DNA from: Oculina patagonica
Taxonomy: Eukaryota
NCBI RefSeq assembly: GCF_052425735.1
Contig: NC_135761.1
Span: forward strand, 8,556,001-8,620,000
Reading direction: 5' to 3'
DNA length: 64,000 nucleotides
In this document: positions 1-64,000 of the stretch, piece after piece
Position numbering within the stretch: the stretch's first letter is position 1
Layout of the letters: each line of letters starts with the position of its first letter
Program-made: the position numbers and the translations under genes
The notes under the pieces: model-generated
The model's input: only the letters and a program-made list of their open reading frames with translations
What the model was told of the DNA's origin: nothing
The model's database searches: none

Positions 1-341
1 AAGATTGAATTAGATATAACGAATTTTTACTGGGAAAACTACTTCAGAGTTTTGGCGCAGATGAAATTGAATAAAAACTATAACTCCCAGACTTTCGATA
101 CGAATTTACCATGCGGAATATTTAATATGAGGTGAATTACAGAGAAGAGTATAAAAGGTTAAGTTTTAAGAATAGCGTTATGAATTTGTTTTGCCAATTT
201 TATTCGAAATCCCGGAAAAGTGACATTCCATTTAAGTTTTGATCCGGAATTTTAAACTGTGGGCGAAAGGGAATACAAAAAAAGTTCAACAGTTTGTATA
301 CCTCTTTTATACCAAGATTTCTGCAAAAACATCCCCTAATC

Positions 342-566
342 CAGGCCGTAGCCATACCTTTGCCATAAAAGAGGCAAGATATTGCTACGGGGCTCTGGGG
401 GGGAGGCCCTCCCCCCAGAAATTATGAAAACTAGAAAATCTAAAACGTTTTTTCCCGAAACTGTTTAGAAGGTATTTTTTGAGAAAAGTCAATCTTGTTC
501 AGCTGGGGATTTGGGTTAAAATGTAGACAACGTGAGTGCCTTATGTTGCCTCTTGCTACGTAGCTG
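342..566. mobile_element. Short non-autonomous TIR element (CAG...CTG ends, 5-bp TSD)
   Basis: Begins CAGGCCGTAGC and ends GCTACGTAGCTG (imperfect inverted ends); TAATC on both sides (337-341, 567-571). Ends resemble the element at 41160-41920. Confidence 0.55.
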
Positions 567-1105
567 TAATCTTGTAATCTTAGTGTGGATCATGCGTTTG
601 GATCTGTCTATTGATCAGGAAATGCCAGCCACAGACAAGAGAGTATAAATATATCTTCCGCCACTCTGTATCCGATAAAATTTTTATTAAAATTGCTTTA
701 TTTAATTTTAATATGCCTGTACGTGATTCTTAATTAAAGAAAGATAGCTAATCTAAAAAATTTTGTTCAAGGAAGACAAATAGTGTTTTCAAATTTAATT
801 AAAAAACTCTCAAAGAGAATTTAAAAGTTAACCTGATACTTATCAGCCCTACACTACATTTTCCTCAAATTAAAGAGGACACTATTTACAGTTTACAGAA
901 CAATAAGGAGATAAAAGTTAACATCTCTCTGCTAGGCAGCAGATGATATCAAAGACCAATGTTACTATAGCTGCGGTGAAAAAAAATATCCAGCAAAAGC
1001 AACTACTAATTCATTTTCCCCAAATTCAAAACATTTTCTTTGATGCAAGATAATGAACCTGTATTTCATACAACAATATTCCTTTCCTTGCTTATCGCAC
1101 AAAAT

Positions 1106-2077
1106 TCATAAAACTACGATCCAAAATTTAAGCTTTGACACTGATCTAAATGTCCGTTCCACAATGATGTCCTCATTGTGATTTTTTCTCAGTGCATTCT
1201 TTACAGCTCGTCGTATTTCTCCAATTCTCCAGCAGTACACAAGAGGATTTAAAAAGGAGTTAATGAAAACAACAGTTGTCACGTAGTCATATGCAATTTT
1301 CAATGTAATTGTGTACCCAGTAAACGTTTCCAGAAAAATCGTCACAAAAAGTGGAAAAAAGAAAACTAATAACAAACCATTAACATAAAGTACAGTTATA
1401 GAAGATTTTCTACATTTGAGCACGTTTATCGTGTTGCTTTGAACACTTTGTTGTTGCTGGGATATCTGGCGCTGATGTCTGCGAACGATCTGAAATATCT
1501 TCAAGGTGCTTATGGCTGTAACAAGAAATGTAAGCAGTAGTACTACCACAGGAACAAAAAGCCACCCACTCATCCAAAACCTCAGCAAAACGACTGCAAA
1601 TGAAACTACCCACACGACAAAAACAGAAACCGTTATTCTACGAACGGTAACAACCTCGTTGTAGCGCAGATGAAGTGTTAAAGCGAGAAGTCGATCGATG
1701 GAGATTCCGCTTAGTGTTGCCAAGGACACGCCAGTGGTAGTATAGCTAGATATGCTCTGAATAATTCTGAAGGCACAGTAAGCGTTCGCGTTACCCACTA
1801 GTTCCGCGATGTGAAAGGCGACAAAAAAAGGCTGACAAATCACTCCGACGACAAGATCCGAAGCTGCGAGGCAAAACAGAAGGATGAAAGATGGCGAATG
1901 AAGTTCTTGTTTTCTCCAGATGACATGTAAAATAACAACATTACCAGTAGATGTTAACAGAGAAAACACAGTATTAAGAATAGACGTTAGAACACTTGCG
2001 ATGAAGGTGTCTTTCGTTTGTTCCAAGTTAACGTTTAAGAAAAAGCAGTTGGGATTAATTATACTGCTTCCATTCAT
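1106..2077 (-). CDS. Class A 7TM GPCR, melanocortin/odorant-receptor-like orphan, 323 aa; the only inverted copy, with an extended C-tail
   Basis: Intronless ORF with 7 hydrophobic segments, LHSPSFILLFCLAASD (ICL1/TM2), SIDRLLAL (DRY variant) and NPLVY (NPxxY); paralogous to the other copies. Confidence 0.93.
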   Translation of the reverse strand: MNGSSIINPNCFFLNVNLEQTKDTFIASVLTSILNTVFSLLTSTGNVVILHVIWRKQELHSPSFILLFCLAASDLVVGVICQPFFVAFHIAELVGNANAYCAFRIIQSISSYTTTGVSLATLSGISIDRLLALTLHLRYNEVVTVRRITVSVFVVWVVSFAVVLLRFWMSGWLFVPVVVLLLTFLVTAISTLKIFQIVRRHQRQISQQQQSVQSNTINVLKCRKSSITVLYVNGLLLVFFFPLFVTIFLETFTGYTITLKIAYDYVTTVVFINSFLNPLVYCWRIGEIRRAVKNALRKNHNEDIIVERTFRSVSKLKFWIVVL

Positions 2078-3744
2078 GTCGAAGATGAATGTTACTGACT
2101 AGCTATCATCCTCAGCGTGTCCTTTAATTTCTGTTGCTGCAGCTGATGTTAGTCATATATTGTTAATATCTGCCATATTCGTGACCCCCAATTGATAACC
2201 GAGACAGACGGAGCTGTCGAACTTATTTACTTAACTTCGTAGAAAGAAATTATTGTGAAAGTCGACCTGTCATCCGCTATCTTAATGAGCACACTCGAAC
2301 TATGAACGAGATAGCTTTATATTTACTTTATTTTTAATGTTTTCAAAACTAACCTATTCACAGTCTTGCTTCGAAGCATCGAACCAAACAATTTTTTACA
2401 CCTTTATCCATCGTTTTAACAGGAGTTGAATGAACTGATTATATCGGCTTAAGATGGAAACTTTAATTACTTCCTTCAACATTTCAAGACAAGGAAGCTT
2501 TGAGACGAATATAAGGCGCTTGCTTATCTCTGTTGACAGGCATGCGCAGTAAATAAATACACATAGTAGGCTCAAAAGAAAAAAGAATGGTTAAATAAAC
2601 CATCCAGTTTTACCGAAAACAACGAATTTGAAAATAGAAAGTTGGTAAAATATAGCGGTTAAGCTGATTTTGGATGAGAATGACTTGCATGTAGGCCAAT
2701 TTTTAAGTTGGGTACTATGTAATTTTTTTATGTTTGTACAGGTCTTTTTACCTAGCGAAAACTTCAAATAAACAGACATAAAAAGAAAAAAAGAGCTTTA
2801 CCGACACATTTTTTTTATTTACACAACGTTACAATTGCCTTCGGAAGCAGAAAACGTTTGATTTTCTTTCGCATGGGTGAAAACTAACACAATATTTTAG
2901 CCAACGTTTTGTCTCTGTCATAATTTATTGGTGAGAATCCTTCACCTTTTGCAGACGAAATTATAAATGTCATTTGAACTTTGATCAAAATTTCAATAAA
3001 ACATTTGTTAGATAGAAAAAAAAAACAGTATTTTTAAAAAAAAATGTTGTATTGTAATGTTTTGCTAAGTTTAAAAAATGCTTCAAAAGATATAACCGGC
3101 TGGCTCCTTCTAAAAATTGCATTACGGTTTAGATCATTGCTTAGAATTATTGTTGTCTTAAATTGTAGCCATATTGTTTTTATTCACCCTTTGTTACACC
3201 AACGCACTTGGAAAACGCACTGATCATTCCAGGTGTTTTCATTAATCATTAATCCTTATCCCACACACATGAAAATGTAAAAAAAAATACTTATTTTAAA
3301 ATAAATTTCGCGTTATAAAGTAAAAGAGAAAATTAAAACAAAATCATAAAATCGGTAGCTTAATGGAATATGATCAATCATATGCAGAAAACGAATCCAG
3401 TTAAATATATTGTCAGTAATGAGGTAACAGTTTTTTTAATGTTTTCTTTTATGCAATGTAGGCGACGTATGTCATGTGTCTTGTTATCTTTCATTGGCCG
3501 TTTTCTCAGTCAAGAATAAACATATTTTGGAGGAGTCTTGGTAAAACGCTTCTTAGAAACTTAAAATTAGTTACGTAGAGAATTCTTTCTTGATAAGGTT
3601 TCATCTAACGAATTTCAATTGCTCGTGTAAAGCAACAATCTTTGGATTTTTTTTTGTCTTTTTCTTATAAACAGGGTTTTTTTTTTTTTAAAATTGCGCG
3701 CGAATTTAAGAATGAGGAATTTTAGAAAAATCTTTATTTTGAAA

Positions 3745-3783
<39 letters not shown>

Positions 3784-3804
3784 CCCCCCCCCCCCCCCCC
3801 CCCC
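3745..3804. repeat. Long A run followed by a long C run (low complexity)
   Basis: More than 30 A, then TT, then about 20 C. Exact run lengths may be unreliable in the assembly. Confidence 0.8.
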
Positions 3805-5602
3805 TGGCCCGAACAACATTTTTCAACGCCAGAGTCGTCTTGGTAAATCTACGCTAGTGTTGTCAAAATGCAGCTGTGTTTTTTTCTTATGCACATGCCC
3901 CACAACTCCAAAACCAAAAATGGGTCATAGATAAAAGCCATAGACCATGCTTTTAATGTTTTTAATACGGAGCGCTGTTGGACTGTGCTATACTGCAAGC
4001 GCTTGATTACATGGCCGTGCATCAAATTTGATGGGCTAAAATCTATATTGACGGCTGTCTAGATCTCCAATCTTGGCCGGCATCTAGACCGGTCAAGCTG
4101 TTACATTTGCGGCGAGAAACAAACATTGACTTGCTAAAAGTACTTAAATGAAAAAAAAGAGTAGAAAAAGAGGAAAGCAAGCCTTGGATCGCAGGCATGC
4201 AGTCAAAATTTAAGCTGAGGACAAAATTAATTGCGAAGTATTTACCGGACCAGAAGTTAGTAGCAATCAAGGCAACCGGTAGTCAGTTAAAATTAAATTT
4301 CTTTGTTGGTTGTCAGTTAAATTTCTCGCCCTAAAGACGACTTTTTAACCTGTAAGAATATTTTTTTTTAGTCAATATACGATGATAGAGAAAATTGAGA
4401 ACCCAACTGGCAGTCATCTTGACCTTCTTTTGTCCAAATTCTTCATCGTCTTCCACAAGCGAAATGTCAGCGAGTATCTAAAGGCAAAAAAAATAAAAGC
4501 TTTTTCTTAACCATTGACTGTTCAGTCAATTAAATTTTGTCCTTTATATATGTCATAAGACACTAAATCGACCTAAATGATTTAAAAAACGTGATGCGTT
4601 GGAGATAAAGGTGATATATTAATGATTCCTTAAATGAACGTTATTCACTTTTAATAGACGATAGTGATTTATCATTAACCTTTAGTAATATTAATGCCTT
4701 TAGCAATATTTCTTGGAAATATTTTCAGTCCAAACGCCTTGATTGTAAATTTTCAAAATTCGCAATGTTTTGTATATAGCACACTTAGAGCGATTTCTTT
4801 CAAATGAACGAAATTTTGATTCGGCAAATGTCCGCCATGTTTACTCGCCTAGATGTCAAAGGTGACATGGCTTAGTGACCAAGCCTTCAAATGATAACTA
4901 AAATGACCTCTCGCGGGGCGATTAAGCGTCATAGACCGAGTACTTCTCGACCAATCAGAATGCCCCGATTCTTATATTCACCGTTAATAACCGAAAGTGA
5001 GCGATGTCTTATTGTTCAAATACAACAAGTACAAAAAATAAAAGCAAGAATGTGACACGTCACGTACAAAGCTCTTCCTGACAGACATGATGTTACTTTT
5101 GAAAATTTACCTTCAAACCACCATACAAATTTAAATTTATACAACAGCCATGAAATAACAAAATAACAATCTTATAACGCTCTTTCCATTTCTTGTTGGC
5201 ATCCGTTTCTGTCCACGACCATTTTTATGGCTAAAAAACATAAGGATACGTGACAAAGATCAGGAACGATTTGGTACCGAGTATCCTTTCACACACAAGT
5301 GTGCCAACTTAGCAGGTGACCAACTCGAGCGTTAACTCTGTGATTGGTTAAAAGCCTTAGTACGTGTTTGTAAAACTAAGTAACATATTGAAGTGAATAT
5401 ATGAAATATCATGTTTCAACTGCGAGTCAATGCGTTAATAGGCAAACAACTTAAGTCGTTGCGAAAAAAAGCCTAAAAGACAATCAAGCTTATTTTAATT
5501 TCAGCCTTTCGTTTTAGCAGCTGCTTATAGGTTACGGACATAACTATAAGTATCCTGTTCTTGTATTTTCTGAGGTCAATTCAACACTGACATTGTTAGT
5601 AA

Positions 5603-6409
5603 GGGCCGAATCGCACTAGCGGACAAGTTTTAAATGTCATGACATTTTTGACCAAAACAAAATTGTCGCGACAAGTCAGAGACATCTTGAAGAGAACAAA
5701 AGGTGAAATTATTAGTACAATAGCTTTGCACGTGCTTCTGGCATCCCTGTACATTTCTCAGCACGGCCGTCTTGGGCAAACATTTAATATGCAGTACCAC
5801 GCGGTAAAAAAATTCTAAAAAAATTTGCATTTAGAGCACGCGTGTTCTCATGCAGTGGAATAATGAGTCGTCTCAAGATAACTTTTTCTTTTCTCATTCT
5901 TACATTGGGCAAATACTTCGCTTATAAACATGCCTTGCCTATCGCGAAAAGATTTTGCGGCTGAATTATGATAGTGAGAGCCACATCACGGTGCATACTA
6001 TCGCAAACATTTTGGTGTGCGTGTTGTTATTAGGTCCAGTTTGGGCCAAACACAATAGCCAATCAACAACGTATTGTTATCTGGCATTACGAGGGCATGG
6101 GAATGCGACTTGTCATGAAATGTCCTGCCTCGAGGCAGGACTTCGGCTCCTTTGATGATTTGTCCGTTTTGACAAAATTTGCCCTTGTCCAACAAGTCGT
6201 ACGCACTTGTTTTTGCAATTGTTTGACAAAATGTATCGCGCGTGCAACGCGGACCAATCATAAGACAGCTGCTTCTTTGTTTTCCTAAAATGTTGGACAA
6301 GTTGTAGGTCTCGAAAAACGTAATCACACTTGTATTCTGCAACAAGTGACTCATTAATGATGAAATCTACCATTTGTTTCAAAATTTGTCCGCTAGTGCG
6401 ATTCGGCCC
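5603..6409. mobile_element. PIF/Harbinger-type (Tourist-like) MITE, 807 bp
   Basis: Perfect TIR GGGCCGAATCGCACTAGCGGACAA...TTGTCCGCTAGTGCGATTCGGCCC; TAA on both sides (5600-5602, 6410-6412). The paralogous flank near 11030-11065 lacks it. Confidence 0.85.
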
Positions 6410-6579
6410 TAACGCTCACAAAACAAACTTATTTGCCACTAATTACCAAATTTGAGCCGCCTTATTGTTTAAATACAGCGGGTACATAATTATGAATGGT
6501 TTGACATGCCACCTGCAGAACTCTTCATAAGCAGATAGGATATAATCTACGGTTAGAAAGCCACGTTCAAGATTTCAAC

Positions 6580-7479
6580 ATGAACACGACCCATCCTAGT
6601 GATCTAACGTGTTTTTTCTTGGATGTAAACTTGGAAAAAACTAGAGATACTTTTATCGCAAGTATTCTAACGTGTATTCTCAATGCAGTGTTTTCTGTGA
6701 TAACAGTGACTGGCAATTTTATCATTCTACATGTCATCTGGAAAACGCAAGAGCTTCACTCGCCATCTTCCATCCTTCTGTTCTGTCTCGCAGCTTCGGA
6801 TCTCCTCGTTGGACTGATCTGCCAGCCATTTTTCGTGGCGTATAAGATTGCCGAACTGGTGGGCAACTTTAGAGCGTATTGTATCTTGAGAATGATTCAG
6901 AACATATCTGGCTTTACCACGGCTGGTGCGTCTTTGGCAATTTTAAGCGGAATCTCTGTTGATCGGTTGCTTGCTTTAATCTTGCATCTACGATACAACA
7001 CTATTGTTACCGTTCAAAGAATAGTGCAAACCGTTGTTGTCTTCTGGATCTTATCTGTGACAACCAACATCTTAAGATTTTGGATTCACCAGTGGATGAT
7101 CTTTCCTTTGGTAATAGTCGTTACAAGTTTTATAGTTTCAACCCTTAGCACCTTAAAAATATTTAAGATCGTTCGCAGACATCAGCGTCAGATAAGTCAG
7201 CAGCAGCTGAATGTTCAAATCAACACAGTAAACGTCCTCAAGTGTAGAAAATCCGCTGTTACTGTACTTTATGTCTCTGTTTTGTTCTTGATTTTCTATG
7301 TTCCATTTTCGGTGACAATGATTGTGGAGACATTCACTGGATATACATTAAAAGTTAAAATCGCCTATGACTACGTGACAACTGTTGTTTTTATAAACTC
7401 TTTTTTGAATCCTTTTGTGTATTGCTGGAGAATTGGAGAAATACGACGAGCTGTTAAGAATACACTGAGGAGAAACTGA
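6580..7479 (+). CDS. Class A 7TM GPCR, 299 aa
   Basis: Intact intronless ORF with family motifs (LHSPS, LAASD, SVDRLLAL, RKSAVT, NPFVY). Confidence 0.94.
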   Translation: MNTTHPSDLTCFFLDVNLEKTRDTFIASILTCILNAVFSVITVTGNFIILHVIWKTQELHSPSSILLFCLAASDLLVGLICQPFFVAYKIAELVGNFRAYCILRMIQNISGFTTAGASLAILSGISVDRLLALILHLRYNTIVTVQRIVQTVVVFWILSVTTNILRFWIHQWMIFPLVIVVTSFIVSTLSTLKIFKIVRRHQRQISQQQLNVQINTVNVLKCRKSAVTVLYVSVLFLIFYVPFSVTMIVETFTGYTLKVKIAYDYVTTVVFINSFLNPFVYCWRIGEIRRAVKNTLRRN

Positions 7480-8019
7480 TCACTTGAAAGAGAAACTAAG
7501 TAGCTTAGATGCATTAACCTGAATTGCCAACTCTTGTAATGCTGTAAACAAAACGAAAAAAAACACATCAAACTTGTAAGCAAGTAACGAAGTGGTTCAA
7601 GTGAATTTCGTCAATTACAATAAGCTGGTGAAACGTTCATATTCCATCGAGGAAAACAGAGCCAGCCTTGAGGTATACAACAACACACAGGAAGAGGGCG
7701 GAAGAGCCTCCAGAAAGAGTCATTATGGTGGGCAAAATGTATTAAATGTGTGTGTAGATGTTGCCATATAAATGTCAGATAAAGCTGTTAGATTGGCTTA
7801 GCTTTCCAATCTGTCTTGCCCGAGCTTTACACGCTAGTTATTTTGTTTTACTCACTTGCTGGTGCATGATGATACTTCAGTCGTCCAAATGCGTTAAAGT
7901 GTGTTACTGAAACTTTCTTTAATCTGTAAAGCGAGGCAGGTCGAAAAGGTTTTTCTGCAATAGCTACAAAATGTAGTATCAATCAGATATTAAGAGGAAA
8001 TGGATGACTAAAAAGAGAT

Positions 8020-8254
8020 TCTTCCATCCTTTTGTTTTGCCTTGCAATTTTGGATCTCCTCGTTGGACTGATTTGCCAGCCATTTTTCGTGGCATATAAG
8101 ATTGCCGAACTTGTAGACAACATTGGAGCGTACTGTATCTTAAAAATGATTCAGAGCATATCTGGCTGGACAACGGCTGGCGTGTCTTTGGAAATTTTAA
8201 GCGGAATCTCTGTTGATCAGTTTCTCGCTTTAATCCTTAATCTACGATACAACA
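8020..8254 (+). pseudogene. Internal GPCR fragment (TM2-TM3/ICL2 only)
   Basis: Translates to FCLAILDLLVGLICQPFF...SVDQFLALILNLRYN; no N-terminus and no TM4-7. Confidence 0.88.
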
Positions 8255-8326
8255 TTTACGCCTATTTACGGTGTAAAACACCGAGTTTTAAGAAAAGGTT
8301 TCAAATTTGCTATGTGAATAATTGAT

Positions 8327-8655
8327 TGTAGTGTCAAAATCCAACACACGTGCAACTGACAAGGTTTATCCCTATGTGCTTTAGGGAATTACCTCCCGCT
8401 TTTAGCTGAGTTTCCATGGTAACCATGTTTTAGCAGTTTTTGTGTAAAAAAATTAAACATATAAGAGTATGGAATTAAAACTGAAACTCGTTCCCGATAA
8501 CTAATGGTGGCCAACCAGCTTTCTGAGTCAACAAGATGTTTGCTCACACAGTTTCAGTGCTCACTTCTGACACAGGTAAAAGCGGGAGGTAATCACCTAA
8601 AGAACCTGAGGACAATCATGTTCAGTTGCACGTCCAGTGGATTTTGAAACTACAA
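8327..8655. mobile_element. Palindromic MITE-like repeat
   Basis: TGTAGTGTCAAAATCCA..CGTGCAACTGA at the left is inverted relative to TCAGTTGCACG..TGGATTTTGAAACTACA at the right; inner ATTACCTCCCGCTTT / AAAGCGGGAGGTAAT. Related half-copies near 17597, 20067, 22962 and 50295. Confidence 0.6.
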
Positions 8656-9299
8656 ACAAGGGTCATTAATAAAAAAAATTGAGAAGCAAGAAAACCCAAA
8701 ATGGTACAAAAGGGATTTGTAACTGGCCTCGCAGCAACTTTTTTCATACAATTTTTTTTTAATTTTGAAATTTACGTTTATACTTTAAGGGTATTAAAAT
8801 TGGAAATCATTTTAATTTTATTTTGATCTCTTCATTTCTGCCTTATTTGATACGACGACTATTTTTATGCTTGAAAAGGTCGTATCTTTTACCAAACAAA
8901 AGAAATTGTCCGCTTTCCTTTACCAACCTTGGTCTTAAAATTTTAAACGATTAAATTGAAACTTGAAAAAAAAAAAATAGACGCTGATACGAAATCGACT
9001 GCCAAGTTCCAGAGCGATAAGAAACAAGAATCCTATCAAACACAACTGTACCAAGGTTCGCAGGTTACCTTAGTCCAGCGTTAATCCTGTGATTGGTTAA
9101 TAGGCTTTAAAAGTGTTGTTTTGTTGTTTGTACAACTAAATAACATATTATTGTATTCTCTGCATGAAGTCAATTTAACTCCGATACACTGTATTTTAAG
9201 ACCATTCATAAAAATCAACCTATTATATAAACAGCCTTGTTTTGCAAGGATTCCCAGGCTTGAGCAAAACCGTTATTGAACACAGGTAAAAAAACGATA

Positions 9300-9790
9300 A
9301 TTTTACCGTGGTGAGATCGATGACTTGAATTATGCTTGATATTATGTTTGTCCATTTTACTTAAATTTGTTGGTGTATAGTCAAAACATCTTCGGATATT
9401 CCTCGGAAGTCTTCGAGAAACTTCGAAAATCTTTGGTGATCCTCAGTAATCTTCGAAAAATTTCGGGAAATGTTTAATTCATTCGGAAAATCTTCAGAAA
9501 TCTTCGAAAAATTTCGGGAAATGTTTAATTCATTCGGAAAATCTTCAGAAATCTTCGGAAAATTTTCGGAAAATCGTCAAGACTTCGTTGTTAGTAAGTT
9601 TATAAAATAAATAAGATAATACATGGTTGCTTTAAAACATGAAATTTCTATTCGAGTGCTTAACTCGATATCTCATGCACCACTCGTTCGCTGCACTCAC
9701 TCGTGCAATATCGAGTAAGCGTATATCACTCGTTCGCTGCGAACAATCGAAGAAAAATTTCATAACTCCGCGTACTCTTGTATTATTCAC
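9300..9790. repeat. Interspersed repeat with TCGGAAA-rich core, ~50-bp tandem duplication and hairpin end
   Basis: Repeated TCTTCGGAAA-like units; tandem duplication at about 9448-9560; imperfect palindrome ATAATACATGG...ACTCGATAT...ATATCGAGT...TGTATTATT. Confidence 0.55.
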
Positions 9791-10059
9791 CATTAATTAC
9801 CGACAGTGAGCTGTCTTATTGTTCAGATACAGCAGGTAGATGTATACCTCACTGAAGAAACGTTGACCTAAGAAAAGCATAAACCATGAACGACGCGACC
9901 CAAATGTTTACTGGGAAATCTGGGAAATAATCGTCATCTGTGACAGAATGAACATGATAATAAAACAGGTTGCATAAAACCTGCTCTTATGGCTCTCAAA
10001 GAAAGAAAATATCTTGATTATCAATAAAAGGAATATTACTAAGCTTACCAAGGCTGTGT

Positions 10060-10355
10060 GTAATGGGAGGCGCGGTGGCCTAATGGTTAGAGCGCCGGAC
10101 TCCGGATCGAGCGGTCCGAGTTCGAGCCCCGGCAGGGGTCACTTGTGTTGTGTTCTTGGGCAAGACACTTAACTCTCATAGTGCCTCTCTCCACCCAGGT
10201 GTATAAATGGGTACCGGCGACATAATGCTGGGGGGGTACCCTGCAATGGACTAGCATCCCATTCAGGGGGGAGTAGAAATATTCCTAGCTGCTTAATGCT
10301 ACGGAAACTGGGATAAGCTCCGGCAGTGCGAGCCACTTGGCTCGTGGCTTCTCCT
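10060..10355 (+). mobile_element. tRNA-derived SINE, full length
   Basis: tRNA-like head with A box (GGTGGCCTAATGG) and B box (GTTCGAGCC); central CTTGGGCAAGACACTTAACTCTC...AAATGGGTAC domain typical of metazoan SINE cores; 15-bp TSD TTACCAAGGCTGTGT (10045-10059, 10356-10370). Confidence 0.9.
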
Positions 10356-11215
10356 TTACCAAGGCTGTGTACCCAGAATACCATTTGGTCTTATTGTTTA
10401 TGGTTTATGCTTTTCACAGGGTCAATTAGGTATATACATTGAAGAATAGCAATATCACATGTCACCTGCAAAGCTCTTCAAAAAGGGATGTTATTTCTGA
10501 GAACTTACTTTAAGCAAGGCAAATTTAATATTGCACATCAGCTGTGCGGTGGCTTCAAAATAGCAATCTTACGAATTTTACGACGTTCTTTCCATTTCTT
10601 TTTGATATTTATTTCCTTTCGCGGCTATATTTTGGACTGAAAACTTAAAGCTACGTGACCAAATTTAGAACGATTGTTCAACTAGTATGATTTCAAACAC
10701 AAATGTGCCAACTTAGCAGGTGATCCACTTGACCGTTAAACTCTGTGATTGGTTGAAAGCCTCTATAAGTGCTATATTCTTCTTTAAAAAAAACAAAATA
10801 GCATATTGGAGTGAACTCATGAAACATCATATATTTGAACTAAGAGTCAAAGAGGTACTGTGCACACAACTTAAGCCATTGCAAAAAGATAACCTGGAAA
10901 ACAATACGTTCAAGCCTAATTTTTCAGGGTTTCTTTTCGCAACTGCTTATAAGTTGTGCACATAACTTGCAAGGTCTTTTATTCATTAAGAATAAGTATA
11001 TGCTTTTCTAGTATTTTGTGAGGTCGATTCAACTGTGACATTTTTAAGAGCGTTTACAAAACAAGCTTTTTTTAAGTTGATTACTGAATTGAATGTGAGC
11101 TGCCTGATTGTTTGAATATAGCAGGTGTCTAATGTGAATGGTTTGACACGTCACCTGCAAAATTAGCACATACAATGTTATCTATGGCTGAAAAGTCATC
11201 AATATATTTTTCAGC

Positions 11216-12139
11216 ATGAACATAACCCCTCCTAGTAGTTTAACGTGTTTTTTCTTGGATGTAAACTTGGAAAAAAACAACGACATTTTTACCGCAAGTG
11301 TTTTAACGTGTATTCTCAATGCAGTGCTTTCTGTGATAACAATTACAAGCAATTTTATAATTTTACATGTTATTTGGAAAACGCAAGAGCTTCACTCGCC
11401 ATCTTCCGTCCTTTTGTTTTGCCTTGCAACTTCGGATCTCCTCGTTGGACTGATTTGCCAGCCATTTTTCGTGGCGTATCAGATTGCTAAACTTGTAGAC
11501 AACATTGGAGCGTACTGTGTCTTAAGAATGATTCAGAGCATATCTGGCTGGACAACGGCTGGTGCCTCTTTGGCAATTTTGAGTGCAGTCTCTGTTGACC
11601 GACTTCTCGCTTTAACGCTGCATCTACGATACAACACTATTGTTACCGTTCAAAGAATATTGCAAACTGTTTTTGTCTTCTGGATCTTATCTGTGACAAT
11701 CGTCATGTTAAGATTTTGGATTCGCCAGTGGATCATCCTTCCTGTGGTAATAGTCGTTACAACTTTGATAGTTACAACACTGAGTACCTGCAAAATTTTT
11801 CAGATTGTTCGCAGACATCAGCGCCAGATAAGTCAGCAACAGCATAGTGTTCAAATCAACGCAGTAAACGTGTTCAAATGCAGAAAATCTGCTGTGACCG
11901 TACTTTATGTCTATGGTTTGTTCTTGATGTTCTACATTCCATTTTTAGTGACGATGTTTGTGGAGACATTCAGTGGATACACATTAAAAGTTAAAATCGC
12001 CTATGACTACGCGACAACTGTTGTTTTCATTAATTCTTTCTTAAATCCTTTTGTTTTGTGCTGGAGAATTGGAGAAATACGACGAGCTGTTAAGAATTTA
12101 CTGAGGAGAAACCGATCAGTTGAAAGGATAACTGAGTAG
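11216..12139 (+). CDS. Class A 7TM GPCR, 307 aa (NPxxY changed to NPFVL)
   Basis: Intact ORF; its flanks align with those of the 6580 gene. Confidence 0.92.
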   Translation: MNITPPSSLTCFFLDVNLEKNNDIFTASVLTCILNAVLSVITITSNFIILHVIWKTQELHSPSSVLLFCLATSDLLVGLICQPFFVAYQIAKLVDNIGAYCVLRMIQSISGWTTAGASLAILSAVSVDRLLALTLHLRYNTIVTVQRILQTVFVFWILSVTIVMLRFWIRQWIILPVVIVVTTLIVTTLSTCKIFQIVRRHQRQISQQQHSVQINAVNVFKCRKSAVTVLYVYGLFLMFYIPFLVTMFVETFSGYTLKVKIAYDYATTVVFINSFLNPFVLCWRIGEIRRAVKNLLRRNRSVERITE

Positions 12140-13021
12140 CTTAGATGCATTAAACTGAATTGTTACTGAACTTGCAACTGGAAGCTCTTGTACTGCTGTA
12201 AACAAAACGAAAAAAAAACACATCAAATTTGTTAGTAAGTAACAAAGTGGTTGAAGTGAATGGCGTCATACGCAATAAGCTGGTGAAACGTTCACATTCC
12301 ATCGACGAAAACAGAGCCAGCCTTGAGGTATACAACGACACACAGGAAGAGGGCGGAAGAGCCTCCAGAAAGAGTCATTATGGTGGGCGAAAAGTATTAA
12401 ATGTGTGTGCCGATGTTGGTATATAAATGTCAGATAAAGATGTTATAGATTGGTTTAGCTTTGCAAGCTGTCTTGCCCGAGCTTTACATGCTAGTCATTT
12501 GGTTTTGCTTTAGGCACGCTGGTACATGGTGATACTTGATTCAGTAGTCCAAATGTGTTGAAGTGTGTTACTGAAATTTTCTTTAATCTGTAAAGCGAGG
12601 CAATAGCTGCAAAAGAAATATTTATCAGATATCGAGATGAAATAAACGAATTTAAGATATCTTCTGAATGTGGCAAAGAAAACAAAGAGCGTCTAACTAC
12701 AGTGTAAAACGCCGCTGTGTCAGAAGTGAGTAATGAAACTCTCTGAGCAAACAACCCAACACCTTGTCTCATGCAGACAGCTTGTCGGCCAGGTTCGTGG
12801 ACTCTATTCAGACTGCGAGGCGGAATCTGCTCAATCTTATTTTTAAGTTTTAGCAAACCAAAATTTTCAAACTTGGCCAGAATGTAGATCAGGTGGAACT
12901 ATTACTAAAAATTATATAAAAAACTGACTGAAAATAAAATAATTACTTCATTTTCAGTCAGATTTTGTCTTTTAAGCGAACGTTGATGATAAACGGTGGT
13001 ATGCTCTAGTAACAGTTTTAA

Positions 13022-13750
13022 GGGTGCACACAACGTATGACTTAAAAAATCACCCAAAAAAGAATAAGGAAAGATACGTTCAAACAATTCATAATTATTG
13101 AAAAGAAGACATGTTTCTGAATGTGTTACATGAACAATTTAGCTGCAAATATGATATTTTCAGGATTTTCAGAAAACCCAACATGGTACTTGTTAACTTG
13201 GTACACAACTCGTTTGAGAAGTCCGAAAATCTTTTACAATTGTTTAAAAAAAACACACGTTGCTCATTTGTTGGTTAACATTTCATAACAACTTTAGACC
13301 ACGAATCAAAGAATAGTGCGATTTTTAACGGTCAATTTTGCTATTTTATAGATCGAAACTGCCGTGATATGAAATGAAGTTTTTCGACCTCGGTAACACT
13401 TGCATTTCGCGCTGTCAAATTTCTTTGATTTGCAGCCCAAAAATATAGATATTTTTGAACAATTCGAAGAAACGTTTCTCTTTTGTTAGGTTTTATTTTA
13501 TAATACCGTGCCATGTACGAAGTTGAAATTTTCCGTTTTTAATGTTTCCGTTTTTTTGCCATGCTGAAATCGTCAAAATAAGCTAGAAAATGAAAAATCT
13601 GAAAAATATTTATTTGAAGTCAAATTGCTCATAGAACCATTTTAATATTTTAGCAGTATGCCTTCTTTTCAATGACGTATTAATTATTTAGATGTATCTA
13701 TTTTGTTCACATTTTTGCATGATTTTCAAGTCATATGTTGTATTCACCCC
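13022..13750. mobile_element. Old TTAA-type non-autonomous DNA transposon (Kolobok-like purine termini)
   Basis: TTAA|GGGTGCACACAACGTATGACTT...AAGTCATATGTTGTATTCACCCC|TTCA: imperfect ~30-bp TIR with a degenerate right TSD. Confidence 0.65.
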
Positions 13751-13755
13751 TTCAA

Positions 13756-13785
13756 AATCAACCAATCAATCAATCAATCAATCAA
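13756..13785. repeat. (ATCA)n microsatellite, probably a minus-strand retroelement tail
   Basis: AATCAACCAATCAATCAATCAATCAATCAA next to CTTTATT (AATAAAG on -). A mirror AATAAAG-(TTGA)n tail lies at about 14504-14537. Confidence 0.55.
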
Positions 13786-14882
13786 AACCTTTATTTAGAC
13801 ACGATGGAGTAAAAAACGCTACATAGCTTGTGGGGTCGTGTGTAAACAAGATATTAATACTAGTAGATAGAAACATTAAATTATATTAAGGTAAAAACGC
13901 TAAACATATCGCTAAAAATAAATTAAATTGCTGAATTGTTACAACGATAAAAAGATAAAAAGCGCTAAGAACTCTTAAGGGATCTGTCAAATCCTCATGG
14001 GTCACCGTCACCGTTGACCTAAAGGAGAAATCTGATTGAACTCACAGCACGTCAATAGCAACTATACTGTTCCGTTTTAAAAGCCGCTGTAACGCTAACG
14101 GAAAGAGCTGCGTTACAGAGCTTTACGCATATTTACATAGACGTCAAGTTTAACTTTACGCGTCTTTTCGGTAGTTCTTAGGTCTCTGTAAGAAATATTT
14201 TTAAGAAATATTTTTAGCAACAGTTCCACTATAGACCTACGTTCAGGTCAAGTTTGAGAATTTTCGTTTATTTTTCATTCTGAACGCCTCCAGGCGGTTC
14301 GTTTTGTTTTGGCCTCGAGTCATGGAAATCTTTGCTGAAAACACTGACTTGAATTACGAATTCTAGTCACACCATCGTCATCTAGATAAGATTAATGTTT
14401 ATAGTAGATAAGACTATTGTTTATTGCAGATTTTTAACTATTAGCATGTTCTAAAGAGCCACAAATTTATTAGTTGAAAAATAATTACGTGTCACTCTCG
14501 ATAAATAAAGTTTGATTGATTGATTATTGATTGATTTAAACACACGCAGTATGCCGGTAATTGTGTAATATAATATAAGTTAAGTAACAACAAATGATTT
14601 GAAACATGTAATGTGATTGGTTGATCCCACCTGCTGACGAGTGCCGCACATGTCACGGTTTTAGTTTGGGCAAATAACTTTCTTGATCTCAAATAAAACT
14701 TGAACAACAAAAGCGACTCCTGCAGTGTCTATAATCCATCACCAAAATGAAGGTGCTTTTAAATTGTTTAACGCTGCGGGTGTAAATTATATACACGACA
14801 TCCAACACATGTGTCACCCCAAATTAGCATACAATATAAGTTAAACACCTATAACAGGTCGACCGTTAAGGTTGTCTTCAAT

Positions 14883-15782
14883 ATGAACAGAACCAATGTA
14901 AGCCATCTTAACTGCTTCTTTTTGGACGTTAATGAGGAAGAAACAGACCAAACCTATATCGCAAGTATTCTAACATCTATTGTTAATGCAGTATTTTCTA
15001 TGTTAACGTCTTCTGGAAATTTCATTATTTTACATGTCATCTGGAAAAAACAAGAACTACATTCGCCATCTTTCGTACTTCTGTTTTGTCTTGCTGTTTC
15101 GGATCTTCTCGTTGGACTGATTTGTCAGCCATTTTTCGTGGCGTATCAGATTGCCGATCTTGCAGATAACTTTAGCGCGTTTTGTGTCTTGAAAATGATT
15201 CAGAATATATCTGGCTTTACGACATCTGGAGTGACTTTGGCAATTTTAAGTGGAGTCTCTGTTGATCGACTTCTCGCCTTAACCCTTCACCTACGATACA
15301 ACACAATTGTTACCGTTCAAAGAATATTGCAAACTGTTGTTGTCTTCTGGTTCTTATCTGTGACAATCGTCATGTTGAGATTTTGGATACGCCAGTGGAT
15401 TATTTTTCCTGTGGTAATAGCCGTTACAAGTTTTCTTGTTACAACATTGAGCACCTTGAAGATATTTCAGATCGTTCGCAGACATCAGCGCCAGATAAGT
15501 CGGCAACAACAGAGTGTTCAAATCAACACGGTAAACGTGCTCAAGTGTAAAAAGTCTGCTGTGACTGTTCTTTATGTTTACGCCTTGTTCTTGATATTTT
15601 ACGTTCCATTTTTTGTGACGATGTTTGTGGAGACATTTGCTGGATATACATTGATGGTGAAAATAGCGTATCACTACGCAACAACGGTTGTTTTTATTAA
15701 CTCCTTTCTGAATCCACTTGTGTACTGCTGGAGAATAAAGGAAATTAGGCGAGCTATAAAGAATGCATTAAAGAAAAAGTGA
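14883..15782 (+). CDS. Class A 7TM GPCR, 299 aa
   Basis: Start moved from the GTG at 14811 to the ATG at 14883 (MNRTNVSHLNC) to match paralogs; intact ORF. Confidence 0.93.
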   Translation: MNRTNVSHLNCFFLDVNEEETDQTYIASILTSIVNAVFSMLTSSGNFIILHVIWKKQELHSPSFVLLFCLAVSDLLVGLICQPFFVAYQIADLADNFSAFCVLKMIQNISGFTTSGVTLAILSGVSVDRLLALTLHLRYNTIVTVQRILQTVVVFWFLSVTIVMLRFWIRQWIIFPVVIAVTSFLVTTLSTLKIFQIVRRHQRQISRQQQSVQINTVNVLKCKKSAVTVLYVYALFLIFYVPFFVTMFVETFAGYTLMVKIAYHYATTVVFINSFLNPLVYCWRIKEIRRAIKNALKKK

Positions 15783-16374
15783 TTGAAGGAGAAAACCTTA
15801 GTACACTTGATAAGAATGGTTTACTTTAAATTGAATGGTTTAGATTTATTAACCTGTTTCGTACTTCCAATTAGAAGTTGCAAGCGCAATTTAAAATGTG
15901 TGCTCTTTTCAATTTCAAGGATAATTTTATGTATTGGGCGAGGATTCGACAACAAAAGTCAATGAACTTTCCGCATTTAAAGAAAAACATTTTTAACCAC
16001 CAAGGATATACGGTGAAGCTGTCACAGGCCAAATGTGCTTTCCCTTTAACATTATATTTGCTTCTGTTTGCGTCTTACTTTTCAAACGGAAATGTAGTGT
16101 CCAACTACGCTGGGCAAACACAACTTGTTTCAGCGTTAGTAACGTTGTGATTCGTCAAGAAGATCTGACTCTAATATAAATTGAAGGTGCTATGTTCATG
16201 TATTTGTTTCACAATTTTGATATTGGTTTATTCAATTGTATACGACATATCGAACATCAGCTGCTACACTAATCATTATCAACATGTAGGTTGGTTATGT
16301 TGTTTACATTCATTTACAACTTGACTTACAATATGAACATAATATGACTTACAATATGATTTACAACTTACAAT

Positions 16375-17255
16375 ATGAACAAAACCAACCTAAATTACTT
16401 GAGCTGCTCCTATCTGAACGTAAACTTGGAAAAAACGAAAGACACTTTTATCGCAAGTATTATAACATGTATCCTCAATGCAGTTTTTTCTCTTATAACA
16501 TCTACTTAAAATTTCACTATTCTACATGTCATCTGGAAAAAGCAAGAACTTCACGACCTTCACTCGCCATCTTTCTTCCTTTTGTTTTGCCTCGCATCTT
16601 CGGATCTCCTCGTTGGACTAATTTGTCAGCCATTTTTTGTGGCGTATCAGATTGCCGAACTTAAGGACAACTTTAGAGCGTACTGCGTCTTGAGAATGAT
16701 TCAGAGCATATCTAGCTGGACAACGGCTGGTGCCTCTTTGGCAGTTTTGAGTGCAGTCTCTGTTCTCATAATTGTTTCCGTTCGGAGAGTTTTGCAAACT
16801 GTTTTTGTCTTCTGGATCTTGTCTACGACAATCGTCATGCTAAGGTTTTGGATTCGCCAGTGGATCATCCTTCCTGTGGTAATTGTCGTTAATAGTCTCC
16901 TAGTTACAACACTGAGCACCCTGAAAATATTTCATATCGTTCGCGGACATCGGCGCCAGATAAGTCAGCAACATCAAAGTGTCCAGTTCAACACGGTAAA
17001 GGTAGAAAAATCTGTAGAAAATCTGCTGTGACCGTACTTTATGTCTATGGTTTGTTCTTTATTTTCTACGTTCCATTTTTGATGACAATATTAATGTTTG
17101 TGGAGGCATTCACTGGATACACATTAAAAGTAAAAATCGCCTATGACTACGTGACAACTGTCGTTTTTATTAATTCTTGCTTAAATCCACTTGTGTATTG
17201 CTGGAGAATTGGAGAAATACGACCTGCTTTTAAGAATGCACTGAGGAGAAACTGA
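16375..17255 (+). pseudogene. Full-length GPCR pseudogene, paralog of the 21707 gene
   Basis: ATG at 16375; in-frame TAA at 16507; 9-bp insertion at LHSP; DRLLAL..RY segment deleted near 16765; frameshift near 17000-17025. Confidence 0.92.
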
Positions 17256-17847
17256 TTGAAAGAGGAAACCAAACTGCAATACACAGTTAATAGAGGACCA
17301 ACTTTTAAATTTTAACCACAGACCGAATGTATTTGCCATTCTACCTTCGATTCTTTTCAAACGGAACGGACGAAATAATGTAACATCGAACTGACTGAAG
17401 TATTTAATTTTTTAATCTGTAAACCGAAGCAGGTCGAGCATCTTTTTTTAAAAATGTTAAGCTTTAATAGTATGGCTGCAAACTGTTAACTCGAGAGATT
17501 CTTTTGAGTTTCGCAAAGAAAAGAAATAAACCAGGCATTTAAGGGATAAAGGGCTGTTTAAACAGAAAAGCTTTTATAATTTGCTATTCGATATTTTTGT
17601 AGTGTCGAAAGCCATTGCGCGTGCAACTGGACATGTTTACTCCAGATGCCCCGGGCGATTACCTCTCACGTTAATTATCCGAATCAGTATTGTACTGCAT
17701 GTTGACCTCGTAAATAGCCTAAATGGCTTTTTCCCAGTTAAAAATATTAATGACTGAGCAAACCATGTAATATATTGCTGTAACAGGAAGCTTTTTATCC
17801 AATTTTGTGAATCCTATGTAGACTGGAAAACGGAACCTGACCACACG

Positions 17848-18298
17848 CAATCTCGAGCCCAGAGTCCGTCTATGTCGGTCAGCGGTACGGGACGGACTCT
17901 GGGAAACTGGAATTGATCAGATCAATTTCAGGTCGATTTCAGGTAAAACCTTGGTCTTCCGGTTTTTATTGCGCATGCTCTCAGGTCTAAGCGGAAGTAA
18001 ATTTCCCAGAACGGAAGTAAATCGAGAAAGTTGAACTATTTCTAACACAGTATCGACAGAACTGGTGTTTATCGAAGCAACAAAAGTAACAAAAACGTTC
18101 TGCAGTTAATAAAAGAGAGAGTCTGGTGTTTTGATTTCCGTTAGTCTCTTTCTTGAGCATACTGCTATATTGGTTTTAAATCAAAGATCTTGTTTGCCTT
18201 CCAAGATTCCGCCTGTGAAGACTGTGTGCATGTGTTTGTTGTTGTTTTGCGGAAGACAGTGAAGAAATTTACATAATGCACAACGCACGGACAGTCTA
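17848..18298. mobile_element. Composite TE fragment ending in a TAGACT-type terminus at a deletion breakpoint
   Basis: Homology to the paralogous spacer (near 23200) stops at 17847; foreign sequence with a CCCAGAGTCCGTC...GACGGACTCTGGG hairpin follows; it ends ...GGACAGTCTA directly against mid-GPCR sequence. Confidence 0.6.
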
Positions 18299-18969
18299 AG
18301 TTTTGAATGAACAAGTGGATTATCCTTCCAGTGGTGACATTTGCTCTGACTTTTCTTGTTATAACAGTGAGCACCTTGAAAATTTTTCAGATCGTTCGCA
18401 GACATCGGCGCCAGATAAGCCAACAGCAGCGAAGTGTGCAATTCAATGTAGACTGTCCACAGCCCTCTATTTTTTCGTGTTTTTTTCGATCGATGAGCGC
18501 GCAGTGAGAACATCGAGAGAACTGGACGCCAGCGCAAAACGGAAGAAGCAAGGGGGTGGGGGGCGGAGAGCCAAAAAATATTTTTCTTTGGCTCGCAGCT
18601 TCGCTCGCTTCCCGCCCCCTCCCCCTGCGCGCTCGCACTTCGCGCTCGCTTCGTTTACTTTTTTGCGTTGAAAAATCGAGAGGCTGTGGACAGTCTAAAT
18701 TCAATGTAGTTAACGTGATCAAATGTAGAAAATCTGCTGTGACTGTAGTTTATGTGTATGGATTGTTCGTAATATTCTATCTTCCATTTTGGACAACGAT
18801 GTTCATGGAGACATTTTTTGGATTTACATTAACGGTGAAAATCGCCTATGAGTACGCGACAACTGTTGTCTTTATTAACTCCTTCTTAAATCCACTTGTA
18901 TACTGTTGGAGAATAGGGGAGGTTCGTCGTGCTGTAAAGAATACACTAAGTGAGAACATCTTTTGGTGA
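18299..18969 (+). pseudogene. 5'-truncated GPCR pseudogene (TM5-TM7), paralog of the 23628 gene, interrupted by a MITE
   Basis: MNKWIILPVVTFALTFLVITVSTLKIF...[13 protein letters not shown]...[15 protein letters not shown] is nearly identical to the 23628 gene; TM1-4 are missing. Confidence 0.92.
18449..18697. mobile_element. TAG...CTA MITE with 9-bp TSD (AcademH-like, tentative), 249 bp
   Basis: TIR TAGACTGTCCACAGCC...GGCTGTGGACAGTCTA; TSD AATTCAATG at 18440-18448 and 18698-18706; empty site visible in the 23628 gene. Confidence 0.85.
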
Positions 18970-20759
18970 GTCAAGGAAGCAGCTTTAGGGTTGTAATTTT
19001 GGGAATTTTGTTATGTCGAGCAAGAGAGATAATGTTGAGGCGCCTGCTGAGTAAACATCATGAGAGGACTGATTAAACCCTCAAAAGCTAAAAGAAAATT
19101 AAAATAAATGTATTTGTAAAAAATTGTCGCCGACCAAACTTGGCCGAATCTGGTCACATGCATGTGATTGTGGTTTTCCTTCGACACTTTCCTGTGTGTA
19201 TATTTAAATGAAAAACGGAATTACGTAAAATCAACCGAACGAAAAAAATATCAATATGCTTGATCATTTAATCCAGTACAGGTGTTACCACCCTCTTCCT
19301 ATTTATGTTTTTGTAAGTAAATAGTGGGTTTTTGAGAGAAATATTAACACCTTGAGTGTAACCGGTTTTTCAAGATCGTTTGGTTACTTGTGGTGTTTTT
19401 AATTAAACGTGAGAAATCACTCTCTGTATTCCTTGAAGTCTTTATTATAAGTGACAAAATTTGTTTGTCTTGTTATCTTTTCGCTACTTCTTTACACCTT
19501 TAATTACTTTTTGCGAAATGTAAATTAGTATTTTAAAATGCTTTCATAATTTTTTACAGGAGTCGAGCAAGAGCTTCAGTGTTTTCATTAAAAATATTAA
19601 TCAAATATGCGGATATGGTACCAATGGGTATCGGTTTAAAACGTGACGTTGGATTCTCCCAAAGAAACGTATACGTATACTTTGTGTGCAATTGAAACAA
19701 CAAAACAGCCGAACTAAAGCTGTACTTACAAATGATTGTGACTACATTCCGACGATGGCCGTACGCACCTAGAAATCTGGCTTAAATGGCGAGATAAAAT
19801 GTGCTTGTAGTCAGCGGCAGCAACTACCATTTGAAGCGAATATAAAATGAAACTTACAGATATAATGAAATTGAAATCGAACCAAGGAAAGTCTGTAAAG
19901 CAGGTCGAAAACGTTTCTGGTATAACTAAAAACAGTTACTGACAGAAAATAGACGAAATTAAGAGATTTTTCTAAATGTGGAAAAGAAAACAAATACCAC
20001 CCAATTTTGCAGAGCTTAAAAGACCGAGTTCAAATTTTAGTTTAAACTTGCTAGGCGAATAATTGTTTGTAGTGTCCAGAGCCACTGCGTGTGCAACTGG
20101 GCATGATTACAGGTGCTTCAGCTAAGTGAGAAAAATGGACTGAGCATTTATATCTTTTTTTTTCATTTATTGTTAATGTTATAGCCATTTCGTGGTTTCT
20201 ATTAAGACTGCTGGGCGGAATCTGTCCACACGGCCGTAATCACGAAAAACTGTGAAACCGGTTAATAAAAAACTTACGTATACAGATATATTTTTATTTG
20301 GAAAGATGATGATGAGCTTTTAGCTAAGCGTTCAACCGCCATTCATAGTTTCAGTTCCCGCTGCGTTGTCAAGATACAACTCCTTGTAATGTCCACACTG
20401 ATTACTGCAGCCTCTAGCTCCAATGACCGAAACAGCGGCTTTCTACCATTATGGCACTAAATGCGCCCAAATAATTCAAAAGAAAAATGTTCACAAGCGT
20501 TTAGAGTTTGGAATAGGGTTGGTTGTTCCCGTAATCCAAATTTACTCACATTGGTTTTTAAAAAACATTTTTATTATCAATTCAATTGTCTGTGCTGAGT
20601 TAGAGATTTGATTATTAAGTCGAGCAACAATGGGCCTGCGCTTGTGCAACTGGACATGACTACTCCTATTAGGTAGCTAAATACCTCACACTGTAAGCTG
20701 ATTCCATAAAAAATTGCACGTGTTCTCAGACCAAGACTGCACAATAGATATTTATAGTG

Positions 20760-21139
20760 AACACGACATGTCGCCTCGTGTGACATGCGACAAACTCTGT
20801 CGCTGCGACAGAATTTTGTCGCCGCGACGTGTCGCATGAATTCAAACTGGTTTGAATTTGTGCGACACATCGCAGCGACAAAATGAGCGATAGCAGCGTT
20901 GTCGCAGCGTGTGTACACGTCTGCGACAAGTTGCTGCGACAAAATATGAATTAACCAATGAGAGCGCGTCATGTATTTTCGCCATATTGAAGATGGAAAA
21001 CTAGTTCCCACTCTTCCAAATTCGCTGTTTGTGCACCAAACAAACACCTTGTTGCAGCGACTTGTTTGTAAGCAGTACACACGGAGCGACTTGTCGCAGC
21101 GACCTGTCGCTGCGACTTGTCGCATAGTGTGTCCCGACC
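20760..21139. mobile_element. Truncated MITE with GTCGC/GCGAC subterminal repeats
   Basis: Dense TGTCGCTGCGACA palindromes; right end ...AGTGTGTCCCGACC followed by TTAA; left terminus not found. Confidence 0.65.
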
Positions 21140-21143
21140 TTAA

Positions 21144-21295
21144 GGCTTCATAGCTCAGTTGGTAGAGCAACGCACCGGTATCGCGGAGGTCATGGGTTTA
21201 AATCCCGTTATAGCCTTGAAATATTTTTTTCAGGCTAACAAATTGCAATTGCTATTGCTTACACACTGCGAGCATTACCGTTCTTTCATTTCAAC
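21144..21295 (+). mobile_element. tRNA-derived SINE-like repeat fragment
   Basis: TAGCTCAGTTGGTAGAGCA (A box) and GGGTTTAAATCCCG (decayed B box), followed by a non-tRNA tail AGCCTTGAAATATTTTTTTCAGGCT. Confidence 0.7.
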
Positions 21296-21706
21296 TTTAA
21301 CTAAAGAAGCAAACCGACTGATCTAACATTCAATTAAGCGTTCACAACCTTCGTTCAGATCCAGATTAAATAAACCCTCCAGTCGTTCTAACCAGAGACA
21401 ACAATACACCAAAAATTGCTCTTTTAACCATTTTAAAATGAGTCACAAAAAATAAGATAAGCGTAATAATTATGCAAAGCCAGAACAACGCAAATACAAA
21501 TTGTTTCAGCGTTAGTAACGTTGCGATTGGTCAAGAGGATCTGACTCTAATATAATAATTGAAAGCTAGTGCTATGTTCATGCATTTGTTTTACAATTCT
21601 GATATTGACGTATTCAATTGTATATATATCGAATACCAGCTGCCACATTAATCATTTACAACATGTAGGTTGGTTATGTTCTTTGCATTCATTGACAACT
21701 GTAAAT

Positions 21707-22606
21707 ATGAACAATACCAACCTAAATCACTTGAGCTGCTCCTATCTGAACGTAAACTTGGAGAAAACGAAAGACACGTTTATCGCAAGTATTATAACTT
21801 GTATCCTTAATGCAGTTTTTTCTCTAATAACTTCTACTGGGAATTTCACTATCCTACATGTCATCTGGAAAAAGCAAGAACTTCACTCGCCATCTTTCTT
21901 CCTTTTGTTTTGCCTCGCATCTTCGGATCTCCTCGTTGGACTGATCTGCCAGCCATTTTTCGTGGCGTATCAGATTGCCGAACTTGTAGACAACTTTAGA
22001 GCGTACTGCGCCTTAAGAATGATTCAGAACATATCTGGCTGGATAACGGCCGGTGCTTCATTGGCAATTTTAAGCGCAGTCTCTGTTGACCGACTTCTTG
22101 CTTTAACCCTGCATCTTCGATACAGCACCATTGTTACCGTTCAAAGAATATCACAAACTGTTTTTGTCTTCTGGATCTTATCTGTGACAATCGTCATGTT
22201 AAGATTTTGGATTCGCCAGTGGATCATCCTTCCTGTGGTAATTGTCGGTACAAGTTTCCTAGTTACAACAATGAGCACCCTGAAAATATTTAAGATCGTT
22301 CGCAGACATCAGCGCCAGATAAGTCAGCAGCAGCAAAGCGTTCAGTTCAACACGGTAAACGTGCTCAAATGTAGAAAATCTGCTGTGACTGTACTTTACA
22401 TATACGGTTTGTTCTTGATTTTCTACGTTCCATTTTTGTTGACAATGATTGTGGAGGCATTCACTGGATACACATTAAAAGTGAAAATCGCCTATGACTA
22501 CGTGACAACTGTCGTTTTTATTAATTCTTGCTTAAATCCACTTGTGTATTGCTGGAGAATTGGAGAAATACGACGTGCTTTTAAGAATGCACTGAGGAGA
22601 AACTGA
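21707..22606 (+). CDS. Class A 7TM GPCR, 299 aa
   Basis: Start moved to the ATG at 21707 (MNNTNLNHLSC); intact ORF with all family motifs. Confidence 0.93.
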   Translation: MNNTNLNHLSCSYLNVNLEKTKDTFIASIITCILNAVFSLITSTGNFTILHVIWKKQELHSPSFFLLFCLASSDLLVGLICQPFFVAYQIAELVDNFRAYCALRMIQNISGWITAGASLAILSAVSVDRLLALTLHLRYSTIVTVQRISQTVFVFWILSVTIVMLRFWIRQWIILPVVIVGTSFLVTTMSTLKIFKIVRRHQRQISQQQQSVQFNTVNVLKCRKSAVTVLYIYGLFLIFYVPFLLTMIVEAFTGYTLKVKIAYDYVTTVVFINSCLNPLVYCWRIGEIRRAFKNALRRN

Positions 22607-23627
22607 GAGAAAACCACAGTACACAGTTGATAGGGGAACAACGTACAATTTTAAAGTGCAGACCGAATGTGTTTCCCGTTCAACCTTCGATTCTGTTTGC
22701 GTCTTACTTTTTAAACGGAATGGACGAAATGACGTAACATCGAACTAATGAATTAAAATCTGTAAAGCGAAGCAGGTCAAACAGCTTTTGTTAAAAAAAT
22801 GTTAAGTTTAGTCTAGCTGCAAACTGTAAATTCAACTGACAACTTTTGTAAGAGCAAAATATAAGAGATTCTTCATTTCTTCTGAATCTCGCAAAGGAAA
22901 GAAAAAACCGGACATTTAGAGTGTATACGGCTGTTAAAATTTCCTGTTCAATAAAATTTTTTGTAGTATCGAAAGCCGATGCGCGTGCAACTGAACATGT
23001 TTACTCCAGGTGCCCCGGGCGATTACCTCTCGCGTCAATTATCCTAATTAGTATGGTTGAGCTCGGAAATGGCTTAAAAAGGTTTTTTCCCACTTAAAAA
23101 CATTAATGACTGAGCAAATCATTTAATATATTGCTGCACAGGGAGTTTTTTTTATCCAATTTTGTGAATCCTATTCAGACTAGGAGGCGGAACTTGACCA
23201 CACGGAATTAGTACTTTTATTATTTAGGCAATTGCCACCGCATTGCATGTGAAAAATTTCACATGGAAAGTCATTATCGTTCGCGGAACTTGATGTTGTC
23301 ATTGCAAATGCATTTTAGCAGGCACGTTACCGCATTACAATTCAAAATTTGAAAGTTTCTTCCAGACTGTTCCAGCTGCCGTTTCCGGCTTGCCGAAGTC
23401 TGTTTTTTTTATAAAGTCGCGACAATATTTTAATTTTTGCGAACTTGCCTTTCGTTAAGTTATGTCCTCTTCAAGCCCGGTCTATTCTCTTATCGACAAT
23501 AACTTTTAACCAATGAGGGTGCGAGAACTTTCTCACTTATTGTTTAAACAATTATGGCACACAAGGCATATGGCACCTGCATTAAAGATATGTTATTTAT
23601 ACATGTAGGTGGGAAGTCATCTTCATC

Positions 23628-24539
23628 ATGAACAAGACCGAGGAAAGTCTTCCATCTTGCTCCTTCTTAGACTTAAATTTGGAGCAAACGAAAGATACTT
23701 TTATTGCGGGTATTACAACATGTATTCTCAATACAGTGTTTTCTATGTTAACAGCTTCTGGGAATTTTATTATTTTACATGTCATCTGGAAAAAGCAAGA
23801 ACTTCATTCGCCATCCTTCGTCCTTTTGTCTTGCCTTGCTGCTTCGGATCTTCTGGTTGGACTGATTTGTCAGCCTTTTTATGTGGCGTATAAGATTGCC
23901 GAACTCGAAGACAACTTTAGCGCGTATTGTGTCTTAAGAATGATATATAGCATAACTGGTTGGACAACGTCTGGCGTGTCTTTGTTTATTTTAAGCGGAG
24001 TCTCTATTGATCGACTTCTTGCTTTAACCCTTCATTTACGATATAACATGGTTGTAACTGTCCGTCGGGTGTTTCAGACCGCTGTTTGTCTTTGGGTCTT
24101 TGCAACAGCTGGGGTTATATCGCAGTTTTGGATGAACAAGTGGATTATCCTTCCAGTGGTGACATTTGCTCTGACTTTTCTTGTTATTACAGTGAGCACC
24201 TTGAAAATTTTTCAGATCGTTCGAAGACATCAGCGCCAGATAAGCCAACAGCAGCAAAGTGTGCAATTCAATGTAGTTAACGTGATCAAATGTAGGAAAT
24301 CTGCTGTGACTGTAGTTTATGTGTATGGATTGTTCGTAATATTCTATCTTCCATTTTGGACGACGATGTTCGTGGAGACTTTTTTTGGATTTACATTAAC
24401 GGTGAAAATCGCCTACGAGTACGCGACAACTGTTGTCTTTATTAACTCCTTCTTAAACCCACTTGTGTACTGCTGGAGAATTGGGGAGGTTCGACGTGCT
24501 GTTAAGAATACACTAAGGAATAGCTTATTGTATAGCTGA
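23628..24539 (+). CDS. Class A 7TM GPCR, 303 aa
   Basis: Intact ORF; SIDRLLAL and NPLVY; same subfamily as the 28893 gene. Confidence 0.94.
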   Translation: MNKTEESLPSCSFLDLNLEQTKDTFIAGITTCILNTVFSMLTASGNFIILHVIWKKQELHSPSFVLLSCLAASDLLVGLICQPFYVAYKIAELEDNFSAYCVLRMIYSITGWTTSGVSLFILSGVSIDRLLALTLHLRYNMVVTVRRVFQTAVCLWVFATAGVISQFWMNKWIILPVVTFALTFLVITVSTLKIFQIVRRHQRQISQQQQSVQFNVVNVIKCRKSAVTVVYVYGLFVIFYLPFWTTMFVETFFGFTLTVKIAYEYATTVVFINSFLNPLVYCWRIGEVRRAVKNTLRNSLLYS

Positions 24540-25818
24540 GAATTCCATTTTTGGTAAAGTCAAGGACACAGCTTAAAAGCTGCAATTTTGGGAATTTTTT
24601 AATGTCGGGCAAGAAAAATAATGTTGAGGCAACGGCTGAGTAAACATCATGAGATAACTGATTAAACCCTCAAAAGCTAAAAGAAAATTAAATAAATGTT
24701 TTTGTAAAAATTGTCAGCGAACATGGCCGAATCTGATCACTGTAAGTGATTGCGCTCTTCCTTCTACACTTTTATGCATATAAAATTAAGAGGAGAAGGG
24801 GGGTATATTTAGATAAAAAACGGAATTACTTAAAATGGACCGAACAAAAAAGTATCAATATGCTTGATCATTTAATCCGGCAAGCGGAAGGTTAACTGCC
24901 ATGTAGGTTGATAATTAATAATATATATGCTTTGTATTTATTTAGCATGGCATCCTGTATTTTGCCTATCGAGCCATCATAAAATTAAAACACCAAATAT
25001 CTTTGCCTTTACTGTGGTAGTTGAACTGTAAGTTTCCCAACCTCAAACATTATTTTTTCCGCAGTGTATAGTCGGTTTGTTTTGTGCTACAGGTCCGTTT
25101 TTCCATGACTTCATTATATTAAATTTTTGCTAAAAAGTTTGAATTTAATTTACTTTAAAGGTTTTTCATTTCAAGATAAGGTGGCCTATTTTTGCTACGC
25201 AGATAAGAATGACATAAAAAGCTCTTCGCATCCTGAGTATTGCTTCTTCTGCCAAGCAGCGTTTTCCGTGTCCATTCACTCCATCCCCATAGCAACCGGG
25301 TGTATTTTGTAGTTTTAACCCTGCTTTGCTTTTTTTCTTTTACCCCCAGTACAGGTGTTACCACCCTCTTCCTATTTATGTTTTTGTAAGTAAATAGTGG
25401 GTTTTTGAGAGAAATATTAACACCTTGGGTGTTACCGGTTTTCTAAGATCGTTTGGTTACTTGTGGTGTTTTTAATTAAACGTGGGAAATCACTCTTTGT
25501 ATTCTTTGAAGTTTTTATTACAAGTGACAAAATTTGTTTGTCTTGTTATCTGTTCGCTACTTCTTTATACCTCTAATTACTTTTTGCGACATGTAAATTA
25601 GTATTTTAAAATCCTTTCATAATTTTTTTTACAGAAGTCGAGCAATAGCTTCAGTGTTTTCATTAAAAATATTACTAAAATATGCGGATGTGATACCAAT
25701 GGGTGTGTTTTAAACGTGACGTTTATTTGCGTTCATCTTTATATGAGACATTAACGAACAACGAAAAAAAAAATCTTCTAGTCTTGTTAAGATTTGCAGC
25801 CATCATTACAATAATCAG

Positions 25819-26048
25819 TTGAATGTACACTTGAACTGGACTCGTATTTCTAATGCAAGTATTCTAACATGTATCCTTAATTCCGTGTTTCATTTGAAAC
25901 GTTAAAATCCACTCAAAATTTTATGTCTTCTTATCACCTGGAAAATGCACCATCTTTCATTTTCTTTTGTTTTGTCTCACAGCTTTGGATTCCCTCGTTA
26001 CAGTTATTGACCAGCCATTTTTCTGAGTGTATCACCGAACTTGCAGAA
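25819..26048 (+). pseudogene. Highly decayed GPCR N-terminal fragment (N-term to ECL1)
   Basis: GCAAGTATTCTAACATGTATCCTTAAT (ASILTCILN), TTTTGTTTTGTCTCACAGCTTTGGAT, CCAGCCATTTTTC and CCGAACTTGCAGA match the genes, with many indels; not in the ORF track. Confidence 0.8.
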
Positions 26049-26497
26049 ATATATGTACGAGTAATGTGTCGCTTATAACATTTTAAAATAAATGTTTACG
26101 AGTGTTTAGACTTGGACTTACAAGCATACTGAGGTAACATTCAATTTCCTTAGAATTCACAAACTTCATCCAGACACATTTTTTTAAAAAAAGAAACTTT
26201 ATTTTTCTAATTAGAGCGGGCAACGAACTGAAAAAAAAGTCGTTGTTATTACCATTTTACACTGAGTCATTTACAAAACGATTAGCGAAGTATGAGAAGT
26301 CAGAACAGCGTAAACATAAACTATTCCAGCGTTATTTAAGTTGCGATTGGTCAAGAGGAACTGACTCTAATCAACAGTGCATAGATTCGTGTGGTTGTTA
26401 AATTGATTGGATATCAGCTGACACACTCATCATCACCAAGAATAAAGTTTTTTATCTGTTCCTTTGCATTTATTAACAGTCAAACAGTCTGTACAGT

Positions 26498-27403
26498 ATG
26501 AACAAAACCACCTTAAGTCACTTGAGCTGCTCCTTTCTCGACGTAAACTTGGAAAAAACGAAAGATACTTTTATCGCAAGTATTTTAACGTGTGTAATCA
26601 ATGCAGTGTTTTCTTTGATGACATCTTCTGGAAATTTCATCATTCTTCATGTCATTTGGAAAAAACAAGAACTTCACTCGCCATCTTTCTTCCTGTTGTT
26701 TTGCCTCGCATCTTCGGATCTTCTCGTCGGACTGATTTGCCAGCCATTTTACGTTGCGTATCAGATTGCCGAACTTGTAGACAACTTTGGAGCGTACTGT
26801 GTCTTGAGAATGATTCAGAACATATCTGGCTGGATAACCTCTAGCGCGTCTATGTTTATTTTAAGCGGAGTCTCTGTTGATCGACTTCTCGCTTTAACCC
26901 TTCATTTACGATATAACACGATTGTCACAGTTCGAAGATTATTTCAAACTGTGGTTTTCCTCTGGACCTTAGCCTTAACTGTCGTTATATCGAGACTTTG
27001 GATCGCGACGAGCCGTTGGATTTTTGCTCCGGTATTGCTATATCTGCTAGCGTTTCTTGTTATGACTCTGAGCACCTTGAAAATATTCCAGATCGTTCGC
27101 AGACATCAGCGTCAGATAAGTCAGCAGCAGCAGAGTGTTCAATTAAACACTGTAAACGTGCTCAAGTGTAGAAAAACTGCTGTTACTGTACTTTATGTAT
27201 ACGGTTTGTTTTTGATTTGCTACGTTCCATTTTTTGCTACAATGTTTGTGGAGACATTACTTGGATACACGTTAGAAGTTAAAATCGCCTATGACTACGT
27301 GGTAACTGTTGTTTATATTAACTCTTTCTTAAATCCTCTCGTGTACTGCTGGAGAATTGGAGAAATACGACGGGCTGTAAAGAAAACACTGAGGAGAAAC
27401 TGA
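26498..27403 (+). CDS. Class A 7TM GPCR, 301 aa (long-ECL2 class)
   Basis: Intact ORF; ECL2 RLWIATSRW. Confidence 0.94.
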   Translation: MNKTTLSHLSCSFLDVNLEKTKDTFIASILTCVINAVFSLMTSSGNFIILHVIWKKQELHSPSFFLLFCLASSDLLVGLICQPFYVAYQIAELVDNFGAYCVLRMIQNISGWITSSASMFILSGVSVDRLLALTLHLRYNTIVTVRRLFQTVVFLWTLALTVVISRLWIATSRWIFAPVLLYLLAFLVMTLSTLKIFQIVRRHQRQISQQQQSVQLNTVNVLKCRKTAVTVLYVYGLFLICYVPFFATMFVETLLGYTLEVKIAYDYVVTVVYINSFLNPLVYCWRIGEIRRAVKKTLRRN

Positions 27404-27462
27404 TTAAAAGAGAAAACCAAAGTACACAGATGATGAAAATTGCGTACAATAAATTGAAATGC

Positions 27463-27510
27463 ATTGGAGAAATACGACGAGCTGTTAAGAGCACATTGAA
27501 GAAAAACTGA
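27463..27510 (+). pseudogene. C-terminal GPCR relic (helix 8 and stop)
   Basis: ATTGGAGAAATACGACGAGCTGTTAAGAGCACATTGAAGAAAAACTGA = IGEIRRAVKSTLKKN*, about 60 bp after the real stop. Confidence 0.8.
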
Positions 27511-28892
27511 TTGAAATAGAAAAGCTCAGTAACTTGATGTGAATGAATGCCTACTTTGAATTGAGTAGCTTTGTTGCATCTCATTCGTACTTGCATTTTC
27601 TGGAAACCTCTATATTTTGGTAAACAATGCGGAAAAAACTTATTTTGAACTTATATATTATTAATTTCGAATTGATATTGTATTTTTCAAATTCAGCTCC
27701 ACTGCATGCATTCCGTGTTTTAATTTCAATTTTTATTATTATAATTCCAATATTGTAATTGTTATTGTAAATTGTCAGTGAGAAGCCCTCCTTAGAGAAT
27801 ACGAATAAAGTTTGTATTGAATTTCATTGTGTGAAGTGGATGAAGCGAATGGCGTCACAATATAATAAACTGGTGAAATGATCCATCGATGGAAACAGAG
27901 CCGCCCTGAGGTACACAGCAAGACACAGGAAGAGGGCGAATGAGCCTCCAGAAAAAGGCCATTATGGTGGGCGAAAGGTATTAAATATGAGTGCAGATGT
28001 TAGCATAAAAATGTGGGATAGTGAAAATTTGCTATAACTGTACTACCCGTAATGTACGTGATAGTTGTTTTGTTTGGCTCGAGATAAATTACACTTGGCT
28101 GAGATAGTTCACTCGTGATATATATACTATCAGTAAGCATTGGATAGCAAGAGCTCAAAGCTGCATGTTTATATGCACCCTTTGATGCATGTTCGCAGAT
28201 CAAAATCATGGGAACTGTGAATAAGTTGTAACCTTGGGATTTAAGAGTCCCTTTCCAAAGAAAAGGAAATCAAAACTGAGTCAGATTAAAACTGTGTGCT
28301 AAAATCGATCATTGAAATGTCACTTGTAGACCTACAAAATATAGTAAATGTTCTCGTTTTATAACGTGGATCCCATTCAGACTGGGAGGCGGAGCCTGAC
28401 CACATATATAGTACACGGACTTCAGTACTTTTATTATTTAAGCAATTGCCACCAAACGTTTTCTAAAATTTATGAGGAACTGAATAATTTCACATAGGAG
28501 TTCATTATTGTTCACGGAACTTGATGTTTCCATTGCAAACTCATTTAAGCAGGCATGTTTACGAATTACAATTCAAACTTTTTAAGTGCAAAATTTTATT
28601 GCAATTTTAAGGTTTTGTCCACAATGTTCTAGCTGCCGTTCACATCTCGTCGAATTCTGTTTTTTGATAAAGTCGCAACATTTTCTTAGGTTTTCTGATT
28701 TTTGCCTTACGTTGTGTTACAAGTTACGTCGATTTCAGGGTCTATACGTACTCTCATCGACCATAACGTTCGACCAATAAGCCGGCGAGAATAGGATTAT
28801 ATAAATAATCATGATTTACATGGCATATAACACCTGCTTGAAGCTTTTTATTAAGATAGTCTGTTGTTTATAGCTGGGCAGTCATCTTCAGA

Positions 28893-29804
28893 ATGAACAA
28901 GACCCATCCAAGTCTTCTAACTTGCTCCTTCTTAAGCTTAAATTTGGAACAAACGAAATATACTTTTATCGCGAGTATTACAACATGTATTCTCAATGCA
29001 GTGTTTTCTATGTTAACAGCTTCTGGGAATTTTATTATTCTAAATGTTATCTGGAAAAAACAAGAACTTCACTCGCCATCTTTCTTCCTTCTGTTTTGTC
29101 TTGCTGCTTCAGATCTCATCGTTGGACTGATTTGCCAACCATTTTTCGTGGCGTATAAGATTGCCGAACTTGTAGACAACTTTAGCGCGTACTGTGTCTT
29201 TAAGATGATTCAGAACATATCTGGCTGGACAACGTCTGGCGTGTCTTTATTAACTTTGGGCCTAGTCTCTGTTGATCGACTTCTTGCTTTAACCCTTCAT
29301 TTACGATATAACATGGTTGTTACTGTCCCTCGCGTGTTTCAAACTGCTCTTTGCCTTTGGATCTTTGCAATAACTGTTGTTATGTCGAAATTTTGGATGA
29401 CCAACTGGATTATCCTTCCAGTTGTGTTATTTATCCTCACTTTTCTTGTTACAACCGTGAGTACCTTAAAAATATTTCAGATCGTTCGCAGACATCAGCG
29501 TCAGATAAGCCAACAACAGCAAAGTGTTCAATTCAATGCTGTAAACGTGATCAAATGCAGAAAATCTGCTGTAACTGTACTTTATGTGTATGGCTTATTG
29601 GTAATGTGCTATCTTCCATTTTGTGCCACGATGTTCGTGGAGACATTTTCTGGATTCACACTAACTGTAAAAATCGCCTACGACTACGCCTCAACTGCTG
29701 TTTTTATTAACTCCTTCTTAAATCCACTTGTATACTGCTGGAGAATTGGGGAGATTCGACGTGCTGTTAAGAATACACTTAAGAATAGCTTCGTGTATAG
29801 CTGA
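28893..29804 (+). CDS. Class A 7TM GPCR, 303 aa
   Basis: Intact ORF; both flanks align with those of the 23628 gene. Confidence 0.94.
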   Translation: MNKTHPSLLTCSFLSLNLEQTKYTFIASITTCILNAVFSMLTASGNFIILNVIWKKQELHSPSFFLLFCLAASDLIVGLICQPFFVAYKIAELVDNFSAYCVFKMIQNISGWTTSGVSLLTLGLVSVDRLLALTLHLRYNMVVTVPRVFQTALCLWIFAITVVMSKFWMTNWIILPVVLFILTFLVTTVSTLKIFQIVRRHQRQISQQQQSVQFNAVNVIKCRKSAVTVLYVYGLLVMCYLPFCATMFVETFSGFTLTVKIAYDYASTAVFINSFLNPLVYCWRIGEIRRAVKNTLKNSFVYS

Positions 29805-29850
29805 GAACATCTTTTGGTAAAGTCAAGGAAACAGCTTAAGGGCTGTAATT

Positions 29851-29982
29851 TTGTATACTGCTGGAGAATTGAGGAGATACGACGGGCCGTTAAGGATTCA
29901 CTGAGGAATCCCTGAGATACGGACATGGCATGGAGAGTATCTTTGTAAAGTCAATGGAATAGTTTTAGGGCTGTAATTTTCT
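29851..29982 (+). repeat. Tandem duplicate of the GPCR 3' end and start of the 3' flank
   Basis: TTGTATACTGCTGGAGAATTGAGGAGATACGACGGGCCGTTAAG...GTAAAGTCAA...GGGCTGTAATTTT repeats about 29728-29852. Confidence 0.8.
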
Positions 29983-32900
29983 GAATTTTATATCTTGAAA
30001 TAATGTTGTAGTACGCGCTAAGTGGAGAGGACTGAGAGAGGACTGATTTTCCTCTAAAACTACAGAAAAATTGAAATAAATATTTCTGTCGAAAGTTGTC
30101 GGCGAACATGGCCAAATTGTCCCATGTATGTCATGTACTTTTTCTTCAACTTATGTTTCTACATGTATATTCGATAGGTAAAAAACGGAATTACGTACAA
30201 TCGATCGAGCGAAAAAAAAAATATTAAAAATCGTGATCATTTAATCCAGGAAAGCGTAGTTAACTGTCATGTAAGTTAATAATTAATAATTTACATGCTT
30301 TGTATTTGTAGGGCATCATGTATTTTGCATATTAAGTCGCAATAAAATTTAATTAAAACACAACATATCGTCGACTTCACTGTGGAAGTTTAACAGAAGT
30401 TTCCCGGCCTCAAACATATTTTTTTTCTTTGTGTAGCCTGTATGTATAGCCTGCTAAAGGTTCTTTTCTACATGATTTCATTATTTTGAATTTCCACTGA
30501 AGAGTTTCAATTTAATTTACTGTGCAGGTTTATCAGTTTGAGATAAGTCGCCTTTTTTGCTACGGAGGTAGGTATGGCATAAAACGGCCTTTCAATCCCG
30601 AGTTTTGCTACTTCTGGCAAGCTTTACTGGTGTCCATTCACTTAATCCCCATTTCAAAAGAGGGTCTTTTGCATTTCTATTTTATTGTGCATTTTTTCTC
30701 TTACCCCGAGTAAAGGTGTTACTGGCACCCTCTTTCTATTTATTGTTCCGTAAGTAAATAGTGGCTTTTTGAGGGAAATTTAATATTAAGACCGCCGGAT
30801 GTTACCGGATTTTCAAGATCATTTGGCTAAGATATGGGAAACTACTCTTTGTCTTCCTTGAAATCTTCCAAAAAAATGACAAAATTTGTTTGTCTAGTCA
30901 TCTTTTAGCTCCTTTTTTTATATTTGTAATTACTCTTGGCCATATGTAAGTTAAATAAAATCCTTTCAAAGTTTTTACTATAGTCGAGCAAGAACTTCAG
31001 TTTTTCGTTTTTCATTTAGAAATGATCCTCAAATAGACGGATTTCGTACCAATAAGGATGATTAAAATGTGATTTTATTGCTTTCCGGGAACGGTTGACA
31101 TTGTCGCCTGCCTTTGACGACTGGTGCTTCCTTTAATCCTGCAACAGACTTTCTTGGGTGCTTCAGTTCTAGGTCTTATACAAACAGCTATGAAATTATT
31201 TTATTGTTTACGCAGTCTTGGCAGTCAATCACCAAACCTAAGGTGATTTAAAACTGTGTTGTAGGTGGAAATTACCTATTATCCATTACTATCATTGAAA
31301 AGCTATAATAAAACTTATAATTATTAAAAACTTGCCTGGTGTCATTTTTTTTTTGTCTTTCTAGTGCTTTACAAAGCCTTACACGCGATTTTCGTTTCAA
31401 CGGTCTGTCACGTACTAAAAGAAAGACAAGGCCGTAGGAAAGGAAATTTGAAAAGCGAACGCACACCTATTCAAAACACTTGCTAAAAAATGGTAAAAAC
31501 CAGACGTTCCTCGATCTTTTCCCTTCACGATCCCTTCACGATAAATATTCCATCTTTCTAAGTAATTTAATTGCTTTCAAGTTGAAGTTTGGAGCCAAGA
31601 ACTTTATTAATAAATTCACAACTTCGGCACAAATTGGTCGCCATTAGGCCGTGAAAAAAAGTGTGCACCTAACTAACGGTCAAACGTCGGGCGAGTACAA
31701 AATCCATCCCAACCGGGAGGGGGGGGGGGGGGGGGGGGCACACAATGTGTTCGGCTGTGAAGTGAAGCCAAGGCCAAATAATGTCGGATAGCGGAACTTT
31801 GCTAGCTGTACTACCTGAACTCTACATGGTAGTTGTTTTGTTTAGCTCGAGATAAATTTCACTTGACTGAGATATTTCAGTTGTGATATTTACTTTCAGT
31901 AAGAATTTGGTAGCTAGAACTTAATGCTGCATTTCAGGCATCCTTTGATTCATGTGTTCGCAGACAAAAATCATGGGAACTGTGAATAACTTGTAACCGG
32001 GGGATTTAAGAGTCCCTTTTTAAAGAAAAGAAAATCAAAATTGAGTCAGATTAAAATCGTTTGCTAAAATCGATCATTGAAATGTCATTTGTAAAAAAAC
32101 CTACAAATAAAGTCCTCCTTTAGGTAACAAGGCTAAAAGCTTGAAAAGCTTGCATAAATCGCCTTCACTGAAGTCGTTTGCAAGTGAGAGTAAGTTTTCT
32201 AGCCTCAAACATATTCTGTCTTTTGTATAATAAAATGTGCTTGCTTATATTGTCAAGCCACTGCGAAGAATCTCAATTTATTTGAGCAAACGTTTTGCCA
32301 ATGCCAGTTACTAAAACCGGCTGAATTTTAAATCTTTTCAAGGGATCAAACTGTTTTTCATTTTGTTCGCCTTTATATGGTTCCTTCCCTTTTGTTTTTT
32401 TGTTTTCCTTTTGTGCACAAGTTCCATTTTGCATGGTATATAACTTAATTATACTGAAATTCAACTGAAAGGGTTAAATTTAATTTACTGCAGGTTTATC
32501 AGTTCAGAGATCTTAGATAAGATTTCCCATTTTCGCTACGCTTGTAAGTAAATATAACGTGGAAAACGGTCTCCTCATCCTCCGCAATGCTTCTTTTTGT
32601 TTCGGTATGCTTTTCCAGTGTCCATATTCTTTTGCTTTTCTTTTCCAGTTTTCCTTTTTGCTTTGTTGTTTTTCCCCTAGACAGAGGTGGCATCGCCTTT
32701 TACCCCTTTATTGTTTCTGTAAATAAATAGTGTCTCTTTGAGAGAAGTTTAATATTATAACCTCGGCGGAGAAAACAGCACGGCAATGTTCGGATGTTAT
32801 CGGTTTTTCAACAAAACGTTGTTTTTAATTAAACGTGGGAGATAACGTTTTGTCTTTCTTGACCTTCACTATTAATGAAAAAATTGTTTGTCTAGTTATC

Positions 32901-33369
32901 TTTTTTAAATTTTGCAATTACTTTTCGGCATATGTAAATTAATAAAAGCCTTTCATCATTTTGTATTGAAGTCGAAGAAGAACTATCAGCTTTCTTTTGC
33001 CATTAATCCTCAAATATACAGATTGCGTTCCAATGGCGATGATGAAACCTTTCTATGAGAGCAGTAACGGACAACTGAATAAAAATGTTTTTTTTTCTTG
33101 TTACGATCTACAGCCATAAAAATTAATCTTATTTTAACAATTAATTTCAAAGTTGAAACCTAAAGCGATATTAAATAATTTTCGCCTGCCTTTAACGACA
33201 GGTGCTGTTCGGCTTAAATCCTGTAGCAAACTTTCTTTAGTGTTTTGCAGTCCGCTCTTGGCAATCAATCACCAACCTTAGGGGATTTCAAACTACGCGT
33301 ACGTTGCAGGTGGAAATCCAATTTATACATTTCATTCCATGGTGACCAAGAAAGTCTTTCATCTACGAC

Positions 33370-34269
33370 ATGAACAGAAGCAATGCAAGTGACATAAACT
33401 GTTTCTTTTTGAACGTAAACTTAGACAAGTCGAAAGATACATTTATTGCAAGTATTGTTACATGTATCCTGAATGCCATGTTTTCTCTGTTATCATCCAC
33501 TGGAAATTTTATAATTCTTCGCGTCATTTGGAAGAAAGAAGAATTTCATTCGCCATCTTTCACCCTTTTATTTTGCCTTGCTGCTTCGGATCTTCTTGTT
33601 GGACTGATTTGCCAACCATTTTACGTGGCGTATCAGATTGCCGAACTTCTGGACAACTTTAGCGCGTACTGTCTATTGAGAATGATTCAGAACATATCTG
33701 GCTTTACAACATCTGGCGTGTCTTTGGCAATTTTAAGCGCAGTCTCTGTTGATCGTCTACTCGCTTTAACCTTGCATTTACGATACAGCACGATTGTAAC
33801 GGTTCAAAGAATATTGCAAACTGTAATTGTCTTCTGGATCTTGTCTGTGACAATCGTCATGATAAAATTTTGGATACGCCAGTGGATTATTTTTCCTGTG
33901 GTAATAGCCGTTACAAGTTTTCTTGTTACAACACTGAGCACCCTGAAAATATTTCATATCGTTCGCAGACATCGGCGCCAGATAAGTCAGCAGCAGCAAA
34001 GTGTTCAGTACAACACAGTAAACGTGCTCAAATGTAGAAAATCTGCTGTGACTGTACTTTATGTTTATGGTTTGTTCTTGATTTTCTACGTTCCATTTTT
34101 GGTGACGATGTTTGTGGAGACATCCACTGGATACACATTAAAAGTAAAAATCGCTTATGACTATGTTACGACTGTTATTTTTATAAACTCTTTCTTGAAT
34201 CCACTTGTGTATTGCTGGAGAATTGGAGAAATACGACGAGCTGTTAAGAATATACTTCGAAAAAACTAA
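33370..34269 (+). CDS. Class A 7TM GPCR, 299 aa
   Basis: Intact ORF with all family motifs. Confidence 0.94.
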   Translation: MNRSNASDINCFFLNVNLDKSKDTFIASIVTCILNAMFSLLSSTGNFIILRVIWKKEEFHSPSFTLLFCLAASDLLVGLICQPFYVAYQIAELLDNFSAYCLLRMIQNISGFTTSGVSLAILSAVSVDRLLALTLHLRYSTIVTVQRILQTVIVFWILSVTIVMIKFWIRQWIIFPVVIAVTSFLVTTLSTLKIFHIVRRHRRQISQQQQSVQYNTVNVLKCRKSAVTVLYVYGLFLIFYVPFLVTMFVETSTGYTLKVKIAYDYVTTVIFINSFLNPLVYCWRIGEIRRAVKNILRKN

Positions 34270-34747
34270 AAAAAAAAACAACAACATATGATTCTTACTG
34301 ACACTTGATGTTGCTTATTGAGTTTTAGAGTGAGGTGCATGTCAACAGGCAAGAAAGGATCGTAAAGAATTAATTACTTTATTTGAAAAGTCATGGCATA
34401 CCAGCACTGACAGAGCACCTTTTAAAAATGACAGCTAGATCAGTAAAAATTTCAAGAGTTTAAAACTTTGGCTGGCTTCAAGCTTTTGCTTTAGATTAAA
34501 GTTGCATTTCAATCGAAAGCCTGTTCAGCAAAACGTATTTGAAGGAAAATCGCCACGTGTTTCACTCAAAGTAGGTGGTCATATAACCTCTCTGAGATTT
34601 TTTCAGTTCCCGTATATTACTTATTCATTTTTTTTGAAATTTGAAACCTTCAGTTATTTTTGTTTTCAAAGATCTTCTGAGATGTGTGGCAACACAAGGC
34701 AAAGATCATCAAAAATGGATCCAACGGTGCGCCTGAAAAGCTTTTAA

Positions 34748-35260
34748 CCCTCGGAAGTACAAGCAAACTCATATCCCCACCACCGTACAAAGGGGGCGGG
34801 GGAGTGGATGGAACCCCTCCCGAGAATTTTCGTTCTATTAAGGCGCAGTGAAATAGTTTTGTACTGAGTAGAAAGCCCGTAGCGTACTCTACTGAAGATG
34901 ACATAATTTTTGTTGGCTGTGACGTCATTATAGCCGCCATCTTGGATTTCACCACTTCCTTAGAAAGTCTAAAAATAACGGAAATTTATGCGAAATCAAG
35001 CCAAAATGCTTATCGTACAATTCCGTTTCAAAAAACTGGAAAAAAAGAAAAAAATGTTAAAAAAAAGAAGATTTTTGACAAGACCTGCTTGTACGTCAAA
35101 TATTATGGACACATGATTGACATATCAAAATTTCAGCAAGGGATGAATGAACAGCTACTGAACGTTTCAGCATTGTAAATTAAACCCTCTTTTCAAAATT
35201 TCGAAAAAACCTTACTGGGGCTGGGGGTGTGGCATTCTCCCCCCCCTGTACGTTCGACGG
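34748..35260. mobile_element. piggyBac-type MITE, 513 bp
   Basis: TTAA|CCCTCGGAAGTACA...TGTACGTTCGACGG|TTAA: TTAA TSD with CC-type termini and an imperfect TIR. Confidence 0.7.
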
Positions 35261-38200
35261 TTAATTTAGACTAGTTTAAATTAAGTTTTGTTTTTGCATA
35301 CTAAATTCTCATGAATTCTGTCGAAAACATATGTTTACAAAGATTTTATTACTGTAATTCAAAGTTGCTAACGCTGAACATAATTGTTCAGTCAATCAGT
35401 GCTCACTGACCGAACAAGAACAATTTGATTAAAATTTTATCCATCCGCATAGCGAAGCGACATGCAGCCGTTTTGTAAATGGATCATTCATTGATAACTA
35501 AGCTTGAACATGAAACTATATAAATAAATATTATCTGAATGTCAAAGGAGTAAACACGGGCAAACGTACTTTTCAAAACATCAAACTCCGAGTTTTGATA
35601 ATTCGCTATCAGGAAATCGAGTAATATAATTTTAGTTGGACAAAAAATCAAATACCAAAAGTATTTACTAAATATATAAGTAATTTATACTTGATAACAC
35701 TAAATGCAATTTCTCATCAGAGCTTAAAAGTTCACAAGAACCATGTAGACTATAGGTGAAATTTCACGTGTAGCTATTTTGTAAAACCGTCTCCTAAGCG
35801 ATTCAGTTTAAGTGAGTGGAACTTCGAAAATTGTTTTCGGTATTTGGTGTTGTTAAAAGGATTTCTTTCAAAAATATATTTAAAACAGTAACACAGAAGT
35901 TTGCAAAAGGTGTAAATAATTTTCGTACATAATTTTGTTTAATTAATGTTTTCGTAGTAACTCGTAGTTTTCATACTGGGCTTAGTTGTTCGCTGTTGAA
36001 ATACCCCTTTTATCGCCATTTATTTTTATAGAGAAACTTTTTTTTTGTATTTTAGTAACTTTATGGACATTTGCACTGTTCACGTGACCTTGCGAATTGT
36101 CAATAGCCGTCGTTGTGTGAGCATTACCCAAATTTTAATCATATTTAGACCGAGTGTGAAGGTTATTGAAGCTAAAACAATGAAACGGGGATAAACTGTT
36201 AACAGTTCATCTTAAAATGTCTTACTTGAGTTCTTCAAAATGGCGCAAAGAGGCCATGTCACGTTGTAATGGCATATGATTTCAGAACAGCCGACATCTT
36301 AGATCACAGCTCTCTTGTATTTTTTGTATTTCACTATTATTTCGTCAAACAACAAAGTAAGTAATCAGAACGTTCTGAAGTGATCTAAAAATTGAAGACG
36401 TTAGGGCGAGGAAGTTAAACATTTGCATCGAAAATGAGAAACATGAAAATTTTATAACTTGAAACAACATGCCTGTCAAAAATGTTTACCATCAGTGGCA
36501 TGTCATGAAAATGTTCCAGACCAAATTCAGATAAATTAACATTTTTTGTCAGCATTTGCTTGAGTGTTTAAAAAAAATTACAAATATTTAAAACAAAGTT
36601 TGTGCGGGAAAATTACTACCCCACCCCGCCTCCTCTGGTTTGCACAGAGTTAAATTGACCTGAACTTTAGAAATACAATCTGCCCACTTGATCTTAACCA
36701 CATTGTTTTTTTTTCGAACTACAAGTTTTTACCTTAAAAAATGGTATCCTTCAATGTTAATATCTGTAGCCGGTTAATTTGTGTTCTAGTTTTGTTTTGG
36801 TACAATGAATATAATTTCACTAAATTGCATCTCAGTTGAAGAGATTAGATTTAATTTCTTACAGGATATTGGTTTGTTAACCTTGTATCACTACCCCTTT
36901 TTAACTGTCAGAAAATAGTTCCACATCCTCCGGTAATTTAAAATTTGCACTGTCAATTTACAAATTTCAAGTGCCCACACGATATCCTAACAGGGTGTCA
37001 TTGAAATCAGTCTTCTTGTTTTGATTTTTATGCTCATATATGATTCCTACCCTCAGTAAAAAAAAATGATTAATACATTTTATTTGTAATTACGTTTAGG
37101 AATATAAAATTATTTATCACTTTTCTTTTGTACTGTTTCACTGGTTCACTCGGTTTTCAATCCTTGACATATTTCACTGATCATTGGCAATTGACTGTAC
37201 ATTAAAATCGTTTCTTGTAAAATATGCAGCCATAATATAATGCAAATAATTAATTAAAACATGGTCATTTCTTCCCCACCTCTTTGCTTTAAATGTAATA
37301 CTTTGAAATTGTGCAACTGAGTTCCTTGATACCTTTCAAAAACTCTGATTTGATACTTGAAGAACAATAGAAACTCGTGCAGTGTCGTTTATCAATCACT
37401 AAAATAAAGTTGCTTTAGTTTTTTTCAACGCTGTGGGCGTTTGCCGCTCGAAATTAACATACAGTATAAAAAATTAACAGCTACAGATAGCTACAGCTGT
37501 TCGACAGTCATGGTCATCCTCGACATGAACAGGACCAACGTAAATCATCAAAGCTGCTTCTTTTTGAATGTTAATTTGGCAGAAACAGACGGTACCTTTA
37601 TTGCAAGTATTCTAACATGTATTCTCAATGTAGTGTTTTCTTTGTTAACATCCATTGGAAATTTTATAATTCTTCACGTCATATGGAAGAAAGAAGAACT
37701 TCATTCGCCATCTTTGACCCTTTTGTTTTGCCTTGCTGCTTCGGATCTTCTTGTTGGACTAATTTGCCAGCCATTTTACGTAGCGTATCAGATTTCCTGG
37801 CTTGTAGACAACTTAAGCGCGTACTGTGTCTTGAGGATGATTCATAGCATATCTGGCTGGATAACGTCCAGCGTGTCTTTGCAAATTTTAAGTGTTTTCT
37901 CTGTTGATCGACTTCTCGCTTTGACCCTTAATTTACGATACAACACGATTGTCACAGTTCGCAGAATACTTCAAACTGTTACTTTTCTCTGGACCTTAGC
38001 AATAACGGCTGTTATATCAAGACTCTGGATCGTGACTGAGATTTGGATTTTTGTTCCGGTAGTATTATTTTTGCTAACATTTTTTGTTATAACCCTGAGC
38101 ACCTTAAAAATATTTCAGATTGTTCGCAGACATCAGCGCCAGATAAGCCAGCAACAGCAGAGTGTTCAATTTAACACAGTAAACGTGCTTAAGAGCGGAA

Positions 38201-39349
38201 TTCTCTATCTTTTTAGAATTTTCGGACAAAAAGGTTAAAATCGAATTTTTTTTTATAACGCCAAAATGACCCTTTGGGTGAACTATTTTTGAAAATATTA
38301 TGTAAAACTTCCAGCGAGTTTTATTTTTTGAGAAAACGAGGAAAGTTTGTAATTCGAGCTCATGCTGTCTGAACGCCAAGGAAAACTAATTAATTGACAG
38401 CAATTTCGTGGCATTTTAGATGCGCTCGTTCTCAACTTCAGAAACTTGCCTTGAGTTCATTTTTACATGAGTATTTAACCATCCCTAGGTCTTCCTTTTA
38501 AACAGAAAATCTTCCTGAAATATGTAATTGTTGACACATTTTTACCGCGTTAAAAATTCTATCGATCGCAATTTAATTTACATACCGAATTTGACCTAAC
38601 TTTAGAGGGCTAGAACACCAAGGGTATACGCTTCTATAGGTAAAACATGGGTTCTTCGGAAAGCCCTATTCTTCCCTCTTATCATATCCAAAGCGTTAGT
38701 TTGGCCCGTAAAAAGTGAGTGCGCTAGCACGAAAAATATACAGGCAATTTTGACATGTTTCCGCCATAATTTCCATTCTGCAGTCAAACGGGTAATGTCG
38801 AACTTAATTGTTAAAACGAATTAAATTTGGTCTTATGCTTCGCCGTTATCAGTTTCAATGAGTTTAATTTTTTGCAACAAAACTACAATATCTCAATTAT
38901 TAACAGAAAGGAACAGTTTTAATAAAAATAAATAAATAAAGCAACAAACAAGACATGCTCACCTTCATTGTGCCGCCGTTAATTTATGCGAGGGAAGATA
39001 ATTGTCGCTGTATGTTGTTTTCATTTCCACTGAAGCGTTTCCTTCCACTTCCACAGTTTTTAAATATAAGAATACCCTTTTTACGCATATACATCTCAAT
39101 TTAGACGACATTCCTGACATTTAGCAAGAAATCTTATCCACCAAAACGGCAAATTCGTGCTATGTGCTGTTTGACTTTACTCGTCACGCAAGAGAATTTA
39201 TTGATATCATATTTCCAACACAAGTTGACGTGACGTAGGGACGGACCATTGAAATATCCGGTGGGGTGTTGACTTTTTCCAAAAAAAACTGTTTCAAGAA
39301 AAAAGGGATGTGACATAGTGCATTGTTGAAAAAACAAAACGAGAACAAA

Positions 39350-39790
39350 ACAAAACTAGGTTCAATAACCATAAGCTTTCCTTCAAACATCGCAAGCATT
39401 CACACGACACTGTACTATCAAAGTACATTTGGGACCTGAAAGACAACAACACCGAATTTTCGATCAAGTGGTCCATTGTCACGAGAGCAAGCGCTTACAG
39501 GGGAAACCCGTCACGCTGCAATTTGTGTCTGACGGAGAAGCTCTGCATACTATCAGCTGACAGATCCACCCTCTTGAACAAAAGATCTGAGCTTGTTAGC
39601 AAGTGCAGGCACGAAAACAAGTACTACGCGGCCAATCAGAGACAGGATCGTTCCAACCGTCCTCCATGAACGTAGTTTAAATTGTATTTCACCGCATCTA
39701 ACGGTACAGTCTGATGATCGCTTCGTGCGTGAAACTCTGAGTAACTGTCCGTGAAGTTTCTATCTTTAATTATTGTATGTGTAAAAATAA
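39350..39790 (+). mobile_element. 5'-truncated Penelope-like retroelement (C-terminal GIY-YIG region plus pLTR/3' segment)
   Basis: Manual translation KTRFNNHKLSFKHRKHSHDTVLSKYIWDLKD...WSIVTRASAY...RCNLCLTEKLCIL...LLNKRSELVSKCRHENK, the typical end of a PLE ORF; missed by the ORF track (no start codon). Confidence 0.85.
39701..39752 (+). ncRNA. Minimal type I hammerhead ribozyme (Penelope-associated)
   Basis: Stem I ACGG(T)ACAGT / ACTGTCCGT; core CTGATGA (39711-17); stem II CGC-TTCGT-GCG; GAAA (39731-34); palindromic stem III ACTC-T-GAGT; GUA cleavage triplet at 39741-43. Confidence 0.85.
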
Positions 39791-40037
39791 ATAGAAAAGA
39801 AAGAGTTTTGGGTTGTTCTGATAGACAGGGAGAATGAATAAATTTTTCCGCTACTTCGCCTGCAGAAGACCCTCGCAACTTTTTCCGCTCGCCTTTATTC
39901 TCGTTAATCGCATTTTTTCGTGCTACTCCCAAAGTGTTCACCAGGGTTCTAGGTCAGCTACAAGCAAAAGAAATTAGCAATGGTCGCCCGGTTTACGTTT
40001 GGCGGATAAAATTTCAGCCGCCGCATGGTTTAAATTA

Positions 40038-40730
40038 CCGTATTTTCTCGATTAAACGCCGGACCTCGATTAAACGCCGGCCTCGTATAAAAGCCGGGTC
40101 AAAATTGCTTATTTTTTAATAAACGCCGGGGGCGTTCGTTCGTTGCTATGAATGGAACTAGTTCGGTATGCTACTTTGGAATTTTCAATGAACGCTGGCG
40201 TAACATAGCTAGGATGGACGTTGTACAACAAAATATAACCTTATTCACCTAGTTTTCGCATTCCCGTCTTTCTTACTGACGCATTTTCGTTCTTGTGTTA
40301 GTGCTTACAGGCGTTGAAATCACGAGAAACCCTCAGTTCGAGGCGTTTATGAACTTAAAACTTTGTATCCATAACCTTTACTTCATGCTCTTTTGTGTAG
40401 TTAAAATACCGTTTATGTTCCTTTTGTCATAAATCATGGTCGCAACATAAACGTGTTCAATCCGCAATAATGTACCTTTGAGAAACTGTAAAACTTAGAT
40501 GGCCAGGGAAAGTTTTTCGGGGCAAAACGAAGAGCAAAATCGCCTTGCTTTGTAAAACTGCCCCTTGGTCTCGGAGATCGACAAAAACAAATCAATCTGA
40601 AAATTTGACAGAAATTTGCCTTCCGTTAATAAACGCTCGGCCCGGATTAAACCCCGGCTTCAAATAAACGCCGGGTCCACCAATCCAAGTTCGAAATAAT
40701 CGCCGGGAGTGCTTAATTGAGAAAATACGG
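40038..40730. mobile_element. Tc1/mariner(pogo)-type MITE nested in the foldback element
   Basis: TA|CCGTATTTTCTCGATTAA...TTAATTGAGAAAATACGG|TA; TAAACGCCGG subterminal repeats. Confidence 0.8.
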
Positions 40731-41000
40731 TAATAAAAAAATAGGGAACATCATGATCTGACATACAAATACGAGTTGTAACCACCCTAAATTAATGTTT
40801 TTAATGTGTACGGATACTGGATCTTTCCATAATATTCGGACAAAATTTCTTCAGACCTGTAAGAAGTATAGTTGACGTCTATTAGTGTCACACATAAATA
40901 GATCAAAATACACTGTTTTTATTTATAAGAATCTAGTTAATAAGAATATCAAGGCTGAAATTTGCGAATTTTTAAAAATATTTTAAGAATAAATCTGAGA

Positions 41001-41032
<32 letters not shown>

Positions 41033-41159
41033 GAAATTTGTAAATAGAATAGAACGGACCGTCTCTAAACGGCAAAACCTTTTACTATCCAATAACACGA
41101 TAAAAATTTGCACTAGCCAAAATGTTCGATGCCCACGATAGTTCGATGAACAGTACATG

Positions 41160-41920
41160 CAGTGCCGTAGCAAGTGGAGGGCCGGCCAGGGGGGCGTGTC
41201 CCCCAGTTTTTTTTCCCGAAAAGTAAAAACAGACCTGTATAAAATGTTGAAAAATAAAATTTTATCTCCCGAGATGTTTGAAACAATAACATTTGTACTT
41301 CTTCTCATTTTTTTAACGTACATACGTGCTAATTAAAAGTTCTAAGGCAACTCAGACAGTTTTTAAATAACTACAAACTTACCATGATAGACTACGAGCA
41401 GTCCCTATTTTTTCGCAGAGTCCGTCGAGCTTATAGCGAAAAAATTACGCTTCTCGCCTTGCCCCGCCTCCTCCCCCCACGCGTAATTTTTTTCGCTTTT
41501 TTCGCTATAAGCTCGACGAACTCTTCGAAAAAAAATTCGCTTCAAGCTCGACGGACTCTGCGAAAAAATAGGGACTGCTCGTAGTCTATTACCATGATGA
41601 CTCTAAAAGGTGAAACATTTGCTGGTTTCATGATACAGAGACAGTCGGTTTTCTATTTTGTAATTGACGTTAATAGTATTATGCTCTCTTCAATGTGCAT
41701 TGGTTTGCTAAGACAGTGTAGGAAGTAAAGAATTCGAAATATGCGTAAATCACAAATAGCTCTTGAAAAACGCTGGAAATAGCATTTCCAAGCCTCTGGA
41801 TTTCAAAATTTTCTGCAGGGGAGGGGGGGGGGGGGGGGTATGCCCCCAGAACCGCTAGCAGCTCGCGCCTCCGGCGCTCACGTGCCCCTCCTCCCTTATT
41901 TTACCTTTGCTACGGCACTG
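41160..41920. mobile_element. Non-autonomous TIR element (CAG...CTG, 5-bp TSD) nested in the foldback element
   Basis: Perfect TIR CAGTGCCGTAGCAA...TTGCTACGGCACTG; ACATG on both sides. Confidence 0.78.
41388..41588. mobile_element. TAG...CTA palindromic MITE with 9-bp TSD (AcademH-like, tentative), 201 bp
   Basis: TAGACTACGAGCAGTCCCTATTTT...AAAATAGGGACTGCTCGTAGTCTA; TSD TTACCATGA at 41379-87 and 41589-97. Confidence 0.85.
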
Positions 41921-42162
41921 ACATGATCAATAGATACCCATTGAGTACTAAACGGAAATGTTAAACGATATAAACGAGTATAAGAATGTTCATAAGAATA
42001 TTTTCATTCTAAATTCAGCAGAAAACCTGAGTCGGAAAAACAACAGATTTATCTAATGGGCGTACAATTAAATATAGACAACTGAAAGCAAGGCTGATCG
42101 TATATTACGTGAAAGGTTGACTTGGCGAGACACCACCGCGACTAGAACCGATACAGAAGATT

Positions 42163-42212
42163 GCAACCGCAGACAGCTTTCTCGTTCTTATTGGGACTCA
42201 ATGCGGTGTAGC
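42163..42212 (-). ncRNA. Decayed hammerhead ribozyme in a probable Penelope-type repeat remnant
   Basis: Minus strand ACCGCA-TTGA-GTCCCAATAAGAAC-GAGA-AAGCT-GTC-TGCGGT: stem I (ACCGCA/TGCGGT) and GUC site are intact; CUGAnGA is reduced to UUGA and GAAA reads GAGA. Confidence 0.5.
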
Positions 42213-44308
42213 AAATCTAAATGACACCAGCTCGAAGAGCCAACGCAAATATATTGCCCAATAACCCGTACACTGTATCAAGTTCCGTACTTTGCTGGAG
42301 GAGGGTGGGGGCAAACATTTTTGACCTACTTGTCTGGAGGATTTTATTCTAGGGCCGGGAACAAGCATTGCAGCGACATTTGGGGGCTCCTGGGACCGTT
42401 TAGTTTGCCGATGGGGTTAAAGGGGAGGGATTTGATTATGCCTGTTAAATATATTGTCCCTTTCTTTATCAGAACGTCTTCCCCTGTTCCCCCACAAAAT
42501 CCAAATGTTTAATACGATCCCTCCACCCCCCCCCCCCCCCCCCAAAAAAAAAAAAAATAAATAAAACTCCTCCTTTAAAAGATGACAACTACTTCTCGTT
42601 TTGGTTCTTTCATTACCTTATTTTTTTTTAACTATGCACTATGTCGCATCCCTTTTTTCTTGAAACAGTTTTTTTGGAAAAAGTCAACACCCCATCGGAA
42701 TATTTCAATGGTCCGTCCCTACGTCACGTCAACTTGTGTTGGAAATATGATATCAATAAATTCCCTTGCGTGACGAGTATAGTCAAACAGCACGTAGCAC
42801 GAATTTGCCGTTTTGGTGGATAAGATTCTTGCTAAATGTCAGGAATGTCGTCTAAATTGAGATGTATATGCGTAAAAAGGGTATTCTTATATTTAAAACT
42901 GAGAAGTGGAAGGAAACGCTTCAGTGGAAATGAAAACAACATACAGCGACAATTCTCTTCCCTCGCATAAATTAACGGCGGCACAATTGCAAGGTGAGCA
43001 TGTCTTGTTTGTTGCTTTATTTATTTTTTTTTATTAAAACTGTTCCTTTCTGTTAAAAATTGAGATATTGTAGTTTTGTTGCAAAAAATTAAACTCATTG
43101 AAACTGATAACGGCGAAGCATAAGACCAAATTTAATTCGTTTTAACAATTAAGTTCGACATTACCCGGTTGACTGCAGAATGGAAATTATGGCGGAAACA
43201 TGTCAAAATTGCCTGTATATTTTTCGTGCTAGCGCACTCACTCTTTACGGGCCAAACTAACGCTTTGGATATGATAAGAGGGAAGAATAGGGCTTTCCGA
43301 AGAACCCATGTTTTACCTATAGAAGCGTATACCCTTGGTGTTCTAGCCCTCTGAAGTTAGGTCAAATTCGGTATGTAAATTAAATTGCGATCGATAGAAT
43401 TTTTAACGCGGTAAAAATGTGTCAACAATTACATATTTCAGGAAGATTTTCTGTTTAAAAGGAAGACCTAGGGATGGTTAAATACTCATGTAAAAATGAA
43501 CTCAAGGCAAGTTTCTGAAGTTGAGAACGAGCGCATCTAAAATGCCACGAAATTGCTGTCAATTAATTAGTTTTCCTTGGCGTTCAGACAGCATGAGCTC
43601 GAATTACAAACTTTCCTCGTTTTCTCAAAAAATAAAACTCGCTGGAAGTTTTACATAACATTTTCAAAAATAGTTCACCCAAAGCGTCTTTTTGGCGTAA
43701 TAAAAAAAAAATTCAATTTTAACCTTTTTGTCCGAAAATTCTAAAAAGATAGAGAATTCCGCTCTTAAGTGTAGAAAATCGGCTGTGACCCTTCTTTATG
43801 TATACGGCTTGTTTCTTATTTTTTACGTTCCATTTTTTGTGACGATGGTCGTGGAGACATTCACTGGATACACATTAACGGTAAAAATTGCCTATGACTA
43901 CGTGACAACTGTTGTTTATATTAACTCCTTCCTGAATCCACTCGTGTACTGCTGGAGAATAAAGGAGATAAGGCAAGCCATTAAGAATACGTTGAGAAAA
44001 AACTGATTGGGAATCTCAGGACACATACAGTTCGCATAGATGCTTTAAAGGCTGAATCAGCCTGAATTGTACTGACTTTTTAATTTTCTGCTTTAAGGTA
44101 TATTATTCATGTTTTTAGTAGGGTTCGAAAACGAAAAGTCAAGGAACATTCAGCTCCTCAATGATCCATTTCGTCTAACCATACAGGACATGATTAAATT
44201 GTACATGTAGCAAGCCGAATGTCTTTGGCTTTTAACATTTGCTTCTGTTTGTGTCTTACGTTTCAAACGGAATGGTGTAAAATCGAACTAATGAATTATT
44301 GAAATTTT

Positions 44309-44415
44309 TACGTAACAACTGTTGCTTTTATAAACTCCCTTTTTGAATCAATTTGTGTATTGCTGGATTATATTGGAGAAATACGACGAGCTGTTAAGAA
44401 TACACTAATGAAAAA
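44309..44415 (+). pseudogene. Decayed GPCR C-terminal relic (TM7-helix 8)
   Basis: TACGTAACAACTGTTGCTTTTATAAACTCC...TTTGTGTATTGCTGGA...ATTGGAGAAATACGACGAGCTGTTAAGAATACACT, with indels. Confidence 0.82.
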
Positions 44416-44829
44416 TTTAAGTTACAATACTGATTTCTATGTAGGCCGGCCATGCTAAAATAAGCCATCAAAGTATTAAGAACGTAATAAAGTTAAAACA
44501 ATATATATTAAAATAGAAAAACTGACATAGTTGATAAATTAAAAATCCTTAAAAGAACGATATAATGTTAAGAATGCTATTGATTATCAGTTAAAAATAA
44601 CTGCACCTTTACATTAAAGCGCACGATTAGAAGTTTACAGCTTAATTGTGTCAATAAAACCTCAGTTTTTCTAAACTTAGGTGTCAACCAGCAATAAAGG
44701 ATCGAAAAGAATTGCCTAATTACTATACGTAAACAGTTATAGCATATAAGCACTGCAGAGCACTTACAGATATAAAGATTCTAATATTTAGGCAAGCTTC
44801 CTAAACTAGGGAAGGTTGACAAGTGGCAA

Positions 44830-45378
44830 TTCAATATGATTCCTGTTCAACGAGACTGATTTGAAGGAGAATAATCACAGAACTTAGAACAGGTGCTCAT
44901 TAATTACCTCCAGGAGATTTTCCAGTTTTAATTTTTTTTTTTTGATGTAAGTACAGATATTTTCGGAAGGTAATTTGACATCTGCAACATCCATTCACAA
45001 TTTAAACATGGCCACAGGATATCTAAACAGGCTATCATTAAAATTGATCATCTTGTTTTATTTTTTTATTTTTTTATTTTTTATGTTTCCTTCCCTCAGT
45101 AAAGATAAATTTCAATATGATGCCTGTTTAACGAAACTGATTTGACGGAGAATAATCACAATACTAAGAGCACGTGGCCATCAAAATATCTCAGGAGATT
45201 TTCCAGTTTTCATTTTTTTTATGATGTAAGTACAGATATTTTCGGAAGGTAATTTGACATCTGCAACATCCATTCACAAGTTAAACAAGGCCACCGAATA
45301 TCCCACTAGCCTGTCATTAAAATCAGTCATCTTGTTTTGATTTTTGCTTTATGTTTATGTTTCGTTTCTCAGTGAAGA
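44830..45378. repeat. Two-copy tandem duplication, unit about 280 bp
   Basis: TTCAATATGAT.CCTGTT.AACGA.ACTGATTTGA.GGAGAATAATCACA at 44830 and 45111; shared ATGTAAGTACAGATATTTTCGGAAGGTAATTTGACATCTGCAAC. Confidence 0.85.
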
Positions 45379-45660
45379 TATTGCCTATTCTGCCTTACTG
45401 TTCTTAAGGTAAACAGTATCTGTTTCATAACCGAAACTCATAAATATCTATACTGAGACCTCGGCTGAGAAGACAATACGATAATTTTGAAATCGATATA
45501 AGTAATCTTCTTTTTCTTTGACTACCCGGACTGTTTTAAATTATTTGTAAAGAAACACTCTTTGTATATCTTGAACTTAGGCATAGACGAGAAAATTTTA
45601 TTTACGTTTGGGGATACAAAAATATTTTAACACTTTTCAAATACCTTTTTTATATTGAGT

Positions 45661-46078
45661 CCGGGGGGGGGGGGGCACTCCCTATAATGGCCTATACGGG
45701 GAGGCTCCGCCCGAAAGGGGTACCTTTTTCACGCTTCAGGTATATAAAAGGGTAGGAATTTCACAAGTTCAGGTATGTGAAAGGGTAGGGAAATCTGTCA
45801 TTTAGGTATTTAAAGGGGCCTTAAACAAAAATATTTCGAACAGACGTACCTTATGGCTGTATCATTTTAATTTATTAAACGCTACATAAAAATGAGAATA
45901 AGACTTCCTGTTTTAGGTATATGTCATGTCATTTAGGTATGTGAAAGAGGTACCTTTTTTCAATAAAAGGTATACGAAAGGGGTGCCTTTTCTGTCAAAA
46001 TAGTATATAAAAGGGTAAGGGGTTGGACCTCGGGGCGGAGCCTCCCCGTATCAAACCTTTTCAAGTAGCCCCCCCGGG
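45661..46078. mobile_element. MITE with CCGGGG...CCCCGGG ends and 8-bp TSD
   Basis: TATTGAGT at 45653-60 and 46079-86; inner inverted TACGGGGAGGCTCCGCCC / GGGCGGAGCCTCCCCGTA; AAAGGGTA repeats; absent from the paralogous flank near 47955. Confidence 0.8.
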
Positions 46079-46502
46079 TATTGAGTCCCTGTTGCTCAGA
46101 TTTTTAGCATCTTCGAGTTTCATTGATCTTTCTATAACACCGGCATTAATTTTATTAGCAACACATCAAGAGCGTTTTTTTTTCTTGTTAAATCTGCAGC
46201 GTAATAAAATACCAATAATTATTTTGAAACATGAACATTTATGTGATGTGATTTGTCGATTCCCACCCCCTTGCCGTTTAAGTCATGGTTGAATTTGCGC
46301 AAATACTACCGACTTCCTTGATAACTCTCAAGAACTCAAAAGACACAAAATAATGGAAATCACGTAGTGTCGATAATTAGTCACTTAAATGAAGGAGATT
46401 TTAATTTGTTTATCGCCGCAGGTGTTGAGAGCAGATGTGCCACCCAAAATCAACATATAAGTTTAACAGCTAGAGCTGGTCGTAGCTTTGGTCGTCTTCG
46501 AC

Positions 46503-47405
46503 ATGAACAGAACCAAGGAAAATAATCTTAGCTGCTTCTTTATGAATGTTAATTTGGAAAAAACAGACAGTACTTTTCTTGCAAGTATTCTCACCTGTAT
46601 TCTCAATACAGTGTTTTCGTTTTTGACATCTACTGGAAATTTAATCATTCTTCATGTCATCAGGAAAAAACAAGAACTGCACTCGCCATCCTTCCTCCTG
46701 TTATTTAACCTTGCTGCTTCGGATCTCCTCGTTGGACTGATTTGCCAGCCATTTTACGTGGCGTATCAGATTGCCGAACTTCTAGACAACTTTGGAGCAT
46801 ATTGTGTCTTGAGAATGATTCAGAACATATCTAGTTCGATCACATCTAGCGTGTCTTTAGCAACTTTAAGTGTGATCTCTGTTGATCGACTTCTCGCTTT
46901 ACTTCTTCAATTACGATACAACACGATTGTCACCGTTCGCGGAATGTTTCAAACTGTTGTATTTCTCTGGACCTTTGTTACAACTGTCGTTATATCGAGA
47001 CTTTGGATAGCGGCGAACCGTTGGATTTTTGTTCCGGCGGTATTATTTCTTGTAACATCTCTTGTTATAACCCTGAGCGCCTTGAAAACATTTCAGATCG
47101 TTCGCAGACATCTGCGCCAGATTAGCCAGCAACAGCAGAGTGTTCAAATCAACACGGTGAACGTGCTTAAATGTAGGAAATCTGCTGTGACTGTACTTTA
47201 TGTCTACAGTTTGTTCCTGATTTGTTACGTTCCATTTTTTGTGGCCGTGGCCATGCAGACGTTCACTGGTACACATTAACGGTGAAAATCACCTATGACT
47301 ACGTAACAACTGCTGTTTATACTAACTCCTTCCTGAATCCACTCGTGTACTGCTGGAGAATAAAGGAGATTAAGCGAGCCATTAAATACGTTTAGAAGAA
47401 ACTGA
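46503..47405 (+). pseudogene. Frameshifted GPCR pseudogene
   Basis: Intact through TM6; ACTGGTACACA versus ACTGGATACACA in paralogs (1-nt deletion near 47270); TM7 continues out of frame; more indels near 47370-47400. Confidence 0.88.
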
Positions 47406-48161
47406 TTAGAAGGACCGGAAACCTCAGTGCACTTGATTATAGTTGCTTACTTTAAATCAAATATCTAAGATGCATTAACTTGAACTGTACTAATTTTTGT
47501 GCCAGTTTTTTTAATGTTAAGGAAGTGGACAAGGAATGACTGTTGTGTTTTATTGGGGTTTGACAACGAAAAGTCTGAAAGCAATTAAGCTCTTTGAAAA
47601 TCCATTGTCTATTTTTTTTCAAACCACACAGGACATGGTTAAATTGTCACACTCGAATGTCTTTAGCCTTTAGCATTTTCTTCTGTTCGCGTCTTTCTTT
47701 TCAAACGGAATGATGTAGAATCGAACTTCAATTTTATTTAATATTTACTTGCATAGATGGTAGATTTTGTGTGTTAGATTTTTTTAAACAGTCAGTATGT
47801 AATTTCAATAAATTGTAACTGAAATAAAGATCTTGAATTAAACTTGTTTGTCGACTACCTGGGTTTTTTAATTATATGTGAACAAACACTCTTTGTTTGT
47901 TAATTTGCAATCCTTGGGATATAAAAATTTCTTGCCTTTTTAAAAAATTCTTTTATGCCGAGTCGCTGCAGCTCAGTTTTCAAGCCACTACATATTTCAC
48001 TGATCATTGGGCAATTGACATATAAAAAAACGTTTCTTCTTGTTAAACCTGCAAGAAAAATATAATTACGTCCAGTAATTAATTTGAAACTTTCAGTTTA
48101 TTTTTTTTGTAAAATGATTGGTCAGTTCCAACCCCCTGTGTACTGTACATGCCATGTTTGA

Positions 48162-48397
48162 ATAGCGAAGCGCGCGTGTTCTAAAAATAGAATGCAAATG
48201 AACATAACCACCACGAGGCTCAGACAACATCAGCGTGTTCTGAGAGAAATAGAAGAAATCTAGGCGAAGTTTTCGTTTTATGAAAGAGTTTTAGGAACAC
48301 CGGCTGTGTTACGAAGTTTTTAAGGGAAATCGTCCGCCATTTCCGTTTGTTTGTCTGAGTCTTGTCTAGTCGTGACATCTCTCGCTCGCTTCGTTAT
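48162..48397. mobile_element. Short insertion with inverted ends (unclassified MITE)
   Basis: ATAGCGAAGCGCGCG...CGCTCGCTTCGTTAT; absent from the paralogous flank at about 46285-46300. Confidence 0.55.
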
Positions 48398-48624
48398 TTG
48401 TGCAACTGACTTCTTTGATACATCTCAAGAACTCTAAAATGATACTAAACAAAAAAGGAAATGGTGGAGTGTCAATAAGCAGGCACTAATTTGAAGGTGC
48501 TTTAATTCGTTTATCGCTGCAGGTGTTGAGCGCAGATGTGCCACGAAAAATTAACATATAAGTTAGACAGTTAGCATGTAAGTTAAACAGTTAGAGCTCG
48601 TCGAAATTTATTGTCGTCTTCGAC

Positions 48625-49545
48625 ATGAACAGAACCAATGCAAGTCATATAAACTGCTTCTTTTTGAACGTGAATTTGGAAGAAACGCACGATACATTTA
48701 TCGCAGGTATCCTAACATGTGCTCTCAATGTAGTGTTTTCTTTGATAACATCCACTGGAAATTCAATAATTCTTCATGTCATCTGGACAAAACAAGAACT
48801 TCATTCGCCATCTTTTATCCTTTTGTTTTGCCTTGCTACTTCGGATCTCCTCGTTGGACTGATCTGCCAGCCATTTTACGTGGCGTATAAGATTGCCGAA
48901 CTTGCAGAACACTTAAGCGCATATTGCGTCTTGAGAATGATTCAGAACATGTCTGGTTCGATCACATTTAGCGTGTCTTTGGCAACTTTAAGTGTTGTCT
49001 CTGTTGATCGACTTCTCGCTTTAATTCTTCATTTACGATACAACTCGATTGTCACCGTTCGTCGAATACTTCAAACTGTTATTTTCCTCTGGATCTTAGC
49101 CATAACTGCCGTTACATCGAGACTTTGGATCGTGTCGTATCGTTGGATTATTGCTCCAGTGGTATTATTTCTGTTAACATTTCTTGTTATAACTCTGAGC
49201 ACCTTGAAAATATTTCAGATCGTTCGCAGACATCAGCGCCAGATAAGCCAGCAACAGCAAAGTGTTCAAGGTAACACGCGCACGGTAAACGTGCTCAAGT
49301 GTAGGAAATCTGCCGTGACTGTACTTTATGTATACGGTTTGTACTTGATTTTCTACGTTCCAGCTTTTGTGCTGGTGGCCGTGCAGTCGGTGCAGACATT
49401 CACTGGATACACATTAACGGTAAAAATCGCCTATGACTACGTGGCAACTGCTGTTTATATTAACTCCTTCCTGAATCCACTCGTGTACTGCTGGAGAATA
49501 AAGGAGATAAGGCGAGCCATTAAGAATACGTTGCGGAGAAACTGA
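48625..49545 (+). CDS. Class A 7TM GPCR, 306 aa (small in-frame insertions in ICL3 and TM6/ECL3)
   Basis: Intact ORF; GNTRTVN and VQSVQTF duplications preserve the frame. Confidence 0.93.
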   Translation: MNRTNASHINCFFLNVNLEETHDTFIAGILTCALNVVFSLITSTGNSIILHVIWTKQELHSPSFILLFCLATSDLLVGLICQPFYVAYKIAELAEHLSAYCVLRMIQNMSGSITFSVSLATLSVVSVDRLLALILHLRYNSIVTVRRILQTVIFLWILAITAVTSRLWIVSYRWIIAPVVLFLLTFLVITLSTLKIFQIVRRHQRQISQQQQSVQGNTRTVNVLKCRKSAVTVLYVYGLYLIFYVPAFVLVAVQSVQTFTGYTLTVKIAYDYVATAVYINSFLNPLVYCWRIKEIRRAIKNTLRRN

Positions 49546-50658
49546 TTAGAAAGAGCATAAAGCACTGGATAATAATTGCTGATGAATGAGTGGACTTTGA
49601 CAACGAAACGTCATGGATCCAGAACTTTCAGCGGCTTTGATAATCATTTCTTTCTTTAAAAAAAAAAAACAGAGGCCACACTAATAGTGACCTGGTCTTA
49701 CTTAAACGAACTAAACAATGCATGAAAATTCTTAGAAAAGGTGGTTTAGCTACGGAAGAATAGGACAGTAGCGACCTAAAGCTTAAAATCGTTTGTCCGA
49801 CGTTTTCAGGGTTGACACTAGTTTTACTTGGATAAAATCACTTTAAAACTACTGATTACGTTTACCGTAATCGCATCAAGGAGAATGAATTTATGCCTTT
49901 CTTTAGTTCTTCAAAGGTTATTTTGTTAATCACTGAGTGCACCCTCATAATTCTAGCATAGTTAACACAAAGTTTAGAACACTTTTTCATGATACTGCCC
50001 CTTTAAATTGTCACAAGCCGAATTGCTTCTGTTTGCGTCTTACGTTTCAAACGGATTGATGTAAAATAAAAGTAATGAATTATAAAAACTTTATTTAATC
50101 TGTAAAGCGAAGCAGGTCGAAAAACCTTTTGGTATATCTACAAAATACAGTATCAACCGGATACCGACAGGAATTAGACGAAACTAACAGATTCTTGTAA
50201 AGCTGGCGAAGAAGAGTTAAAGACCGCATATTTCTGGAAAGCACAAAAGGCCGAGTGGAAATTAAGAAAAGCCTTAAAATATTCGAATAATTGTTTGTGG
50301 TGTCGAAAGCCACTGCGCATGGAACTCGGCATGAGAACGTACTTCAGGTGCTTCGAATTCAGCTGAGTGAGTACCGAAAATGACGGAGCATTAACCATTT
50401 AATATCTTGTTACTGACGGCCTGTTAGTCAATTTCGTGATGCAGAACCTATTCAAAATAAGACGAGGAATCTGCCCACACGGACTTTGAGTATTAAAAAC
50501 TTTTATCTCAAACACAAAACGTCACCAAACGTTGTGGCTTTATCTATAATGGAAACCATATCAGAATTAGCAAATCCCCCCTCAGATGCAGGCAGACATC
50601 CTTCAGTATACGTGCACCCAACGATGATTTCCTATCTTTTAATTTTGAAACTGCAAGT

Positions 50659-53600
50659 ATGACGGCTTAAGCCGAGAGGAATTCGAAAGCCCGATCACAT
50701 TGTCAACTGCATCTCTCACATCACCAAAGTCAACTCTTAGTTCGGCTGCTGTAACATTAGAACGCTGTCTCAGGTGGGCAGAACAGCCAATGTAGTGAAT
50801 GAGTTAACAAGTATAGACTGGACATACTCGAAGTAAGTGAAATGAGATGGACTGGATTTGATGAACTGAACACCAACACTGGTGAATACATCTTGTACTT
50901 GGGATTAATTAGAGGAAGAACACCGGAAAAGAGTTGGTCTTGTCCTATGGAAATATAATTATAAGCAAGAACAGCACTACTGAGATAGAACCCGGTCAGT
51001 GATAGGATTATAAGTCTTCTACATGCTAGTTTCAAGTCAAGATATGCACGACTCACAATAATACTGATCAACACACTAAGCAACTAATGATGTGGATGAA
51101 GGAAGCGGGAAGACCCAGGCATGGCATGCTGATCGCCATGACGCCAATACCAAAGTAGGCAAAGACCACCGAGGATGGGAAAGAGCCATGGGAGGGCAAG
51201 GAATAAATAGGAACGATAAATGAGAATGGTGAGAGGACCTTGTCATCGGTGGAACACTGTTTAAGTGTCTTTGTCAGAGAAAGTGTTCCAGACCTTGGAA
51301 GTCGGGGTTCAACCGATTTTCCTGAAACTTACTGCAGAAGTTGGCCTTGATGAGATATTCCAAAAGCCATTTGGATTTGGTTATCTGACTTTTACTTTCA
51401 AAGTTCCAGGGGTTGTCCCATATTGAGCCTTCAAATCATGAAAAATCCTGTTTTTGAAGGAGTAAGTTTGCATTTGTATAAAATCAAACACATAAAACCT
51501 TTTGACTAAATACTTGTAGGCTGTGATTCTACTGGCTATTTAATAATTCCATATAATTTAAGTGATTTTTACATGTAACGTTTGTTATGTATTTTAATAA
51601 GCGCAATAAAGACATTTTATTTATTATTTTATTTATTTATTTTTATTTATAAATGCTCTTTCATTTCATATATGCCGATTCGGCATAGAGGGATTTGACA
51701 GTGTGAGGCATGGCACGAAATTTGGCCAACTTTTGATGAGAAAACCACTACCCAAAATTGCCCAAATTTAGATGTTCATATTTTTTTAATTGCCTAACTA
51801 GCAAAAAAAGACACTTATATTTTATATCAGGAGTTATCCCAATGCATGTAGAACAAAATTCAGTTGAGAAAAATTTGGGCTGTGTAATTTTTTAGTTCTT
51901 TAATGACGCATTTTGAAGCACACCCTGACCTAATTTGCATATTGTCAAAACCAATAGTTTAACATCCATACTTATTTTATTTATTTCCAAACACTTTAAT
52001 TTGCCTTGGTGATGCTTAAAGTTCTTAGGAAAGCTGTTATCACAGTAGCAACGCGAGTAAACATAAATTTTGACTGTTAAAATTGCCAAAAAAAAAATGG
52101 AAAATCAATACTGATGAAATCAGTTCTTTCCGCTCAAAAGCGGTCTTTTTGGACCGGTAGCGCGAAAATTTCTAGAAAATTTACCTTACTTCTGTTTTCC
52201 TCCAAATTTGGAGAACGGGAAGCTGATATGATTAGCCAATTACAGAGCGGTTTTGGGCCAAGACACTTGAATGTGCCTTACATGACCAATTTTTCACAAG
52301 CGTTACCCGTGTTTGCTTAAAAAATTCCAACATGGCGGAATAAACAGCTTTTAAAAGCAGGTGAAGATGGTTTTTGAGAAGGAAGTTGATCCAAAAGGTT
52401 TTTCAAGTCTCAAACAAAGTTATTTGGACGGTTAGCTCGAGATTCGAAGCGAAAAGTTGAGGTAAATGATATTTTATTTTGCTTCGCACATGTTTGGGTC
52501 TGTTCGCGATATGAGCACATGTTCTTCAAAATGCGACAAAAAACCGTTCGGATCGCCGTTGTTTTATTTTTAGAAACTCGCCTTTATCATAAAAAATTAG
52601 TCCTTTGTCGTGTTTGGGAATGTAAAGCTCAATTTCTTTGATTAACACTCGTTTTGTAGGGATTATGCAGCCGTGAGTAGCTGCACGTAACTTGAGCTCT
52701 GACCAGTCGTTGCCATGGTAACTGAAATGCGATCCTTCTGTTTACGCAAGAATAAAATAATAATTAATTCCCTGTTTGGTCTTTTTTAATTCGGTTTTTA
52801 AGACCAATTTTGTCTTAGAACACGGAAAATGATTACTTGGACCTTAAAATTTACACAGTGGAGCGTTTTTGCACTATTTCAGTTTTGCCTAAATTTTGGG
52901 ACTTATTTTACTCGCCTTATTACTGCTGATAGCAGCTTTCCTAAGAACTTTAAGCCTCACCAAGGCAAATTAAAGTGTTTGGAAATAAATAAAATAAGTA
53001 TGGATGTTAAACTATTGGTTTTGACAATATGCAAATTAGGTCAGGGTGTGCTTCAAAATGCGTCATTAAAGAACTAAAAAATTACACGGCCCAAATTTTT
53101 CTCAACTGAATTTTGTTCTACATGCATTGGGATGACTCCTGATATAAAATATAAGTGTCTTTTTTTGCTAAATTAAATGAACATCTAAATTTGGGCAATT
53201 TTGGGTAGTGGTTTTCTCATCAAAAGTTGGCCAAATTTCGTGCCATGCCTCACACTGTCAAATCCCTCTATGCCGAATCGGCATATATGAAATGAAAGAG
53301 CATTTATAAATAAAAATAAATAAATAAAATAATAAATAAAATGTCTTTATTGCGCTTATTAAAATACATAACAAACGTTACATGTAAAAATCACTTAAAT
53401 TATATGGAATTATTAAATAGCCAGTAGAATCACAGCCTACAAGTTTTTAGTCAAAAGGTTTTATGTGTTTGATTTTATACAAATGCAAACTTACTCCTTC
53501 AAAAACAGGATTTTTCATGATTTGAAGGCTCAATATGGGACAACCCCTGGAACTTTGAAAGTAAAAGTCAGATAACCAAATCCAAATGGCTTTTGGAATA

Positions 53601-55638
53601 TCTCATCAAGGCCAACTTCTGCAGTAAGTTTCAGGAAAATCGGTTGAACCCCGACTTCCAAGGTCTGGAACACTTTCTCTGACAATGACACTTAAGCACA
53701 GATATATTCACAAGTTTACCTGGATCTCACCAAATGGTCAAGATTGTAACTAAATTGATCACATCGTAGTCATGGAAGGTATAGGAGGTCTCTACTCGAC
53801 ACCAGTGCGATGAGAGAGACGGATGCCAGCAGCGACCATCATCTTGCACTGGCAAGGGTGAAGCTGAAGTTGTGCAGAGCTAAGAGGAAGAGGAAGAAAG
53901 GGAAAAAACTGTAGGATACAATGAAACTCAGGGACCAGGAAATCAAACAGCAGTTCTGCATTGAAGTCCGAAAAAGATTCGAAGCATTGGCCAACAATGA
54001 AGACAAGACTGTAATGACAGTAATGAGGATGACAGTATTAAGCAGAGTTGGTTGCAGTTGAAGAATGTATATAATGAGAGTACAGAGGCTGCCCTCGGAG
54101 AAAGGAGAAGGATGAAGCATACTGGTTTGGTGCCGAATCATACAGGAGAATGGACTGGAGAAGACAGATCGAAGAGCAACTTGGGCAAGTCAAATCTGAG
54201 CGACTGAAAGAGCAGAATTCAGAAGAGTAAAGAAGAAAGGATAATAGGGTAAAAGCGAGTGCAGTGGTTGATAAGAGAACAATGGTGGACAACATTGCGG
54301 AAGAGCGGCAAATGCAACTAGGAGCAACAACATCAGTGACCTCTACCAGCTGACCAAGCAGATTGTCCAGGTAAAGAGAAACACAATGGCAGCCATTCGC
54401 AACAGAGTTGGGAAGCTTTAATTCTAATGAATGAAGACGAAATCCAAAAAAGATGGAAGGATCATTTTGACCAAGTGCTGAACGTGGACTCTACAAGTAC
54501 TGATGTGCCAAGCAACATTGGCCCTGTTGTTTACAGCAACTACCAGAAAGAATCAGAGATATCGGAAGCTTAGATAAGAGGTGCCATTTCAAGACTAAAG
54601 AACAAAAATGTCCAGGAATGGACTCCAACAGTGCAGAAATGCTTAAGTGCACGTAGCCTGTGTACAGCGGTCCCCCTTCAAGTGCACGCAAGACACTGCA
54701 ATCAAGAAGCTCCATATGCCCTTCAACAAGATTATGGCTGGCTGAGCAGAGGATCCAATCAGACCGGAGAAGATCGCTCGTTATACAAACCCCGAACACA
54801 TGTGACAACTTCCGTGGTATATCTCTCCTATCAGTGCTATCAAAGATCTGTAGAAATCTAATTGATAGAGAAAGGTGTAGATGGGAAGCTTCATCAAGAA
54901 AAGTCTGGTGAGACAAATAATGGGGACAATGAGACAGATATTCACACTCAGAACATCCTGGAGTAGTGTATGGAATAGCAGGCTCCCAATTAAATTAACT
55001 TTGTTGTCCCCAGAAAAAGCCTTTGATAGCGTCATCATAGAGAAGCCATGGACAGAAATGCAGGAATACGGCTTTCCTAGCATGTACATCAACATTATCA
55101 GAGATCTGTACGATCAGAGCTCAAGCTGCGTCCTTAGGAAGAAAGAACATCACACTGGTGTAAGGTGAGAAGTTGTGTGATGCAGGGCTGTGTCATGTCA
55201 AGCTTCATCTTCGTGATCGTGATTGATTGGTCATAAAAAAATACGCTTAATAAAAGAAAAAGGCTGCGTTGGAATCTCACCACCTTTCGAAAAGATTTGG
55301 ACTACGCAGATGATATTGCACTCTTAGCAAGCAGACATAGCGACATGCAGGAGAAGACATCCCGCCTCCACGATACAGCTGAAGTTGTTGGGCTAAGCGT
55401 TAACCCCAGCAAAACGAAGACCATGCGCCTAAATAGAAAGAGGAGCGATTCCATCACTGTTGAAGGCAATCAACTGGAAGACGTCGAAGCATTCACTTAC
55501 CTTGGTGCAATGCTAGACAAGCAAAGTGAAAGGGAGTCAGACATCAAGCAAGGACTGGCCCTTGTCAGAAATGCTTTCGCTTCTCGTCAGCCTCTTTGGG
55601 AATCATCAAAGTACAGCTCTAAAACCAAGCTGCACATT
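50659..55638 (+). mobile_element. Decayed RTE-clade LINE (APE endonuclease and RT), interrupted by a foldback element
   Basis: Fragments VIGGTLFK|HRYIHKFTWISPNG (across the insertion), NFRGISLLSVLSKI, QIFTLR, EKAFDSV, DYADDIALLA and LEDVEAFTYLG; many stops and frameshifts; boundaries approximate. Confidence 0.88.
51265..53691. mobile_element. 2427-bp non-autonomous foldback DNA transposon, TTAA TSD, ~780-bp TIRs
   Basis: TTAA(51261-64)|GTGTCTTTGTCAGAGAAAGTG...CACTTTCTCTGACAATGACAC|TTAA(53692-95); arms about 51265-52047 and 52921-53691; removing it restores the LINE frame. Confidence 0.92.
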
Positions 55639-56160
55639 AGAGTTGGAATTGGTAGGAGGGCGGAACAGCAGCTGCGAAAGATGCAGAGGGGGAAAAAGCT
55701 ATTTTCAATGGCCTCCATCGTCTTCCGCAGCGCGAAGATGTAAACTGAAAGTACGTACAATGAAAACAGAGACAAGATTTTTGAAGCAACACACTAAAAG
55801 TTTTGATAATTAAGATAAATTTCTGCGAGAAAGAGTACTTCTGCTCTCAGGCGACGAGAATGGAAATTGATAAGTAAACAGTGAACAGCGTATAAGTGTA
55901 TATGGAAATTCAAAACAAATTAAGCAAACATAAATTTTTCCAACGTTGTTACTAGTTTTTGATTGGTCAAGAGGATCTGTCTCTCATACTTTATAATTGC
56001 AAGTGCTATGTTAATTTTTTTTATACGACTATGAAACATTAATCAATTTAATTATTTTGATATGACATTTCGTATAACAGCTGCCACACTCATCGTTAGA
56101 GGCATATAAGTTTGTTATCTGTTCCTTTGCATTTATTAACAATCAAACAGTCTGTACAGT

Positions 56161-57066
56161 ATGAACAAAACCAGCATTAATCACTTGAGCTGCTCCTTTC
56201 TCGAAGTAAACTGGGAAAAAACGAAAGATGCTTTTATCGCAAGTATTCTAACATGTATTCTCAATGCAGTGTTTTCTTTGATAACAACTACTGGAAATTT
56301 GGTCATCCTTTATGTCATCTGGAAAAAACAAGAACTTCACTCGCCATCGTTCTTCCTTTTGTTTTGCCTCGCAGCTTCCGATCTTCTCGTTGGACTGATC
56401 TGTCAGCCGTTTTACGTGGCGTATAAAATTTCCGAACTTGCAGACAACTTTAGAACGTACTGTGCCTTGAGAATGATTCAGATTATATCTAGCTGGATAA
56501 CGGGTAGCATGTGTTTGTCAACTTTAAGTGTGATCTCTGTTGATCGACTTCTCGCTTTAATTCTTCATTTACGATACAACACGACTGTCACAGTTCGCAG
56601 AATTTTTCAAACTGTTGTTTTCCTTTGGATCTTAGCCATAACTGCCGTTATATCGAGACTGTGGATCGAGACGAGTCGTTGGATTTTTGCTCCAGTGGTA
56701 GCATTTTTGCTATCATTTCTTGTTATAACTCTCAGCACGTTGAAAATATTTCAGATCGTTCGCAGACATCAGCGCCAGATAAGCCAGCAGCAGCAAAGTG
56801 TTCAATTAAACACGGTAAATGTGCTCAAGTGTAGAAAATCTGCTGTGACTGTACTTTATGTTTACGGCTTGTTGTTGATTTTCTACGTTCCATTTTTGGT
56901 GACGATGTTTGTGCAGACCTTCACTGGATACACATTACAAGTGAAAATCGCCTATGACTACGTGACAACTGTTGTTTTTATTAACTCCTTTTTAAATCCC
57001 CTTGTGTATTGCTATAGAATTGAAGCAATTCGCCGAGCTGTTAAAAATATACTGAGAAAAAACTGA
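56161..57066 (+). CDS. Class A 7TM GPCR, 301 aa
   Basis: Intact ORF; closest to the 58534 gene (ITGSMCLS, YCYRIEAIRRA). Confidence 0.94.
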   Translation: MNKTSINHLSCSFLEVNWEKTKDAFIASILTCILNAVFSLITTTGNLVILYVIWKKQELHSPSFFLLFCLAASDLLVGLICQPFYVAYKISELADNFRTYCALRMIQIISSWITGSMCLSTLSVISVDRLLALILHLRYNTTVTVRRIFQTVVFLWILAITAVISRLWIETSRWIFAPVVAFLLSFLVITLSTLKIFQIVRRHQRQISQQQQSVQLNTVNVLKCRKSAVTVLYVYGLLLIFYVPFLVTMFVQTFTGYTLQVKIAYDYVTTVVFINSFLNPLVYCYRIEAIRRAVKNILRKN

Positions 57067-57510
57067 TTGAAAGAGCAAACCTCAGTACACTTGATAGGAA
57101 TTGGCTACTTTAAATTGAGAAGCTTTGGTGCATCTTAATTGTACTTGCATTTTCTGGAAACGTCTATACTGTAAAACGTATTTAAACTTATATAAATATT
57201 TTCTTATTTTGAATTGTTATTGTACCTTTCTATTCAGCTCCATTGCAATCCGTATTTTAATTATATTTTTTATGATTATAATTCCATTGTAGTTTTTATC
57301 GTGAATTGTCATTGAGAAGACCCCCTTGAAGAATGTCAATAAAGTTTGTATTGTATTTTATTGTGTGAAGTTGTTGAAGCGAGGCGCGTCACTATATTAA
57401 GACTGGTGAAATGCTCCATCGACGGAAACAGAGCCGCCTTAAGATACACAGCAAGACACAGGACGAGGCGGAGGATTCTCCAAAAGGGGTCATTATGGTG
57501 TGAGAAAGGT

Positions 57511-58239
57511 TATATTATTTCATTGCATTTGCTTATTTCGTATTCATAATTATATAAACAAAACTGCTCGCCTGCTTTCAGTCGCGGAGTAGCTTACAAT
57601 CCCGGGAAGAATTCTCCAGTTCACAGCACGGCACAGCAACAAAAATCGATGCAAACATTTTGCAGTACATTGAAATTTATGTGGCAGGAGTTTGACGCAA
57701 AACCGCGGTATAATTTTCGCAAAATGCTGCAAAACGCAACTTTGGAGGGTGAAGAAGGTTTTCAATCATTTTGTAATGTTTACAGAACTAGCGAATACTT
57801 TTTAACGGTTTGAACGATTAACAATCGGAAGGGCACTCTGATTTAGCAAGCATTTGAGAGGCCTCTCACGAAAATTTGGGGTCGTAGCTTGTTTTGTCGA
57901 CGAGCGTCAAGTATGGAAACTTTCAAAAGAATGTGAGAGTTGAGTTAACATGACCTTAGTATTTCCGGACTTCTGCTCCAACGATTTTCCTGAAACTTGG
58001 CTATGGTGTGTATTAAGTGAATATAAGCTGATTCCAGAAATTTAGAAAAAAAATATCAGCAAAATTTTTTACTGGACGCGATTTTGTCCAAAACGTGGGG
58101 TCCAGTTAAACGCCAGTAACACGGAAATATTTTTCACTAGTGAAATCAAATTGAATCGTATCATTACCGACTAATAGGCGAAAGTTTTCCCAAAGTTTCA
58201 TAGCCATCACGTCTGGCCTGGAATAACTACGGAGCCACC
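57511..58239. mobile_element. One-ended TTAA-type (Kolobok-like) DNA transposon fragment
   Basis: Non-paralogous sequence ending ...ACGGAGCCACC|TTAA (58240-43); its GATTTTCCTGAAACTT motif also occurs in the 51265 element's arm; left end not found. Confidence 0.55.
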
Positions 58240-58533
58240 TTAAGCAAACATAAATTATTCCAATGTTATTACTAGTTTTTGATTGATCAAGAGGATCTGT
58301 CTCTCATACAATATAATTGCAAGTGCTATGTTAATTTTTTTCTATACAACTATGAATTATTGATCAAACGTTATGTGACGGGAGCCTCCTCTTGAAATAT
58401 TATTTTATTATTATTATAATTTAATTATTTTAATATGACATATCGAATAACAGGTGCCACACTCACCGTTATCAGCATATAAGTTTGTTATCTGTTCCTT
58501 TGCATTTATTAACAATCAAATAGTCTGTACAGT

Positions 58534-59439
58534 ATGAACAAAACCAGCATTAATCACTTGAGCTGCTTTTTTCTGGATGTAAACTTGGAAAAAACGAAGG
58601 ATACTTTTATCGCAAGTATTCTAACATGTATTCTCAATGCAGTGTTTTCTTTGATAACATCTGCTGGAAATTTGGTCATCCTTCGTGTCATCTGGAAAAA
58701 ACAAGAACTTCACTCGCCATCTTTCATCCTTTTGTTTTGCCTCGCAGCTTCAGATCTCCTCGTCGGACTGATCTGCCAGCCATTTTACGTGGCGTATAAG
58801 ATTGCCGAACTTGCAGACAACTTTAGAGCGTACTGTGTATTGAGAATGATTCAGAACATATCTGGCTGGATAACGGGTAGCATGTGTTTGTCAACTCTAA
58901 GTGTGATCTCTGTTGATCGACTTCTCGCTCTTACCCTTCATTTACGATACAACACAATTGTCACAGTTCGCAGAATAACTCAACCTGTTATTTTCCTCTG
59001 GACCTTAGCCATAGCTGCCGTTATATCGAGACTTTGGATCGTGACGAGTCGTTGGCTTTTTGCTCCGGTGATAGCATTTTTGCTAACATTTCTTGTTATT
59101 ACTCTCAGCACATTAAAAATATTTCAGATTGTTCGCAGACATCAGCGCCAGATAAGCCAGCAACAGCAAAGTGTTCAAAACAACACGGTGAACGTGCTTA
59201 AGTGTAGAAAAACTGCTGTGACTGTACTTTATGTCTTCGGATTGTTATTGATTTTCTACGTTCCATTTTTTGTGGCAATGTTTGTGGAGACCTTAACTGG
59301 ATACACATTAAAAGTGAAGGTCGCCTATGACTACGCGACAACTGTTGTTTTTATTAACTCCTTCTTAAATCCTCTTGTGTACTGCTATAGAATTGAGGCA
59401 ATTCGCCGAGCTGTTAAGAATAAACTGAGGAAAAACTGA
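58534..59439 (+). CDS. Class A 7TM GPCR, 301 aa
   Basis: Intact ORF with all family motifs. Confidence 0.94.
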   Translation: MNKTSINHLSCFFLDVNLEKTKDTFIASILTCILNAVFSLITSAGNLVILRVIWKKQELHSPSFILLFCLAASDLLVGLICQPFYVAYKIAELADNFRAYCVLRMIQNISGWITGSMCLSTLSVISVDRLLALTLHLRYNTIVTVRRITQPVIFLWTLAIAAVISRLWIVTSRWLFAPVIAFLLTFLVITLSTLKIFQIVRRHQRQISQQQQSVQNNTVNVLKCRKTAVTVLYVFGLLLIFYVPFFVAMFVETLTGYTLKVKVAYDYATTVVFINSFLNPLVYCYRIEAIRRAVKNKLRKN

Positions 59440-60498
59440 TTGAAAGAGCAAATTTCAGTACACTTGATAGGAATTTCCTACTTTAAATTGAGAAGCTTTC
59501 ATCTTGGTGCATCTCAATTGTACTTGCATTTTCTGGAAACGTTTATACTGTAAAACTCATTTAAACTTATATAAATATTTCCTTATTTCAGCTCCATTGC
59601 AATCCGTATTTTAATTACAATTTTTTTATGATTATAATTCCATTGTAATTATCATCGTTAACTCACTGAGACGCGCTCCTTAGAGGATGTCAATAAAGTT
59701 TTTATTGTATTTTATTGTGTGAAGTTCTTGAAGCGAGTGGCGTCACTGTATAATAAGCTGGTGAAATGATCCATTGACGGAAACAGAGCCGCCTTAAAAT
59801 ACACAACAAGACACAGGAAAAGGGCGGAATGGGTCCTGAATGAGTCCTTATTGTGGGCAAAAGGTAATATTAAATATGGGTGCAGGTGTTAGCATAAAAA
59901 TGTGGGATTGTGAAACTTTACTATAGCTGTATTACTCGAACTTTACATTGTAGTTGTTTTGTTTGGCCCGAGATAAATTATACTGGATTGAGATATTTCA
60001 GTCGTAATACTATCCGTATAGGATCAGTCAGAATTGGTATAGCTAGAGCTTAAAGCTGTATTTTTATATGCTTCCTTTGATGCATGTGCTCGCAGACCAA
60101 AATCACTGGAACTCAGAATAAATTTAAACCGGCGCGCGGGGGATTGAAGAGTCTCTTTTTTAATGAAATAAGAAAACTGAGTATGAAAACTGTGTGCTAA
60201 AATCGATCATTTAAATACAAAACGAAGTCCTCTTTTAGGTAGCAAAGCTAAAAGCTTGCAAAGCTTCCTTTTTTATTAATTGCCTTCACTGAAGTCATTT
60301 GAGGGCAAGTTTTCTGGCCTCAAACATATTTTTTCCTTTGTATAGTAGAACCTGTTTGCTTATATTTCCAAGTCACTAAAAGAATTTAAGCTGAAAAAAA
60401 AATTGTGTAAATTTCACTGATCATTTGAGCTTAAGTTTTGCCATGCCGATGCCAGTTACTAAAACTGGCTGAATATCGAATATTTCCAAGGATCTTAA

Positions 60499-60872
60499 AG
60501 GGACACTGTCACCAGTTTCACTTCAAAAACTTAACAGCCTTAAGACATAATTATGGAAACTATAAATAGTGGTCCAATTTTGTTAAAATCACCACGCAAG
60601 TGTACTGAAGCGATAAACAAGTGATATTATTGTGATGCTATCAGGAACTTTAGATCTCAACTTGAAAAAGTCAGGCTTATTTTTCAAGTTTTGTGCTTGT
60701 GGAATGGAAAAACACCTTTAAATTAGTTTTGGCTCCCCCCTTCCTTCAACAACAGTTTACGTTATATCTTCATCTTGATGTACTAGGTGTATTTCATGGA
60801 CGAGAAGACCTATTCGCCAATTTTAGTACTTTTTTATCGAAAGTCATTAACCGATCCCCGTGAGGTGTCCCT
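60499..60872. mobile_element. Kolobok-like MITE
   Basis: TTAA|AGGGACAC...GTGTCCCT|TTAT; absent from the paralogous spacer at about 32340. Confidence 0.65.
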
Positions 60873-61905
60873 TTATATCTTCTGTTTTAGTTGTTTTTCT
60901 CTCTTTTTTTTATTCAAGTAACTGGTTTCTTTCCGTTTTGTATAGCCGGCACGTTTTGTCTTCAAGTTCCTTTTTTGAAGGGTATATTTTTCATAAAACT
61001 GAATTTAAACTAAAGAGCTAAATTTAATTTATTGCAGGTGTATCAGATCAGAGATCTGTAAGGTTTCCCATTTTCGCTACCCTGTAAGTATGGCGGGAAA
61101 CGGTCTCCGCATCCTTGGCGATGCTTCTTTTATTTTGGCGTGCCTTTCCAGTGTCCATTCTTTTGCACTTCTATTCCTGTTTTCATTTTTTTTTTTTGCA
61201 TTGTCCTTTTTTTGTTCCTTGGAACGAAGAGGTGGTATCGCCTTTTATCTCTCTTGTTATTTCTGTAAGTAAATAGTGGCTCTTTAAGAGAAATTTATTA
61301 AGACCTCGGCAGAGAAAACAACACGGCAATGTTAGGATGTTATCGGTCTTTCGACATCTTATTTGATTACTTTATATGAGGCGTTTTTAATTAAAGTTAC
61401 GTGAAAAGTCACTATTTGTCTTCCAGACCTTCAATATAAATGACAAGATTTCTTTGTCTAGTTGTCTCCTTTTTAAAATTTGTAATTACGTTTGGGCATA
61501 TGAAAATAAAATAAATTAACGCCTTTCATAAGTCTGTACTGTAGTCGAGCAAGAACGTCAGTTTTTTCGTTAATTTCGTTTTTTCGTAAATTTCCAGCTA
61601 TAATAGAATATAATTAATTTCAATGTTAAAACTAAGAGCGATGTGACTGGTCGCTTTATCGCTTATGACAACGGTTGCTGTTATTAATCCTACCGACAGA
61701 CTTTCTTAAGTGCCTCTGTGTTCTCTATACAAACAACTATGAAATTATATTAAAACAACAAAGAAAGTTCACCGTGCAGTCTTAGTGAATTATCACCAAA
61801 CCTAAGGTGACTCTAAACTGTAAAAGGTGCAAGTGTAAATCACATTGACGACATACATCAGGTACGGCACCCAAGGTAACAAACAAGTCTTTCATCTACG
61901 TGAAC

Positions 61906-62805
61906 ATGAACAGAACCAATGTAAGTCATATAAACTGCTTCTTTTTAAGCGTACATTTGGACCAAACAAAAGATACTTTCATCGCAAGTATTCTAACATG
62001 TATCCTGAATGCTGTGTTTTCTCTGTTAACCTCTACTGGGAATGTTATAATTCTTCATGTCATCTGGAAGAAACGAGAACTACACTCGCCATCTTTCACC
62101 CTTTTGTTTTGCCTCGCGGCTTCGGATCTCCTCGTTGGTGTGATTTCTCAACCATGTTTCGTGGTTTACCATATCGCCGAACTTGCAGAAAGCTTTAGTG
62201 TTTACTGCACATTCAGAATTACTCACACTATATCTAGCTATATAACTTGTGGTATGTCTCTGGTGACTTTAAGCGGAATCTCTGTCGATCGACTTCTCGC
62301 TTTAATCCTGCACCTCCGCTACAACACGATTGTCACTGTTGACAGAATCTTGATAACTGTTGCCTTCCTTTGGATCGTATGTATAACAGTCGTTATGTTG
62401 CGGTTCTGGATCAGCAAGTGGATTATTATCCCTGCCGTTATACTGCTTTCAACATTTCTTATCACAACCCTAAGCACCTTGAAAATATTTCAGATCGTTC
62501 GCAGACATCGGCGCCAGATAAGTCAGCAGCAACAGAGTTTTCAAATCAACACGGTAAACGTGCTCAAATGTAGAAAATCTGCAGTGACCGTACTTTATGT
62601 TTATGGTTTATTCTTGCTTTTTTATTTTCCAATTTTTTTGACGAGTCTTGCGACTTTATTCATTGGATACACATTAGAAGTGAAAATTGCCTATAACTAT
62701 GCTACAAGTGCTGTTTTGATCAACTCCTGCTTGAATCCACTTGTTTATTGCTGGAGAATTAAGGAGATAAGACGGGCTGTTACGAATTTACTGAGGAAAA
62801 CCTGA
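61906..62805 (+). CDS. Class A 7TM GPCR, 299 aa (divergent member)
   Basis: ATG at 61906 (MNRTNVSHINC); intact ORF with SVDRLLAL and NPLVY. Confidence 0.93.
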   Translation: MNRTNVSHINCFFLSVHLDQTKDTFIASILTCILNAVFSLLTSTGNVIILHVIWKKRELHSPSFTLLFCLAASDLLVGVISQPCFVVYHIAELAESFSVYCTFRITHTISSYITCGMSLVTLSGISVDRLLALILHLRYNTIVTVDRILITVAFLWIVCITVVMLRFWISKWIIIPAVILLSTFLITTLSTLKIFQIVRRHRRQISQQQQSFQINTVNVLKCRKSAVTVLYVYGLFLLFYFPIFLTSLATLFIGYTLEVKIAYNYATSAVLINSCLNPLVYCWRIKEIRRAVTNLLRKT

Positions 62806-64000
62806 CAAGAAAACGAAATGTCTAAGTTCTTCCTTGATAAGTATTCCTTAACCTGCGATTCTACATTATTTTTTAATTTGTCAGACAAAGTGTACCCTGC
62901 GAGAAGTCCAGTGTTTTCTCGCCTGCCGCGTCTATTGCCCTGTAGTCGTGGTAGAAATATGCCGGTTTCCAATGAAGGGAAAGCATAAATGTGCAATACT
63001 CTTGTGCATTCCTGGCAGTTTTTGTTATATAATCAGCCACTTAGTGCTCAGAAAACAGCGCCAAGTAGTAAACGAAGCAATCTTACGATGGGACAAAAAT
63101 GTAGTTTTTTTTTAACATTTTGCTTTAAACTTTACCGATTAGATTATTCCACAGTATCGGCAAAGTAAATACATATTATGAGCGAAAGAGTGGCTACGAA
63201 CATGGGTGAATTGTCATACTGTATATGTTATTTACAGTATTTTCCCTCAAAATGAAACATAATACTGTGCATGTATGTATCTTTATTTTAAAAAAGGAAG
63301 GAACTATAGTTTCAGTAATGTATCCGGCACTGTGTGTCCTTTAACTAAAATTGAATTAATGTATCATTGAAGGGACTTTATTATGTATAGCGAAGCGGCC
63401 CTAAAAGAAAAGAGTCATGTTGACATAACTGTTTTGTAGAAATTAAACTTTGACTGGGGAAAGATGGAAATAAACTTGAAAAGAAAGAAGAACAGTGAGA
63501 AGACATCAGAACTTTCAAGGCTTAATTTTATTAGTAATAAATTATTTTTAATTCTATTATATTCCTAAACCTGTTTTTCATTACTATAAACGTCGAGCAT
63601 TAATAAATAAATAAATTTGGAATATTTAAGAATAATCCATCAATATAGAGGGTAGTGTTTTAAGAGGTTCTGTGAAAAATCGTGTAGACTGCAAACAATC
63701 TCTTTGCTCTAAAGTCCGCGGGTACGAACGCGAACGGGGTCAAATTTGCACTTATTGTAAGCCAGCCGACTTTTTTCACCGTTTTGGACACAAGCCAGCC
63801 GACGTATCGACGTATGGCCACTGCATGAGCTCACACATGTCACACGGAGATGCTTTAGCGTTATACCTTCCTCGTTTTTTTTTTTAATGTCATCTTTTCA
63901 AAAACGTGCGTGCAGGTTCTTCTTAAAAGGCGAGCAAACAAAGATTCTGTCGTATAACGTTTTGTACGTCTTATCTGCTGATCACAAAAGTCTCGAAAAC

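Follow-up and report, generated by a model that had tools for sequence, protein, structure and literature searches.

A syntenic tandem array of single-coding-exon class-A GPCR genes in the coral Oculina patagonica

Background

Among the orthogroups amplified in corals, mostly by tandem duplication, the rhodopsin-like GPCR is the commonest domain, being present in 34 of 192 (Noel et al. 2023, PMC10236652), while in Nematostella vectensis, a sea anemone, a set of rhodopsin-like, mostly single-exon and tandemly arrayed genes has been described as OR-like (Churcher and Taylor 2011, PMC3017388); the literature already covers both the amplification of GPCRs in tandem in corals and, in Nematostella, OR-like arrays of single-exon genes. 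In other phyla, the sea-urchin "surreal" GPCRs and certain lophotrochozoan class-A subsets are single-exon, clustered and lineage-expanded receptors proposed to be chemoreceptors on genomic grounds (as cited in PMC9897584; PMC11886862). Those expansions are independent, and for some of them sensory-organ expression is documented.

The locus studied here resembles the orthogroups of Noel et al. (PMC10236652) in comprising scleractinian rhodopsin-like GPCRs, a group amplified chiefly by tandem duplication, but in contrast to that orthogroup-level census we follow it copy by copy, through pseudogenes, regional selection, mosaicism, synteny and a promoter-proximal motif. Its TM2 consensus, LHSPSF.LL..LA.SDL......QP, matches every fixed position of the Nematostella search motif L..P.Y.L...L...D........P except for Y, which is replaced by F (PMC3017388). 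The likeness to the Nematostella OR-like genes is one of layout and TM2 motif; by sequence and fold the array family is nearer to the alpha-group than to odorant receptors. With vertebrate OR and TAAR arrays it shares compact single-coding-exon genes, tandem clustering and many pseudogenes, together with a conserved cytoplasmic face, variable TM3, TM5 and TM6, and overall purifying selection.

Results and discussion

Structure and turnover of the array

The window, by which we mean the whole 64-kb stretch of O. patagonica chromosome that was analysed, contains 13 intact single-ORF GPCR genes and seven broken loci as determined by ORF listing and tblastn; a preliminary description had counted 13 intact and at least six broken single-exon copies, and the intracellular motifs and all four TM3 variants that it quoted are present in our alignment of the copies. 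The array and these motifs are confirmed as real, well past chance expectation. The 20 receptor loci occupy 62 kb, with the broken ones making up 35% (7/20). Each intact ORF encodes 299-323 aa in an uninterrupted coding region of about 900 bp, and 12 of the 13 lie on the plus strand, G01 being the sole exception:

1106..2077, minus: G01, intact GPCR, 323 aa (ORF listing, tblastn, Pfam)
6580..7479, plus: G02, intact GPCR, 299 aa (ORF listing, tblastn)
8020..8253, plus: gene fragment, TM2-TM3 only (tblastn)
11216..12139, plus: G03, intact GPCR, 307 aa; forms a recent duplicate pair with G02, dS 0.32
14883..15782, plus: G04, intact GPCR, 299 aa from ATG
16375..17252, plus: full-length pseudogene with in-frame stop at codon 45, DRL/ICL2 segment deleted and frameshift near 17010
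18298..18957, plus: pseudogene, C-terminal half (TM5-H8), interrupted
21707..22606, plus: G05, intact GPCR, 299 aa, mosaic
23628..24539, plus: G06, intact GPCR, 303 aa
25819..26035, plus: gene fragment, weak and decayed
26498..27403, plus: G07, intact GPCR, 301 aa
28893..29804, plus: G08, intact GPCR, 303 aa; forms a duplicate pair with G06, dS 0.37
33370..34269, plus: G09, intact GPCR, 299 aa; reference copy for searches and structure model
37525..38223, plus: transposon-split gene, 5' part (N-terminus to ICL3)
38224..43757, no strand: DNA-transposon-like insertion, 5.5 kb (terminal inverted repeats, TTAA flanks)
43758..44003, plus: transposon-split gene, 3' part (TM6-H8)
44309..44416, plus: C-terminal gene fragment, short
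46503..47401, plus: full-length pseudogene with a single frameshift near 47270 and shortened tail
48625..49545, plus: G10, intact GPCR, 306 aa
56161..57066, plus: G11, intact GPCR, 301 aa
58534..59439, plus: G12, intact GPCR, 301 aa; youngest duplicate pair with G11, dS 0.22
61906..62805, plus: G13, intact GPCR, 299 aa; most divergent plus-strand copy

Copies have been lost through stops, frameshifts, deletions and one transposon insertion, the last of which carries 1.15-kb terminal inverted repeats that are 97.6% identical and is flanked on both sides by TTAA; the two halves of the gene that it splits stay in frame when the 5.5-kb insertion is ignored. Duplication units span roughly 1.5-5 kb, with a short upstream segment travelling with the gene, as in the G11/G12 repeat unit (1.6 kb, 85.6% identical), and dS among the intact copies reaches 0.99. 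The copies have also recombined: the tree of the 5' halves is rejected by the 3' halves of the genes (AU p=0.0005), and G05 groups with G07/G11/G12 in its 5' half and with G02/G03/G09 in its 3' half.

The repertoire had been described as lineage-specific, which proves to be true only to a small degree: several copies have orthologues in a syntenic array of another coral assembly, including G01, whose orthologue there, P0101, also lies in reverse orientation to the genes beside it. Orthologue pairs show dS of 0.43-0.50 and omega of 0.17-0.23, and the retention of syntenic orthologues at dS of about 0.45 and omega of about 0.2 suggests that turnover of the array is slow. The Oculina copies interleave with those of the other coral, and Oculina-only clades also occur, namely G11/G12, G06/G08, G02/G03 and the assemblage of G07, G10, G11, G12 and P0090; the main sub-lineages arose before Oculina and at least one other coral diverged.

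Of the 16 full-length copies, 13 carry an E-box 54-117 bp upstream of the coding region, where the background rate is 6%; the motif is also found in three of five copies of the other coral species, making it a lead for the promoter. An RNA search with G09 as the reference gene listed no RNA run, and the one RNA library examined over the region gave only short contigs covering coding parts at 90-95% likeness, which represent paralogues and not the array genes.

Family identity and fold

All three copies scanned against Pfam match PF00001 (7tm_1) with E-values of 2e-26 to 7e-24 and scores of 82-94 bits, for which the curated cut-off is 30.5. An AF2 model of G09 (pLDDT 92, pTM 0.89) displays seven helices and H8, at residues 22-55, 62-93, 97-142, 145-165, 174-208, 214-253, 257-284 and 286-298, preceded by a 21-residue N-terminus bearing an N-x-S/T sequon; in both model and alignment ECL2 is confined to the eight residues 166-173 and is free of cysteine. 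N1.50, D2.50, R3.50, W4.50, P6.50 and NPxxY are invariant in 13/13 copies, the DRL motif is present, and the conserved cysteine at the top of TM3 lies at 3.22 and not at 3.25.

The nearest solved relatives are MC1R, the TAARs and the adenosine and amine receptors. MC1R (9k3p/7f4d) is the best match in a PDB sequence search, spanning TM1-H8 with E=1e-15, yet at only about 20-25% identity; TAAR7f, 5-HT1, CB2 and adenosine receptors are also among the nearest in the PDB and Foldseek searches, with Foldseek ranking adenosine, TAAR and amine receptors at the top, and no OR appears among the best 60 PDB sequence matches or the best 50 Foldseek matches. The family comprises 354 clusters (50% identity) at E<=1e-30, of which the nearest in the Atlas are cnidarian, and the automatic names in NCBI and the Atlas are of the type "melanocortin / MSH receptor-like".

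ORs are marked by MAYDRYVAIC at TM3/ICL2, KAFSTC in TM6 and a long, cysteine-bearing ECL2. We rejected assignment to the vertebrate-type odorant receptors: PF13853 (7tm_4) scores only 39-44 bits, over profile positions 5-147 of 280, against 82-94 for 7tm_1; the counterpart of MAYDRYVAIC reads SVDRLLALTLHLRY; KAFSTC is missing; and the short ECL2 lacks the long disulfide-bonded form. Melanocortin receptors carry acidic residues at 2.60, 3.25 and 3.29 for their calcium/peptide core and DPxxY in TM7. The array resembles them in its very short ECL2, without a TM3-ECL2 disulfide, and in LHSP at the start of TM2, but differs in having F2.60, R/K3.25, N/S/I/T3.29, NPxxY (as NPLVY) and DRL in place of DRY, and we accordingly did not class it with them. 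Aminergic receptors and TAARs use D3.32 as the amine counter-ion; this assignment was likewise set aside, as 3.32 is G in ten copies and S in three. The label "OR-style" given to the array earlier suits its genomic organisation, in which copies are tandem, have a single coding exon and include many pseudogenes, but not the protein family, whose nearest relatives are alpha-group receptors.

Selection and the distribution of variation

The array as a whole is under purifying selection (omega 0.316; pairwise 0.16-0.33), which is markedly sided: omega is 0.42 on the extracellular side versus 0.24 on the cytoplasmic side (p=8e-13), consistent with the earlier observation that the intracellular parts are nearly invariant. 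Between the two sides dS is equal (0.70 vs 0.68), whereas dN on the inside falls to half, so that the sidedness is due to selection, not to homogenisation.

Most of the variation lies in TM3-TM6, and it includes positions 3.28, 3.29, 3.33, 3.36, 5.42, 5.46 and 6.52, which we take to be pocket positions, our list and its Ballesteros-Weinstein numbers being set from motif anchors and generic class-A contacts rather than from coordinates. The proposal that pocket-facing positions vary is upheld within TM3-6, where omega is 0.63 for pocket versus 0.41 for non-pocket positions (p=0.013, with the split chosen post hoc), but not over all helices pooled, where it is 0.41 for the pocket versus 0.35 for other outer-half positions (p=0.27); the TM1/2/7 wall of the pocket is nearly fixed (omega 0.19, p=3e-8). 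Exchanges at 3.33 (F/W/Y/S), 3.36 (T/A/S/F/G/C) and 6.52 (F/S/L/W/C) change size and polarity, while a lipid-facing stripe on TM4 (4.43, 4.47, 4.51, 4.54, 4.58) shows hydrophobic exchanges.

No region reaches omega above 1. Site models, the check suggested for diversification, gave a divided answer: over the whole gene, with recombination present, M8 is preferred to M7 (p=0.002) and to M8a (p=0.03), but M2a is not preferred to M1a (p=0.56), and with gene halves on their own trees M8 versus M8a gives p=0.06 and 0.04. The M1a fit places 27% of sites at omega = 1. The two sites with posterior above 0.9 are both cytoplasmic (2.41 and ICL3), and among those above 0.8 only 3.33 falls on the pocket list. 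The evidence for positive selection is weak, being marginal and confounded by recombination, and the pattern resembles that of constraint which is relaxed or tuned, not that of strong diversifying selection.

Functional interpretation

We tentatively propose, as the reading we prefer, that the locus is a tandem array, evolving by birth and death, of functional orphan GPCRs of class A (alpha-group-like), with chemosensation slightly favoured over internal transmitters. All copies would signal via one common intracellular partner; the conserved TM1/2/7 half-pocket might recognize a chemical feature common to all of them, with the TM3-6 half-pocket setting the preference of each, such that the copies could form a graded receptor set for one ligand class. 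The ligands may be waterborne or contact chemical cues, which we slightly prefer over internal transmitters, and a smell-like role for the array is plausible. A fixed half-pocket and conserved orthologues would also suit receptors for internal ligands.

It is conceivable, though rather unlikely, that these are receptors for neuropeptides, hormones or small transmitters which expanded along with their ligands, the tandem layout being merely the mode of duplication. The nearest solved relatives (MC1R at 1e-15, TAAR7f, 5-HT1, CB2, adenosine receptors) bind hormones or transmitters, half of the pocket is invariant, orthologues are retained between species at omega of about 0.2, positive selection is not robust, and peptidergic GPCR systems have expanded independently in cnidarians (PMC11087051); yet pseudogenes account for 35% of the loci, D3.32 and the melanocortin acidic residues are missing, and the Nematostella peptide receptors deorphanised to date were picked for being related to neuropeptide GPCRs of bilaterians (PMC11087051). 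The orthologue omega, together with 13 copies intact at dS of up to 0.99, also speaks against mere redundancy, under which outer-half differences would reflect relaxed constraint, mostly at lipid-facing positions, with ligand preference unchanged. The similar omega of pocket and non-pocket outer-half positions over all helices, the hydrophobic exchanges of the TM4 stripe and the 27% of sites at omega = 1 are in keeping with such redundancy, but the TM3-6 pocket is more variable than its neighbours and the exchanges at 3.33, 3.36 and 6.52 alter both size and polarity, and we consider redundancy improbable. Slightly less probable still is recognition of microbial, symbiont or non-self cues in coral innate immunity or symbiosis, a role suggested for coral-amplified rhodopsin-like GPCRs by Noel et al. 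(2023, PMC10236652) in what is itself a speculative proposal; within the window nothing links the array to immune genes, and the strong diversifying selection usual for immune receptors is not evident.

In a more specific form of the chemosensory reading, the array would be a cnidarian chemoreceptor repertoire in which each gene has its own compact promoter, bearing an E-box of proneural type, and is sparsely expressed in sensory neurons of the larva or polyp, TM1/2/7 anchors one chemical class (e.g. a cue for settlement, from prey or from conspecifics) and TM3-6 tunes the copies; in all these particulars we regard it as unlikely, a little more so than the internal-signal alternative.

Conclusions

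The array adds one example to a class already published for corals and sea anemones. It has long been asked how corals perceive settlement cues, prey, symbionts and neighbours, and we know of no cnidarian chemoreceptor GPCR with a known ligand. The 13 paralogues, with their common cytoplasmic face, few differences in the TM3-6 pocket and orthologues in a second coral, constitute a compact test set, and the short upstream segment with its conserved E-box may be of use as a reporter.

A tandem array of intact and broken receptor genes

By ORF listing and comparison, all 15 open reading frames of at least 200 aa in the window are mutual paralogues. A tblastn search of the window with one copy (33370-34269, plus strand) as query recovered 13 intact receptor genes of 299-323 aa, 12 on the plus strand and one on the minus strand (1106-2077), together with seven broken loci:

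16375-17252, in-frame stop at codon 45, DRL/ICL2 segment lost, frameshift
46503-47401, single frameshift
18298-18957, C-terminal half, interrupted
8020-8253, receptor gene fragment
25819-26035, receptor gene fragment
44309-44416, receptor gene fragment
37525-38223 and 43758-44003, one receptor gene in two halves with a 5.5-kb element between them

The array of GPCR copies in the preliminary description, with 13 intact and at least six broken members, is thus borne out, and the motifs quoted there, including four variants of TM3, were all found in the alignment. The receptor array is real and functional. A splice acceptor immediately 5' of the ATG was ruled out, as a conserved AG is absent. We also observed what is left of an older C-terminal coding tail, with translations resembling IGEIRRAVK..., 3' of the seventh and eighth intact genes (27404-27540 and 29805-29950, respectively); the C-terminus of the sixth (23628-24539) and eighth (28893-29804) has been replaced by a slightly longer one (…NSLLYS / …NSFVYS).

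Family placement and protein anatomy

Paralogues on the window's contig carry the NCBI names "histamine H2 receptor-like", "trace amine-associated receptor 7e-like" and "melanocyte-stimulating hormone receptor-like" (Oculina patagonica), indicating that these receptor genes are already annotated under best-hit names. The copies score 82-94 bits against Pfam 7tm_1 and 39-44 bits, confined to TM1-TM4, against the odorant-receptor model 7tm_4. Among receptors of known structure, those that match best by sequence are MC1R (1e-15), TAAR7f, 5-HT1F and CB2. An AlphaFold2 model built from 119 homologues (pLDDT 92, pTM 0.89) shares about 20% identity with its Foldseek neighbors, which are the adenosine A2A/A2B, TAAR7f/9/13, beta-1, 5-HT1 and D1 receptors. 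The wider family comprises 354 clusters at 50% identity (E<=1e-30); the nearest Atlas clusters are for the most part cnidarian and automatically named melanocortin-like, the phyletic range is judged from the taxon summaries of the Atlas together with two corals identified by name.

Residues 2-4 of the 21-residue N-terminus form an N-x-S/T sequon, and Cys11 is invariant. ECL2 is restricted to residues 166-173 and is devoid of cysteine. A further invariant cysteine occupies 3.22 instead of 3.25, and we infer a Cys11-Cys3.22 bridge. The receptors display DRL in place of DRY and retain NPLVY and FYVP(6.50). Position 3.32 is G/S, and consequently the amine counter-ion is absent. Similarly, F at 2.60, R/K at 3.25 and N/S/I/T at 3.29, which we take to be the melanocortin acidic positions, signify the absence of the melanocortin acidic triad. 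Membership of the odorant, melanocortin or aminergic receptors was ruled out on their defining residues.

Selection on the receptor genes

Codon likelihoods were computed with our own GY94 implementation, which matches the IQ-TREE lnL of -6388.22. Across the family of 13 intact copies the M0 omega is 0.316, and pairwise dN/dS ranges from 0.16 to 0.33 at dS of 0.22-0.99. The near-invariance claimed earlier for the intracellular parts finds its counterpart in an omega of 0.24 on the cytoplasmic side versus 0.42 on the extracellular side (LRT 51, p=8e-13). As dS is equivalent on the two sides (0.70 extracellular versus 0.68 cytoplasmic) and dN is halved on the inside, we attribute the invariance of the cytoplasmic blocks to purifying selection; their homogenization by gene conversion is ruled out by the same equality of dS.

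The accompanying claim of variation at pocket-facing positions held only in part. Helix limits were taken from the AlphaFold2 model, with TM5 anchored at residue 183 through the Y5.58 of the wider family and the AlphaFold2 helices, and the pocket was defined by 39 generic positions which we presume to be the class-A contact positions. Over all helices, omega at these positions is 0.41 versus 0.35 at 71 other outer-half positions (p=0.27; permutation p=0.30). Upon a post hoc split of the helices, chosen after the data had been seen, omega at pocket positions of TM3-6 is 0.63, versus 0.41 at non-pocket outer-half positions of the same helices (p=0.013) and 0.19 at pocket positions of TM1/2/7 (p=3e-8).

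In the M7/M8 comparison proposed in the preliminary description, M8 is preferred over M7 (LRT 12.1, p=0.002); it is also marginally preferred over M8a (LRT 3.6, p=0.03), with 7.8% of sites at omega 1.46 under M8. M2a does not improve on M1a (LRT 1.15, p=0.56). In a FEL/FUBAR-like grid the only two residues with a posterior >0.9 are both cytoplasmic: residue 65 (2.41), at the inner end of TM2, and residue 214 (ICL3). The sole position of our pocket list above 0.8 is 3.33 (0.83). Furthermore, there is recombination among the copies. The tree fitted to the 5' half of the genes is rejected when applied to their 3' half (delta lnL 100, AU p=0.0005), and the fifth intact gene (21707-22606) is the clearest mosaic. 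With a separate tree for each half, the comparison of M8 with M8a yields p=0.06 and p=0.04. Based on the site models and the recombination results, positive selection on these receptors is at best weak. The graded constraint is the robust signal, and we conclude that purifying selection, released in a graded manner on the ligand side of TM3-6, has shaped the array.

Duplication history and the syntenic array of another coral

In the younger pairs the duplication unit extends 150-450 bp 5' and 400-600 bp 3' beyond the ORF, as seen in 55920-57517 versus 58240-59872 (85.6% identical) and 6418-7938 versus 11056-12602 (84.2% identical). A syntenic array is present on two contigs of ENA assembly ERZ25067872, where the orthologue of the minus-strand gene is also inverted relative to its neighbors. 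When homologues from other assemblies are included in the tree, the window copies interleave with the foreign ones, and Oculina-only clades are also present. Orthologue pairs between the window and ERZ25067872 have dS of 0.43-0.50 and omega of 0.17-0.23; hence the youngest window pairs (dS 0.22-0.37) are younger than the split and the deepest (dS ~0.8-1.0) older. The history of the array is one of slow birth-and-death.

Large ORFs of mobile elements lie on the flanks of the syntenic array and code for a DNA_pol_B_2 protein (1325 aa), an rve integrase and a Pox_A32-like ATPase; they suggest that a Polinton/Maverick-type element adjoins the array in that coral (L001-L003 are sequences of its assembly):

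L002:16327-20951 region of L003, mobile-element ORFs
L001:20278-20874, mobile-element ORFs

A shared upstream element and transcription

An E-box (CAGCTG / CAGGTG / CACCTG) lies 54-117 bp 5' of the ATG in 13 of the 16 full-length copies, versus 6% of random 101-bp non-coding windows, the copies being related by descent and their counts consequently non-independent:

56078, 58451, 26415 and 21637, examples of E-boxes in the window
L001:9926, L001:6114 and L002:9916, E-boxes in the other coral

The E-box is often found within CAGCTGCCACA, and in several copies it is followed by a TATA-like CATATAAGTT about 50 bp 5' of the ATG. In the other species the E-box is kept in three of five copies and the surrounding CAGCTGCCACA is conserved. 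Possibly the element serves as a compact promoter that was duplicated along with each gene; a tie to neural bHLH factors is speculation on our part.

A search of sequencing runs with the reference copy (33370-34269) listed no RNA run. In the single RNA library from this organism, short contigs that are 90-95% alike match the coding parts only; in this library none fell on unique intergenic DNA of the region, which a DNA run covers evenly. This pattern suggests that these contigs are low-level transcripts of paralogues distinct from the window genes.

Mobile elements and other features near the genes

The split receptor gene is interrupted by a 5.5-kb element (38224-43757) with terminal inverted repeats of 1.15 kb that are 97.6% identical; TTAA occurs at both flanks, and the gene halves are in frame across the insertion. 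Pfam gives no match for the sole ORF of 120 aa or more inside it (40949-41323, minus strand). A hammerhead ribozyme proposed at 39701-39752 had no Rfam match when 39400-40100 was searched, either with the gathering threshold or with permissive filters and E<=1. Across the whole window, the non-receptor ORFs that reach 120 aa match nothing in Pfam except one reverse-transcriptase fragment. Other features were observed between the genes:

51258-52066 / 52903-53698, inverted-repeat pair of 810 bp, 96.9% identical, in the 6.6-kb gap between the tenth and eleventh intact genes; probably another non-autonomous DNA transposon
55297-55743, reverse-transcriptase fragment ORF within a G-rich stretch (GC 0.43, GC skew 0.12)
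21144-21216, plus strand, Rfam tRNA match (46.7 bits) about 500 bp 5' of the fifth intact gene

ARAGORN called no tRNA anywhere in the window, and 21144-21216 may represent a decayed gene or a repeat of tRNA origin.

Role of the array and relation to published families

As to function, we tentatively and only slightly favor a chemosensory role for the array; that its receptors instead serve internal ligands is a somewhat less likely alternative. Among coral-amplified, mostly tandemly duplicated orthogroups, the rhodopsin-like GPCR is the commonest domain (34/192), with its function unknown (Noel et al. 2023, PMC10236652). In Nematostella, a search with a TM2 motif uncovered odorant-receptor-like genes, mostly single-exon, in tandem arrays (Churcher and Taylor 2011, PMC3017388), and the Oculina receptors match that motif except for the replacement of Y by F. 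The Oculina array joins a kind already published in corals and Nematostella.
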